64,000 bases of DNA, taken from assembly GCA_002269645.1 (NCBI GenBank), contig NIVC01001167.1, forward strand, positions 1 through 64,000, written 5' to 3'. Under the pieces are notes generated by a model that saw nothing but the letters and a program-made list of their open reading frames with translations, was not told the origin of the DNA and made no database searches. The position numbers and the translations under genes are program-made. The stretch comes from Macrostomum lignano (taxonomy: Eukaryota). Position 1 is the stretch's first letter. Each line of letters starts with the position of its first letter. Of this stretch, positions 1-64,000 are shown piece by piece.

Positions 1-44
1 GTTATTTTGCGCAAGCAGTCTATTGTAATCTTTAGTTGGTGACA

Positions 45-800
45 TAGATTAGCAATCCATTAATACCCCTCATTAGTGAGATGGATTAGCAATCCATTCT
101 AATCCTTCATTAGTGAGATAGATTAGCAATCCATTAATACACTTCATTAGTGAGATCGATTAGCAATCCATTCTAATCCTTCATTAGTGAGATAGATTAG
201 CAATCCATTAATACCCTCGTTAGTGAGATGGATTAGCAATCCATTTTAATCCTTCATTAGTGAGATAGATTAGCAATCCATTAATACCCTTCATTAGTGA
301 GATGGATTAGCAATCCATTCCAATCCTTCATTAGTGAGATAGATTAGCTATCCATTAATCCCTTCATTAGTGAGATAGATTAGCAATCCATTAATACCCT
401 TCATTATTGAGATAGATTAGTAATCCATTCTAGTTCTTCACTGGTGAGATAGATTAGCAATCCATTCTAGTCCTTCATTAGTGAGATAGATTAGCAATCC
501 ATTCTAGTTCTTCATTAGTGAGATAGATTAGCAATCCATTCTAGTTCTTCATTAGTGAGATAGATTAGCAATCTATTCTAGTCCTTCATTAGTGAGATGG
601 ATTAGTAATCCATTCTAGTTTTCATTCGTGAGATAGATTAGCAATCCATTCTAGTTCTTCATTAGTGAGATAGATTAGCAATCTATTCTAGTCCTTCATT
701 AGTGAGATGGATTAGTAATCCATTCTAGTTCTTATTCGTGAGATAGATTAGCAATCCATTCTAGTTCTTCATTCTTCGTAGAGATTAGATTTAGCATTCC
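45..800. repeat. 37-bp minisatellite (GATTAGCAATCCATTCTAATCCTTCATTAGTGAGATA-like)
   Basis: About 20 diverged tandem copies; TCCATTCTAG recurs at 424 and 461. Confidence 0.95.
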
Positions 801-1030
801 ATTTAGCTTGTGTATTGTATACACAGTATCGAATATTTATATTAAATATACTTCATATCAGGTTTCTTCCTGCATCCTGCAAAGTGCATGGTGTCATGGA
901 CCTTGAGCAAAACAAGCCTGCCTGCTTTGTCTTGTGCAGATCAATATTCTTGTGAATCGTCACACCAATTATCGACCGACTGTCAGTGCGGTGCTTTAAG
1001 TTTTTATCTGGCGGAATCTGAGACACGGGC

Positions 1031-1878
1031 TCTGAGATATGGACATATTTAGGGGGTGAGATATGGACATATTTAGGGGTGAGATATGGGCAGATTTAGG
1101 GTGAGAAATTGTTAGATTTAGGGTGAGATATGGACATATTTAGGGGTGAGATTATGAGACATATTTTAGGGGTGAGATATGGACAGATTTGGGGGTAAAT
1201 ATGGACATATTTAGAGGTGAGATATGGACATATTTGGGGTGAGATATGGACATATTTAGGGGTGAGATATGGACAGATTTGGGGGTAAGATATGGACATA
1301 TTTAGGGGTGAGATATGGACAGATTTAAGGACATATTTAGGTGAGATATGGACATATTTAGGGGTGAGATATGGACAGATTTGGGGGTGAGATATGAACA
1401 TATTTAGGGGTGAGATAATGGACATATTTGGGGTGAATATGACAGATTTAGGGGTGATATGGACAGATTTAGAGCTGAGAGATAATGAAGCAGATTTAGG
1501 GTGAGATATTGGCAGACCTTTGGTGAGATATGGATTTGGGGGTGATAATGTCAGATTTCAGGGTGAGATATGGACCGATTTAGGGGCTGAGATATGGGCA
1601 TATTAGGGTGAGATATGGACCGATTTAAGGGCTGAGATATGGGCATATTTAGGGGTGAGATATGGACAGATTTAGGGGTGAGATATGGACATATTTAGGG
1701 GTGAGATATGGACAGATTTGGGGTGAGTATGGACAGATTTAAGGGTGAGATATGGACATTTTGGGTGAGATATGGACAGATTTCAGGGTGAGATATGGAC
1801 CGATTTAGGGGCTTAGATATGGGCATTTAGGGTGAGACTGAATTTAAGGCTGAGATATGGGCAGATTTAGGGGTGAGA
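1031..1878. repeat. ~23-bp minisatellite (GGGGTGAGATATGGACATATTTA)
   Basis: Direct tandem copies; the ORF at 1096-1425 is only a translation of the repeat. Confidence 0.95.
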
Positions 1879-3534
1879 AATCAGGGTTGCTCAATCGTGG
1901 AAAAAAGTTCAGAGCACTGGCAGAAGCAGCGCTCGCGGAATTTTAATTAAAACAGCCAGCAGTCCGAGCTTCCCGCAGAAGTCGAGCCAGCATCCCCGTC
2001 GCGAGAAATCTATAAGATCGGCTGGGCGCGTGCGTGCCAGCAGCCTCATCGCGATCCGCGAGTCCTCAAAGCCCCAGGGGAGCAGCTTCTGTAAGTGTTA
2101 ATTGCCGAGTTTTTCCTTCACAAGTCGGGCCTGAGGCGGTCTCAGTTTTTACGAGTAGGAGGCCTCCCTCTCAATCTCACTTCCCAATGTCTCCAGTGTG
2201 TGTTGAAGTTGCAGTGCCGAAAAATCGAGTCATATATTGTATTTTACACTGTACATTTTCATGCAAGTTTGCAGAGAAGTTTGCTAGGAAATTATGTAGA
2301 CGTCAGGTACATGCATGTAAAGTAGAAATATACATGACTCACCCAGTCCAAAATGCTCATTCGAATTGTGCCATTAAAAAATGCAAATTTATAACAAAAA
2401 ATCAATAATGATCAAAATTGTTTCTTGAAAATGTGCTGCAACTTTGAGAAATGTAAAGTTTATTTGCTGAAAAAAGATGTCACTTTTTACGCAACATGTA
2501 CTTCTGCGATGTACATGCACTGTTAAGAACTGGGTGTACTTTTGAAACTGTTTTGCAACAGGTTCACAGTTATTACAGTTCACAACAAAATATATTTAGT
2601 TAGATTTGACTACCAAAAAACTACTAGCTAGAAACGTAGCTTTTACCTTATTGGCTATTTAATTAAAACGAAAAAAAATTCACGAAATTAATTAAATTAA
2701 AACGAAACGATAACTACTTATAACAAAGATACAGTGAGAAATATTTGTCAGCGTGATTCATTTTGATTCGTCTGAAGCTATAATCATAATTTATTTTGCC
2801 AAGTGAATGATATACCTACAATGTATAACATGTAAAATGTATGAAATTTTGATGTAATATTCGAATATGTGCAGTAAATAAATTTTCGTTATTGGAGAAT
2901 ATACAGCACATCGTGTTTCATAAGTACATAGTGCTTAAATTCCACACTAAAATATTGTAAAAACGGTGCATTGAAAATCGTTTATAAACTATTGTATATA
3001 AGCAAACTATTCATTATTGTTAGTTTCAAATATGAAATAGAATTTCAAAGTTATTTTAAATATTACGCTTACTTTCTGAGAAAGAGAAATATTTGTTAAA
3101 ATCAACGTGCTAAAATTTCAAAATTAAAACAGTATACGGATTGTTTGACCTTTGATTAAAACAAAGTATATAATTATATAGTGTGCAAAATGAAGTGCAT
3201 TTTATTGACTAAAAGAGCTTCTAACTTACAACAAACACAGGCTTCAGAGACTGTAAGCGAGAGTAGTTAATGAACAATGTACGCAGAAAAAAAGTGCGTG
3301 AATATGTTGATAACTTCGATTTTATTGTTAAAATAAAATATCTGCCCAACAACTCGCTGGGGCCTCAACCTACTTTGTCTATATTATGGATATGGGATAG
3401 AAACTATTTTTTCATGTCTTTCTTGTTTCCATAAATGTTGTGACAGTTTAGGCAACACTAATAAGCATGCTACGAATTTAATTTGGAAACTATTTGTTGT
3501 TCTTTGTCCTGTTTAATACATGCTGCTCATCATT

Positions 3535-5232
3535 TTATATGACTGCATGGGCCTTGCTGCTGAGTCTTGCAATTCTACAATGTCGACTGCGCACCAGACG
3601 GCGGTGTCCACAGGTTCCTTTGCGACCTCTGCTGCTGCTGCTGCTGCTGCTGCTGCATGTGTCTCCGCGGACTTGCGGTTGCAGTTGACGACGTGGCTCC
3701 CGCCATCCCCGGTGCGGAGGCGGCGGTGGCATCGGCGGAGGCGGCGGACTGCGACCGCTCGAAGGACTCCATGCGGTGCAGGTAGGCGGCCGGGGGCGCG
3801 GCGGCGGCGGCACCGAGTGCGGAGGCGGCGGCGGCAGCGGGTGCATGGCGAAGTACTCGTTGTAGATGCCGGGATGATCGGCTGCGTCAGAGATCAGCGA
3901 GTGCTGCGGGTGCTGCTGCTGCTGATGGTGCGACTGTCGCAGCGAAGAGGACGAGTGCTGATGCCGGAAGCTGGCCCGGCCTCTGGAGTCGTCGAACGAG
4001 CCGCTCTGCATCAGAGTCGCCACCGGCTGGTGCACAGGCGGCGGCGGCGGAGGTGGTGGTGGCGGCGACTGCATCTCTGCCTGCAGGATGTTCTTCTTTG
4101 AGCGGCTGCCGCGGCCGTACCGGTTGAGGGTGGCGATGCCGCCGGGCTCCTGAAAGAGCTCCCTGTTGCCCTTGGCCAGCCGGAGGCGCGGCATCTCCGT
4201 GCGACAGCAGCCACGCTTGCTGATCAGGCAGATGAACACGAACGGGTTGACGGCGGCGTTGCAGCAGGCGAAGATTGTCAGGGCCTTGTAGGCCACCGGC
4301 TGTCCGTGGAAGTTCGGATCGACCAGGGTGAGGATGAACAGCGGATACCAGAACAGCACGAACAGAGCCGTCATGAGCAGCAGGGTGTACAGTTTGGTCA
4401 TGGCGAATCGCTCCACTTTCTTCAACAGGGCCCTCTCTGCCACGTCGTCGACGCACTGATCGGCCATCATCTGATGCTGCAGCTGCGGGTGGCCGGACGG
4501 GCTGAGGTCGGACGGGCCGGCGATGGACTGGCGGATGATGCGCAGCAGATCCGATTGCAGAACTCCGCTGGTCGAGTTGGATTTGATGTCCTGGCGAAGC
4601 TTCTTCAAGTACATGATGGCCAGGCTCATGGCGAACGTCACCAGGATGATCCACAGCACGTGGAGCACGTAGTTCCGGGTCTCGCCGTAGCTAAAAGTGC
4701 AGTGACCGACTTTCTGGATGTAGCTCGGATTGCCAGGCAGGAAGGCGACGCCCAAGTTGAGAATGATGCTGGCGAACCAGATGGTGCTGATGCTGAACAG
4801 GATGCAGCAGTAGTTGCCGCTGTCCTTCACCCCAGCGCTAAGGTCGGCAAAGACGTAAGCCTCGCTCATGACCATGGCCAGGATGTTGAAGGCCGTGCTG
4901 GTCACGCACACGATGAAGGAGCCGCCAAGAAGGTTGCAGAACATCGGCTCCTGGTCGTGCAGCAGGCTGTTGGCAAAGATCAGGCAGTAGAGCGACTTCA
5001 GCAGGTCCAGCAGGCAGTGGTGGAACATGAAGGCGTTCGCGGCCTTTCGCAGACGGCGGACGAACAGAATGACCAGTGCAATGCCGAAGTTGCCGATGAT
5101 GCCGACAATTCCAATGCAGATCAGCAGGCCGTATTCAGAGTATCGCGACAGGGTGATGGACGGTTCGTCTCTGCTGCTGGCTCCGCCGTTGACGCTCATC
5201 ATGACTTCTGGTGCCTGAGTGGCGCTGGCCAT
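3535..5232 (-). CDS. Class A orphan GPCR, SREB (GPR27/GPR85/GPR173)-like, single coding exon
   Basis: Seven hydrophobic segments. TM1 GIIGN; TM2 HHCLLDLLKSLYCL (cf. SREB LDLCCSDILRSAIC); TM3 STAFNILAM (cf. HTAFMLFCI); ECL2 YIQKVGHCTF (cf. FIREEDQCTF); TM6 LFVLFWYP; TM7 NAAVNPFVF. ATG at 5232 is preferred because a GT-AG intron (donor 5325, acceptor 5238) sits just upstream in the 5' UTR. Family match is by recalled motifs, not a search. The C-terminus probably shifts frame near 3811 and ends at 3575. Confidence 0.8.
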   Translation of the reverse strand: MASATQAPEVMMSVNGGASSRDEPSITLSRYSEYGLLICIGIVGIIGNFGIALVILFVRRLRKAANAFMFHHCLLDLLKSLYCLIFANSLLHDQEPMFCNLLGGSFIVCVTSTAFNILAMVMSEAYVFADLSAGVKDSGNYCCILFSISTIWFASIILNLGVAFLPGNPSYIQKVGHCTFSYGETRNYVLHVLWIILVTFAMSLAIMYLKKLRQDIKSNSTSGVLQSDLLRIIRQSIAGPSDLSPSGHPQLQHQMMADQCVDDVAERALLKKVERFAMTKLYTLLLMTALFVLFWYPLFILTLVDPNFHGQPVAYKALTIFACCNAAVNPFVFICLISKRGCCRTEMPRLRLAKGNRELFQEPGGIATLNRYGRGSRSKKNILQAEMQSPPPPPPPPPPVHQPVATLMQSGSFDDSRGRASFRHQHSSSSLRQSHHQQQQHPQHSLISDAADHPGIYNEYFAMHPLPPPPPHSVPPPPRPRPPTCTAWSPSSGRSPPPPPMPPPPPHRGWREPRRQLQPQVRGDTCSSSSSSSSRGRKGTCGHRRLVRSRHCRIARLSSKAHAVI

Positions 5233-5966
5233 CTTGTCTAAAAAAGCTGACGGAATCAACAGCTGCTTTAATATTAATTCAAGATGCGAACAAGTGAATG
5301 TGATCACAGAGGCGCTAAGCCTTACCTCGCCAGTCGGTCGGCCTACAAAGTTGCCAGGAGAAAGAATTGAGGAAAAGAAAACTTTTCTTGGCTTGGTTAA
5401 CTTAAGAAAAGGGCTTATGTATAGGTTGGCAGAGGCCGGGCGCGCAGAAGAAGAAGGAGGAGGAAAGGAGGGGAAATGTCCGAGAGAGGGAGGCGGACAC
5501 GAACCTATAGGTTCAGTTGGGGTTCTCCGTCCACCTCCCTGTCCCTTAAATTTCTCTCTCCTTCAGCTGTCCCCCTGTTAGCAAAGCAGTCCCTCCCCCC
5601 AAAGCCCAACTGACTCGCTCCTGCACCGTCTACCCTCGTTTATCCCCTCCCCAAGTCCAAAATCCCCCTCAGCCCCTCAGCCAAGACCTCCACGTCTCCG
5701 GCCTTCCCTCTCGTCCGCTGCATCCATCCCCGTCCCGACCTGATCGTCACTGCCCCCAGGCCAATCAACTGCGGGAAAGCAGTACTTTTAGCTGGCAGGC
5801 CTTGAGCTTAGAAAATCTATCCTCACCTCAATCGCCCCTTACTCTCGGCTCTCTCTCCCTCCTCTCTTACCCAGCTCCCTGTTTTTCTCCCAAGCCCGCG
5901 GCCGAGAGCTTTGCTTAGGATAGAGAGCGCGACGAGGTCGATCTGGACCCTTTTCCCAGCTCTGTG

Positions 5967-6116
<150 letters not shown>

Positions 6117-7966
6117 AACTCGAGGCCGGCCTGCACGCACGCGGCAACTCTTCAAAGTGAAAGCAATTTCGCCGGCACGCTCACTGCCGTCCCAATTCTC
6201 GACCCTCCATGAGTTCCCCCCAAGTGCTTCAGAAACAGTTTTCTCTCTTCTCAAACCCGTGCGCAGTCCTCACCGCGATATCGGGCCGAAGCTCGATCAC
6301 AAAATAAACTCTCGTCAAGAAATCTCGTCTCCCCATGCAAGATCCTTTAGCTATATAGCGGCTCCACCCAAAATCAAACTTTTCTTTCATTGGGGGAAAT
6401 GCGAATTATACTTTCGCATCTTATATATTGCATGCATATATACATATGTACCATGCTGGTACCGCAGTCCGACGTCTGTAGACAAGTATTATCAACGTCG
6501 CTGACAAATACGTACATTACATTACATTTACATTAGATAACGTACGTAACGTCATACATGTAAGGTCGTCTACTGAACCATCGCTGTACTGTAAAAGTAC
6601 TCATTTGCCACTCACTCGTCGATAGACGTCGAAAACCGCGTTGGCCGACATTGTGGCCATATCAGATTGCTGCATGGGTATACATGTGCATGTACACTAA
6701 GAATGCATGTACATTTTTCTCGTATCTACGTACGTTTAGTACAGTAGCATATTTAGAAAAATAGTTTTAACGAACTCGACTTTTAATTTTTCGTCTCTTT
6801 TACACGTTATTCGTCTAACATATCCAACATGTATTAGCACCTTAAAGTGAATTACATTCGGATGTGCTTTAATTTCCGCTCGTATTTTCATCAGACTTGC
6901 AATATAATACAAGAAGAGGTTTCTTGAAACTAGCTCAGCTTACTTCTTCTAAAAGTTCAAATAATATTGTTTATTGGGTTCTACAGCATATTTGCGGCTT
7001 ATTTTGGTGTTATAATTAACAGTAGTATAACAAAAAAGAAGATTTAAAGCATTGCAAAACGAAATTTAAGGGTTGTACAAAACATTTCTGTGAAAAAGCT
7101 AACATAAGCAATCACAATAATTTCTTTTTGTTACGAAAGAATCTTTTTATCAAGTAATAGTGTATATTTAACTCGTACTTTTTCAGCGAAATAAGTGCGC
7201 AAAGCATGACTGCAAATGTGAATATTACCACTGACAAGGAACTAAAATAAATTTTTGCTTTAACAGCAGCTACTCTCTTGTTTTAATTCCGTTATGAACA
7301 ATTTTTTAGTTATTTAGCTTTCATGATGAGCCGTTAAATAAAATAAAAAGTGGAAGGATATTTTACTTATTCGAATATCTGCTATAGTGGTCCATGAATT
7401 GCGAAGATTATATTTTCTGATACTCACGTAAACCGATTCTTTACTGCAGCTTTAAAATGTTAGACAACATAACAAAAAGAATTTTACTACTGAAACAAAA
7501 TAAGTCTATATCTAGTTATATTTATTTAATACTATCAACTACTTTTTAATTAAATTAATTACTATTATTTAATTAAATATTTATTTCTTTATTATATGTT
7601 GTCTTCAGCCACTTTTCGAGTCAGAAACTCATTCAATTAAACTTATTTTAATAATATTATGGTGTTAATTAAAGTACACAAATTTCGCTGATTTCACCTA
7701 TATTTTTAGCAATAAGACATAATAAAGAATTGCTTAAGTTGAAAACCTATTTTAAACATTTTTAAAGGATTGAATCTTGTATTCTTAGCTCGCAAATTTG
7801 AATTTAAATTTATGTTTAAATTTTTCACAGAAATTGCGGTTGAATTTCTGAATGGAATCAGAGCTTTAAAATCTAGTTTTTTAACTGTTGGTCACTCGAA
7901 GAAGCGACCTTTCTTTTCAGAAAAGACCAATTATATAGGCTGCTGATTCAGTCCAGGACTTTAAGC

Positions 7967-10900
7967 ATGAGTCAGTGGACGCAAATTTCGCACTTAACGC
8001 GAGTAGCCGACACTCCCAATGAGGACTTCTTGCAGTCGGTGCTTCAGGCGGACCCCGACAAGCTGAGGGCGCATCTGACCGGTGGTCAGTCTCCTGATCA
8101 GATGTTCAATTTTAACGGCAGCTGCCTGTCGCCGCTACATCTGGCCTGCATCACCGGCAACTACCAGGCCGCTCAGCTGCTCACCCGGTCCTCAAAGCAG
8201 CCAGAAGTGAACGTCAATCGTCAATCGAGTCACGGAGAATCTCCACTTTTTGTGGCCTCTGCCTATGGTCACGACAGGTTGGTCAGCAGCTTGATTCTGC
8301 AGGGTGCGAACGTCGATCTGCCTCAGAAACTCGGCTGCACGCCGCTCTGGGTCGCTGCTCAGAACGGGCACCGCGCTGTTGTACAGCTGCTCATCGAGGC
8401 TCAGGCCAACGTGAATCAGTCCAGAACAGACGTCCGGTCCACGCCGCTCTACATGGCCGCTCAGAACGGACACTGGGAAATTGTCACCCAGCTGGTCTCA
8501 GCTATGGCCGATGTTGACGCGCAGAAAACTGACGGCTGCTCGCCAATGTACATCGCTGCTCAGAATGGTCATCGGCAAGTGGTGGCTGCGCTGCTCAAAG
8601 CTCAAACAACCCTCGACCTGCAACAGGAGCGAGGCAGGACTGCCATCTACGCAGCTGCACAGGAAGGCCACGCGGAGGTTGTCGAGGTGCTCAGTCGGGC
8701 AGCCGCAGACGTCAATATTCAGCAAGTTGATGGTGCAACTCCGTTGCTCATCGCGACGCAATTCGGCCACCGTCAGATTGTTCGCTGCTTGTTGGAGCTC
8801 GGAGTTCCTGACGTCAATCTTGCCGAGTTCAGCGGTGCTACGCCAATGTACATCGCATCGCAGGAGGGCCATGTTGAGATAGTGAAGGCACTGGTCCAAG
8901 CCATGGCGGACATCGATCAGGCCATGCTGAACGGCAGCACTCCTTTGTACGCTGCGGTACAAAATGGACGCAAGTTGGTGGTGCAGGAACTCATCAAGGC
9001 GAAGGCAGCTGTCCAACCAGAAACGGCACACCTCTGCACACCGCTCTATGGTGCATTCTTCCTGGGCGATCGGTCTATAGTGGACAGTTTGCTAAAACTC
9101 GGAGCAAATCCAAATTTGGACTGTGGTATTTCCGTAATTCAGCCAGCGCTTCACGTAGCCGTACATTGCAACCAGCTGCCAATAGTACTCAGCCTCATTA
9201 AAGCTCAAGTTGACGTTAATCAAATTGGCGAGCTGGGCACAACAGCTCTGTACACAGCGGCGCAGGAGAACCACTGGAAGATTGCGCGTGCTCTGGTTGA
9301 AGTGAACGCGGATGCGGATGCCACGTCGCATCCGGAAGGCGCGGCACCGATTCACATCGCCAGTCAGTTGGGCCACCATCGAATTGTCCAACTGCTCGCT
9401 AAAGTCGCCCTGGCCGACGTGAACCTTCGGCTAAGCAGCGGGTGCACAGCTCTGCACCTGGCGTCACAAGCTGGTCACGCGGCTTCGGTAAAAATTTTGT
9501 TGAGCGTTCCTCAGATCGACATGAATCTCACAGACTCAACCGGCTGCTCGGCGCTGCTCGCTGCTTCGCGAGAGGGCCACACAAACACGGTGGATCTGCT
9601 ACTGGCTGCCGGAGCCGTCCCCGAGTTGAAGGCTCACGACGGAATAACGCCGATGTTGATTTCCGCACTGAATGGCCACAGGAAGGTTCTAGATAGGTTG
9701 ACAAGTTACCGTTCGACCATGAAACTCTCGGTTGATAATTATTTTCCGGCGTAAGTCCGAGCGGGCCAGTAGTAGATTTCGTTGAGATGCTTGCACCAGA
9801 ATGCGGAGGATTTCGCAGGGGGTTCCTAGCATTCCATTCCACTAACCCCTGGCGACCACGGGCAGCTGGTGCTGCGGTGTCTCGCAGGGAGATCCGGTGG
9901 TGCCAATATCCATAGCGCAATCTCCCTCCAGAGAGTCCAGGAGGTGAATAGTGCTCGCCCGGTAGCCCTTTGGTTGCGGATGAGCTGGCAGAGATTCTCA
10001 GTTTGGGCCGAAGTAGCTAGGTGTCAGCTCGTCCTGAGTAAATTCTAGGGGCATTCACAGATGAAATGCTCCGCATTCTCGACACCGGAGAGGCAAAATG
10101 GGGTGCTCAGGGGTCAGCGAATAGGTACCTTCTCACGGCTGCGACTTCCCTCCAGTGAAAATAAAATAACTGACGATAAACTTTCCATCCTTGATCAGGT
10201 CAACAGCAAGTGAGCAGAGTCTGCTGGTGCACCAGTCAATGCTCCGTGCTGGCTTCACCAGGCCCAGGGCGGCACTGCAGACTGCGGCTGCCGAGGTTCT
10301 GCAGGCAGCTGGTCTCTGCGCGCAGTCGGTGTGATAAAGAGAATAAAATATTTGTTATGGGCAGCTTTGCTGAAGGCTGGGGCAGCTGCATGGCCTCGTT
10401 AAATGGCGACATCGATCCAGACTCCGACATCGACTATTTGATGATTGACACAAACCAACTGTTTCACTTGAAGAACTATTGCCGCTGCAGGCATCCTGAT
10501 CCAGCTAGCGTTAAAAAAACTGTTGAATACTGCAACGGTGAAATTACCTGCGATGATTTTGGTAAGTGGAATTGCAACGTTCTTAAGTAAACCTTCTAGT
10601 CTATACTGTTGCTTTATAACTTTAATCTCTGTTAAAGCCCAAAGTTGACGGTTTTATCTCATTTTTAGCGTCAAATTGTTCTACAAAACATGTCGAAACT
10701 GGCAACAAATCTTTGGGGCCAGCGATTCACCTGGAGACCGCCCTCAGTCTGTGCTGCCATCCACCAATGGCAGTGTTGCAGTCTCAAAATGACTCCAACA
10801 TATCACAGAGGGTGCTGGACTTGCTCCGGCAAGAGATCACCTTAACGCCCTGTCATTTGGTACGTGCCGTATCTCCAGGATCTGCTGGCTCGCAGTTCCG

Positions 10901-11903
10901 CGTGAGCACAGCCTTTTTAGAGAGGAAGCTGATGCAAAATCTCACGACACTGCAAGGTCAGCTGTTCGTTATTATCAAATATCTGTTTAAACGAGTTATA
11001 AGCAACTGTGTGCCGGGCTTGAAAACATATCACGCCAAAACTCTCCTGTTCCGAATGCTTGAAGCGACACCGGCTGATCAGTGGAGACCGGAGAATCTCT
11101 TCAGTCTCACTCGACATGCCTTGCAGATGATGCTAAACTACGTTGAGCAGAGTTGCAATTCGAAGACATTCGATGGACAAATCATGAGGCACTTCTTTCT
11201 GAGTGATGCTGCCTTGTACTTGCAAGGACAAAGTCGGGACACAGCGATGAAAATTGCTCAATGCCTAATTGAGTTGATTCACCAACTGCCGTACATACTG
11301 GCAGAGTTCAACGATGGTCTTGCCAGCATTCCTGATTCTGAAAATTTCAGTTTTCATCCATTTCTACTGCTACCAACGCTGGAAAAGAAACCCAAGCCAC
11401 TAATTGAAGCTTCTATTGAAAAATTTGCTTTGGAAATTCAGTATCTCAGTATTTATGACAACGTGAAAGAAGCACTTGTTATGCTAGACGAAGACGACAC
11501 AAGCTCCGACTGTAGATCTGTCTTAGATGATGTCATTGCGCGCCTGCCTGACTGCGCCAGCAAAAGCCGAGAGACTCTGCGAGCTCTGTCTTGCATCAAG
11601 TTCGGCCGTCTGGAAGCTGCGTCAGAGGTGCTGCTGAGTAGCCGGCAGCCCGAGGTCCACCGGGGCATCAGCTGGAAGGAAGAGCTGTCCCAGTTTGAAC
11701 CAACCAAGGAGCTTGTCTGGCAGCACCTGAGAAGTCATGACTCTGCTTGGAAATTCCACTTGAAATTTGATTCACCAATAAAGTTTAACTTTTTGTCCGT
11801 AAACAATATTTTCTCGACCTGTCTGCTTATAAGCGGCAATGAAATTTATGTCAACTTCGAGGCTCTGCATCGCAGCCTCAGTGTGGCTCTGTGTCGGTCG
11901 TAA
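7967..11903 (+). CDS. Gene A: ankyrin-repeat / cGAS-like (Mab-21, cGLR) nucleotidyltransferase fusion, ~1126 aa, with a 1-nt frameshift near 10305
   Basis: Exons 7967-9750, 10199-10561 and 10669-11903. Exon 1 has 16 ankyrin repeats (TPLxxAAQxG). Its TAA lies in donor GC|GTAAGT at 9751; the acceptor CTTTCCATCCTTGATCAG ends at 10198, phase 2. The joined frame reads SLLVHQSMLRAGFTRPRAALQ, then GSFAEGW...DSDID. Intron 10562-10668 is GT-AG, phase 1. Mab-21 C-lobe motifs QGQLFVIIKYLFK, LKTYHAKTLLF and MRHFFLSD follow. Confidence 0.8.
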
Positions 11904-12505
11904 CTGGGCTGAGGAACTGAGGAACTGCTGACTCGGAGCATTGTCAGTGTTTGCTCAGAAAGTGGAGCGGCACCCTTGACAACTATTCAAGTTCGGAAAA
12001 CTTCAGTAGCTTCATAAAGTTTATTCCTTATTCGATGGAAATCTAAAGAAACTCAATCATCATGTCTAAACATCAAATTTAACCTTCTTTAGAGAAACTG
12101 TTTTCTTTTCTTTTAAAGAACCTATCATAAATTTTTACTTTTAAAAAGCAAATAAAAAGAACTAAATCATTTATTTTTTTGCTTTCGAAGCATGATGGGC
12201 TGGAAATTACAGACCAGTGATTGTTAAGTGACAAAGCTGCATTGTGTGTGCTGAATTGCTTGTTTATTTTTTTAGCTAATAACATAATTTGAACTCAAAA
12301 CTGTACAAAGTTTGAATTTGAAAATTGTGACTTTCAATAAGATTACGAGCTGAAACTTAGCGAGCTAGAATGAACAAAAGTTTATGACGGACGCATTCGC
12401 CTAAAAAGGCACTAGCTAGAGAAGCGATCGCTTACAAAGGACTAGACGGATTTGCATTTTCCTTGTATTCTACTCGCAGTAGTTTAACTCTTAGATTCAA
12501 CGAGC

Positions 12506-15500
12506 TCAGGGCGAGCCCGGAAAGTCCCTGCCGCTGCCGTAGCCGCTGCTGCTGTCCCAGCTGACGGTGGACTGAACCACCGCTGGCGGTTGACATCGAG
12601 GTCGACGGCGACGCAGGCTCGAGTCCGGGAAGCCGCCGCCAACTTGAAAGTCTCGCAGAAATTCGCAGTCGTCCGCGGTTTCGTCCGCGTCAGCGAGGGC
12701 GAACAAACTCAGCGACGCGTTGCCTAGCAACTGACTTGACGACGGGGGCGTCGCAGTGGACAGCAGCATCAACTGGGCCGTGCCGTCCTCGGCCTCCAGG
12801 CTGCAGAGGCGAAACCCGACCGAGGACAGCAGATCGTGACAGCCGTCGCGACGCCACAGCGTCGAAGGAACCGTCAAACAGGCGGCTGTCGTGGCTGCTT
12901 TCGACGCTTCGTCGAGCAGTCTGCCGAGACTCTCCAGACAGTCGCTTTCGCTGCCGACTGCAGCGAGGAAGCGACGCAGCGCCAGCACAGCGGCATCGGG
13001 GAGGCTAATCAGGGCTCGAACTCTGGCCCCGGCTGCCTCCAAGTTGGTTCCCAACCAATGATAAGAGGCTTGAGACTCTGTCGGCGCGGTTTCCAAGTAT
13101 TGTAGCAGAGACCTAAGGAAGCGACGAACTTCTACAAGCCCGACAAAGTCACCGCCAGAGTGCTGCTGCAGGCTTGCCAGAAGAACTTGTCGAAGCATCC
13201 AACTAGCAGAGCCAGTTACAGATGGTAAACGCGTCCCGACGTCTCCTAATAGGATTAGTGGGTTGCTAGGCACGCTAGTATGGTTTCCATGGTCAGCCGT
13301 AGCTGTTTTTACAGCTTCAGTGATTCTTCCACCGCCAAATTCACCGCTGCACGTGAGAAGCTTTGAATACACCTGACTGAGCAGGCTTGGCTTCAGGCAG
13401 ATGAGCACAGCTCGAGCTCCTGCAGTCAGCAGAGTCTCAGCTTGCCTAATCAGCAAGCTCAATTGAATTGAGTTCAGCGAAATAGCCGACTCAGTTGAGC
13501 AGCTGATCACCACGAGTCGAGCTGCAATCGTCAGATGCTCGGTCTCTAAAACATCTGCAGTTGGAAAAGTTCCCATACTGATGTGGATGACTTCTTTTGC
13601 ATGAGATGCCAGTTGCTTCAACTGACACAAGGGCCGGTAGATGCAGGCTGCTGGGCGTTTTTCTCCACTGTCAGGGCTGCCCAATAAGAATTCGTTTGCT
13701 TGTTCTTCCTCTCTGTCTGTTAATGCTAGCAATCGACAGGTGGGTTCAACTGCAGGTGCCCTAGAAGTTCCCCGCTGCAGCTTCCTCCATCGTACGCAGT
13801 GGCTCAAACTGGGCGCCATGGCAACTGAAACTTGTCTATCTAGCAGTCCAGTCGTCAGATGGATTTTCAGCATCCTCTCAGCGTCGCAAACCACAGTCAG
13901 CCTTTGAATGAGTTCTCTAGAACTGCAAAGAGCCCGAGTCAGTTCTCGTACTGTCGAAGTTACAGCTTCTGAGCTAGCGGAGTCAACTTTTGCGCTCCTG
14001 CCAGTCCAGCCTCCTCGCTTGAACGAAGTCAGGAGCCAGACCAGCAGCTGGCGTTCGCCCGCCCAGCTGATGCACAGCACAGCTTCCCTATCATCCAGGT
14101 CAGTCAGCAGCACTTCTACCGCATCCGCATCCATATCTAAGCAGGTGCCATCGAGCGCCAAATGCAGTCGCCGTTCAAACTGCTCCAGCGCGCCCCGCCA
14201 GTCGCCCAAAGCTGCCAGGATTCGCTGCAGCCCGTCGAGACACTCGCCTAACGCAGCAACGTCGGATTGTTCATGGTCGAAACTGCCAGTCTCTTCGTTA
14301 CTCTGTCTATTCAGCGTCTTCAACTGCCCATCAGTCGCTAGTATCAGAGCATTTCGAGCCTCATCAAGACGGCCCAGCTGCTCCAGTGCAAGTCCGCGTT
14401 GATGATTCAGTAGCAGCAGCGGCTGGCGAGAAAGCTCCGGGGAGCAGTCGTGCTCACAGTTGGATTGATCGTCAGCGTTGCCTTTCGAAAGCTCAATTGT
14501 CTCCAAGGCGGCCTGGGCGTCTCCAGCCTTGCGCTGACTCTCAGCCAGCGCTGCTCGCGCTCGAAGGCGCCCAGAAGGCATCGGCGCAGCTGCCAGCGCT
14601 GCTCGTTGCCAGGCGACCGCTTCGGACCGGCGGCCAGCGAGCAGCCGCGCCCTGCCCAGCCAGCCGGCGGCGGCGGCCTCGCGCGAGCGGCAGCCGACCC
14701 GACGAGCGGCGGTCAGCTGAGCGGCGAAGCAATCGCCGGCTGATTGAAGGTCCGGTGACTCGGACGACTGCAACAGCAGCAGGCGGCCCATGGCTTCGTA
14801 GGCATCGGCGGTAACTGCGTCAGTTGTGGCGCTGGAGACAGCGGCTGGTCTCGCTGCAGAAGCCATTGACAGGCATTTTTCGGTGCAGAGCAGAGCCTGC
14901 TGAAAGTCTCCGCACCTCTGATGACATTCAGCCAGCTTGATGAGTATGACAGTTTGAGCTAGCCATTTAATTTCCAAGGCGCTCTTTGAAATATTTCGCT
15001 CCTCTGAAGTTGCAGCGACGCTGCAAGCCTCGCAGGAGCAGCTCGAACTGTTTCTGATCGCTTGCAATCCGGCAATTCCCGCAGCTCTCTGCGGTGCCGT
15101 CCAGTTGAATGGTTTCGATGACTCACTTTCGTCAGTTGAGTTCAATACGCCTAGACAGCGCTGGTAGCAGCTGACAGCTCGTCCTTTCTGACGCAATCTT
15201 TGATAACAATCGCCCAGCATAAGCAGCAAGTCGGCCTTGAAGCATTCAATAATTCCGTGTTGGTCCCCAGTTTCTTTGCTGTCAAGCAGGCTTTGCAGTC
15301 TCTCCAGTTGCTTTGCAGCCTCGGACCAGTGCTTCGCCGACATCAGCGCTGCAGCGAGACGAAATACTGCTGTCGAATCAGAGCCTTCGCTCACTTTAAC
15401 CGCGTCCCGATGGCAGCGCAGGCAGGACGCCACGTTGCCCACGGCCAGGTTGACATCTCCGAGGTCTCCCAGCGCAGTCTGCAGAAGCTTCGGGCATTCA

Positions 15501-18500
15501 GCAAGTCGAGCCGCTTCAAGAGCCGCTTGTTGATGGCGTAGAGCTCCGGGCAGGTCGCCAAGGCGCTCTCGCACCGCTGCCAAGCCTGACAGAGTCTTCG
15601 ATGTCTGCTTTGAGCAGCCGGCCTCGGAGCAGGCAGCCAGGCTCAGCTCCAACGCTGTTTCAGCCTCTGGAAATCGACCCTGAAGCAGCAGAGTTCCAGC
15701 CATTCCCCTGTTTGCTTTCGTCATTTCAAGCGGAGGTATCGGACCCGGCGTCTGCGAATCTCGGTAGCAGCGTTCAGCATCAAGTAGATTACCGCATTGC
15801 AATTGAAGACTTCCCAGTCTACGGTATGCTCGTGCCTTAACTTTGCAGACCGTTTCATTGTCACTGGGGCGGGTGGCCGGTCCAGACAGGGCCGATAGAA
15901 GGTTCTTGTACGCGTCCAGCACAGTTTGAAGATCGCCTGACCGAGTAAACCCAGCCCGCACGCTCTGCCAGAGAGTGTCAGCCAGGCAATCGAGCGAGTC
16001 AATTCGGCTGTTGACGCCTGTCGATAAATCCGCGAGTTGACGCGCAAACTGCAGCGCATCTGACCAATGTCCCAGCGATCGACAGCTGCTGACCAAATCT
16101 TTCAGACAGGCACTCTTCTGATGATGGTCAGCGCGCAGGTCGTTGAGCAGCGATAGGCGCTCAGAGTGTCGGCGCAAAGCGGCTCGATGCTCGCCTCGAG
16201 CAGCCTGACAACGACCTGCGAAGGATGAGATCAGGTTGGAGGGGTTTTAGGTTGTCTCAAAACACTTTCACCAATTTTTGAGTAACGTTAATCCAAAATA
16301 TCATGGATTTTGATGAGTAAAAACTGCCTGCGAGAGATAAAGTAATTATGGGGTGGGTGTGCTCACTGCCTGCGAGAGATAAGGTAATTATGGAGTAAGT
16401 GTGCTCACTGCCTGCGAGAGATAAGGTAAATTATGGGGTGGGTGTGCTCACTGCCTGCGAGAGATAAGGTAATTATGGAGTAAGTGTGCTCACTGCCTGC
16501 GAGAGATAAGGTAATTATGGGGTGGGTGTGCTCACTGCCTGCGAGAGATAAGGTAATTATGGGGTGGGTGTGCTCACTGCCTGTGGACTTGTTAGTTATT
16601 CTCGTGTCATTTTATTTCCGCCAGAAATAACGGCTTAAATAAACCACAAGTTGCTCGTGTTTCGTTCGATATTCATTTAATTTTTTTACTTATCAAACCC
16701 TTTTTTAAACTATTTAAACGGTAAAGTTGGAAAGCTTTAAAAACAATTTTCGTCCTGGTCGTAATTTCGAAATTCATACGTTTTTTCCTACACAAAGCAT
16801 ACCGTAAAAATCATAAATTGTCTTCGTCATAAATTCGCGTGCTTCACATTTTTCAAAGCCCTACTGACCCTGCTAAAGCACCCCCGGCGGGAAGGCCGTT
16901 GCATCAATTTTTTCTTTTATCTCTTCGCTCTCATTTCGCCATCTCGCCGGCTCCGCTACGGCGACGTGACTAAAAGAATCAAAAAAGCAGTTGCGATTCT
17001 GGTGCTGCGTACATTTAAGAAGATTTCATATTTTACTCGGCCTCATTTGTCTCCTGCGTCTTTGCTGCTTGGGGAGGGGTTGGGCATCTCTGCAACCCTC
17101 AGTGGGAGCCAGAAGCGCTCTTAAAAATTGGGAAACAAACAGGCGGCATCCATTAGCCTCTGTTGCCGACAAAGAGAAAGGAGGAGAGGAGGCCAACTTT
17201 GACCAGCGTCAGTGCGTGGCGCATCAGAACAGACGAAAGCTAGAGGCAGAAGGAAATGCAATGCGGAAATAAGGGCCAGGCGTGCCCCCGATTCTGAACG
17301 GCGAATAGAAGTGCAGCAGAGTGAAAGATTTTTTGAGGACACGGACATGGCTACGACGCTTGGTATGCTGCTTTGACCTGGATTGTGTTGACATGCGTAG
17401 GACTAGCAGTTTTGCTGAGGGATTTAGAGGGTAATGCTGAGGTGTTTTGATTGAGGTCGAGTGGGTGATGCTGTGGTGTTTTGATTGAGGTCGATTGGGT
17501 GATGCTGTGGTGTTTTGATTGAGGTCGAGTGGGTGATGCTGTGGTGTTTTGATTGAGGTCGAGTGGGTGATGCTGTGGTGTTTTGATTGAGGTCGAGTGG
17601 GTGATGCTGTGGTGTTTTAATTGAGGTTGAGTGGGTGATGCTGTGGTGTTTTGATTGAGGTCGATTGGGTGATGCTGTGGTGTTTTGATTGAGGTTGAGT
17701 GGGTGATGCTGAGGTGTTTTGATTGAGGTCGATTGGGTGATGCTGTGGTGTTTTGATTGAGGTCGATTGGGTGATGCTGTGGTGTTTTGATTGAGGTTGA
17801 GTGGGTGATGCTGAGGTGTTTTGTTTGAGGTCGATTGGGTGATGCTGTGGTGTTTTGATTGAGGTTGAGTGGGTGATGCTGAGGTGTTTTGTTTGAAGTC
17901 GATTGGGTGATGCTGAGGTGTTTTGATTGAGGTCGATTGGGTGATGCTGTGGTGTTTTAATTGAGGTTGAGTGGGTGATGCTGAGGTGTTTTGATTGAGG
18001 TCGAGTGGGTGATGCTGTGGTGTTTTGATTGAGGTTGAGTGGGTGATGCTGAGGTGTTTTGATTGAGGTCGATTGGGTGATGCTGTGGTGTTTTGATTGA
18101 GGTCGAGTGGGTGATGCTGTGGTGTTTTAATTGAGGTTGAGTGGGTGATGCTGTGGTGTTTTGATTGAGGTCGAGTGGATGATGCTGAGGTGTTTTGATT
18201 GAGGTCGAGTGGATGATGCTGAGGTGTTTTGATTGAGGTCGAGTGGGTGATGCTGTGGTGTTTTGATTGAGGTCGAGTGGATGATGCTGAGGTGTTTTGA
18301 TTGAGATTGAGTGGGTCATGATGTGGTGTTTTGATTGAGGTCGAGTGGGTGATGCTGTGGTGTTTTGATTGAGGTTGAGTGTGTGATGCTGAGGTGTTTT
18401 GATTGAGGTCGATTGGGTGATGCTGTGTTGTTTTGATTGAGGTTGAATGGGTGATGCTGTGGTGCTCCATGGCTGGTTGAGTGGGGTGATGCTGTGGTGC

Positions 18501-19633
18501 TCCATGGTTGGTCGAGTGGGTGATGCACAACTCACCGATTTCTCCGAGAGCCTCAGCCGCTGCCTCCTTGTCCTCCAGCCTCTGCGCTGTCTGCAGCTTT
18601 GTCTGAGACAGCTTCTCGGCCTCATCCGACACCGTGGATTCTGTAGAGGACTCGGACTCTCTCGCATTGCGCCAGTTTTGCTGCCCAGTCTGCCGCTGGC
18701 TGAGCATCGAGTTTCGGGTATCCATGCGGGTGTGAAGTCGTCCCAGTGTTGACTGCTCAAATGCCGAATTGGATGACAGTCTGGAGTTCGAATCCTGTTG
18801 GCAAAGTCTCAAACGGCGTCGCTCGAAACGCAACGCCTCCGCGCTGCGTCCCAGGGCTGAGAGGGCGGCGATCAGGTTGCCAAGGGCGCGGCTCTGCTCA
18901 GCTGAGTCGTCTGCGAGAGGCAGTTGAGGATGAAATCGGGAATCTTTTGAGATAACTGCCAAAAAACGTAGTTATGGGGTGGGTGTGCTCACTGCCTGCG
19001 AGAGATAAGGCAATTATGGGGTGGGTGTGCTCACAGCCTGTGGACTTGTTAGTTATTCTTTCGTTCGAACTTTCCATCGTTCGTTCGAACTTAATCAACT
19101 GCCTTTACTTCCTCTTAACTACAGGCGAAGTGCTTATCTTGCAGTGCGTGATTCAAGCCATATTCCCAAATTGCCATGGCCAGCCACTCCAGCCCGATAT
19201 CCCATCTCAGCTAAACTGGGGAAATTTGCAATTTTGTACTTTCATATCTGATTGACAACTGGTCCACTCCATGGCATACGGGCCAGTTTACTGTGCCACA
19301 GCAGGGCTTTCTGGGTGAGTCAGCAGCTCCAAGGACATTTTTGGACTGCGGATACCTACTTTTATTGTGAACGGTTGGGTTGCTAGGAGGGGCTGGAATG
19401 GAGGGAGCGGATGAGAAGCAGGATAAATATTTGCTCCAATGCGAAACCCGAGACTTTATGCGCCTGGAATCTAAACTGCCTGGAGTTTGGAGCTTTTTTC
19501 CTGAAGTATCAGGTTTGCAGGCTTTTGAATTCTCACTGAGTTAATATCTAGCCTGTCTGTCTGTGTGTCTGTCTGTGTGTCTGTCTGTCTGTCTGTCTTA
19601 GTGTCTGTCTGTCTGTCTGTCTGTCTGTCTTAG

Positions 19634-19714
<81 letters not shown>

Positions 19715-22700
19715 GTGTCTGCCTGTCTGAATGTCTGTCTGAATGTCTGTCTGTCCATCTGACTGTCTCTTAAACCTATTTTTATAATTAAATGGACACT
19801 AAGAACTCCATTCTAAGCAGACTCTCTCTCTACTCTCTATCGTTCTTAAAAGTTCTCAAATCGTTAAAACTTTGTAAAGCAAGCCTGCAACTCATGTTTC
19901 TCCATTTCTCTCCAAGTCTTTGCGGCCATGCTACACGTGTAGAAAGCACTTTAATCCAGACATTTCCTCTTCTATCTCTCGTGGCGCGGCTACAGAGGTC
20001 AGAGAAGGACCAGCAGCCACCCGCGTACACAGCAGTTTTAATGACACCCCGGGAAGCCATGCAGATATACGAACGACAGTGGCTGACATGTTTGGTCCCT
20101 CAGGGACTTGGAAAATCCTGCCCAATACTGCCCAGTTTTATTGTTATTATCCGCAACTCATTGAGGCACTTGGGGCATTGGGCACAGTTTCGGGTTGTAG
20201 TTTTTTAGATAGGGGGTCAGGGCGATTTTTATTTGTTTGCAGAGGGGGGCGCGGATCAAACAATGGAAGCGTTGGACCGAAATGTTGGAAAGTTTTTTAT
20301 GAATTGAATCTATAGAGTGAAGGAAGGTTCTCAAGGTGGAAATATGGGGTAAGGCAGAGAATCTTTTAAAGGGTAGCAGCGAGGGAACAGAGGGTAGCAG
20401 AGAGGGGGAAGAGGGTAGCAGCGAGGGGATAGAGGATAGCACAGAGGGGATAGAGGGTAGCAGAGAGAGAAAGAGGTGGCAGAGAGGGGATAGAGGGTAG
20501 CAGAAAGGGGATAGAGGGTAACAGCGAGGGGATAGAGGGTAGCATAGAGGGGATAGAGGGTAGCAGAGAGGGAAAGAGGTGGCAGAGAGGGGTAGAGGGT
20601 AACAGCGAGGGGATAGAGGGTAGCATAGATGGGATAGAGGGTAGCAGAGAGGGGAAAGAGGGTGGCAGAGAGGGGAGGAGGTTAGCAGAGGGGGACAGAG
20701 GGTAGCAGAGAGGGGATAGAGGGTATCAGAGGGTACAGAGGGTAGCAGAGGGGGACAGAGGGTAGCAGAGAGAGGGTACAGGCGAGCAGATACTAGCACA
20801 GAATAGGTAGAGGGTAACATAGAGGGTGACAAATCGGCATAAAACTCACTGCAGCTCTCGGCCAGCTTCAGGTGACGCCTCATGCAGTCCAGGGCGGTGT
20901 CCCACCGCCCCAGCAGCCAGTGCGCCCGCCCAAGCGACGCGGTCACCGAGCAGCGCAACCGGGTCTGCGGCTCCTGACCGCCGATCCTCAGAGCGCACTC
21001 GAGGCAGACAGCGGCCCGTCTGGCGTGTCCGGCCGCCAGCAGCTCCTGACCGATGACGGAAGTCAAGGCGAAGGCGTCTTCAGACAGGCCGAGGTCGGCC
21101 AGCTGGTCCAGCGTGCGGGTGAACGAGGCTAAGGGATGAGGATTAGAGTATTGAAGGGAGTATTGTGAATGAATGGATTATCGTTAATTAATTATTATAA
21201 AATAACAGAAAAAGATTACCTAGAAAGGATTTTCACAAATGGATTATCGTGAAGGGATTATCGTGAAGGTATTATCGTGAAGGTATTATCGTGAAGGTAT
21301 TATCGTGAAGGGATTATCGTGAAGGGATTATCGTGAAGGGATTATCGTGAAGGTATTATCGTGAAGGGATTATTGTGAAGGGATTATCGTGAAGGTATTA
21401 TCGTGAAGGGATTATCGTGAAGGTATTATCGTGAAGGTATTATCGTGAAGGTATTATCGTGAAGGTATTATCGTGAAGGTATTATCGTGAAGGGATTATC
21501 GTGAAGGTATTATCGTGAAGGGATTATCGTGAAGGTATAATCGTGAAGGGATTATCGTGAAGGGATTATCGTGAAGGTATAATCGTGAAGGGATTATCGT
21601 GAAGGGATTATCGTGAAGGTATTATCGTGAAGGGATTATTGTGAAGGGATTATCGTGAATGGATTATCTTGAAGGGAATATCGTGATGGGATTATCGTGT
21701 AGGGATTATTGTGAAGGGATTATCGTGAACGGATTATCTTGAAGGGAATATCGTGATGGGATTATTGCAGGAGCGATTAGTTTGAAGCGATTACATGGTG
21801 AATGGATTCTGCAATGAGATTTTCAGAAGATTGTAAAAATCCGCCCCTTTAAAGGAATCCTCAGCCCACCTGCAATGGGAGAGTTGAGCGCCCCATCCAC
21901 CAGGTACCGGAGGCTGCGGCTATCGGCTGTGGAGTCGCTGCCCAGTAGTTGGCAGATCACGGCGGCAGTTTCAGCAAAGTCAGCCAGAGCTGCGGCAGAT
22001 TCCGAAGCGCCTTGGCGTTGAACTGCGGAGGCTGCCGTCGACAAAGTTGATGAAGAAGCTGAGCCAAGCATGGACTGTGCGATTGATGGGGTGGAGTGGA
22101 GGGGATTAAAAAATATTAAAAACCTGTCATACCTGGCATACCTGTTATACCCAATACCAAAACCTGTGATACTACAGGGATGCCTGTGGTATCCAATATC
22201 AGGGACACCTGTGATACCTGTTTACGAGTATCTGTTATTCCTGTTTATCTGTGATACCTGTTTACCTGTGATGCCTGTTTGCCTGGGATACCTGTTTACC
22301 TGGGATACCTGTTTACCTGGGATACCTGTTTACCTGGGATACCTGTTTACCTGGGATACCTGTTTACCTGGGATACCTGTTTATCTGTGATACCTGTTTA
22401 CCTGTGATACCTGTTTACCTGGGATACCTGTTTATCTGTGATACCTGTTTACCTGTGATACCTGTTTACCTGGGATACCTGTTTATCTGTGATACCTGTT
22501 TACCTGTGATACCTGTTTACCTGGGATACCTGTTTATCTGTGATACCTGTTTACCTTGGGATGCCTGTTTATCTGTGATACCTGTTTACCTGGGATACCT
22601 GTTTACCTGGGATACCTGTTTACCTGGGATACCTGTTTATCTGTGATACCTGTTTATCTGTGATACCTGTTTATCTGTGATACCTGTTTACCTGGGATAC

Positions 22701-23909
22701 CTGTTTATCTGTGATACCTGTTTACCTTGGGATGCCTGTTTATCTGTGATACCTGTTTACCTGGGATACCTGTTTACCTGTGATACCTGTTTACCTGGGA
22801 TACCTGTTTATCTGTGATACCTGTTTACCTGTGATACCTGTTTACCTGGGATACCTGTTTATCTGTGATACCTGTTTACCTTGGGATGCCTGTTTATCTG
22901 TGATACCTGTTTACCTGGGATACCTGTTTACCTGGGATACCTGTTTACCTGGGATACCTGTTTATCTGTGATACCTGTTTACCTTGGGATACCTGTTTAC
23001 CTGGGATGCCTGTTTACCTGGGATGCCTGTGTTTATCTGTGATACCTGTTTACCTTGGGATGCCTGTTTTACCTGGAATATTTGTCTTCTTTTCTCGTTC
23101 AAGTTTTATAGCTAGCAGAATACTTTTTAGAAACCATTTGATTAAAGAGTGCCAAAAGTACTCTGAGTCCGTTTCTAAGAAACTTTCACTCAGTCCCTAT
23201 CAGCTGTACCTGCAGATGGAGCAGACCTTTTCCCGCTCAAGTTCTATACTGATTGATCGATTGACTGACTTATGAAGCGCTGAATTTCTCCAAGAATTTC
23301 ATGTACTTTTTAATGTGTCAGCAAAACCGATATTTTGCGTTGAATTAATAACTTGCTGGTTAAATTCGACTAAAACTACCGAGAATTGCATCGTGTCGCG
23401 GTTGAGCTCGAGCACACAATGCAAATTTGCAGTCTCCCCCTTCTTTTACTCTCATTTATTTTCTCTCTTAGGTAAACTTGCCCTGTCTTTTCCATGAGAA
23501 ACTGCCAAGTCGAAACTAGTTTTCGCTTTGTAGATAACAATAACTCGATCCTTTGGATAGGCTCGTAGCGAATAAAGCTATAATTACCAGGGCAGCCTCT
23601 GCCTTGGCCTCTGCGTTTAAGTTTTCCATCTCTGTGTCAGTTTATCTCGTCTCTTCCCTACTCAGGTATCCCTTCAGCATCTCCACTTCCGACTGGACTG
23701 AGCAGGCATGACACTCATTTTTGTGTGAATCGCTAATTAACTGTCTAATTAAAAGGGAATTGCACGGCGGTTTGAGGATGTTCAGGTTAAATCGGGGGTC
23801 AAGGAGAGGTAGTTACCCTGAGTAAATCTTGTAAATAGATTGACAAGTACTTTTATGCAATGGGTGGACAGATAGATAGATATTCAGGCAGATAGAAAGG
23901 CCGACAGGC

Positions 23910-23950
<41 letters not shown>

Positions 23951-23951
23951 C

Positions 23952-23982
<31 letters not shown>

Positions 23983-24051
23983 CTAAGACACTAAGACACT
24001 AAGACAGACAGACAGGCAGACAGACAAACAGACAGACAGACGGACAGACAG

Positions 24052-24090
<39 letters not shown>

Positions 24091-24093
24091 CTA

Positions 24094-24134
<41 letters not shown>

Positions 24135-24137
24135 CTA

Positions 24138-24182
<45 letters not shown>

Positions 24183-24625
24183 CTAAGACAGACAGACAGA
24201 TCTCTCACCTCGCAGCTCCCTCTGCTCCCATATCTGTCGGCACTCCTGGAGCGCCTTAAAATCGGCGCCCCTTCCTCATTGGCGCCACCGCTAGCGCCGC
24301 TGTCCTTCCTCAGCCGGCTGATGCGCCTTAGTGACCCGGTGATCCAACGCTTCAGCGATGGCCCATCGCTCCTGCCATCTGCTGACTTCGAGGCTCCCGC
24401 AGCATCCACCGCCGGCGCCAGTTCCGACGTGGATTTCCGTCGTCGACTCAGCTTCCGACTGAGTCGCAAGCTGCCAAAGAGTCGAGGAATTCGTTGAGGC
24501 TGCTGAGTCTCGGGCGCGAGGGTTCCTGAGGTTTGCTCGTCAGCATCTTGTCTTTGGTCTTCTTCTGTTGCTACCTGCTGCTGCTGCTGCAACTCCATAG
24601 GAGTGTTTCTCGCCCATTTCAACAT
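12506..24625 (-). CDS. TTC28: TTC28-like TPR + degenerate CHAT domain protein, ~1660 aa, 5 exons
   Basis: Exons 24625(or 24598)-24209, 22074-21870, 21128-20850, 18910-18536 and 16215-12506. All introns are GT-AG with compatible phases (0,1,1,1); total 4986 nt is a multiple of 3. SVIGQELLAAGH..CLECALRIG matches TTC28 SVVGQELLTAGH..LEAALKIG; many TPRs; CHAT-like EVIHIS / ARLVVISC; C-terminal LWRRDGCHDLLSSVGFRL matches TTC28 LWRLPGCHEFLAALGFDL. Confidence 0.85.
16326..16582. repeat. 42-bp tandem repeat in TTC28-like intron 4
   Basis: GCCTGCGAGAGATAAGGTAATTATGGGGTGGGTGTGCTCACT, about 6 copies; about 2 further copies at 18970-19050. Confidence 0.9.
17437..18528. repeat. 34-bp minisatellite starting at the intron 4 donor of the TTC28-like gene
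   Basis: GTGGGTGATGCTGTGGTGTTTTGATTGAGGTCGA, about 30 copies; it produces the repetitive tail of the 512-aa ORF. Confidence 0.95.
19555..19770. repeat. (CTGT)n microsatellite
   Basis: Direct reading. Confidence 0.95.
20370..20826. repeat. ~21-bp purine-rich minisatellite next to the intron 3 donor
   Basis: GCAGAGAGGGGATAGAGGGTA units; 7-aa periodicity in the ORF track. Confidence 0.9.
21241..21765. repeat. 14-bp minisatellite (GG[G/T]ATTATCGTGAA) in intron 2
   Basis: Direct reading, about 37 copies. Confidence 0.95.
22205..23075. repeat. 17-bp minisatellite (GATACCTGTTTACCTGG / GATACCTGTTTATCTGT) in intron 1
   Basis: Direct reading. Confidence 0.95.
23905..24200. repeat. (GACA)n microsatellite abutting the intron 1 donor
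   Basis: Starts about 8 nt inside the intron (donor at 24208 on the minus strand). Confidence 0.95.
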
Positions 24626-25164
24626 TTCGAGTCAAGTTCGCCAACTCTTCAAAGCTCGCGTCCTAATAATGATAATGAGGTTTTCTTTAATGATATTCTC
24701 AAGTTGCTCAATGGTTTACATGGTCTCAGGTTTCTCTATCGGGCGACTTGTCCAAAGACCAAGAAACGCTTTTAACGATTACGTAATCAAATCTGCGGGT
24801 TTTTTATACGAAAGCAGTCTCTCGATAGCTATGTGTATAGGTGTAAAGTTCGTTTACCTTTGTCTCTTCTGGCTTTCTGGTTTAACTTTTTATTCACGAG
24901 CTGAAGGTATGCATGGGTGGGCCTGTTCAGGAGAAGACGTAGGAACAAGAATAGCTTTCGCGTCAGCCAATGAAATCGGGTCTGCAGCGGAGGAAGAGAA
25001 GAGGGGATGCCTGTTCCGTGTGTCCTCAGCCCCGCCTCCCTAAGGAGCCATGGAGAACCAACAGAAGCAATCCGGAATGGGATTTGTTCTCCTTATTTTT
25101 GGCAGGAAATTTTAGAATTTAAAATTTTTAGTATATAAGAATTGTACAAAAGGCGTTTGCAATA

Positions 25165-26292
25165 TGGCACCAAAACAGCTGTCAAATTGGCGCCAAAACA
25201 GCTGTCAAATTGGCGCCAAAACAGCTGTCAAATTTACAGCTAAAGCAACTGTCAAATTGGCGCCAAAACAGCTGTCAAGATGACGCCAAAACTGCTGTCA
25301 AGATGGCGCCAAAACAGCTGTCAAATTGGCGCCAAAACAGCTGTCAATATGACGCCAAAACCGCTGTCAAGATGGCACCAAAAAGCTGTCAAATTGGCGC
25401 CAAAACAGCTGTCAAGATGGCGCCAAAACAGCTGTCAAGATAGCGCCAAAACAGTTGTCAAGATGACGCCAAAACAGCTGTCAAGATGGCACCAAAAAGC
25501 TGTCAAATTGGCGCCAAAACAGCTGTCAAGATGGCGCCAAAACAGCTGTCAAGATAGCGCCAAAACAGCTGTCAAATTAGCGCCAAAACAGCTGTCAAGA
25601 TGGCGCCAAAACAGCTGTCAAGATGGCGCCTAAACAGCTGTCAAATTTACAGCTAAAGCAACTGTCAAATTGGCGCCAAAACAGCTGTCAAGATGACGCC
25701 AAAACTGCTGCCAAGATGGCGCCAAAAAGCTGTCAAATTGGCGCCAAAACAGCTGTCAAGATGGCGCCAAAAAGCTGTCAAATTGGCGCCAAAACAGCTG
25801 TCAATATGACGCCAAAACCGCTGTCAAGATGGCGCCAAAAAGCTGTCAAATTGGCGCCAAAACAGCTGTCAAGATGGCGCCAAAACAGCTGTCAAGATAG
25901 CGCCAAAAAGCTGTCAAATTGGCGCCAAAACAGCTGTCAAGATGGCGCCAAAACAGCTGTCAAGATAGCGCCAAAACAGCTGTCAAGATGACGCCAAAAC
26001 AGCTGTCAAGATGGCGCTAAAGCTGCTGTCAAATTGGCGCCAAAACAGCTGTCAAGATGGCGCCAAAACAGCTGTCAAGATAGCGCCAAAACAGCTGTCA
26101 AGATGACGCCAAAACAGCTATCAAGATGGCGCTAAAGCTGCTGTCAAATTGGCGCCAAAACAGCTGTCAAGATGGCGCCAAAACAGCTGTCAAGATAGCG
26201 CCAAAACAGCTGTCAAGATGACGCCAAAACAGCTGTCAAGATGACGCCAAAACAGCTGTCAAGATGGCGCTAAAGCTGCTGTCAAATTGGCA
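25165..26292. repeat. 23-bp minisatellite (GGCGCCAAAACAGCTGTCAAGAT)
   Basis: About 48 copies; explains the 23-aa-periodic ORFs here. Confidence 0.95.
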
Positions 26293-26726
26293 TAACCTGT
26301 AGTCCAATTACTCAAGCAACAAGACGAGTACATTTAATTTTTGTTCCATCCAATCCATACTCTAGCTCTAAATCTCGTAGAAGTCCATGAACCCGCGCCC
26401 GAAGTCCCTTTCTCTCTCCTGTCTTCCTTACCCTAGGCGAAGTACAAAGCAGACAGCGGAGAGGTTAACTCAGGCTACAGCTCTCACTTTAGTCAACAAA
26501 AGACTCCCAATTGTACGCCTGGCCTCCGCTCTGAATATACTTGTAGGAGACTAATTGGGGTCTAGAAACAGTGTGGGACCAACTCAGCCACATTTTGTAC
26601 ACCAAAGCTTAAAAAGTATTGTAATTTTGTACTTTTCATGAGCAACTTTCACTTGCTGTGTGTTGAATTATTGGAGTAGTTCTGTCAGGGAGAGGCGAGG
26701 GTAGGGAAGAGGGCCTGCATTGCCTC

Positions 26727-27449
<723 letters not shown>

Positions 27450-28316
27450 TTGTTTTGCAGGCAGCATGTCCGGCTGCAAAGACTGGAGGATCAGCGAGCC
27501 GATGACATAAGAACTGCGTTGTCTCGCCTGCCGCTGCTCAAAGAATTCCCTCAGCAGTGCTCAAGCAGCAACCACAGACTGAAGCCGCTGAGGCGAACCA
27601 ATGTGCAAAACTGCTACAAGAAAACAAAGAATGTTTCAGAAACTTTATGCTTTAGGCAATCAAAATAGGTTTTTAGTTTAGAAAACAGTAGCAGCACTGC
27701 AACTAGTGCAGTGACATTTCCAGTAGCAAAACTTCATGTCAATCCTTTTTTCGAAAAAAACTCAAATTTTTCAGCATATTCGCCCTATTAGCTACTTATC
27801 CCAGTAGAATCTATAGTTTTGTCATCATTATGAGTAAAGTTCAAGTTCAAGTTCAAGTAAATTTTATGATTACTAATTACTGGATAACTCATTCGGTGAC
27901 ATCTGATTGACGAATGAATATGGACAGGTGAAGAATTTCACCTTGAATAGTCAGTTGTGTTGACAAGTTGTGTCCTTTTAAATATAGCAGGTTTTTTGCC
28001 TCTCACGCAGGAGACACCATCATAGCAGAAGAACTCCGCAGAACATGCAATGAATAGGCATATATTTGCGCTTATATACCAGCAACATTAATAATAATAT
28101 TAGTTTGAAAATGCGCTTAAAACAATGTCTTAAAACAACAACAGCATGGTCCTGAAAGTCTCTTTTACGTGAATAAACCATCAGGTCGAGCTTACGAAAA
28201 CTGCATTTGGAGGAACAAACTCGGACAACTTATGGACATCTGTTGCAACCATAACTCTGGATTCGCTTGCGAGTGCATAGACCCCTCTGCGAATCTGAGG
28301 TTCTTTGATTGGAAGA

Positions 28317-28508
28317 TGGTGCTGGCGCCCCTGGTGCTGGCGCCTCTGGTGCTGGCGCCTCTGGTGCTGGCGCCTCTGGTGCTGGCGCCTCTGGTGCTGG
28401 CGCCTCTGGTGCTGGCGCCTCTGGTGCTGGCGCCTCTGGTGCTGGCGCCTCTGGTGCTGGCGCCTCTGGTGCTGGCGCCTCTGGTGCTGGCGCCTCTGGT
28501 GCTGGCGG
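28317..28508. repeat. 15-bp minisatellite (CTGGTGCTGGCGCCT)
   Basis: About 13 near-perfect copies. Confidence 0.95.
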
Positions 28509-28829
28509 TACTAAAATTTAGCTAAGTATCTTAATACAGTGGATGCTACAGCTGATGTCTGCAACATATTTAATCTTCAGCCACTTTACTGACAGAGGAC
28601 AGGATGAACAGGTCAGTAAGATGTTTATGTTTCATATCCACTGTCATGCATACATGTACGAATAACTTCGAAAAATTAAAACAAGTACATGTATGTCACT
28701 CGCCATTAAAAAAGTAAAAAAAGTAGAACGGCTACTCTGTTTTGGTAGTAAGAGCTCGTAGTTGTTTAAGCTGTGTAACATAAATTGTAACGTAAACATA
28801 AACTGTGTAAAAAAAAGTGGAGCATATGG

Positions 28830-29560
28830 GAGCAACGAGCATTTAACTACGCAGCCCCGCATGCAAATGTCACGGTTACAGAGCCACAGAGCGGACGAAG
28901 TCCGCTCCGTTGGAGTGTCGGGTGCCCCAGCGTCGCACAGCAGGCAGTCCACGTATCCATCACGGGTTTGGGCCTGACCCCGCCTGAACGGGCCCTGCAA
29001 AGTGAGCAGCAGGACGTCCTGAACAGGTTGGGGGCAGTAGCCCTTGATCACGTGGCCCGCCAGTTGAAGTCGCTGCCGGCGCAGGATGATGAACGGGCGC
29101 TGCAGCTTGGCCCGATCGTACAGGGCCTCGGTCCCGACGCTCGATCTCGTCAGCTTAAAAGACCGCGCGGAGCAGCCCTGAGTGCGCCGAGTCCAGCTGC
29201 CGCTCTAGCGTCAGCCGTCAGCGTCCACGTCTCGGCGTTGTAGAGCAGGACGGTTTCGACCACCGCCTGCCACAGCCGAGCCCTCTGGCGATCGGGCAGC
29301 GCTTCGGACTGGAGTACGGCCCGGATCGAAAATAAGGCTGCCCGGGGCAAGTCCTCTGGCCGCCGGAGGTCTTCCTCCACGTAGGGCACCAGACCGCCGA
29401 GGTAGGTGAACCGCTGGCAGCATGCGAGTTTGGTCATCTGCCCGTCTGCGCCGCGGCACGTCAGGTCCGCTGGGATGTCGGCCGGCACAGTCAGCACCTC
29501 GGTCTTCAGCGTGTTGACGATCAGACCGACGCTCGATGCCAGCTCGACCAGCCTGTCGAT
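28830..29560 (-). mobile_element. 5'-truncated, frameshifted non-LTR retrotransposon (RTE/L2-type RT C-terminal region)
   Basis: GLIVNTLKTEVL, FTYLGG, LWQAVVETVLLYNAETWTLT, then after frameshifts YCPQPVQDVLLL..GPFRRGQ. These are typical post-RT motifs of RTE-like LINEs. Ends are approximate. Confidence 0.75.
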
Positions 29561-29771
29561 CGCTCGATGTACGCTAATGAACGCAAGACAGATTAAACTC
29601 AGCCGAGGGGGCAGGCCCAATCTGGCTCAGCCAATGAGAAAGCAGTAAGGAGGGGTCGTTAAAGTCAGGAGTCTAGGGGGCAGGCCTAATCTAGCTCAGC
29701 CAATCAGAGAGCAGTAAGGAAAAAGGTCAAAGTCAGACGTAAGCCAAACTATTTACCAACCAGGCTGGTGT

Positions 29772-31410
29772 TGTATCTCTAATAGATAATCGGCTTAGCT
29801 TAATAATCCGCTCAGTCGCGGTGGCCGTCTTCAGTACGACGTATATTTTCATACGGTTACAGTCACGCGTATAATTGTCTATGACCAAAGCCACACAACT
29901 AAGGCTGGGGATACACCATCTCCCCTTTCAAAGTTCAACTATCATAGGTTTTCCTCCTATAGGTCAACCTGTAGCATCTGAGGTTTCTTAGTCTCTCGGC
30001 CGAATCGGGTCCTCCTTGGCTCGGCCGACCCTCCGGATGCTCCAGGCATGCCTTGCTCGGTAGCACCGTCCGCGGCGGTCTTCTTGGCCTCGAATGGGCT
30101 GACTGGGATCCGCTTCCTGATGAACTTGCGGTTCCGCCGTAGACATCTCCCACTCGCCAGTCGAATCATGAAATCTCGGTTCCGTCCGGCTTCCACGATC
30201 ACGCCGTACTTGTCCCATCATCCGGTGTGACAGTCCTGAACCACCACTCTGTCATGCACTTTGATGTCCGGCAGGGGCTGAGCGTCTTGGTTGTAGTATT
30301 TCTCCGTAGTCGCCTTGACTCTAGTCTGCTTCTCCTCGATCTCAGCTGCAGATTTTTGCCATTCAGGTGCGAACGCTCTTCTGTGTGCCGGAATCGTGTC
30401 ACGAATTGAGTGGCCGAACACTGTTTCAGCTGGGGACTTGCCGTCGTATCTTGGAGTGTTGAGATAGACTAAGAGGCCTTTTGACAGTTTCTCCCAATCC
30501 AGCGTGCCAGCCTGATGGTTACAAGACCCTCTGACGATCTTCTTCATTTCTTTCACCACAGCTTTGGCGCGTTCGTTGCTCTGTGGATAATGTGGAGACG
30601 ATACTCGGTGTTCGACGTTCCAGCGTGCTAGTAGGAAATCCTTGAAAATTTTTGCGTTGAATTGTGGACCGGCGTCTGACCAGAAAATGTCGGGGACCGA
30701 TTTCTCGACGAATCTCTGTCGGATAGCACTGACGACTTTGGTTGCGGGTGTGTCATCGCCAAGGTAATTGAGAGCTGCCCAACCGGATAGGCCATCCACG
30801 ATGACAAGGAAATTCTTCCCTGCATATTCAAATAGATCCGCGTAGATCTCTTGGAAGACTCGTTCCGGTGGCTCTCGAACGACCATGGGTTCCTTCGCCA
30901 GGCTAGGAAGATTTTCTTGGCATGGTTTGCACGTCTTAGCGATCTGCTCGATGTCGTTGATCAGGCCAGGCCAGAAAATGCTTTGCCTTGCTTGCTCCTT
31001 CATTTTGTGGCATCCCTGGTGCATCTTCAGGAGATTTTCGAGGACGCTTCTCCTTAGCTTCCTAGGGATCAGTAGCCGTCGTCCAGCCAGGATAAGGTCG
31101 TCTTCGACGCAGAGTTGTTGCCGTAGGTGCCAGTACGCACGGATATTCTCTTGGAGGTTCGCCTTGCAGTTTGGAAAACCATCTAGGATTATCTTCTTGA
31201 GAAGCCGATATTCTGAATCACGGTTTGCTGCTTCGGAGATTTCTTTCTCCGACTGCAACAGAGCGTGCACTGAGCTGATAGCCTGCTCCGTGTCGTCGAA
31301 TTCCATGATCTGATCGCTCGCTTTAGGCTCCTCCACCGGCGCTCTGGACAGTGCGTTAGCGTCATCATTTAGCTTGTACTTGATCCACCGAGCATTGATG
31401 CACCAGCTGG
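29772..31410 (-). mobile_element. Ty3/Gypsy LTR retrotransposon 3' fragment: integrase, PPT and short 3' LTR
   Basis: ORF 30218-31522 has ANALSRAP, zinc finger HQG..H..C..C (WPGLINDIEQIAKTCKPCQ) and rve core IYADLFEYAG / SDAGPQF / SSPHYPQSN; the catalytic Glu region is degenerate (SNERAKAVV). PPT GAAAGGGGAGATGG at 29929-29916 is followed by TGTAT...ATACA (29915-29772). No gag, protease or RT is present. Confidence 0.85.
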
Positions 31411-31992
31411 GGTCTGGTGCGCCACCAATTTTCTCTCCAAATTTTCGCTCCACAAGTAAACTGAATTTAGCATTTTCAAGTTTTCCTTTAATCTTCAGTC
31501 TTGATTTTTTCGGGGTCATCACATGGCCGAGTCATTGACACACCTTGAATGCGCTAGAGCTATTGCGGATCCCTGCAAGGCTTTGGGGTGGAGTACGGCG
31601 ATACAGGAAATTAGTACCCTGCTACATGTACACGTGTCTTTCTGCACAGTACTGAAAATATAAGAAAATATTAGATAAGATAGAGAGCTGTAGAGAGAGA
31701 GAGAGAGAGATTCATAAAGTCTGTTTATATTCACAGCTTGGATAAATTAGAAAAATAAAAAATACATGCATTCGAGCTAAAAGCTGTTTTACCCAGATAC
31801 ATATAATTCTTGCTGCCTTAGAACACAACAGGTAAAGTTGAAATACGACTTTTCTTTATTATTTCCATAGACATTCATGGAAAAGTAACTAACTTTATTA
31901 GTAGCAGAAGCCTATTCTACCAATTTTGAAACTTATGTGGCACAAAAAACGTTTAACGAGTCAATTAAAACAGTCGAATACCCAGTGTGTAC

Positions 31993-32458
31993 GGGGGGTG
32001 CTTTCACAAGGTCGAAATTTCATAACACCGAAAACTTTAGCAAGAGACTTCATAAGGTCGAAATTTCACAAAGTCGAAAACTTAAATATCAACCACTTTC
32101 ACAAAGTCGAAACTTCACAAGGTCGAAATTTTACATCGAAAACTCAGTAAGAGACTTTATAAGGTCGACATTTCACAAGATCGAAATTTCAAAACATCGA
32201 AAAATTAAATAGCTGCCACTTACACAAGGTCGAAACTTCATAAGCTCGAAATTTCACAAAGTCGAAAACTTTCGCGCGTATAACGAGAACTATGCTAAAG
32301 TTTTCTACGTTGTGAAATTTCGACCTTATGAAGTTTCGACCCTGTGAAAGTGGCAGCTATTTGAGTTTTCGGTGTTATGAAATTTCGACCTTGTGAAATT
32401 TCGATCTTGTGAAGGGTGCTTTCGACGTTGTGAAATTTCGAGTTTGTGAAATCCCCCC
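31993..32458. mobile_element. Foldback/MITE built from TTCACAAGGTCGAAAT subrepeats
   Basis: GGGGGG...CCCCCC termini, inverted arms, and flanking direct repeat TGTGTAC at 31986-31992 and 32459-32465. Confidence 0.7.
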
Positions 32459-33132
32459 TGTGTACACTCGTTGAGTCACGTGACACGACAGTTCGTTTCC
32501 AAGAAATAAGCTTCGGCGGAAAAAGCGTACTGCCTGCACAAAATTATAACAATATTAAACACATTGCCAAAACTGATTTTTTTACAAAGTCATGGTCTCT
32601 TTTTAAAGATTAAAAAATTGTTCACAACTGGCACTATCAAGTTTCATTTTAAATTGAGCGGAAGTTTATAAGGCAAGAAATTATGAAACTTTTTTGCTTT
32701 GCTTAACAAAAGGGAAGCTCCTCTTTTGAACCTACCTATATCAACCCTCTCCCCCAATGTACACTCAATGTACATTTGCAAAGTACACGTATCTTTGCTA
32801 TTACCGCGTAAAAATAAGGAACTACGAGCTGTTTAGCTGGAATAAGCTCTGGCAACTCTAAATGCAGAACAGTTTTTAGAAGAACTTCATGCAATACACA
32901 TTTGCACTTGCCTAAAACTTGTGAAGCAACGGTAAGTTCTAAAGGGGCTGATCGAAAATTACCTTGGAATTTCAGTTGATCATAGCTATACATCTACATC
33001 CCGAGTAATGTGTATTTTGAATGAGCAGGTAAATACAGTTTCACTTGGCCAATAATAAACGCTTGAAAGTTGAAATTGCTTAAATTTTAGTTCGACAGTT
33101 CGCTCAATCTCGACAGCTATTCGAAGAAGGAC

Positions 33133-36100
33133 ATGCCAGATCTAATCAGGGCCTACGTCTTAGGTCGGAGACGCTGGAGGATTAAAATTTGGAATTCTGG
33201 TCGAATACAAAAGTCTTCTGGAAGAAGGCATCCCGCCACTCAGTTTGTTATTTATGTGGTGTTTAACAAAAACTCTGTCAAAAATCGATTGACGTCAGCT
33301 TTAGCATTTACTCGGATAAAGAATATTGATTTTTTTGCTTGCCAAGTGTTTGATACAGAATCAGTGCTGACTGTCGCTAAAATTGGTCGTTTGAAACTGC
33401 TCGACTCAATCAGATCCCAACTAATGGACACAGGACTATGCTTAGAGGCTGCTAAATGTGCCGCACAGTTTGGTCGTGTGTCAGTTGTGCGCTGTCTGTA
33501 TTTAAAACTGCAAAGAGAATTTATTGACGAATTCTGCATTGAGACAGCGAAATCTGCGGCCACATATCACCAGTGGGAAATTGTTCAACTCTTGATGACG
33601 TCCACTCTGCAGCACTGGCGATCGGATGAGACTTCGCTGACAGTCGTGAACCTGCCGACCGAGGAGAGCATGTTTGCAGACTTCTGCATGGTTGAGTTCA
33701 GAGACACGCCAAGTATGAACATGATAGAGATGATGAAGTTTCTGCTTCAACAGATTTCTGACATCCCGGACAGGAATCGGTGCTGCCTGGAGGTGGCGAA
33801 ATTTGCTGCTAAGAAAACCGAATGGGAAGTCGTGAAACTTTTAGTAGCCAGCGTTACAGACTGCTTTGCAAGAGATCAGTGCTTCTTTGAATTCATAGAA
33901 GATGTCGCAGTAAAATGCGAGTGGAGCACCCTGAATCTGTTTCTGCACTGTATAATAAAAGACGATCTAAAGAAGATTTCCTGTAAGAAAGCAGTGTCTG
34001 CCGCTTCAACAGTAGGAAATTGTGAAGTTCTAAAGCTTTTTAAACAGATCGTGGTTGATTCTACGTTGAAATTTCATTGCTGCGCGGTTTTCGTAAACGG
34101 AGTTGCAGAATGTGGCGATTCTAAGATAATAATTTTGCTGCTCGAGCAGATTTCTGATGAACGTCTGCGAGATCAGTGCTGTTCTGAAGGGGCAAAGTCC
34201 GCTGCCAAGTTCGGGCATCTGGAATTGTTGAAACTATTGTCTCGGGAAATTACTCACCCGGAGCTAAAAGAGACTTGCTACGTACAAGCTGTGAATGCCG
34301 CTGCAACAGAACGCCAGTGGGAGTCTGTGGAGTTCCTGCTGAAGGTGGCATGCGATCAAACCATGAGGGTCAAATGCTGCACAAAGGCTGCTAAGTCGGC
34401 AGCAAGATTTGGAAATTTAAAGATTCTTGACTATGCTGTTAATTTGATATGCGACTTAAATTTCAAAGATAGCTGCTGCTTACAGGCAGCGCTGATTGCT
34501 GCAGATGAGCATCAGTGGGAAGTGGTGAAATTTCTTGTGCAGACTGTGACAGACAGAAATGTGAGAGATCGGTGCTGCATGGAGGCAGTGAGGCCTGCTG
34601 CACGAGACAGTCAGTGGAAAGTGGTGAAGTTTCTGGTCCAGACCATTTCTGACCAAAGCCTGAGAGACCAGTGCTGCATTGAAGCGGCAAAATCTGCAGC
34701 AATCAACGGTGTTTTGAAGGAGGTGAAGGTCCTGGTGCATACAGTCGCTGACCAAAAATTGAGAGATCACGGTTGCAAGGAGGCAGCGAAATCTGCTGCA
34801 GTCAATGGGCAGTTGGAGGTGGTAAAGTTTCTGGTTCAGACAGTCGCTGACCAAACAAACAGAGATCAGTGCTGCATTGAGGCAGCAGTATCTGCTGCAA
34901 GTGAGGGTCAGTGGGAAGTACTGAAGTTTCTGGTGCAGACAGTCGTTGACCAAACAAGCAGAGACCATTGCTGCATTGAGGCAGCAAAATCTGCTTCAAG
35001 CAAAGGTCACTTCGGTGTTATGAAATTTCTGATGCAGACAGTCGCTGACGAAACAAAAAGAGATCAGTGCTGCACTGATGCAGCGAAATCTGCTGCAAGA
35101 AAGGGTCGGTGGGAAGTGGTAAAGTTTCTGGTTCAGTCAGTCGCTAATCAAACAAACAGAGATCAGTGCTGCATTGAAGCAGCAGGATCTGCTGCAAGCG
35201 AGGGTCAGTGGGAAGTATTGAAGTTTCTGGTGCAGACAGTCGCTGACCAAACAAACAGAGATCAGTGCTGCATTGAGGCAGTGAAATCTGCTGCAAGCAA
35301 TGGTCAGTGGGAAATTGTGAAGGTTCTGGTGCAGACAGTCGCTGACCAAACAAACAGAGATCAGTGCTGCATTGAGGCAGCAAAATCTGCTGCAAGCAAA
35401 GGTCAGTGGGAGGTGGTGAAGTTTCTGGTTCAGTCAGTCGCTGACCAAACAAACAGAGATCAGTGCTGCATTGAGGCAGCAAAATCTGCTGCAAGCAAAG
35501 GTCAGTGGGAGGTGGTGAAGTTTCTGGTTGAGTCAGTCGCTGACCAAACAAACAGAGATCAGTGCTGCATTGGGGCAGCGAAATATGCTGCTGAAGAGGG
35601 TCAGCTAGAAGTCGCGAAGTTCTTCATCTCATGTATCTCAAGTCCGGATCCCAAAGCGAATCTCCGTTTCCAATATGCAGTCGCGGCTTGCTCTCGTCTT
35701 CATGAAGATGTCGTTGCATCCCTCGGCCTCGAGCCCGACTGGCTCTTCCAATCCAGCACCATCCTCAGCTTCACTGCAGCAATGGCCATCGAAGGCAGGA
35801 ACTCTGTTCTCACCGACACCCTCTCTCGAATGCAGCCAGCTCACATCACACAGCTGCTTCGTCTCTCCATCTCTCAAAGACACGTGGCTCTTGCTGTCAC
35901 ACTGATCAATGATGAGCGAGTCAGCACACAGCATGTCGATCTGCCAGACAGCACTGGAGCCACTGCTCTCATGCTGGCAGCTGATGAAGGTCATCACGAG
36001 CTCATTGAGAAACTCATCGATCTCGGTGCGTCAGTGCGTGCTAAAGACAGTCAGGGTCGGACTGCTCTGTCACGAGCGTGCGAAGCCGGTCACGTGCGAG

Positions 36101-39100
36101 CAGCCAAGGCTCTGATGGACAGAGGAGCGGATGCGAGTCATCGAGACGGTCGGGGTCTGACGTGTGCGCAGGTGGCACAGCGATTTGAGCAGCGGCAGGT
36201 GCTCCGACTTCTTGAACAGAATTCAGTGTGAGGATTATAATGTTATTATCGGAGCTAAAAGTCCTTCTAAAATGAAAATAGGCAGTTGCTTATGAAGTAT
36301 TTGCACTTTAGTTGGTCTGGAGATGGCCTGCATGGTAGGTCTTAGAATCCCACCGCTGCCACCAATGTCGTGTCTGTTGGCTTCCTCAGGCTGTCTCGAA
36401 AGGGCTGGCAGATCTTCTAGCTCCTGGCGGAGGCGTCTAGCTGGCGGTTTCTTAGAAACTAGTTCTCGTAGCGTAGGTAGTGCTGCCACCAGCTTCGTAG
36501 ATTCGCAGCCTTTGGTGAGGTGCTGAGCTCGTAGAAGCAAATAACTAGCAATAACTAGCAGTTCTCGAGCAGAGGCGTCCACAGTCAGCAGTCCCTGCCG
36601 GGCTGGTGCGGGGTTAGAGCGATGGTGCTAGCTTCGGGCGATCTGAGCTGGCCCGCTAACAGATAGCAGGAACAATTAGAAGCAGGCACTCGCAAAGTCG
36701 GGAGTCTTGGAGTTCAAACTTAGGCTCAAACTTGGCACACGAACTTGGCTTGAAACTGAGAGACAGGTGAAACGGTGAGGCAGAAAAGGGGACGCGCTTG
36801 TCTGAGCCAAGCCATGAGAGGGACTGCATTTATAGGGAGCATCGTTTGCACCATATCACAAAATGGTGCAATCGATGCGCGTCATAGATGACGCTGTTGC
36901 TATTTTTAGCAACAAGCGAGCGGGTTCCGCCTCAGAAGAGGAGACAGGGGGTCCTGACGCACGTGATGTCCCCATAAACACGAGCCCAGTGCACAATGAG
37001 GAAATCATTGTACTTTGGACTAATAAGACAGAAGAGGCTTGTCATGTGACTGGCTCACACGACAAGGGGAAAAGGGCCCACAAGTGAAGGCACTCGTGAC
37101 CTTGGGACCGGAAAACAGAACGGCACTCCAGATTTGGAGGTGCCTAACAGAGACGAAACAGAGGCAGGCCAGACCAAGCTGTCTGGGCACTGCAAAACGA
37201 GAACACGAGACAAAAAGGGGCAAACGAGGACAAACAGACAGACAGGCAAACGGGCAAGGGACAGGCCAGAGGACAGGCGAGAAGGGACAGACAACTGCCC
37301 AGCGGCAGACAGAAGCCTGGGGCGAGGGCGAGGAAACCAGCTGACTAGTGCGGCGCCTAACTAAATAGCGACTCACTACACTTAGCATCTTATCAGTCTT
37401 ACTCATTTGCCAATTGTAGCAGAAACTTTATGGAAACCTTAGAAACTTTATACGTTAGAGTTAATAGTTGACTGCCAATTGAGAATTGCGTAATCTTCTT
37501 TATAAGTATTTGTCAGGGTCAAAGACGACACTCGGAATGAGAGGCAACTCAGCGAAGAGCATTCCAAGCTCTCAGACGACTCCCAGCAAGACAGGCGCCT
37601 GAGCGAAGAGCTTCATCGACTGCTTAGCGAGGCGGGATTCACCAGGGAGAGGGCGGAGTGTCAGCAGAGACTGGCTGACTGGCTTGAAGGAGTCGCTCGA
37701 GTCCTCACACAGGATGGCATGCAGATAACGGGAAGCTACGCAGAGGGCTGGGCCAACAGTCTGGTGCAAGTGAACGGCAGGACAGCTGCAGACTCGGACA
37801 TTGACTGGACTGTGCTGGTTTCTGGGCAAGAGTTCCACCTGGAAGGTGGCTGCGAAAGATGGAAGGACTCCTGCAGATATGCCACTCGGCTGCAAGTCAA
37901 GGAGGGCCACGCACAGGTGTCTGTGGGAGCAGGTGAGTGAGGCTGGGTTTAATAAATTCCGGACAATGTTTTGGTAGTTCATTGTGATGACGAGAATGAA
38001 GAGAAATGTAAAATTTTACAGCTAATTTCATTGCAGTAGATTAACAAGTGAAGTATTTGAAACAAACAATTCAGGAAATCAACCAACCGTGACAGCAACT
38101 GCATGCGGTGTGAGGCCTGCTCAAGACATCTGCCAGGCGATCCAGTGCTGCAGCAGTTTCTGTCAAAGCAGAGTTGAGAGGCTTCTCAGCTATCAGGATA
38201 CGAACGTTCACCTTGTCAGAGCGACCAGACCGAGCTCGACCAACGAGCTCAGAGTGAGCTTCAGCTTCCAAGAGAAAGAAATCATGAGACAGATGAGCAC
38301 AGTACAGGGCCAGCTGTTCACACTCATCAAGTTCATCTTCAAGAGACACTTGCCGCTCACTCTGGACACACCTGGACTCAAAACCTATCACGCAAAAACT
38401 ATGCTTTTCTTCATGCTGGAAAAGCATGGCACATATAGTTGGCGGAATGAGGCTTGGCAACCCCAATATCTGATCGCTCTGCTCAAGGAGTCTCTCGACA
38501 TGATGCTGAGCTTCATCAACTCAAACACTTCGCCCGATGAGTGCATGCCGCACTTCTTCATGCCCGACGCTCCGCTCTACTTCAAGAACGCTGGAATCGG
38601 CGGCGACTTTGACAACACGAAGGCGAGGGTTCGAGACCGACTTTGTGAGATGAGAAGCGACATCGGCGGAGTGGTCGAGCAGCTGAGGAGACTCGTGAGA
38701 CCTCTGCAGTCAGAGAAGTTCTACTTTCACCCGTTCACTCTGCTGCCTCTGACAGCGCCGCCTGCTGTCACGGAGATCAGGGAAAGAAGTAACTATCTGG
38801 AAACTTGCAAGTTTGCAGACGTGTACAGTGTGGTGCACCAGTGTGTGAGCGAGCTGCAGTCGGAATCGAGCGACAGAGACACCCTGATGAGGCAGCTCAG
38901 TCTCCTGCATGAGCTGCAGTGGTGCAAGTGCGCCGCCCTGTGCATGACCGCCATGGCGCATTTGAAGTTCGAAGAATCTGAGGAGGCTGAGAGATTCGCC
39001 ATGGAGCTGCAGAGACATCAAGTTGAGTCAGGGTTGAAGCCACAGGATATTCGAGATGAGAGTATAAGCAGTGGAGAAAAAGAGAAAAACTGCCAGAAGA

Positions 39101-39677
39101 CTCAGACTGGGCGTGGAGGTTCTGCCTCCCCTGCGACTCTCCGCCTCGCTTCCCATTCCTTCCCGAGTTCACGCAGACTCTGTTCACAGCCAGACTGTCG
39201 CAGCCTCTCTCCTCCCACCTGTACGTGAACTTCCGCTGCCTGAGCTGGAGTCTCCAAGCTGAGCTGCTCCGCAATCGCGCACCTGCAATCGCATTCGATC
39301 ATTGGATTGAGCAGCTGCTTGGAGACCCGGACTTGGAGGAGCTGCTTACTCTGGCTCACTACAGCGACTGCCGCGAGCACGTGGAGCTCAGCCTGCAGCA
39401 GATGGAGATGATCGAGAAAGAGAGACGCGTCGCCATGGAGACGCAGGACGAGGAGAAGATCGGCTGGGTCAGGCAGAAGCGGTGGCGAGTTTCGAACGGC
39501 AGCGGCAGCGACAGCGGCGCTCACCGCAGCAGGAAAGATGAGGAGCGGAGGCTGTGGGCGAGGGCGAGGTTGCTGCGAGACGGGGCCGACTTGGGGGGTC
39601 TGGTTGCCATGGAAACAGCAGTAGAGCAGTTAGACAGCTGGACTCACGCCAAGCTCAATAGAATGAAACTGCAATGA
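33133..39677 (+). CDS. Gene B: Cys-Cys ankyrin-like repeat + canonical ankyrin / cGAS-like (Mab-21, cGLR) nucleotidyltransferase fusion, ~1700 aa, with a 1-nt frameshift near 39061-39090
   Basis: Exons 33133(or 33424)-36227, 37517-37932 and 38075-39677. The TGA of the 1032-aa ORF lies in GT|GTGAGG at 36228; acceptor TATTTGTCAG ends at 37516, phase 2. The frame is open into LSEELHRLLSEAGFTRERAECQQRLADWL..GSYAEGW..DSDID. Intron 37933-38074 is phase 1. Downstream: PAQDICQAI, QGQLFTLIKFIFK, LKTYHAKTMLFFMLE, CMPHFFMPD. The start codon is uncertain. Confidence 0.85.
36241..37380 (-). mobile_element. Putative solo LTR or similar insertion in intron 1 of gene B
   Basis: The minus strand begins TGTAGTGAG and ends GATAATAACA, with a TATAAAT box at 36834-36828. 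No target-site duplication could be found. Confidence 0.4.
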
Positions 39678-39944
39678 CCTGATGATGAGGACTTCGTTGC
39701 CTTGGTTTTTTTGTCTCACGGCTTTTGGATCTAAAGTTACACTAGTGTACATGCAAATTTTTTGTAATTTTTTTCAAGTACATGTATTGTTCTTTTCTAA
39801 TTTCTTTTCTTCAGTTCTTCTGTACATGTCTTTGTGTGTCTTGGATTATTGTAGGTATATTTTCTTATAACGTACGTTGTATGCAACGTACTGCTACCAG
39901 ACTCAAATCAACCAATCTTCAAATCTGCAATTTTTAACCAGAAG

Positions 39945-42125
39945 TGACTGAAAGCCTGACAGCTCCCTCATGAACATTCAGTGACTGACAGCCTGACAGC
40001 TCCCTCATGAGCATTCAGTGACAGACAGCCTGACAGCTCCCTCATGAGCATTCAGTGACTGACAGGCTGACAGCTCCCTCATGAGCATTTAGTGACTGAC
40101 AGCCTGACAGCTCCCTCATGAGCATTCAGTGACTGACAGCCTGACAGCTCCCTCATGAGCATTCAGTGACTGACAGCCTGACAGCTCCCTCATGAGCATT
40201 CAGTGACCGACAGCCTGACAGCTCCCTCATGAGCATTCAGTGACAGACAGCCTGACAGCTCCCTCATGAGCATTCAGTGACCGACAGCCTGACAGCTCCC
40301 TCATGAGCATTCAGTGACTGACAGCCTGAGAGCTCCCTCATGAACATTCAGTGACTGACAGCCTGACAGCTCCCTCATGAACATTCAGTGACTGACAGCC
40401 TGACAGCTCCCTCATGAACATTCAGTGACTGACAGCCTGACAGCTCCCTCGTGAGCATTCAGTGACTGACAGCCTGACAGCTCCCTCATGAGCATTCAGT
40501 GACTGACAGCTCCCTCGTGAACATTCAGTGACTGACAGCTCCCTCGTGAACATTCAGTGACTGACAGCTCCCTCGGGAACATTCAGTGACTGACAGCTCC
40601 CTCGGGAACATTCAGTGACTGACAACCTGACAGCTCCCTCATGAGCATTCAGTGACTGACAGCCTGACAGCTCCCTCATGAGCATTCAGTGACTGAAATC
40701 CTGACAGCTCCCTCATGAGAATTCAGTGACTGACAGCCTGACAGCTCCCTCATGAGCATTCAGTGACTGACAGCCTGACAGCTCCCTCATGAGCATTCAG
40801 TGACTGACAGCCTGGCAGCTCCCTCATGAGCATTCAGTGACTGACAGCCTGACAGCTCCCTCATGAACATTCAGTGACTGACAGCCTGACAGCTCCCTCA
40901 TGAACATTCAGTGACTGACAGCCTGACAGCTCCCTCATGAACATTCAGTGACTGACAGCCTGACAGCTCCCTCATGAGCATTCAGTGACTTACAGCCTGA
41001 CAGCTCCCTCATGAACATTCAGTGACTGACAGCCTGACAGCTCCCTCATGAACATTCAGTGACTGACAGCTCCTGACAGCTCCCTCGTGAGCATTCAGTG
41101 ACTGACAGCTCCCTCGTGAACATTCAGTGACTGACAGCTCCCTCGTGAACATTCAGTGACTGACAGCTCCCTCGTGAACATTCAGTGACTGACAGCTCCC
41201 TCGGGAACATTCAGTGACTGACAGCTCCCTCGTGAACATTCAGTGACTGACAGCTCCCTCGTGAACATTCAGTGACTGACAGCTCCCTCGTGAACATTCA
41301 GTGACTGACAGCTCCCTCGTGAACATTCAGTGACTGACAGCTCCCTCGTGAACATTCAGTGACTGACAGCTCCCTCGTGAACATTCAGTGACTGACAACC
41401 TGACAGCTCCCTCATGAGCATTCAGTGACTGACAGCCTGACAGCTCCCTCATGAGCATTCAGTGACTGAAATCCTGACAGCTCCCTCATGAGAATTCAGT
41501 GACTGACAGCCTGACAGCTCCCTCATGAGCATTCAGTGACTGACAGCCTGACAGCTCCCTCATGAGCATTCAGTGACTGACAGCCTGACAGCTCCCTCAT
41601 GAGCATTCAGTGACTGACAGCCTGACAGCTCCCTCATGAACATTCAGTGACTGACAGCCTGACAGCTCCCTCATGAACATTCAGTGACTGACAGCCTGAC
41701 AGCTCCCTCATGAACATTCAGTGACTGACAGCCTGACAGCTCCCTCATGAGCATTCAGTGACTGACAGCCTGACAGCTCCCTCATGAACATTCAGTGACT
41801 GACAGCTCCTGACAGCTCCCTCGTGAGCATTCAGTGACTGACAGCTCCCTCGTGAACATTCAGTGACTGACAGCTCCCTCGGGAACATTCAGTGACTGAC
41901 AGCTCCCTCGGGAACATTCAGTGACTGACAGCTCCCTCGTGAACATTCAGTGACTGACAGCTCCCTCGTGAACATTCAGTGACTGACAGCTCCCTCGTGA
42001 ACATTCAGTGACTGACAGCTCCCTCGTGAACATTCAGTGACTGACAGCTCCCTCGTGAACATTCAGTGACTGACAGCTCCCTCGTGAACATTCAGTGACT
42101 GACAGCTCCCTCGTGAACATTCATT
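39945..42125. repeat. 37/29-bp minisatellite array (GACAGCCT-GACAGCTCCCTCATGAGCATTCAGTGACT) with higher-order duplication
   Basis: Long and short unit variants; diagnostic variants recur 773 bp apart. There are no spacers, so it is not CRISPR. Confidence 0.95.
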
Positions 42126-42747
42126 GACTAAAGAGTCATCGCAGTAAATTGAATTAACCTACAAGCTTTTCAAAATTGACGCCTAAAATCTTAATGTAAT
42201 TTTACTCTGACGTTTAATCTTTTTTTACGTTGCAGTTGCGTTGCCCTGGCTTGGCTTTTATGGTCGAAGGGGGGGACAAAGACAAGAATTCTACTTGTAA
42301 ATTATTTTGCGAGTCGGTGTTGTTAGCACACTCATTTTGGCACCACAGGTACTCATTTTGGCGACTTCACCAGACCCCTAACCTTTAACCTTAAAGCACT
42401 GGCGATCTGACCGGGATCTAGGGACCAGATTTGCTTGAAAATTATGTGCATGTATTGGCTAGAATATTACATACTCTACAGTCTATACAGTACTGTTTTA
42501 GCTGCGCCTAAATTGCGTAGCAAAATCCATGTAAGCCAAGTAGCAAATAAGCCACCCAGTTGCGGGAATGCTTTAGTCTAGGGCACCAATAGGATGCAGC
42601 TCGCACTTCGGAACAGGACTGCCGAGCGGAAGAGTTCGGCTTGAGCGCTCGATAACCTCTGAGTACTAGCAAATAACTCCTTAGCAACCGCCTTAAGAAA
42701 TCTACAGCATTCCGTTCTGCAGGCTGCTTTAAAAACTGAAGAGGAAA

Positions 42748-44862
42748 ATGCGAGCCCGACTCCGCACGGTGACCGGTGCCGCCCAGGAGGTGGCTGGCAT
42801 CACGAGAACCCACGGCTTGCTGCACATCTTTCTGTCCAGAGGCACAGCTCGACGGCTCTTCTGGCTGCTTCTGTTCGTAGCTGCCCTGATCGGCTGCACC
42901 GTCCACCTGGCCAAGTTGGTGCAGAAATTCACCGATCGCTCCGTTGAGTCGCAGCTGAAGCTGAGGAGCGAACGAGCCCAGTTTCCCGACATCACAATCT
43001 GCAATTTCAAGCCCATGTCTCTTTGCTTATCCATGAATAGGCAATATTACAACTACTTGAATAAATACTGGGGCAACTTCGACAACTGGTTCCAGGAGGA
43101 CACCAAAAAACGCCCGCAGGAATCGGATGAAAGCTACCAAAACCGAATTGAGAAGGTGTGTAAGAAGCTCCTGGACGTGATATGGGTGTCGGGCGACACC
43201 AGAGACATCTCCCACCTCGATAAGACCATGCTGCTGAGCTGCCGCTACAATAGAGAGCCGTGCAGTCACAGGAACTTCTCGCTTGTCCAGACCAGCCGGT
43301 TCTGGAGCTGCTACACGTTCCACCCGGACCCAGGGCAGTCGTCCAGCGGTTCTGGGGGCAGGGGAGCCGAGCTGGACATGGTGCTCTTCACCGATGGCTA
43401 CACAGACAGTTCATACCATTCTAGGAATATTTTTCAGACCGAACGGGAAAAATATAACCCTCCATCCTGCATGTCCCGCATATTATACAAAAGCAGATCT
43501 GCCAATCGGCTACTGCAGAACAACCAGCCTCAGTCTATTGGATTGCGGCTTTTCATTCACGACGCGAAAAGCTACCCGATGAGTCGTACGTAATTTTGAG
43601 GTCGCATTAAATTGTTTTCATAGCTCGTAGGTCACATAGTCTCACAGCCCATGCCAAACCCATGCCAAACCAGTCTCACAGCCCATGCCAAACCCATGCC
43701 AAACCGCAGAGACAGAGTTCGTGGACGTGGCCTCAGCCACCAGCACCTCCATCAAACTCAGGCCGGTCCACAACCGACTCAAGTCGACGTCGAGCCGCAG
43801 TTGCTCCGAGCCTCCAATCGAAACCATCAACTATGTCAGGCACTTCTCCAACGCCTCGCTGAACGTGGTCACCAAGGCCTACTCAAAGTCCGTCTCCGAT
43901 TTCGTAGTCGAGGCACAGCAGAGCATCCTGCACAGCAACTGCGGCTGCTATTCGCACCTGCTCCCGTTCTCGGTGAATACGAGCGACCTGTGCTACTTCG
44001 CTCCACCGCAGGAGTGGATCACCCCATCGGATGCTGTGCTGAAGAGAATCGACTGCCATGATCACTGGTTTCAGCACGCACAGAGGAAAAGCGAGGAGCT
44101 GGCGAAGGAGTTCCAACACCGGATGTGGTGCCAATTCACTCAGCAACGGCCTTGGCAGCAGAGCCGCAGGTGGCCCCCGTTCAGCGCCATTCAAGAGATC
44201 TGGGAGAACCTGATGGTGCCACAAGTCACACATGGAGTCGAGTTCCTGCCCGAGGATGGCAAGGTGCATCATATCTACGAGTATAAGAAAAATCACAGAT
44301 CCAGACAGGAAATTCTAGTTAATTTTCGTCTATCTCACGACAGAACCTGCCGTAATGTTTATGAATTAAAGAACTTACAGGCATACGAAGATTATATAAA
44401 TTTCGGAACGCCTTGCGTTCGGCATAGCGAATTGGCGGAGAACATGGCAGCAGTCAGCATCAGCTTGCAGAGTCCTGCCGCGGACGTTTACGAAGAGATG
44501 TACAGATACCACTGGACTGAGGCCCTGTCGGAGGTGAGAGCTGCATTCCAGTTATTGCAATATTCCAGTGTTTAAGGCTGGTGGTCAGACCCGCCTTAGC
44601 CCCACTGTCTCACCCTCAGCCCCACTTGCATGCCCAGTTAAAATCGGCTCCAGCAAATCCCAACGCCCTGATTCCCTTAGCAACACTGAGCTGCTGTGCC
44701 AGTTTTCAATTTTTCCTCGATATTCCGCAGGTCGGAGGAACTCTGGGACTCTGGCTTGGCATCAGCGTCGTGAGCACATTTGAGCTGCTTGAGTTCATCT
44801 ATATTCTGGTGCAGAGGTGCAGGAGAAACGATGACGACTCGGACACTGAAGAAGAGTCCTGA
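42748..44862 (+). CDS. DEG/ENaC (ASIC/FaNaC-type) sodium channel subunit, ~597 aa, 3 exons
   Basis: Exons 42748-43585, 43710-44533 and 44731-44862 (GT-AG, phases 1 and 0, 1794 nt). N-terminal THG motif, TM1 RLFWLLLF, FPDITICN, Cys-rich ectodomain CRYNREPC..F..CYTFH, GLRLFIH, and TM2 LSEVGGTLGLWLGISVVSTFELLE with the GxS filter. Confidence 0.9.
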
Positions 44863-44934
44863 GTTCGAACCGGCAGCTCTCTGCATAGCGATTTGGATCG
44901 GTCACTGGGTTCAGTTTCAATGGCTGCTTCTTTA

Positions 44935-45680
44935 TCACAGCATGATAGATACATGAACGTCTCTGTAATTTACTGTCACGGCATGACAAATCCCTGTAAT
45001 TTACAGTCACAGCATGAAAAATCCCTGTAATTTACTGTCACAGCATGATAAATCTCTGTAATGTGCTGTCACAGCATGAAAAATCCCTGTAATTTACTGT
45101 CACAGCATGATAAATCTCTGTAATGTGCTGTCACAGCATGATCAATCTCTGTAATTTACTGTCACAGCATGATCAATCTCTGTAATGTGCTGTCACAGCA
45201 TGATCAATCTCTGTAATTTACTGTCACAGCATGACAAATCCCTGTGATTTACTGTCACAGCCTGAAAAATCCCTGTAATTTACTGTCACAGCCTGAAAAA
45301 TCCCTGTAATTTACTGTCACAGCCTGAAAAATCCCTGTAATTTACTGCCACAGCATGATAATTCTCTGCAATTTACTGTCACAGCATGACAAATCTCTGT
45401 TATTTACTGTCACAGCATGATAAATCTCTATAATTTACTGCCACAGCATGATCAATCTCTGTAATTTACTGTCACATGTCACAGCATGACAAATCCCTGT
45501 AATTTACTGTCACAGCATGATCAATCTCTGTAATTTACTGTCACAGCATGACACATCCCTGTAGTTTACAGTCACAGCATGTAAATCTCTGTAATTTACT
45601 GTCACTGCATGTTTATTTCCTGTAATCTACTGTAACAGCATGATAAGTATAATATCTCTGTAATTTTCTGTCACAGCCCA
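44935..45680. repeat. 31-bp minisatellite (CTGTAATTTACTGTCACAGCATGACAAATCC)
   Basis: About 23 copies directly 3' of the channel gene. Confidence 0.95.
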
Positions 45681-46649
45681 GGGTTGCAAAAAGTGCCACA
45701 GGTGATTGTGTGGCACGCAAAAAATGACATGTGCAGCTTTACTTTTTTGTGAGTCCTGCAGACCTGTATGCAGCAACTGTCAAACCAGCATTTTCGCATG
45801 GTGCCTTCAATGCATGCATGGGATAAAGTTTTTCAAATTTATAATACTGTAGGTATAAGGTTCACAATTCGTTTGCCTATTCTTTTCCATTCAAACTTAC
45901 ATGTAAACATGTATGCACGAATTATCAGTCAGTCAACCGTCTTTCACTAAAATCCTATACTAAATCTTATATATAAACTAATACATATTTACATACTGGT
46001 AGAATATAGATAGTTTCATAATCAAACTAGCTTGAGCTTATTTTAAAATAAATTTGTTTATTTAACTAAATAAAGCTATTTTGACCCTATGTCAGAACAT
46101 TAGTATAAGTAGTAGTATAGTGCAGTATAGTACACTTTCCACACAAAAAATGATGGAGTTTATAAAGTTAATTGGTTTTAATAGGCCGTAAACATGTAAC
46201 ATGTAATAAAAAGTACATTAAAATTTCATGCACACTGCGCTGCAGTATGCAATAATAAAAAATTATGTATTCAAACAAGCAAATATATTTTTGGGGCAAA
46301 ATTCAGTAAGTAATCAAAGAACTTACACGTCGAATGCTCTATCAGTCATATATATACATGTATATACATGTACTACTGATTACAGCAGTAAGGTACTGCT
46401 ATGTGGTTCTGGTGAAAGATTAATTTTTGTACTGGTTGTTCTGTACGCATATAGTTAAATATTCATTTTAGTTGAAAAAAGACTGGAATTTACAGGAATT
46501 TTGGAATTTTGTATTGGTACGGAAGGATCACCCTATTACTTTTCTAAGTTTTCTGGTTAAGTTTCCCCGATGTTCTAACTATCAACTATCAAAAATCACT
46601 CCCCCCACTCCTGGAAACTGCCAGAGATAATTTCCAGGACAGAAGCCAA

Positions 46650-46832
46650 CAGTAGCGCAACCATGGAAATTTTCTGAGGGGGGCGGTTTCTGAAGAGTAA
46701 AGACCCGGGAGGGGGGCGGAGGGGCGGCTCTGTTTTTGGCGAAAATTCGCTTGGTCCCCCCTTCGAATTTTTTTCGGTCTCCGCCTGAGGGGGGCGGCGA
46801 CCGCCCCCCGCCGGCCGCTGGTTGTGCCACTG
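46650..46832. mobile_element. hAT-type MITE, 183 bp
   Basis: TIRs CAGTAGCGCAACC / GGTTGTGCCACTG (11/13); 8-bp TSD GAAGCCAA / GAAACCAA (7/8); GC-rich body in AT-rich DNA. Confidence 0.8.
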
Positions 46833-47362
46833 GAAACCAAGTCAAACAAATTCTGCATGTAGGCCAGTTGTAAGACATTAAAAACTCGAATAGTCCAATC
46901 GTTGATCCAACCATTATGAATTTAGAACAACTCAACTACAAAAACATCAGCCCTTCACCCGTACGTTTTTGGAGAAATTTTGCTATCTCAAAATCGCCAA
47001 GTCGCTAACCAAATATAGTAGAAGTACTATAGCGTTATGGACATACAATTAGAAACAAACAAATATTAGAGATTTAGTATATTTAGATTATGGACATTCA
47101 TTCATTCAAGCATACAAACCTTAGAGATTTAGTATATTTAGATTATTGTAGAACCGCAACGCAATCAAAGTAATTAAAGATTATATGGACCCGAATCAAC
47201 AACCCAGCGAATAGTTGGCGACTCCCAGTCTCCCAGGACCTCGAACCTCTTTTTTGCATTATTATATATGTTCAGATTTAGACAATTCTATATTATTACT
47301 GATAGTTCACTCGAATTATCTTATATAGAAATCATTAGAGATAGTAAACAACCAAAAATTAA

Positions 47363-50300
47363 GGTAAGGGGTAAAACACTACCCAAGAAATGGGGTAACA
47401 GGCTACCCGATGATTTTAGGCGTCTACCTGCTTCAAATCGTCCAGAAAATGTGCCTAACCTATGCAGCTTCTAGTGTGGAATTTTTTTAGGTGAAAAACT
47501 GAAAGATTATGATGAAATTCACGTTTATTTTTGTTGGTAGTGTTAATTTACTCCAAAAAGCTACCCAAAACTACCCGACCCCTACCCCCGTCATTGAGAA
47601 TCGAAAATCAATAGCTAAGCTTACTTTTACATCTTCTGCCATAATGTATAATATCAAGTGGTTTTAACGTGTATGAGCAAAGTTAGGGTAATGGGTAATT
47701 TGTTTTACTGTATTTTACTTTCGCATTTTTAACAGGCATTTTCGTTTACGTTTGGCAGGGTCGTTCTCAAAGTTTAGTCGTAAGCAGTGAAACGAATATT
47801 TTTGAAAATCAGCCTGAAATATTGAATCTTTTCTTATTTTAGCTCTAAAAGGACTTAAAAAATATATGCCTCTCATGGGTCTTAATCTTTTTTAACATTG
47901 AACTTTTGATGTTAATCTCATCAGAGTGCGCTATTTCATTTTTCGATATATATTTTTATTATCGCACGAGTTATAATACCCACTTTAGAGAAGCTACATT
48001 CTGTTCACGTGGTCTTATTAAAGAAGAAAATTGATAAATGTTATTTATAACTTTGGTTAGCACAACCTAGAACCCATTTAACTCTTTCGATTGCAAAGCA
48101 GATGTTGCTATTTCGATTTTTGCTAGAAACGTAACATTATGAATGATAAAAAAATCCACTTTTAATTAATTTGTTCTGTTGATAGAATACGCTAATAGCT
48201 GCGTTTTCTGCTGTTTTTTAAGAAAGATAGTCATATCTAACACTAAAGTATCAATTAAGGCAGTTTCATTCTATATTAAGAAAGAAAAGTTAAATAAATT
48301 CAATTTTAAGTTTTTTTCAATAGCACAAAATTAACCTAACAAAGAGAGATTTCGCTGACTACAACAAAGCAAGTAGCACCAAAGTTATTTTAATTTAAAG
48401 TCCTCATCTGTGGGATGAGAAAAAGTACCACTTTTTTGTCTCTAGTTATGAAAAAAAATTTTCTCAGCACATTGTTAGGTTTTTTGGATGTTTTTTTATG
48501 TACGCTCGTAATTTAGATGAATTTTTGCTATTGATCACCCAATATGTTAGTCAGAACAAACAGAATTTGATTTATGTAGATAAAATTGACTTTTTTTCTC
48601 TTAAAAACAGTCGTTTTTTGTTGTTTTCACACAATTTTTTCAACTGATTTAAAATTTGTATTGTAAGTTACAAGTAAACATAATGAGTCAAAACAAGAGT
48701 AGAAGAAAGTAGTAGAAAGTAGTAGTAGAAGAAAGAGAGTAGTAGAAACTGAAAAGAAAATAAGAGTAACGAATAATAAAAAAGTTGCATGATTTGATTA
48801 GTCAAGAAATAGTATTAAAACAATTTTGTATCTGATTTATTATCAATGAAATTAGCTGTCTGAAGCACAAAAAATTAATTTTTTTGAAACATTAAATTCA
48901 TTCTCATATGTTCTGCAATTCATTAAAGATATACATGTAGCAACTTAAACATTCAGTTGATACTTTCCACCTTTGGATGCATATAGCTACTAACAAGAAA
49001 AAAGACAAAAGAAAAAACTTAATTGCCATTGATGCTGGCAATGTAATATTAAATATGGTACAGAAAGATGGAATCTCTACAGAGAGTGCTGCCACACGAA
49101 TTTTTGAAGTGTTTAACAGATAAGTCATGGCAGTACCATAACAGACATACTATATTTTATATTACTCTTCGATTGACAATTACGCTTTAGATATGTTTTA
49201 GATGATGATTTTCCATTGGGACTGACTCTATATACCGAGGCCAGACACAGTTAAGTGCGGCTGACAGCACTGAAGCGGCGGTTAACAGAGAATGCGATGA
49301 GCTGTGGCCTGTGGAGACAGCCAGCTGATGTACGAGCATCAGTAGAAGGGAAAGACATCCAATAGTGTCTTGCTATTGGTTTGTTACATGTACAGCGAAC
49401 ATCTACTTTTATTCTAATGTGATCGATTTAATTCTACTGACCCAATTGGCTAAAGCACTGTAAACTGCACACCTCTCGGACGGATATGTAATGCCATTTG
49501 CTGCACTTTTACCTGTTTCTCTGCCAGAACACCAGCATCATTGTATGTGCCACAATGCTAAGATGTGCAGTGGTCCTTTGGGTGTGGTTAGTTCTGCAGG
49601 CATCGACGTAATTTATCAAATGAGACGAATTGTATACCGAGCATTACAGCTAGTGCAGGGCCAGAATCGATTACAGAGGTTCGCCAGAGCAATTGCAGTG
49701 ATCCATGTGGCTGCCGAGTCAGACGTCTGTAATAGGCTAATTAACTTACCAAGACCAAAGTATTTAATTTAAATTTATAAGCTGTTCTTTTAGTAGTTAT
49801 GCAGCCTAATTACATAAGAAAATAGTATAGTAAAATAGTAAAATAGTATTAAAGCTATGTTGCAGAATATAAATGCTTGCTGAAGTATTTTTTTTTAAAA
49901 ACGCAAGTCTGTTCGAAAAAAGATACATGCATTTTAGGTTTTAAAAGAAATGGCTTCCTAGCTCGTTTACTATATATATTCTAATTCAAAAAAACTTTTA
50001 ATGCTTTAAAAGACATATTTTGCAAGCCTAATTTTTAGCTAAACCAGTTTTGTATATTTTAAGCTTCATATTTCGGTGTTTAAGTACAATAATTAAGTTC
50101 TTGAGTGGTACAATATCAATTATTTCGGGTGTTTCTTGTTACGCGATAATTTTAAATACAAGCAATTTATACGAAAAAAACAAAATGTTGATTTAAAAAT
50201 AACATTTTCTATTGAAATAATACTTATTAAATAGTAAACATAGAATAAAAGATGTATCTAATTCATAAAAAAATAAAAGAAAACTTGCATTATTTCACAA

Positions 50301-53300
50301 TTTTTGGTCGTTTTATTTTCCGTTGCGAAAAATAACAAATTGCTAGATTTCGTCTTAAATATTTGGTTTCTTGTGGTTTTAACGGCAGTTTTTTAATTAA
50401 ATTGACGAAAGAATCGTTTTTGCAAAATAATTACTTTATTCAAAAACTTTTTTTTCTGTACCAAAACATCATGACCTTAATTTGAGAACTACCCGGCAAC
50501 TTAGTTATTGTGTAGCCCGTTAAGCTAGTGTAAGGTGCAAACTAATATTAAAGCATCGTTTTTTAGTTGATGCATAGTATAGAAAATAAATTACATCTAA
50601 TAGAGGCTCGGTATATTTTTGCCTCAATTCAAAGTGAATTTCACTGTTGAAGTTTTTTATCGTTAGGCCTAACATTAAATTTATTCATTAAAAATTAAGC
50701 AGATTGTGTAAAGTATAAGTATGAAATGCCATATACCATATGTCAGCTGTCCTTTATATGTTTATATATTTACGCTTTGTATACCAGAAGCATAATACTA
50801 TGTTTACTCAATTATTTTTGGCCATGCCTTGTCTGTCACTACCATTGGGCATTCTATGGATGGCTTTTGATAGGTTTATAGACTAAATGCTGATTTCTGA
50901 TAAAAAATCGATATAAGACCCAATAAATGTGCTATTTTAGCCCACTAGAAGCGCTTCTAATAGGTTCTGAGCGACTGCGTTGCCGTCTTTCAAATGCATT
51001 TTGCATGCCCAATCAAAATGTAGTGTGGTCCGGATGGTGTTGGGCCGTTGGGCGGTTCTACGAGTATGTATGTACTCGAGCTCGAATGGCTGGTATGGGC
51101 ATGGATTACTTTAGTAAGTTGACCTAAGATTTTGAAAAGTCGAAATTTTTTCAAAATGATTGCCCACTTGCAAAATGACTCTTTCCCAATGATTTTGGCA
51201 TGAGAAATCGAATGGCGAAACTCCGGAGACGCCAGGCAGTGAGGCAAAAAAGTTGGAGCTATTTTTAACTTTTTCTTGGCTTGGAGATTTGGAATCTCAA
51301 AGTTTGATATTCTAAAGTAGAAATCTCAAAGCATTGTATAGTGCATTTCTGTGCCTATGCCTAAGTTCACTATCTACGTATTTGTGCACCATTTGCACAG
51401 CACCTAGCAATATCACGGACCAGAATGGGGCAAATCCTGGGTGATTTAGTGAAAGTTGAGATGTTCCAAAAGTCAATTAAGATAAATATCAATTACAAAA
51501 TTTATTGTTGCTCTAAATTGACTAAATCGATAAGAATCAAATGGTTCTTATGTATATAAAGGAAACACGTAGGAGCTAAGACAATATATTTCAAGGTCCA
51601 AGGAATAGAGAAATTACAAAATTACAGACGCAAAATGGATTACCAAAAGTACGCTGATTATGTCCAGAAATTTTTTGTCGGGATGCGTGTAGAGCACCCC
51701 AAGAGAATTACACTTTAAAACTTACTTTTCCAAATGTGGCTAATGTATACGCATTGACCTAACAAATGGATTGCTACTAACAGCTTGCTAGGTCTCATTT
51801 CTATTAGAAAAACAAATAGAAGACATGGATCACATTTTGTATCCTAGTTTAGTGTCTTAGAAATAAGTTCCTTTCACTTATATTGATATTGCTTCCATAA
51901 ACCACTATTAAAAGTCTATGAGATAACTGTTTCTTAAACATTTGTGTCCACAATGCATATTGTTTCTAGTACGGCTAGTGCGGGTTTCACAGATCAAGTG
52001 AATCCGTATGGAAATTTTAAATAGATTATCTTGCTCATCTCACACGCCGTTTACGAAGCATCATCTGAGATTTTACTTGCCGCGATTGCAGCTGCATCAG
52101 GACAACCGACTCTTGCTCGTCTCCTCCCAGCTCCTGCTCATTGCCGCCCAGCTCCTGCTCGTCGCCACCCAGCTCCTGCTCGTCGCTGCCTAGCTCCTGC
52201 TCATCGCCGCCCAGCTCCTGCTTGTCGCCGCCCAGCTCCTGCTTGCCAATGTTTACTTCAAGGTTATTGACTAACTCTTCGTTATAATGGCTATGATTGG
52301 GCTCATTGTTCTGTAACGAAATAGCTGAGCAGAGATCAACCACAGAATGAAGCATCGAAGAATGCGGTCATTCCCACGGAGTGCCAACTGGGTGAGCGAA
52401 CGTTGAAGTATACGTCGCATGTGTGGTGATGTGCACGGATGAGCAAGGCAAGGTTGGTGAGGTAAATTTACTGTCTAGATGGGGTAGAAAGACAACGAAG
52501 CCACTCTTTACCATTTTGGTGGTGCTTGCCATGGATTGCTCCACCATATACGCCATGTAGAAATACAGCCACTTTAGGCTCTTCAATGGAAGTAATAACA
52601 GACACTCGGTCTTTACCACACCACTTGTAGCCATGCTGACTGTAAATGTGAACACAAGACGCAGTCATTCCACGAGTATAAACACAAAGCCTTTGGCATA
52701 TACTGCGCAACGGTAGATCTTGTGGGAGTGCAAACACCACAATTACAGAACTATCAGGACATGGCAGTGGCGGACCAGGCTGCAGTAAGTCTACAGTAAG
52801 TGTAGTCTATAGGAGGTTCAGCTGCAATTTTTATAGGATTTTAGAAGTCTAACATTAGTATCTAAATTGACAGACACTCAGAAAGACTGGATCAGAGACA
52901 ATAGTACTACAAAGATACTATTTGTGCTTGTCCTATAGTTACTACACTTTACATTTATGAACCAACCCAATGCAAACTGAAAACTAATGTATACCATCTG
53001 ATACCAACTAATGCCAAGTAAATGCCAACTAATGCCAGGTGTCTGCCAAGTAAATGCCAACTAATGCTAAGTAAATGCCAGGTAATGCCATGTAATCAGT
53101 TACTTGGCCAGGCCTAGGCCTATGGCATTTGCCAAGTAAATGCCAAGTAATGCCAGGCCTATGACAATCTAGTATTCTAAAAATGAAAATATATACTAAT
53201 AATAGAATCTTCAGTTTGCAATACTCTAAGTTAGTTATTAAATAAGTTTGGACTTTAATTATAATCATAACAGATAAAAAGCAAAGTAAGGCACAAAATG

Positions 53301-55046
53301 CTATAATTGTATAAAACTTTTATCAGTCTAATTAGAAGGCTATGACAAACAAGTAAATATTGCATTTTGCTATTATTCATTCCAAATTTTGTCTAAAAGA
53401 TATTATAATTAGAAAATATAATAGGCCATCTTTAAAATATTCACTATTGAATATTTGAAAATTGATTTTGTATCAAAGCAATTTCTTTTAATGTTCAAAT
53501 CATATAGGCCTAGTAAACTTTGTTAAAACACTCAAATATTCTACAATATTGTATTATATTTAGATGCCCAATTAAAGCATAAAATTATATTTTTTTTAAA
53601 TATCTTGAAAAATTACTATAAATATATAGGTGGTTAGACTAAAAGGAATCATCTTACTAATGAGCAACAAAGAGCAATTAGCTTGAAAGTGAGCAAATCA
53701 TTGAAGTCTAAATTCAAGAAGTATTCCAATCATTTAGATTGTGTAATTGCTATGACCCTCTAGATCACAATGCCTAGACTATAAGAAAGAGTGCCAAGCT
53801 GCTTGGGCACAACCACTACCAAAGAGAGGAAGTTTAGACAAGAGAAATATTAGAAGAAAAGTGTATTATATACTTTATAAAGTATATATAAAGTGTATAT
53901 AAGTTAGAACCAAGAGAAAGAATAATAGAGAGCCCTAGGGCAAAAATAGATAACAAACTAAGTCTAGTTATCAACTTAAAAGCATTTCCAATTTGCTATT
54001 AAATTTATAAGGCCAATAGACAAAGTGAGAAAGCAAATTTTAATAACCCCCATTAGATTATGGTCCTTTCTTAATTTATTCTTCCTATTGTCAAATTCTA
54101 TAAGTATAATCAATATCATGGTTTTGCTATTCCCGAAACTTCCTTAAAGTAGAGTAGGATAAAGTAAAACAGTAACTCTAATTAGATCATGATCCATTCC
54201 TAAATATAGAAGTGCTTCACAGCCTGCCACAATATAAGAAGAATCTAAAATGAGTATTCAAAAACCTATCAAAAGCCATCCATAGCAATGCCCAATGGTA
54301 GTGACAGACAAGGCATGGCCAAAAATAATTGAGTAAACATAGTATTATGCTTCTGGTATACAAAGCGTAAATATATAAACTTATAAAGGACAGCTGACAT
54401 ATGGTATATGGCATTTCATACTTATACTTTACACAATCTGCTTAATTTTTAATGAATAAATTTAATGTTATTGTTAGGCCTAGGGCCTAACCATAAAAAA
54501 CTTCAACAGTGAAATTCACTTTGAATTGAGGCAAAAATATACCAAGCCTCTATTAGATGTAATTTATTTTCTATACTATGCATCAACTAAAAAATGATGC
54601 TTTAATATTAGTTTGCACCTTACACTAGCTTAACGGGCTACACAATAACTAAGTTGCCAAACGTAAACAAAAATGCCTGTTAAAAATGCGAAAGTAAAAT
54701 ACAGTAAAACAAATTACCCATTACCCTAACTTTGCTCATACACGTTAAAACCACTTGATATTATACATTATGGCAGAAGATGTAAAAGTAAGCTTAGCTA
54801 TTGATTTTCGATTCTCAATGACGGGGGTAGGGGTCGGGTAGTTTTGGGTAGCTTTTTGGAGTAAAACACTACCAACAAAAATAAACGTGAATTTCATCAT
54901 AATCTTTCAGTTTTTCACCTAAAAAAATTCCACACTAGAAGCTGCATAGGTTAGCCGCATTTTCTGGACGATTTGAAGCAGGTAGATGCCTAAAATCATC
55001 AGGTAGCTTGTTACCCCATTTTTCGGGTAGTGTTTTACCCCTTACC
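47363..55046. mobile_element. Mutator-like (MULE) non-autonomous element with ~785-bp TIRs
   Basis: Termini GGTAAGGGGTAAAACACTACCC in inverted orientation; perfect 9-bp TSD AAAAATTAA at 47354-47362 and 55047-55055. The right TIR is 54262-55046. The left TIR is split into 47363-47757 and 50499-50877. No transposase ORF recognised. Confidence 0.85.
47758..50494. mobile_element. 2.7-kb non-autonomous DNA transposon nested in the left MULE TIR
   Basis: TIRs GGGTCGTTCTCAAA / TTTGAGAACTACCC (13/14), flanked by GGCA on both sides; the intact right TIR has a single GGCA at this site. A 4-bp TSD with GGG ends would fit Sola2 (inference). Confidence 0.8.
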
Positions 55047-55268
55047 AAAAATTAAAGTTCTATGCCTTTTTTAAGATGGTGCAAATCAATTAATCAAAGA
55101 ATATAACAATATATGAGTTTGTATCAGTTATCACAATATGTATTTTTATTTTATATATTTATATAATATATATTATAATTATATTGCATACATTGTTCAA
55201 GTTAAACTAAATTTGGCAATGACCAATGTTCTAGACCTAGTTAGTTCCCTATTTCTGTGTTAAATTAA

Positions 55269-57195
55269 GGGTCGTTTCGCAAACCCTAATTTTCACAACG
55301 TCGAAACCAGAACCTTTCATAAGACCTATATTTCATAATACCTTAAAGGCATGCACGGAATTTCAAAAGCCCTAAATTTTACTATCTCTAAATTTCACAA
55401 ACCCTAAATATCACAATGTCAAAAATTAAATTTGCTTCTATTTTCAGAAGCTCTAAATTTCACAATGCCTAAAAACACTATGGAGATACAATCTTTCACA
55501 AGACCTAAATTTCACAATGCCTAAAAACACTATGGAGATACAATCTTTCACAAGACCTAAATTTCACAATGCCTAAAAACACTATGGAGATACAATCTTT
55601 CACAAGACCTAAATTTCACAACGCCTAAAAACACTATGGAGATACAATCTTTCACAAGACCTAAATTTCACAATGCCTAAAAACACTATGGAGATACAAT
55701 CTTTCACAAGACCTAAATTTCACAATGCCTAAAAACACTATGGAGATACAATCTTTCACAAGACCTAAATTTCACAATGCCTAAAAACACTATGGAGATA
55801 CAATCTTTCACAAGACCTAAATTTCACAATGCCTAAAAACACTATGGAGATACAATCTTTCACAAGACCTAAATTTCACAATGCCTAAAAACACTATAGA
55901 GATACAATCTTTCACAAGACCTAAATTTCACAACGCCTAAAAACACTATGGAGATACAATCTTTCACAAGACCTAAATTTCACAATGCCTAAAAACACTA
56001 TGGAGATACAATCTTTCACAAGACCTAAATTTCACAACGCCTAAAAACACTATGGAGATACAATCTTTCACAAGACCTAAATTTCACAATGCCTAAAAAC
56101 ACTATGGAGATACAATCTTTCACAAGACCTAAATTTCACAATGCCTAAAAACACTATGGAGATACAATCTTTCACAAGACCTAAATTTCACAACGCCTAA
56201 AAACACTATGGAGATACAATCTTTCACAAGACCTAAATTTCACAACACCTAAAAACACTATGGAGATACAATCTTTCACAAGACCTAAATTTCACAATGC
56301 CTAAAAACACTATGGAGATACAATCTTTCACAAGACCTAAATTTCACAATGCCTAAAAACACTATAGAGATACAATCTTTCACAAGACCTAAATTTCACA
56401 ACGCCTAAAAACACTATGGAGATACAATCTTTCACAAGACCTAAATTTCACAATGCCTAAAAACACTATGGAGATACAATCTTTCACAAGACCTAAATTT
56501 CACAACGCCTAAAAACACTATGGAGATACAATCTTTCACAAGACCTAAATTTCACAATGCCTAAAAACACTATGGAGATACAATCTTTCACAAGACCTAA
56601 ATTTCACAATGCCTAAAAACACTATGGAGATACAATCTTTCACAAGACCTAAATTTCACAATGCCTAAAAACACTATGGAGATACAATCTTTCACAAGAC
56701 CTAAATTTCACAACGCCTAAAAACACTATGGAGATACAATCTTTCACAAGACCTAAATTTCACAACGCCTAAAAACACTATGGAGATACAATCTTTCACA
56801 AGACCTAAATTTCACAATGCCTAAAAACACTATGGAGATACAATCTTTCACAAGACCTAAATTTCACAATGCCTAAAAACACGTCTGATAGATTGTATCT
56901 CCATAGTGTTTTTAGACATTGTGAAATTTAGAGCTTGTGAAATTTAGAGCTTATGAAATTCTGTGCACAACTTTTCGACATTGTGAAAATTAGGTCTTAT
57001 GAAAAGTATGGCTTGTGAAATTTATAGTTTATGCAGTCTGATGCAAGTTTTGTTTTTGACGTTGTGAAATTTAGAGCTTATGAAATACTATGCACAACTT
57101 TTCGACAATGTGAAAATTAGGGTTTATGAAATTTAGAGCTTATGAAAGTTTGTGTCTTGCAACGTTGTGAAATTTAGGGCTTGTGAAAGTGACCC
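55269..57195. mobile_element. Foldback/Mutator-like element carrying an internal 52-bp satellite
   Basis: Inverted ends GGGTCGTTTCGCAAACCCTAATTTTCACAACGT / ACGTTGTGAAATTTAGGGCTTGTGAAAGTGACCC; 9-bp flanks TTAAATTAA / TTAAATTAT. Confidence 0.75.
55452..56880. repeat. 52-bp satellite (CCTAAATTTCACAATGCCTAAAAACACTATGGAGATACAATCTTTCACAAGA), ~27 copies
   Basis: Highly homogeneous tandem array; an inverted partial unit lies at about 56890-56930. Confidence 0.95.
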
Positions 57196-57659
57196 TTAAA
57201 TTATTCTAAATTCTTACCTATTTTTCTTCCTTTTCATTTTTCAACCATGCACACATTTATCAATCACTGTCTACATTTTATTAATTTTGTTGATCTGAAA
57301 ATTCTAATTTTGTTGTCTTTGTTGGTCAGCAGTGTCTTGCTGCTTAGGCACTGAAGCTACCCAAGGTAATTCGTACTGATGATAGCCCATAAAGTACATA
57401 TAGGTATGTTGAAACCTATGGATTTTGAACCCAGGGAATTCTAATCCTGGGAACTATTTTTGCATGTATTCTAAAATCTAAGGCCATACACAAACAAAAA
57501 CTTGTTAATAGTTAGTAGGATAGAGGTAGACATAAAATGGAAACATTCATGTAAAATTAGGGTTTGAGGCAAACATTGATATTGTTGGCTGGGGTATTGC
57601 ACAGAATGTCAGGCAATGTCTGTTTGACTCTAAAACATTTATTGGCAAACTCTGGTCTC

Positions 57660-57861
57660 TCCCTGACTCTCCCTATGTCTCTTGGATCCTTTAAAATTTC
57701 TATTGTCTCTTCTGTTTCCTCTCTTCTCTCTAATCCCTCATCTCTCCTCCCCTCTTCTCTCGTATTTTCCCTCATCTCTTTTCTCTCTCATCTTTGCTCT
57801 CTTATCTTTCCTTTTTCTTCTTTTATCTTTTCTCTCTTATCTCTTCTCATTTCTCTCTGCT

Positions 57862-57903
<42 letters not shown>

Positions 57904-58560
57904 CTCTCCTCTCTCTACTCTCTCCCCTCCCTATTCTCCTCTTTCCTCTCCTCTCTCCTTACTCACTTCTCTCCCTTTGTCTCTCCTCTCTCCTCTTGTC
58001 TCTGTAATCTCTCCTCCATTCTCTCTACTCTCCCATCTTTCATCTGTTCACTCTTGTCTCTGCTCTCTCATCCCCCTCTTTATTCTGGCATTTCTGTCTT
58101 ATATCTTCTCTCACCTCTCTCCTCTATACTCTTTTCTTTTCCCTCTTTTGACTCTTCACTTTGCTTTCTCTTTTCTTCTTTTCTCTTTTCTTCCTTTTTC
58201 TATACTCTCTCTCCCTCTCTTCTCTCTCTCCACTCTCCTCTCTCCTTTATCTCTCATCTCTCATTTCTCATCTCTCCTTCCACCTCTCTTATCTCTATAA
58301 CCTTAGAGATGTAGAGATGTAGGCCTATCTTTATCTCTTCTCTCTTCCCTTTACTCTCTCATCTCTTCTTTCACCTCTTTCCTCTCTGCTTTCCTTTCTG
58401 CTGTCTCCCGTCTCCTCTCATCTGCAGCTCTCTGCTCTCATCTCTACTCTGTCCCCTTTTCTCCCCCTCTCTCTTATCATTCTCACTCCCTCATCTCTCC
58501 TATTATCTTTTATCTTTTCTTTTATCCCCTCTGTCACCTCTTCTCTCTTCAAATAGTCTA
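57660..58560. repeat. CT-rich low-complexity polypyrimidine tract
   Basis: Direct reading; the Leu/Ser/Phe ORFs here are compositional artefacts. Confidence 0.9.
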
Positions 58561-60891
58561 TTCCTTTTTCTTTCCACTCTCATCTGCCCCTCAGCCATGA
58601 GCTGGATTCTTTATCTGGCCTTTGAGGTTAAAAGTCTGCCTATCCCTGCTTAGAAAGCCAGTTTGTGGGACGTAGTACTCTCATGGTTGTTCCCATACTT
58701 TGATCACGTCATCTTTCTTGCCAATTTTCAGCCCTGAAAGGAATTTGTGTATCTTCAGCTCCACTGCAGTCTGCATCAGTCTAACAACCAAGGAAATATA
58801 CATTTCTTAGGGGGCCATTTATAGTTTACACAGTACCTTTAAAAGAAACCTAAAATTTCCATGGTGTACCTAATTTAGTAGGGTTGTATTGCATTGCATC
58901 GCATTGCCTTTTCATAAATCTTTTGCTTTTACAAACCATGCTGGATTCCCTCGATTTGCCAATTGCCATCCACTGTTAAACTGCTGCAGAGTTTGCCAAT
59001 ACAGAGGGGAGGGTTGTGGTTAAAATTTCTCATTAAACTGTTATGGATAAATATAGCCTCTCAACTCTTGGGGTGCAGAGAAGGCTATAAATAAAGTTAT
59101 TCCAAAACACTGTACATTGCCATGTACATTCAGTCCTATCGCCTGATCATTTGTCTGGCTTTGGGGAATGAGTGAGAGAATGGCACAAACAACAGAAAAA
59201 ACAGACAAACTTCACATGCTTATAGTTTCTTCTCTGAATGCATTACAGAGTTGTAACTTTACATTTAGACAGAGAATGAGTCAATGAAGAATTGTGTCAA
59301 GTTTAAAGTCAATCGCTTTATGGGGAGCAAACTTATAGCAGCTTAAAGTTAGTCAATTTTGATTGAAACCTTACAAATCTGGGCCCAGATCGGGATCAGG
59401 AAAGAGGCAGGCAGGCAGAGGTGGGGTTGTTGCTAGGCTGAAAAAACAGCCTAACTTTAAAAGTGCACAGTGCCACTCAGGATTAACTTTGAGACTCAAA
59501 ATTTTACATGATTGTGCCAAAATAGTTTAAGATTGTCTGTGTCAAATTTGAAAAGAATCGGTAGAAGTGGAGTGGCACTATAAAGGATTTATTGAAAAAA
59601 TCACACATTCTGAGCAGTTTTTTGTACTTTTAGGTAGGAAGACTTGAGTCTAGGAAATTTAAAGGTAGCCTAAGACATTCTCCATAGTAAGTTTAGGTTG
59701 GGTGTAAAGTTTGGTGGCATTTGGTTGAGCAGTTTGGGAGTCCATAGCAATCAAAATTGTCCACAGACAGACAGACAGACACACAGAGTTTTGATTTTTA
59801 AATAGTTAGTTAGAGTTAGAGTTAGCCAAATAGTTAGAGATAAGTTCAAGTTCAAGTATAACAATTACACTTTAACAACTTAGTGGCTAAACAGTCAGAG
59901 CCAGGTGTTAAGTGGACGCGCATGTCAACGGGATTTAATCAAATTAGTTAACTGGCAGATGTAATTGGTGCTATCAACTGTACGCATGTTCGAATTCAAA
60001 GGAGGATCTTGTAGGATAGAAGGAATAGCAAAGAAGTGCTACAACATCTATTATAATCATCTATCATATGAAACTAGGACTAGGACATTGCTATAATTGA
60101 TTGTCTAATTTTTTTAATTTAGTTAATAAAAAGTTGAATATGCCTAAATCTTAATAATATAGACTTAATTTAATCAGAGTTTATGAGTTTTGATATAAAC
60201 AAAGTCATTTTCATTAAAACAATAGGAATTCCAAAGATATATTAACTTGAGCCTCTTTAGATAGGTCTAATATTTGCAAAAAGATAGTCTAGGCTTGAAG
60301 TATATATATGGACTATATGGAATATTTTTAAATTGAAGATTTAGAATTTTGTCAGGATTTCAATCAAGTATATTGCCTTTGCCTACTAATAATCTAATAT
60401 AAAAGGTGGTTAAGAAAAAATAGGCTAGTATATACTACTAGCAGTGCTAGCACTCGCAATAACCAGCTGTAGTTGTTCCTTTCATTGGTATTAGTTAATT
60501 TTTATATTTAATTGTATGTCTGCCTATATAGTATACTGGCAAAGTTTTAATTAAACAACCATAAGAATGTTTTTTCTTAACCTTTATTAAACCATTGTCT
60601 AGTGTACTACTCTTAGCTTTATGCTAGCTTTGTACTTTCAATTTTCTAATAGTATTTTATAGCTCCCTGTAATTCACCCTAGTTTATTACTACCCTATAA
60701 TCCTGATAGATTGCTATATAACTCATCAATAAAAAGTGATACAAAACCATTGCACCCCATTGGATATTTTGTCTAGTTGCTGAGTATATAATAGCAAAGC
60801 TAAAACACTAAAACTAAAGCAGTAAATGAGGCTAATGATCTATTATAATTTAAAAATCTTTTATTTCTGCTCTATACGCTATTCAAAGATC

Positions 60892-63739
60892 ATGACAGAT
60901 GCAAAATATATTGCTGTTCTTGATGTTGGTTCTTCAAGTGCTCGGGTTCACATCTATAATGAAGAGGCCACAATTATACTTAGCAAAAGTGCCAAGGCAG
61001 GTGTTAACTATAATTGATTTATTAATCAAGTACTTCAGAGTCTACAACAGAATAATTTTAATATCCACATAAATAGGTAACTGCCTTGCATCCAGAGCCA
61101 TTGCAAACTGAATATGACCCAGAGGATCTGTGGAAAGTTTGTAAAGGAATATTAGAGGAAGCTTTTGCTGGTAAGAGTGACCTCGTGTATCATTACTTAC
61201 ATATTGCATATTGCAGTGTTCAATAATCAATAGCAATTACTCTAGTTTGCACTGCAACCACCCACTGCACCATAGAACCTCACTGCATACTGCTGCACCC
61301 ACCCCACTCCATACCACTACACCCACCCCACTCCATACCGCTACACCCACCCCACTCCATACCGCTACACCCACCCCACTCTATACTGCAGCACCCACCC
61401 CACTCCATACTGCAGCACCCACCCCACTCCATACTGCAGCACCCACCCCACTCCATACCACTACACCCACCCCACTCCATACCGCTACACCCACCCCACT
61501 CCGTACCGCCGCACCCACCTCACTCTATACCGCCGCACTCACCCCACTCCATACCGCATCACCCACCCCACTCCATACCGCCGCACTCACCCCACTCCAT
61601 ATCGCAACACCCACCCCACTCCATATCGCAACACCCACCCCACTCGATACCGCCGCACCCACCCCACTCCATACCGCTACACCCACCCCACTCCGTACCG
61701 CCGCACCCACCTCACTCCATACGGCCGCACTCACCCCACTCCATACCGCATCATCCACCCCACTCCATACCGCAACATCCATTCCACTCCATACCGCAGC
61801 ACCCACCCCACTTCATACCGCTGCACCCACCCCACTTCATACCGCCGCACCCACCCCCCGCAGAGGTGGCGCCCAGCCGGATCCGCGGCCTGGGCATCAC
61901 AGTAATGCGCAACTCAGTCACAGCGTGGGAACGTGACAGTGGCAAGCCGCTGATGCCCATCATCTCCTGGCAGGACCGGCGGGCCGGTAAAGATTGCACA
62001 ATCTGGAATCGATCTCTGAGAATGCGGGCATTCAGGGCGGCGTGCTGGGCTCTGTACAAGCTTACTGGCCGAGCGAAATTCTTGGCTGCGTCTGTGCTGC
62101 AGTTCAAAATCGGTATGCCGGTTATTCAATTGGTGAAGCTCTTTGCCGAGAACCCGGCCCTGTTAGAGAGGGCCAGGCGCGGCGAGATTTGCGTCGGCTG
62201 CAACGAGTCCTGGCTGTTGTGGCGTTTGACCGAGGGCAGAACGTTTGCTACCGATTATTCTTGCGCCAGCACTACCGGAATGTACGATCCGTTTGGGGTG
62301 AGAATCCTGTCAGTCACTCATTTACTCACTCACTCACTTAATCATATAATCACTCATTTACTCACTCACTCACTTAATCATATAATCACTCATTTACTCA
62401 CTCACTCACTTAATCATATAATCACTCATTTACTCACTCACTCACTCACTGAATCATTCAATCACTCATTTACTCACTCACTCACTCAATCATATAATCA
62501 CTCATTTACTCACTCACTCACTCACTGAATCATTCAATCACTCATTTACTCACTCACTCACTTAATCATATAATCACTCATTTACTCACTCACTCACTTA
62601 ATCATATAATCACTCATTTACTCACTCACTCACTCACTGAATCATTCAATCACTCATTTACTCACTCACTCACTCAATCATATAATCACTCATTTACTCA
62701 CTCACTCACTTAATCATATAATCACTCATTTACTCACTCACTCACTCACTGAATCATTCAATCACTCATTTACTCACTCACTCACTCAATCATATAATCA
62801 CTCATTTACTCACTCACCCACTTAATCATATAATCACTCATTTACTCACTCACTCACTTAATCATATAATCACTCATTTACTCACTCACCCACTTAATCA
62901 TATAATCACTCATTTACTCACTCACTCACTTAATCATATAATCACTCATTTACTCACTCACTCACTTAATCATATAATCACTCATTTACTCACTCACTCA
63001 CTTAATCATATAATCACTCATTTACTCACTCACTCACTTAATCATATAATCACTCATTTACTCACTCACTCAATCATCTAATCACTCCTTTACTCACTCA
63101 ATCATTCAATCACTCATTTACTCACTCACTCACTTAATAATCCAATCTCTCATCTACTCACTCACTCACTCAATCATATAATCACTCATTTACTCACTCA
63201 CTCACTTAATCATATAATTACTCATATACTCACTCACTCAATCATCTAATCACTCCTTTACTCACTCAATCATTCAATCACTCATTTACTCACTCACTCA
63301 CTCACCATCCAGCTGGAGTGGAGCCCCATCGTGGTGTCCGCCCTGCTGCACATGCCTCTGCGCATGCTACCGGAAGTCCGGCCCACAGCCGGCCAGTTCG
63401 GCCACACCGATCTGTTCCCCGGCGGTCCGGTGGACATCACCTCAATTTCTGGCGATCAGAGCGCCGCCACCTTTGGCGAGTTGTGCCACCAGCCCGACCA
63501 GGTGAAGGTCACCCTTGGCACCGGCACGTTTCTGGACTGGAACACCGGCAAAGAGCCTTATGCGTCGATGAAAGGCCTCTACCCCGTGATTGGCTGGGTC
63601 CTTGACGGTGATCAGAGCGGACCGACCTACATGATCGAAGGTAGTCACGCAGACACAGGCAACACACTGGATTGGGGCTGCGCTATGGGATTTTATCCCA
63701 GCGTGTCGGAGGCCGAGTCTGCGGCTTTGACAGTGGCGG
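60892..63739 (+). CDS. GK5: Glycerol kinase 5-like FGGY kinase, 5' part (continues beyond the window)
   Basis: Exons 60892-60996, 61077-61170, 61864-62297 and 63313-63739. VLDVGSSS, EYDPEDLW, GLGITVMR, ISWQDRRA, the GK5-type insert WNRSLRMRAF..LYKLTG..FLAAS, TDYSCASTTGMYDP, GDQSAATFG, VKVTLGTGTF. Confidence 0.85.
61255..61860. repeat. 24-bp minisatellite in GK5 intron 2 (CCCACCCCACTCCATACCGCTACA)
   Basis: 8-aa periodic ORF 61211-61936 is its translation. Confidence 0.95.
62312..63305. repeat. ~36-bp TCAC-rich minisatellite filling GK5 intron 3
   Basis: ATCACTCATTTACTCACTCACTCACTTAATCATATA units run from the donor to the acceptor. Confidence 0.95.
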
Positions 63740-63749
63740 GTAAGTGGCT

Positions 63750-63804
<55 letters not shown>

Positions 63805-64000
63805 GCCTGTCTGTCTTAATATCTCTGTCTGCCTGTCTGTCTGTCTGTCTGTCTGCCTGCCTGCCTGTCTTAATATCTCTGTCTGCCTGTCTGTCTGTCT
63901 GTCTGTCTGTCTGTCTGCCTGTCTGTCTTAATATCTCTGTCTGCCTGTCTGTCTGTCTGTCTGTCTGCCTGTCTGTCTTAATATCTCTGTCTGTCTTTTT
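63750..64000. repeat. (CTGT)n microsatellite directly after the GK5 exon 4 donor
   Basis: Donor GTAAGT at 63740; the repeat begins about 10 nt later. Confidence 0.95.

Follow-up and report, generated by a model that had tools for sequence, protein, structure and literature searches.

Two probable three-exon ANK-cGLR paralogues in Macrostomum lignano, each interrupted by a frame break as assembled

Gene structure at the two loci

The window analysed here (64,000 nucleotides of Macrostomum lignano contig NIVC01001167.1) carries two loci on its forward strand, called genes A and B below. The first-pass annotation had proposed that each is one gene in which an ankyrin (ANK) array is fused to a nucleotidyltransferase (NTase) of the cGAS/Mab-21 fold, and Pfam, PDB profile searches, AlphaFold2 and Foldseek bear this out. 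An integrase ORF and a satellite lie near these ANK-NTase genes.

The first exon of gene A (7967..9750, ATG at 7967) encodes about 17 canonical ankyrin repeats in an ORF of 595 aa, which matches Pfam Ank_2 over nine stretches (ORF 7967-9754, E = 4.7e-104). The ORF ends in GC|GTAAGT, its TAA stop (9752-9754) lying within the splice donor, and the sequence reads as a phase-2 intron of 448 nt (9751..10198, GTAAGT...CAG); donor and acceptor (10197-98, ctttccatccttgatcAG) are where they had been claimed to be. The predicted join, ...DNYFPA|STASEQSLL, occurs exactly in P0050, an RNA-seq-derived M. lignano model of 833 aa whose gene lies on contig NIVC01000038.1 of the Mlig_3_7 assembly and is the syntenic sister copy of gene A. 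According to three-frame translation, exon 2 (10199..10561) contains the N-terminal helix of the NTase, the GS motif (10360-10365) and DSDID (10420-10434). It is followed by a predicted phase-1 intron of 107 nt (10562..10668, GTAAGT...TAG), across which P0050 reads CDDFA|SNCSTK. Exon 3 (10669..11903), supported by Pfam and 97.8% identical to P0050, comprises the remainder of the NTase, the Mab-21_C lobe and a C-terminal extension.

Both genes had been said to join in frame to the NTase across the phase-2 intron. This holds for gene B, through GSYAEGW (37731-37751) and DSDID, but not for gene A, where the frame entered at the acceptor meets a TGA stop (10332-10334) upstream of GSFAEGW (10360) and the motif lies in the +1 frame. 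DNA alignment places the break at about 10304, as one extra base in the window (CAGGCAG vs CA-CCAG in the Mlig_3_7 locus, L001). The sister copy is open through this site, where P0050 reads AAAEVLHQLVPARSRCDKENKIF.

The first exon of gene B (33133..36227) is an ORF of 1032 aa, whose start codon is of uncertain assignment. It combines ankyrin-like repeats of 33 aa, about 22 in number and divergent, with a linker and two to three canonical ANK repeats. Pfam Ank families cover the entire ORF, Ank_2 reaching E = 3.6e-46 over its whole length and 1.9e-37 over the divergent array alone, so that tandem 33-residue ankyrin repeats are recognized by Pfam in both genes. Within the array, Tandem Repeats Finder reports a 99-bp (33-aa) repeat in 10.9 copies with 81% identity (34512..35591), and the variation among the 33-aa repeats is concentrated at positions 5, 9, 13 and 14. 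As in gene A, the ORF (33133-36231) had been described as ending with a stop inside a donor (GT|GTGAGG), with an acceptor at 37515-16 (cttctttataagtatttgtcAG), and both are present. They would delimit a phase-2 intron of 1289 nt (36228..37516, GTGAGG...CAG), which on the sequence is the simplest in-frame join, although it could hide an extra micro-exon. The length of the ANK-to-NTase linker varies among paralogues, and in one of them, P0020, a phase-2 donor is followed by a micro-exon of 54 nt and another acceptor; the exact junction in gene B is beyond the reach of a homology check.

Exon 2 of gene B (37517..37932) encodes the NTase spine helix, GS (37731-37736) and DSDID (37791-37805), and is 79-83% identical to M. 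lignano paralogues (tblastn). The second intron (37933..38074, 142 nt, GTGAGT...CAG, phase 1) is also found in the P0020 locus (L002). The phase-1 introns of genes A and B fall at equivalent NTase positions, as had been noted, with an offset of one to three residues according to which alignment is used, and both genes have the reported LKTYHAKT motif. Exon 3 (38075..39677) carries the third catalytic Asp (38125-38127), the Mab-21_C lobe and the family-specific C-terminal extension of about 300 aa. An A-rich linker of variable length in this extension contains a frame break equivalent to one base (about 39062-39085): three-frame translation passes from '...DESISSGEKEKN' to 'KLPEDSDWAWRF...', tblastn moves from frame 1 to frame 3, and DNA alignment to L002 agrees. 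The end coordinate given for the gene in the first-pass annotation, 39677, tacitly presupposes this frame change.

Neither window copy codes for a full-length protein as assembled. Identity to gene B does not exceed 84% in any annotated M. lignano protein, which counts against the explanation preferred below, and the transcript-derived proteomes contain no protein at least 90% identical to this gene.

Fold, catalytic residues and family

Profile searches gave strong Ank matches and Mab-21_C scores above the Pfam cut-off of 24.1 bits in both genes (25.5 bits in gene A, 26.8 in gene B), whereas the Mab-21 N-lobe model (PF03281) had no match in either. The predicted structure bears out the proposed fold. 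The AlphaFold2 model of the gene B NTase core (pLDDT 83.5, pTM 0.88) retrieves cGAS structures as its top Foldseek matches in the PDB, with Sp-cGLR1 at rank 27 and MAB21L1 at rank 32; these matches have a probability of 1.00, E-values of about 1e-9 to 1e-7 and TM-scores of about 0.45-0.61. A PDB profile search with the NTase alone finds mouse cGAS (2e-5) and cGLR1 (8gjy, 4e-4), and hhalign against mouse cGAS gives a probability of 96%, over the C-lobe only. Together with Pfam Mab-21_C, these analyses support a bilobal cGAS/Mab-21 nucleotidyltransferase fold. The pI of the core is 7.7 in gene B, 6.6 in gene A and 8.95 in mouse cGAS.

The N-lobe catalytic residues were assigned from the motif pattern and the predicted topology rather than by residue-level superposition, the hhalign alignment covering only the C-lobe. 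In the gene B model, G47-S48 follow strand 1, D69-I-D71 open strand 2, and D132 is part of the strand formed by residues 129-138. The G-S loop, the [DE]-h-[DE] pair and the third Asp/Glu are all present in gene B and are invariant or nearly so in 24 relatives. In the family alignment G47, S48 and D69 are invariant, D71 is nearly so and the third Asp is found in 33 of 36 domains, the same number that keep the whole GS / [DE]SDID / D set. Gene A has GS and DSDID, but its triad is incomplete: the third Asp is replaced by His (10728-10730; GPAIHLETA, against RPAxD in 33 of 36 relatives), a change common to gene A and P0050. The intactness implied for the two genes was therefore not upheld, since the frame is broken in both and the third Asp is missing from gene A. 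Because of this substitution and of the one-base frame break upstream of GS, gene A as assembled is probably catalytically dead, and it may be a pseudogene allele. The only other members with degenerate sites are P0052/P0185 and P0064, in which the NTase is joined to ANK and a caspase domain, and this shows that the family tolerates a non-catalytic use of the domain.

Genes A and B have diverged as paralogues, their NTases sharing about 31% identity. The ANK-Mab21 family to which they belong, whose size had been singled out for counting, has about 30 representatives at 50% identity with ANK plus NTase, and the named homologues are all from M. lignano (20 of the 20 cluster representatives looked up with an organism name). 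Alignments and the exon maps of P0050 and P0020 define a common layout, present in both genes: an ANK array, the NTase, a family-specific C-terminal extension of about 250-300 aa (FYFHPF..., DWAWRF..., YVNF), and conserved phase-2 and phase-1 introns. P0020 has the layout of gene B, including the phase-1 intron. The genes had been regarded as hidden, yet in the public M. lignano annotation many paralogues, and the sister copy of gene A, already have ANK and Mab-21_C joined.

Nor is the architecture new, as had been implied. The union of a cGLR NTase core with protein-interaction modules is a known layout, and Li et al. 2023 (bioRxiv 10.1101/2023.02.22.529553 / PMC9980059) list ANK-cGLR among their architectures, with M. 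lignano ANK-cGLRs in Table S2. The same study purified five M. lignano NTase constructs; they are not among its 15 named active enzymes and bear no 'active' note in Table S3, and the species is absent from Table S5 (supplementary file 5). No product is reported for any enzyme of the M. lignano ANK-cGLR clade, which also weighs against the explanation preferred below. Two of the constructs, PAA68676.1 (#93) and PAA93208.1 (#92), are respectively 83% and 80% identical to gene B in the NTase and share with it the species, the Ank_2 domain (listed in Table S2) and the motifs GSYAEGW, DSDID, RPAQD and LKTYHAKT. Nevertheless, the window copies are distinct loci, both with frame breaks, and the 33-aa repeat array of gene B is longer. 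Gene A, without the third Asp, shares only 30-36% identity with the constructs that were tested. Its close relative is P0050, with an NTase 96% identical, identical exon junctions and the same His, but with an open frame at the site corresponding to 10304 and five 1-bp indels in the ANK exon.

More distant systems share mainly the fold. Sp-cGLR1 (8gjy; Foldseek E = 3.5e-8, TM 0.54; profile match 4e-4) comes from a different phylum, is about 15% identical and, unlike the flatworm clade, senses dsRNA as a stand-alone protein and has a defined product. Vertebrate cGAS resembles the flatworm proteins in fold (E about 4e-9, TM about 0.6), in the layout of GS, acidic pair and Asp, and in the C-lobe motifs (R)LSFS..EK, Y-H-x-K-T and H-[FY]-F, despite an identity of about 14%. 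The flatworm proteins lack its N-terminal basic tail, no cGAS-type Zn-ribbon was identified in them, and they add an N-terminal ankyrin array and about 300 aa at the C-terminus. MAB21L1 (PDB 5eog/5eom) also has the fold of gene B (E about 4e-8, TM 0.45). Mab21L1/2/3 have no predicted functional active site (Li et al. 2023, PMC9980059), whereas gene B, like most family members, keeps the site; on this point gene A is like MAB21L1.

Origin of the frame breaks and alternative explanations

Most likely, genes A and B are three-exon paralogues of an ANK-cGLR family that is greatly expanded in M. lignano: the ankyrin array is encoded by one large exon, which a phase-2 intron separates from the NTase, and the latter is split by a phase-1 intron and succeeded by the C-terminal extension. 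This reading draws on the gene structure, fold, family membership and catalytic-residue state described above; the two frame breaks, the missing third Asp of gene A and the motif-based assignment of the N-lobe residues weigh against it. Its mechanistic part would follow the analogy of characterised cGLRs: a family member that is intact may stay inactive until a ligand is bound, possibly by the fast-evolving ankyrin array, and GS / D69-x-D71 / D132 would then make a nucleotide second messenger for a receptor.

Several scenarios may explain the frame breaks. One, to which we give nearly even odds, is true pseudogenization of one or both copies, which would have stopped working as receptors while decaying within a large family of fast turnover. 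Each gene has a break, gene A has lost its third catalytic Asp, no transcript-derived protein comes within the 90% threshold of gene B, and the nearby integrase ORF and satellite would fit such a history. The comparison with NIVC01000038.1, which is collinear with the window (97.9% over 16.6 kb), points the same way. In the gene A region the assemblies stand for different haplotypes or homeologues (about 12 substitutions per kb), and the difference at 10304, GG against C, is complex rather than a simple homopolymer change. Over window positions 2-9 kb, where they differ by indels only, the long ORFs are kept in the window (595 aa for the ANK exon; 590 aa for a GPCR, against a 299-aa call in L001), so that the window looks like the more accurate assembly. 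Yet there is a single break per gene, apart from which the ORFs (595, 396, 1032 and 379 aa) are long and clean, and gene A differs from its sister copy by 11 synonymous and 15 non-synonymous codons, a dN/dS of roughly 0.45 that is not neutral, though the counts are small. Moreover, the break in gene B coincides with A5 runs (GGAGAAAAAGAGAAAAAC), where assemblies classically go wrong.

That last point leads to the alternative that both breaks are assembly artefacts and both genes code for full-length ANK-cGLRs, which seems somewhat less likely, about one chance in three. One-base noise does separate the assemblies at this locus: 1 kb of the gene A ANK exon shows five indels and no substitutions, the ORF being unbroken in the window, and because of these indels the P0050 model starts at an internal Met. 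In addition, Mlig_3_7 is open at the gene A site and the gene B break is in a homopolymer-rich stretch. However, the demonstrable errors belong to Mlig_3_7 and not to the window, and the absence of any indel over window positions 11-16 kb indicates that the noise is not uniform.

A further possibility, a little more doubtful again, concerns gene A and its sister copy, which could be non-enzymatic scaffolds or adaptors like MAB21L1 or the caspase-fused members with degenerate NTases. The His retained in both the window copy and P0050, and the confinement of other degenerate sites to ANK-caspase fusions, are consistent with this idea. Nevertheless, gene A has lost neither GS nor DSDID, some activity could persist at a site with two carboxylates and His, and the gene has no effector domain. 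For gene B, excision of a 35-nt micro-intron (GTATAAG...CCAG, 39062-39096) would remove the frame change, yielding ...GLKPQDIRDE|KDSDWAWRF and one open frame to 39677. This is very improbable: the other four introns measure 107-1289 nt, many GT/GC...AG pairs in the interval restore the frame by chance, and the homologous GTATA of the transcript-derived P0020 is exonic and translated. Finally, that the ankyrin and NTase ORFs are separate genes, as a mechanical ORF list has them, is hardly credible, given the stop codons inside consensus donors and the dozens of transcript-derived paralogue models, besides the gene A sister copy, that join both parts.

Significance of the ANK-cGLR family in M. 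lignano

Taken alone, the two window copies add little, the architecture being already in the published cGLR catalogue, M. lignano included, and both are possibly broken, which limits their own weight. The family may deserve a wider, and admittedly speculative, reading: there is a small chance that the Macrostomum ANK-cGLR expansion is a receptor repertoire of the NLR kind, whose hypervariable ankyrin arrays read protein and not nucleic acid. In that case the output would be a nucleotide signal for a non-canonical receptor, or the caspase-fused dead members would activate the protease directly, and the near-identical 33-aa repeats of gene B would be a recently diversifying recognition surface. 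To our knowledge, flatworms are otherwise reported as having mostly lost cGLRs. As a model open to transgenesis and RNAi, M. lignano would permit direct tests of a protein-sensing cGLR or of a cGLR-caspase link, and its ANK-cGLR family merits attention.

Domain content, fold and catalytic residues

The N-terminal exons of genes A and B give strong ankyrin matches in Pfam, as does the tandem array of gene B (99 bp or 33 aa per repeat, 10.9 copies), and Mab-21_C barely exceeds the cut-off in the C-terminal parts of both genes. A first profile search of the PDB with a family alignment (A2) that included ankyrin columns returned only ankyrin proteins; it was rerun with an NTase-only alignment (A3), which recovered mouse cGAS (2e-5), cGLR1 (8gjy, 4e-4) and, weakly, MAB21L1. 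The AlphaFold2 model of the gene B core, built from 24 diverse family sequences, has a pLDDT of 83.5 and a pTM of 0.88; an earlier model from 7 sequences (pLDDT 55) was discarded. The best Foldseek matches of the retained model in the PDB are all cGAS, with Sp-cGLR1 and MAB21L1 further down (prob 1.00, E ~1e-9 to 1e-7, TM ~0.45-0.61). The cGAS/Mab-21 fold proposed by the first-pass annotation is the one predicted here, and no sign of a different fold was seen in the model or its matches.

Across the aligned family, G47, S48 and D69 never vary and D71 hardly does. The third aspartate, found in the motif RPAxD followed by A..CC.[YF]P, is kept in 33 of 36 family domains and its context resembles the D-I-x-L-A-L-E...W-P of cGAS. 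All five residues are present in gene B; gene A and P0050, the protein of its sister copy, have a histidine at the third site. The N-lobe catalytic residues are predicted from the motif pattern and the modelled topology, as hhalign of a further alignment (A4) against mouse cGAS (96% probability) aligns the C-lobe alone. The N-lobe also contains a His/Cys cluster (H82, C86, C94, C138 and C139 of gene B, ~37830-37870 and 38140-38150) that is conserved or near-invariant throughout the family and could be a metal site, although its position differs from that of the cGAS Zn-ribbon. The core pI varies from 6.1 to 9.5 across the family and gives no hint on nucleic-acid binding.

Splice junctions and genomic context

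Both genes lie on the forward strand, gene A in exons 7967-9750, 10199-10561 and 10669-11903 and gene B in exons 33133-36227, 37517-37932 and 38075-39677. The ankyrin ORFs were said to stop inside splice donors and to continue from pyrimidine-rich acceptors, and these signals are seen in the sequence: the stops fall within consensus donors (GC/GTAAGT at 9751, GT/GTGAGG at 36228) and the acceptors end at 10198 and 37516, respectively. The join of the first two exons of gene A (...DNYFPA/STASEQSLLVHQSMLRAGFT) exactly matches P0050, the protein annotated for the sister copy on contig NIVC01000038.1 of the Mlig_3_7 assembly. Since that annotation was built from RNA-seq (StringTie, TACO) and a mapped de novo transcriptome (PMC5730564), the junction is transcript-supported in the sister copy. 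The gene B join is in frame through GSYAEGW and DSDID, as had been claimed. Nevertheless, the compared family members differ greatly in the length and sequence of the linker between ankyrin repeats and NTase, and P0020, a gene B-type paralogue, has an additional 54-nt micro-exon between these exons (12035-12088 of its locus, L002) and a different acceptor, so the exact gene B junction is a predicted one. A homologue of this micro-exon was looked for within gene B intron 1 and not found. The phase-1 intron described at equivalent N-lobe positions is present in both genes (10562-10668 and 37933-38074) and also in P0020.

The sister stretch of Mlig_3_7 (L001) is collinear with window positions 14-16583 at 97.9% identity, and collinearity extends further. 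The window is thus either a second assembly of that M. lignano locus or a different haplotype or homeologue of it. Similarity is mosaic-like: between 2 and 9 kb there are 0-2 substitutions per kb and many 1-bp indels, whereas indels are absent between 11 and 16 kb, where substitutions number 6-26 per kb. This pattern points to a switch of haplotype between the two assemblies together with leftover indel errors in Mlig_3_7.

According to tblastn, genes A and B are the only two NTase loci in the window, and the ORFs around them are ordinary animal genes. On the reverse strand are an intact rhodopsin-type GPCR (590 aa, 3535-5307), an intact TPR-repeat ORF without an NTase domain between the two cGLR genes (1223 aa, 12506-16177), two more ORFs with weak TPR matches (17424-18962 and 20158-21066) and, also between genes A and B, a retroelement integrase fragment with an integrase zinc-binding (H2C2) domain and an rve core (434 aa, 30218-31522). 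A DEG/ENaC (amiloride-sensitive sodium channel, ASC) fragment lies on the forward strand (42748-43593). A satellite with a 37-bp unit (AGTGACTGACAGCCTGACAGCTCCCTCATGAACATTC), present in 45 or more copies, starts 266 bp past the gene B stop, occupies 39943-41500 and continues beyond; the paralogue locus L002 is flanked by this satellite too.

Frame breaks in both genes

Gene A had been described as joining in frame to GSFAEGW. This does not hold: the acceptor frame encodes the conserved helix (MLRAGFTRPRA) and stops at 10332, and GSFAEGW lies in the +1 frame. At position 10304 the window has CAGGCAG and L001 has CA-CCAG, so that the sister copy is one base shorter and reads AAAEVLHQLVPARSRCDKENKIF uninterrupted. 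In gene B, the frame switches within exon 3 between ~39062 and 39085, where '...GLKPQDIRDESISSGEKEKN' gives way to 'KLPEDSDWAWRFCLPCDSPP...YVNF...', and then stays open to 39677. Both breaks were overlooked in the first-pass annotation.

These breaks may be real changes, assembly errors or the trace of unrecognized splicing. Where the two assemblies are near-identical, the window keeps long ORFs, namely the 595-aa ankyrin exon and the GPCR (called at 299 aa in L001), and L001 has five indels within the ankyrin exon alone; therefore, the demonstrable errors sit in Mlig_3_7, and of the two assemblies the window seems the more accurate. Both this and the complex difference at 10304 favour a genuine frameshift in gene A. 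Its codon differences from the sister copy (11 synonymous, 15 non-synonymous), set against those of the TPR gene from its Mlig_3_7 copy (40 synonymous, 29 non-synonymous), suggest a constraint that is relaxed, yet not obviously neutral. The gene B break lies in an A-rich region (GGAGAAAAAGAGAAAAAC), in a linker of variable length among paralogues that is 26 nt longer in the window than in L002; the A-run context is compatible with a real change or with an error. A splicing solution is unlikely: the small introns sought to mend gene A yielded none that was credible (weak GC donors only), an alternative acceptor at 10217/10218 was rejected because it would keep the GS frame but turn the conserved LHxxLxxAGFTxxRA helix into an out-of-frame peptide, and the one candidate found for gene B, a 35-nt GT-AG intron, was judged unlikely.

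Relationship to known ankyrin-cGLRs

The first-pass annotation had presented these genes as hidden and implied that their architecture was new. Nevertheless, the 2023 cGLR catalogue of Li et al. (bioRxiv 10.1101/2023.02.22.529553) lists Ank_2 in the M. lignano cGLRs PAA67649.1, PAA58690.1, PAA68676.1, PAA86972.1, PAA45980.1 and PAA68216.1 (Table S2, PMC9980059), and in the public annotation ankyrin repeats and Mab-21_C already occur together within one protein, for example in P0001, P0003, P0008, P0014 and P0020. Hence the fusion is not hidden, nor is it new. Li et al. also included five M. lignano NTase constructs (#89-93), for which the Note column that marks named active enzymes is empty (Table S3, PMC9980059). 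Gene B is 83% identical to #93 and 80% to #92; gene A shares 30-36% identity with the five constructs. No study devoted to Macrostomum and cGAS, STING or cGLR came up in literature searches. Thus, the earlier observations largely stand, as does the kind of gene, but novelty and intactness were overstated: genes A and B are further, possibly defective, members of the known ankyrin-cGLR kind.

All the NTase-region homologues carrying an organism name come from Macrostomum lignano, a free-living flatworm. An exhaustive representative search with A2 gave 571,890 matches, swamped by ankyrins and thus uninformative on how large the NTase family is; even so, the best 150 include about 30 ankyrin-NTase representatives. 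Only one of the relatives found, P0010 (a 3238-bp JGI metagenome contig), is not labelled as M. lignano; it is 60% identical to gene B across the C-lobe and extension and may derive from another macrostomid in an environmental sample. Besides the gene A lineage, the sole family members with degenerate catalytic motifs (DCDMN / E-S and TNDIN / T) are P0052 (PAA59752.1), P0185 (PAA80948.1) and P0064 (PAA93319.1), in which the NTase is followed by C-terminal ankyrin repeats and a caspase (Peptidase_C14, E ~1e-25 to 1e-27). Their layout makes them fusions of a dead cGLR-like domain with ankyrin and caspase, although merged transcript models could also explain it. P0030 (UniProt A0A1I8GXZ3) carries a tandem pair of complete NTase domains, and P0023 (A0A1I8I4L5, 2381 aa), which combines WSC, ankyrin, NTase and RING finger domains, may be a merged model.

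Characterised cGLRs are inactive at rest and make a nucleotide second messenger upon ligand binding (Li et al., PMC9980059). By analogy, the ankyrin array would be the obvious candidate module for ligand binding, upon which the NTase would make such a messenger. The gene B repeats are 81% identical at the DNA level, which suggests that they are young, and in this small sample they vary mainly at positions 5, 9, 13 and 14. Positions 13-14 are the 'AAxxG' positions, which are ligand-facing in canonical ankyrin proteins. The interest lies in the uncharacterised ankyrin-cGLR family, and less in genes A and B themselves.
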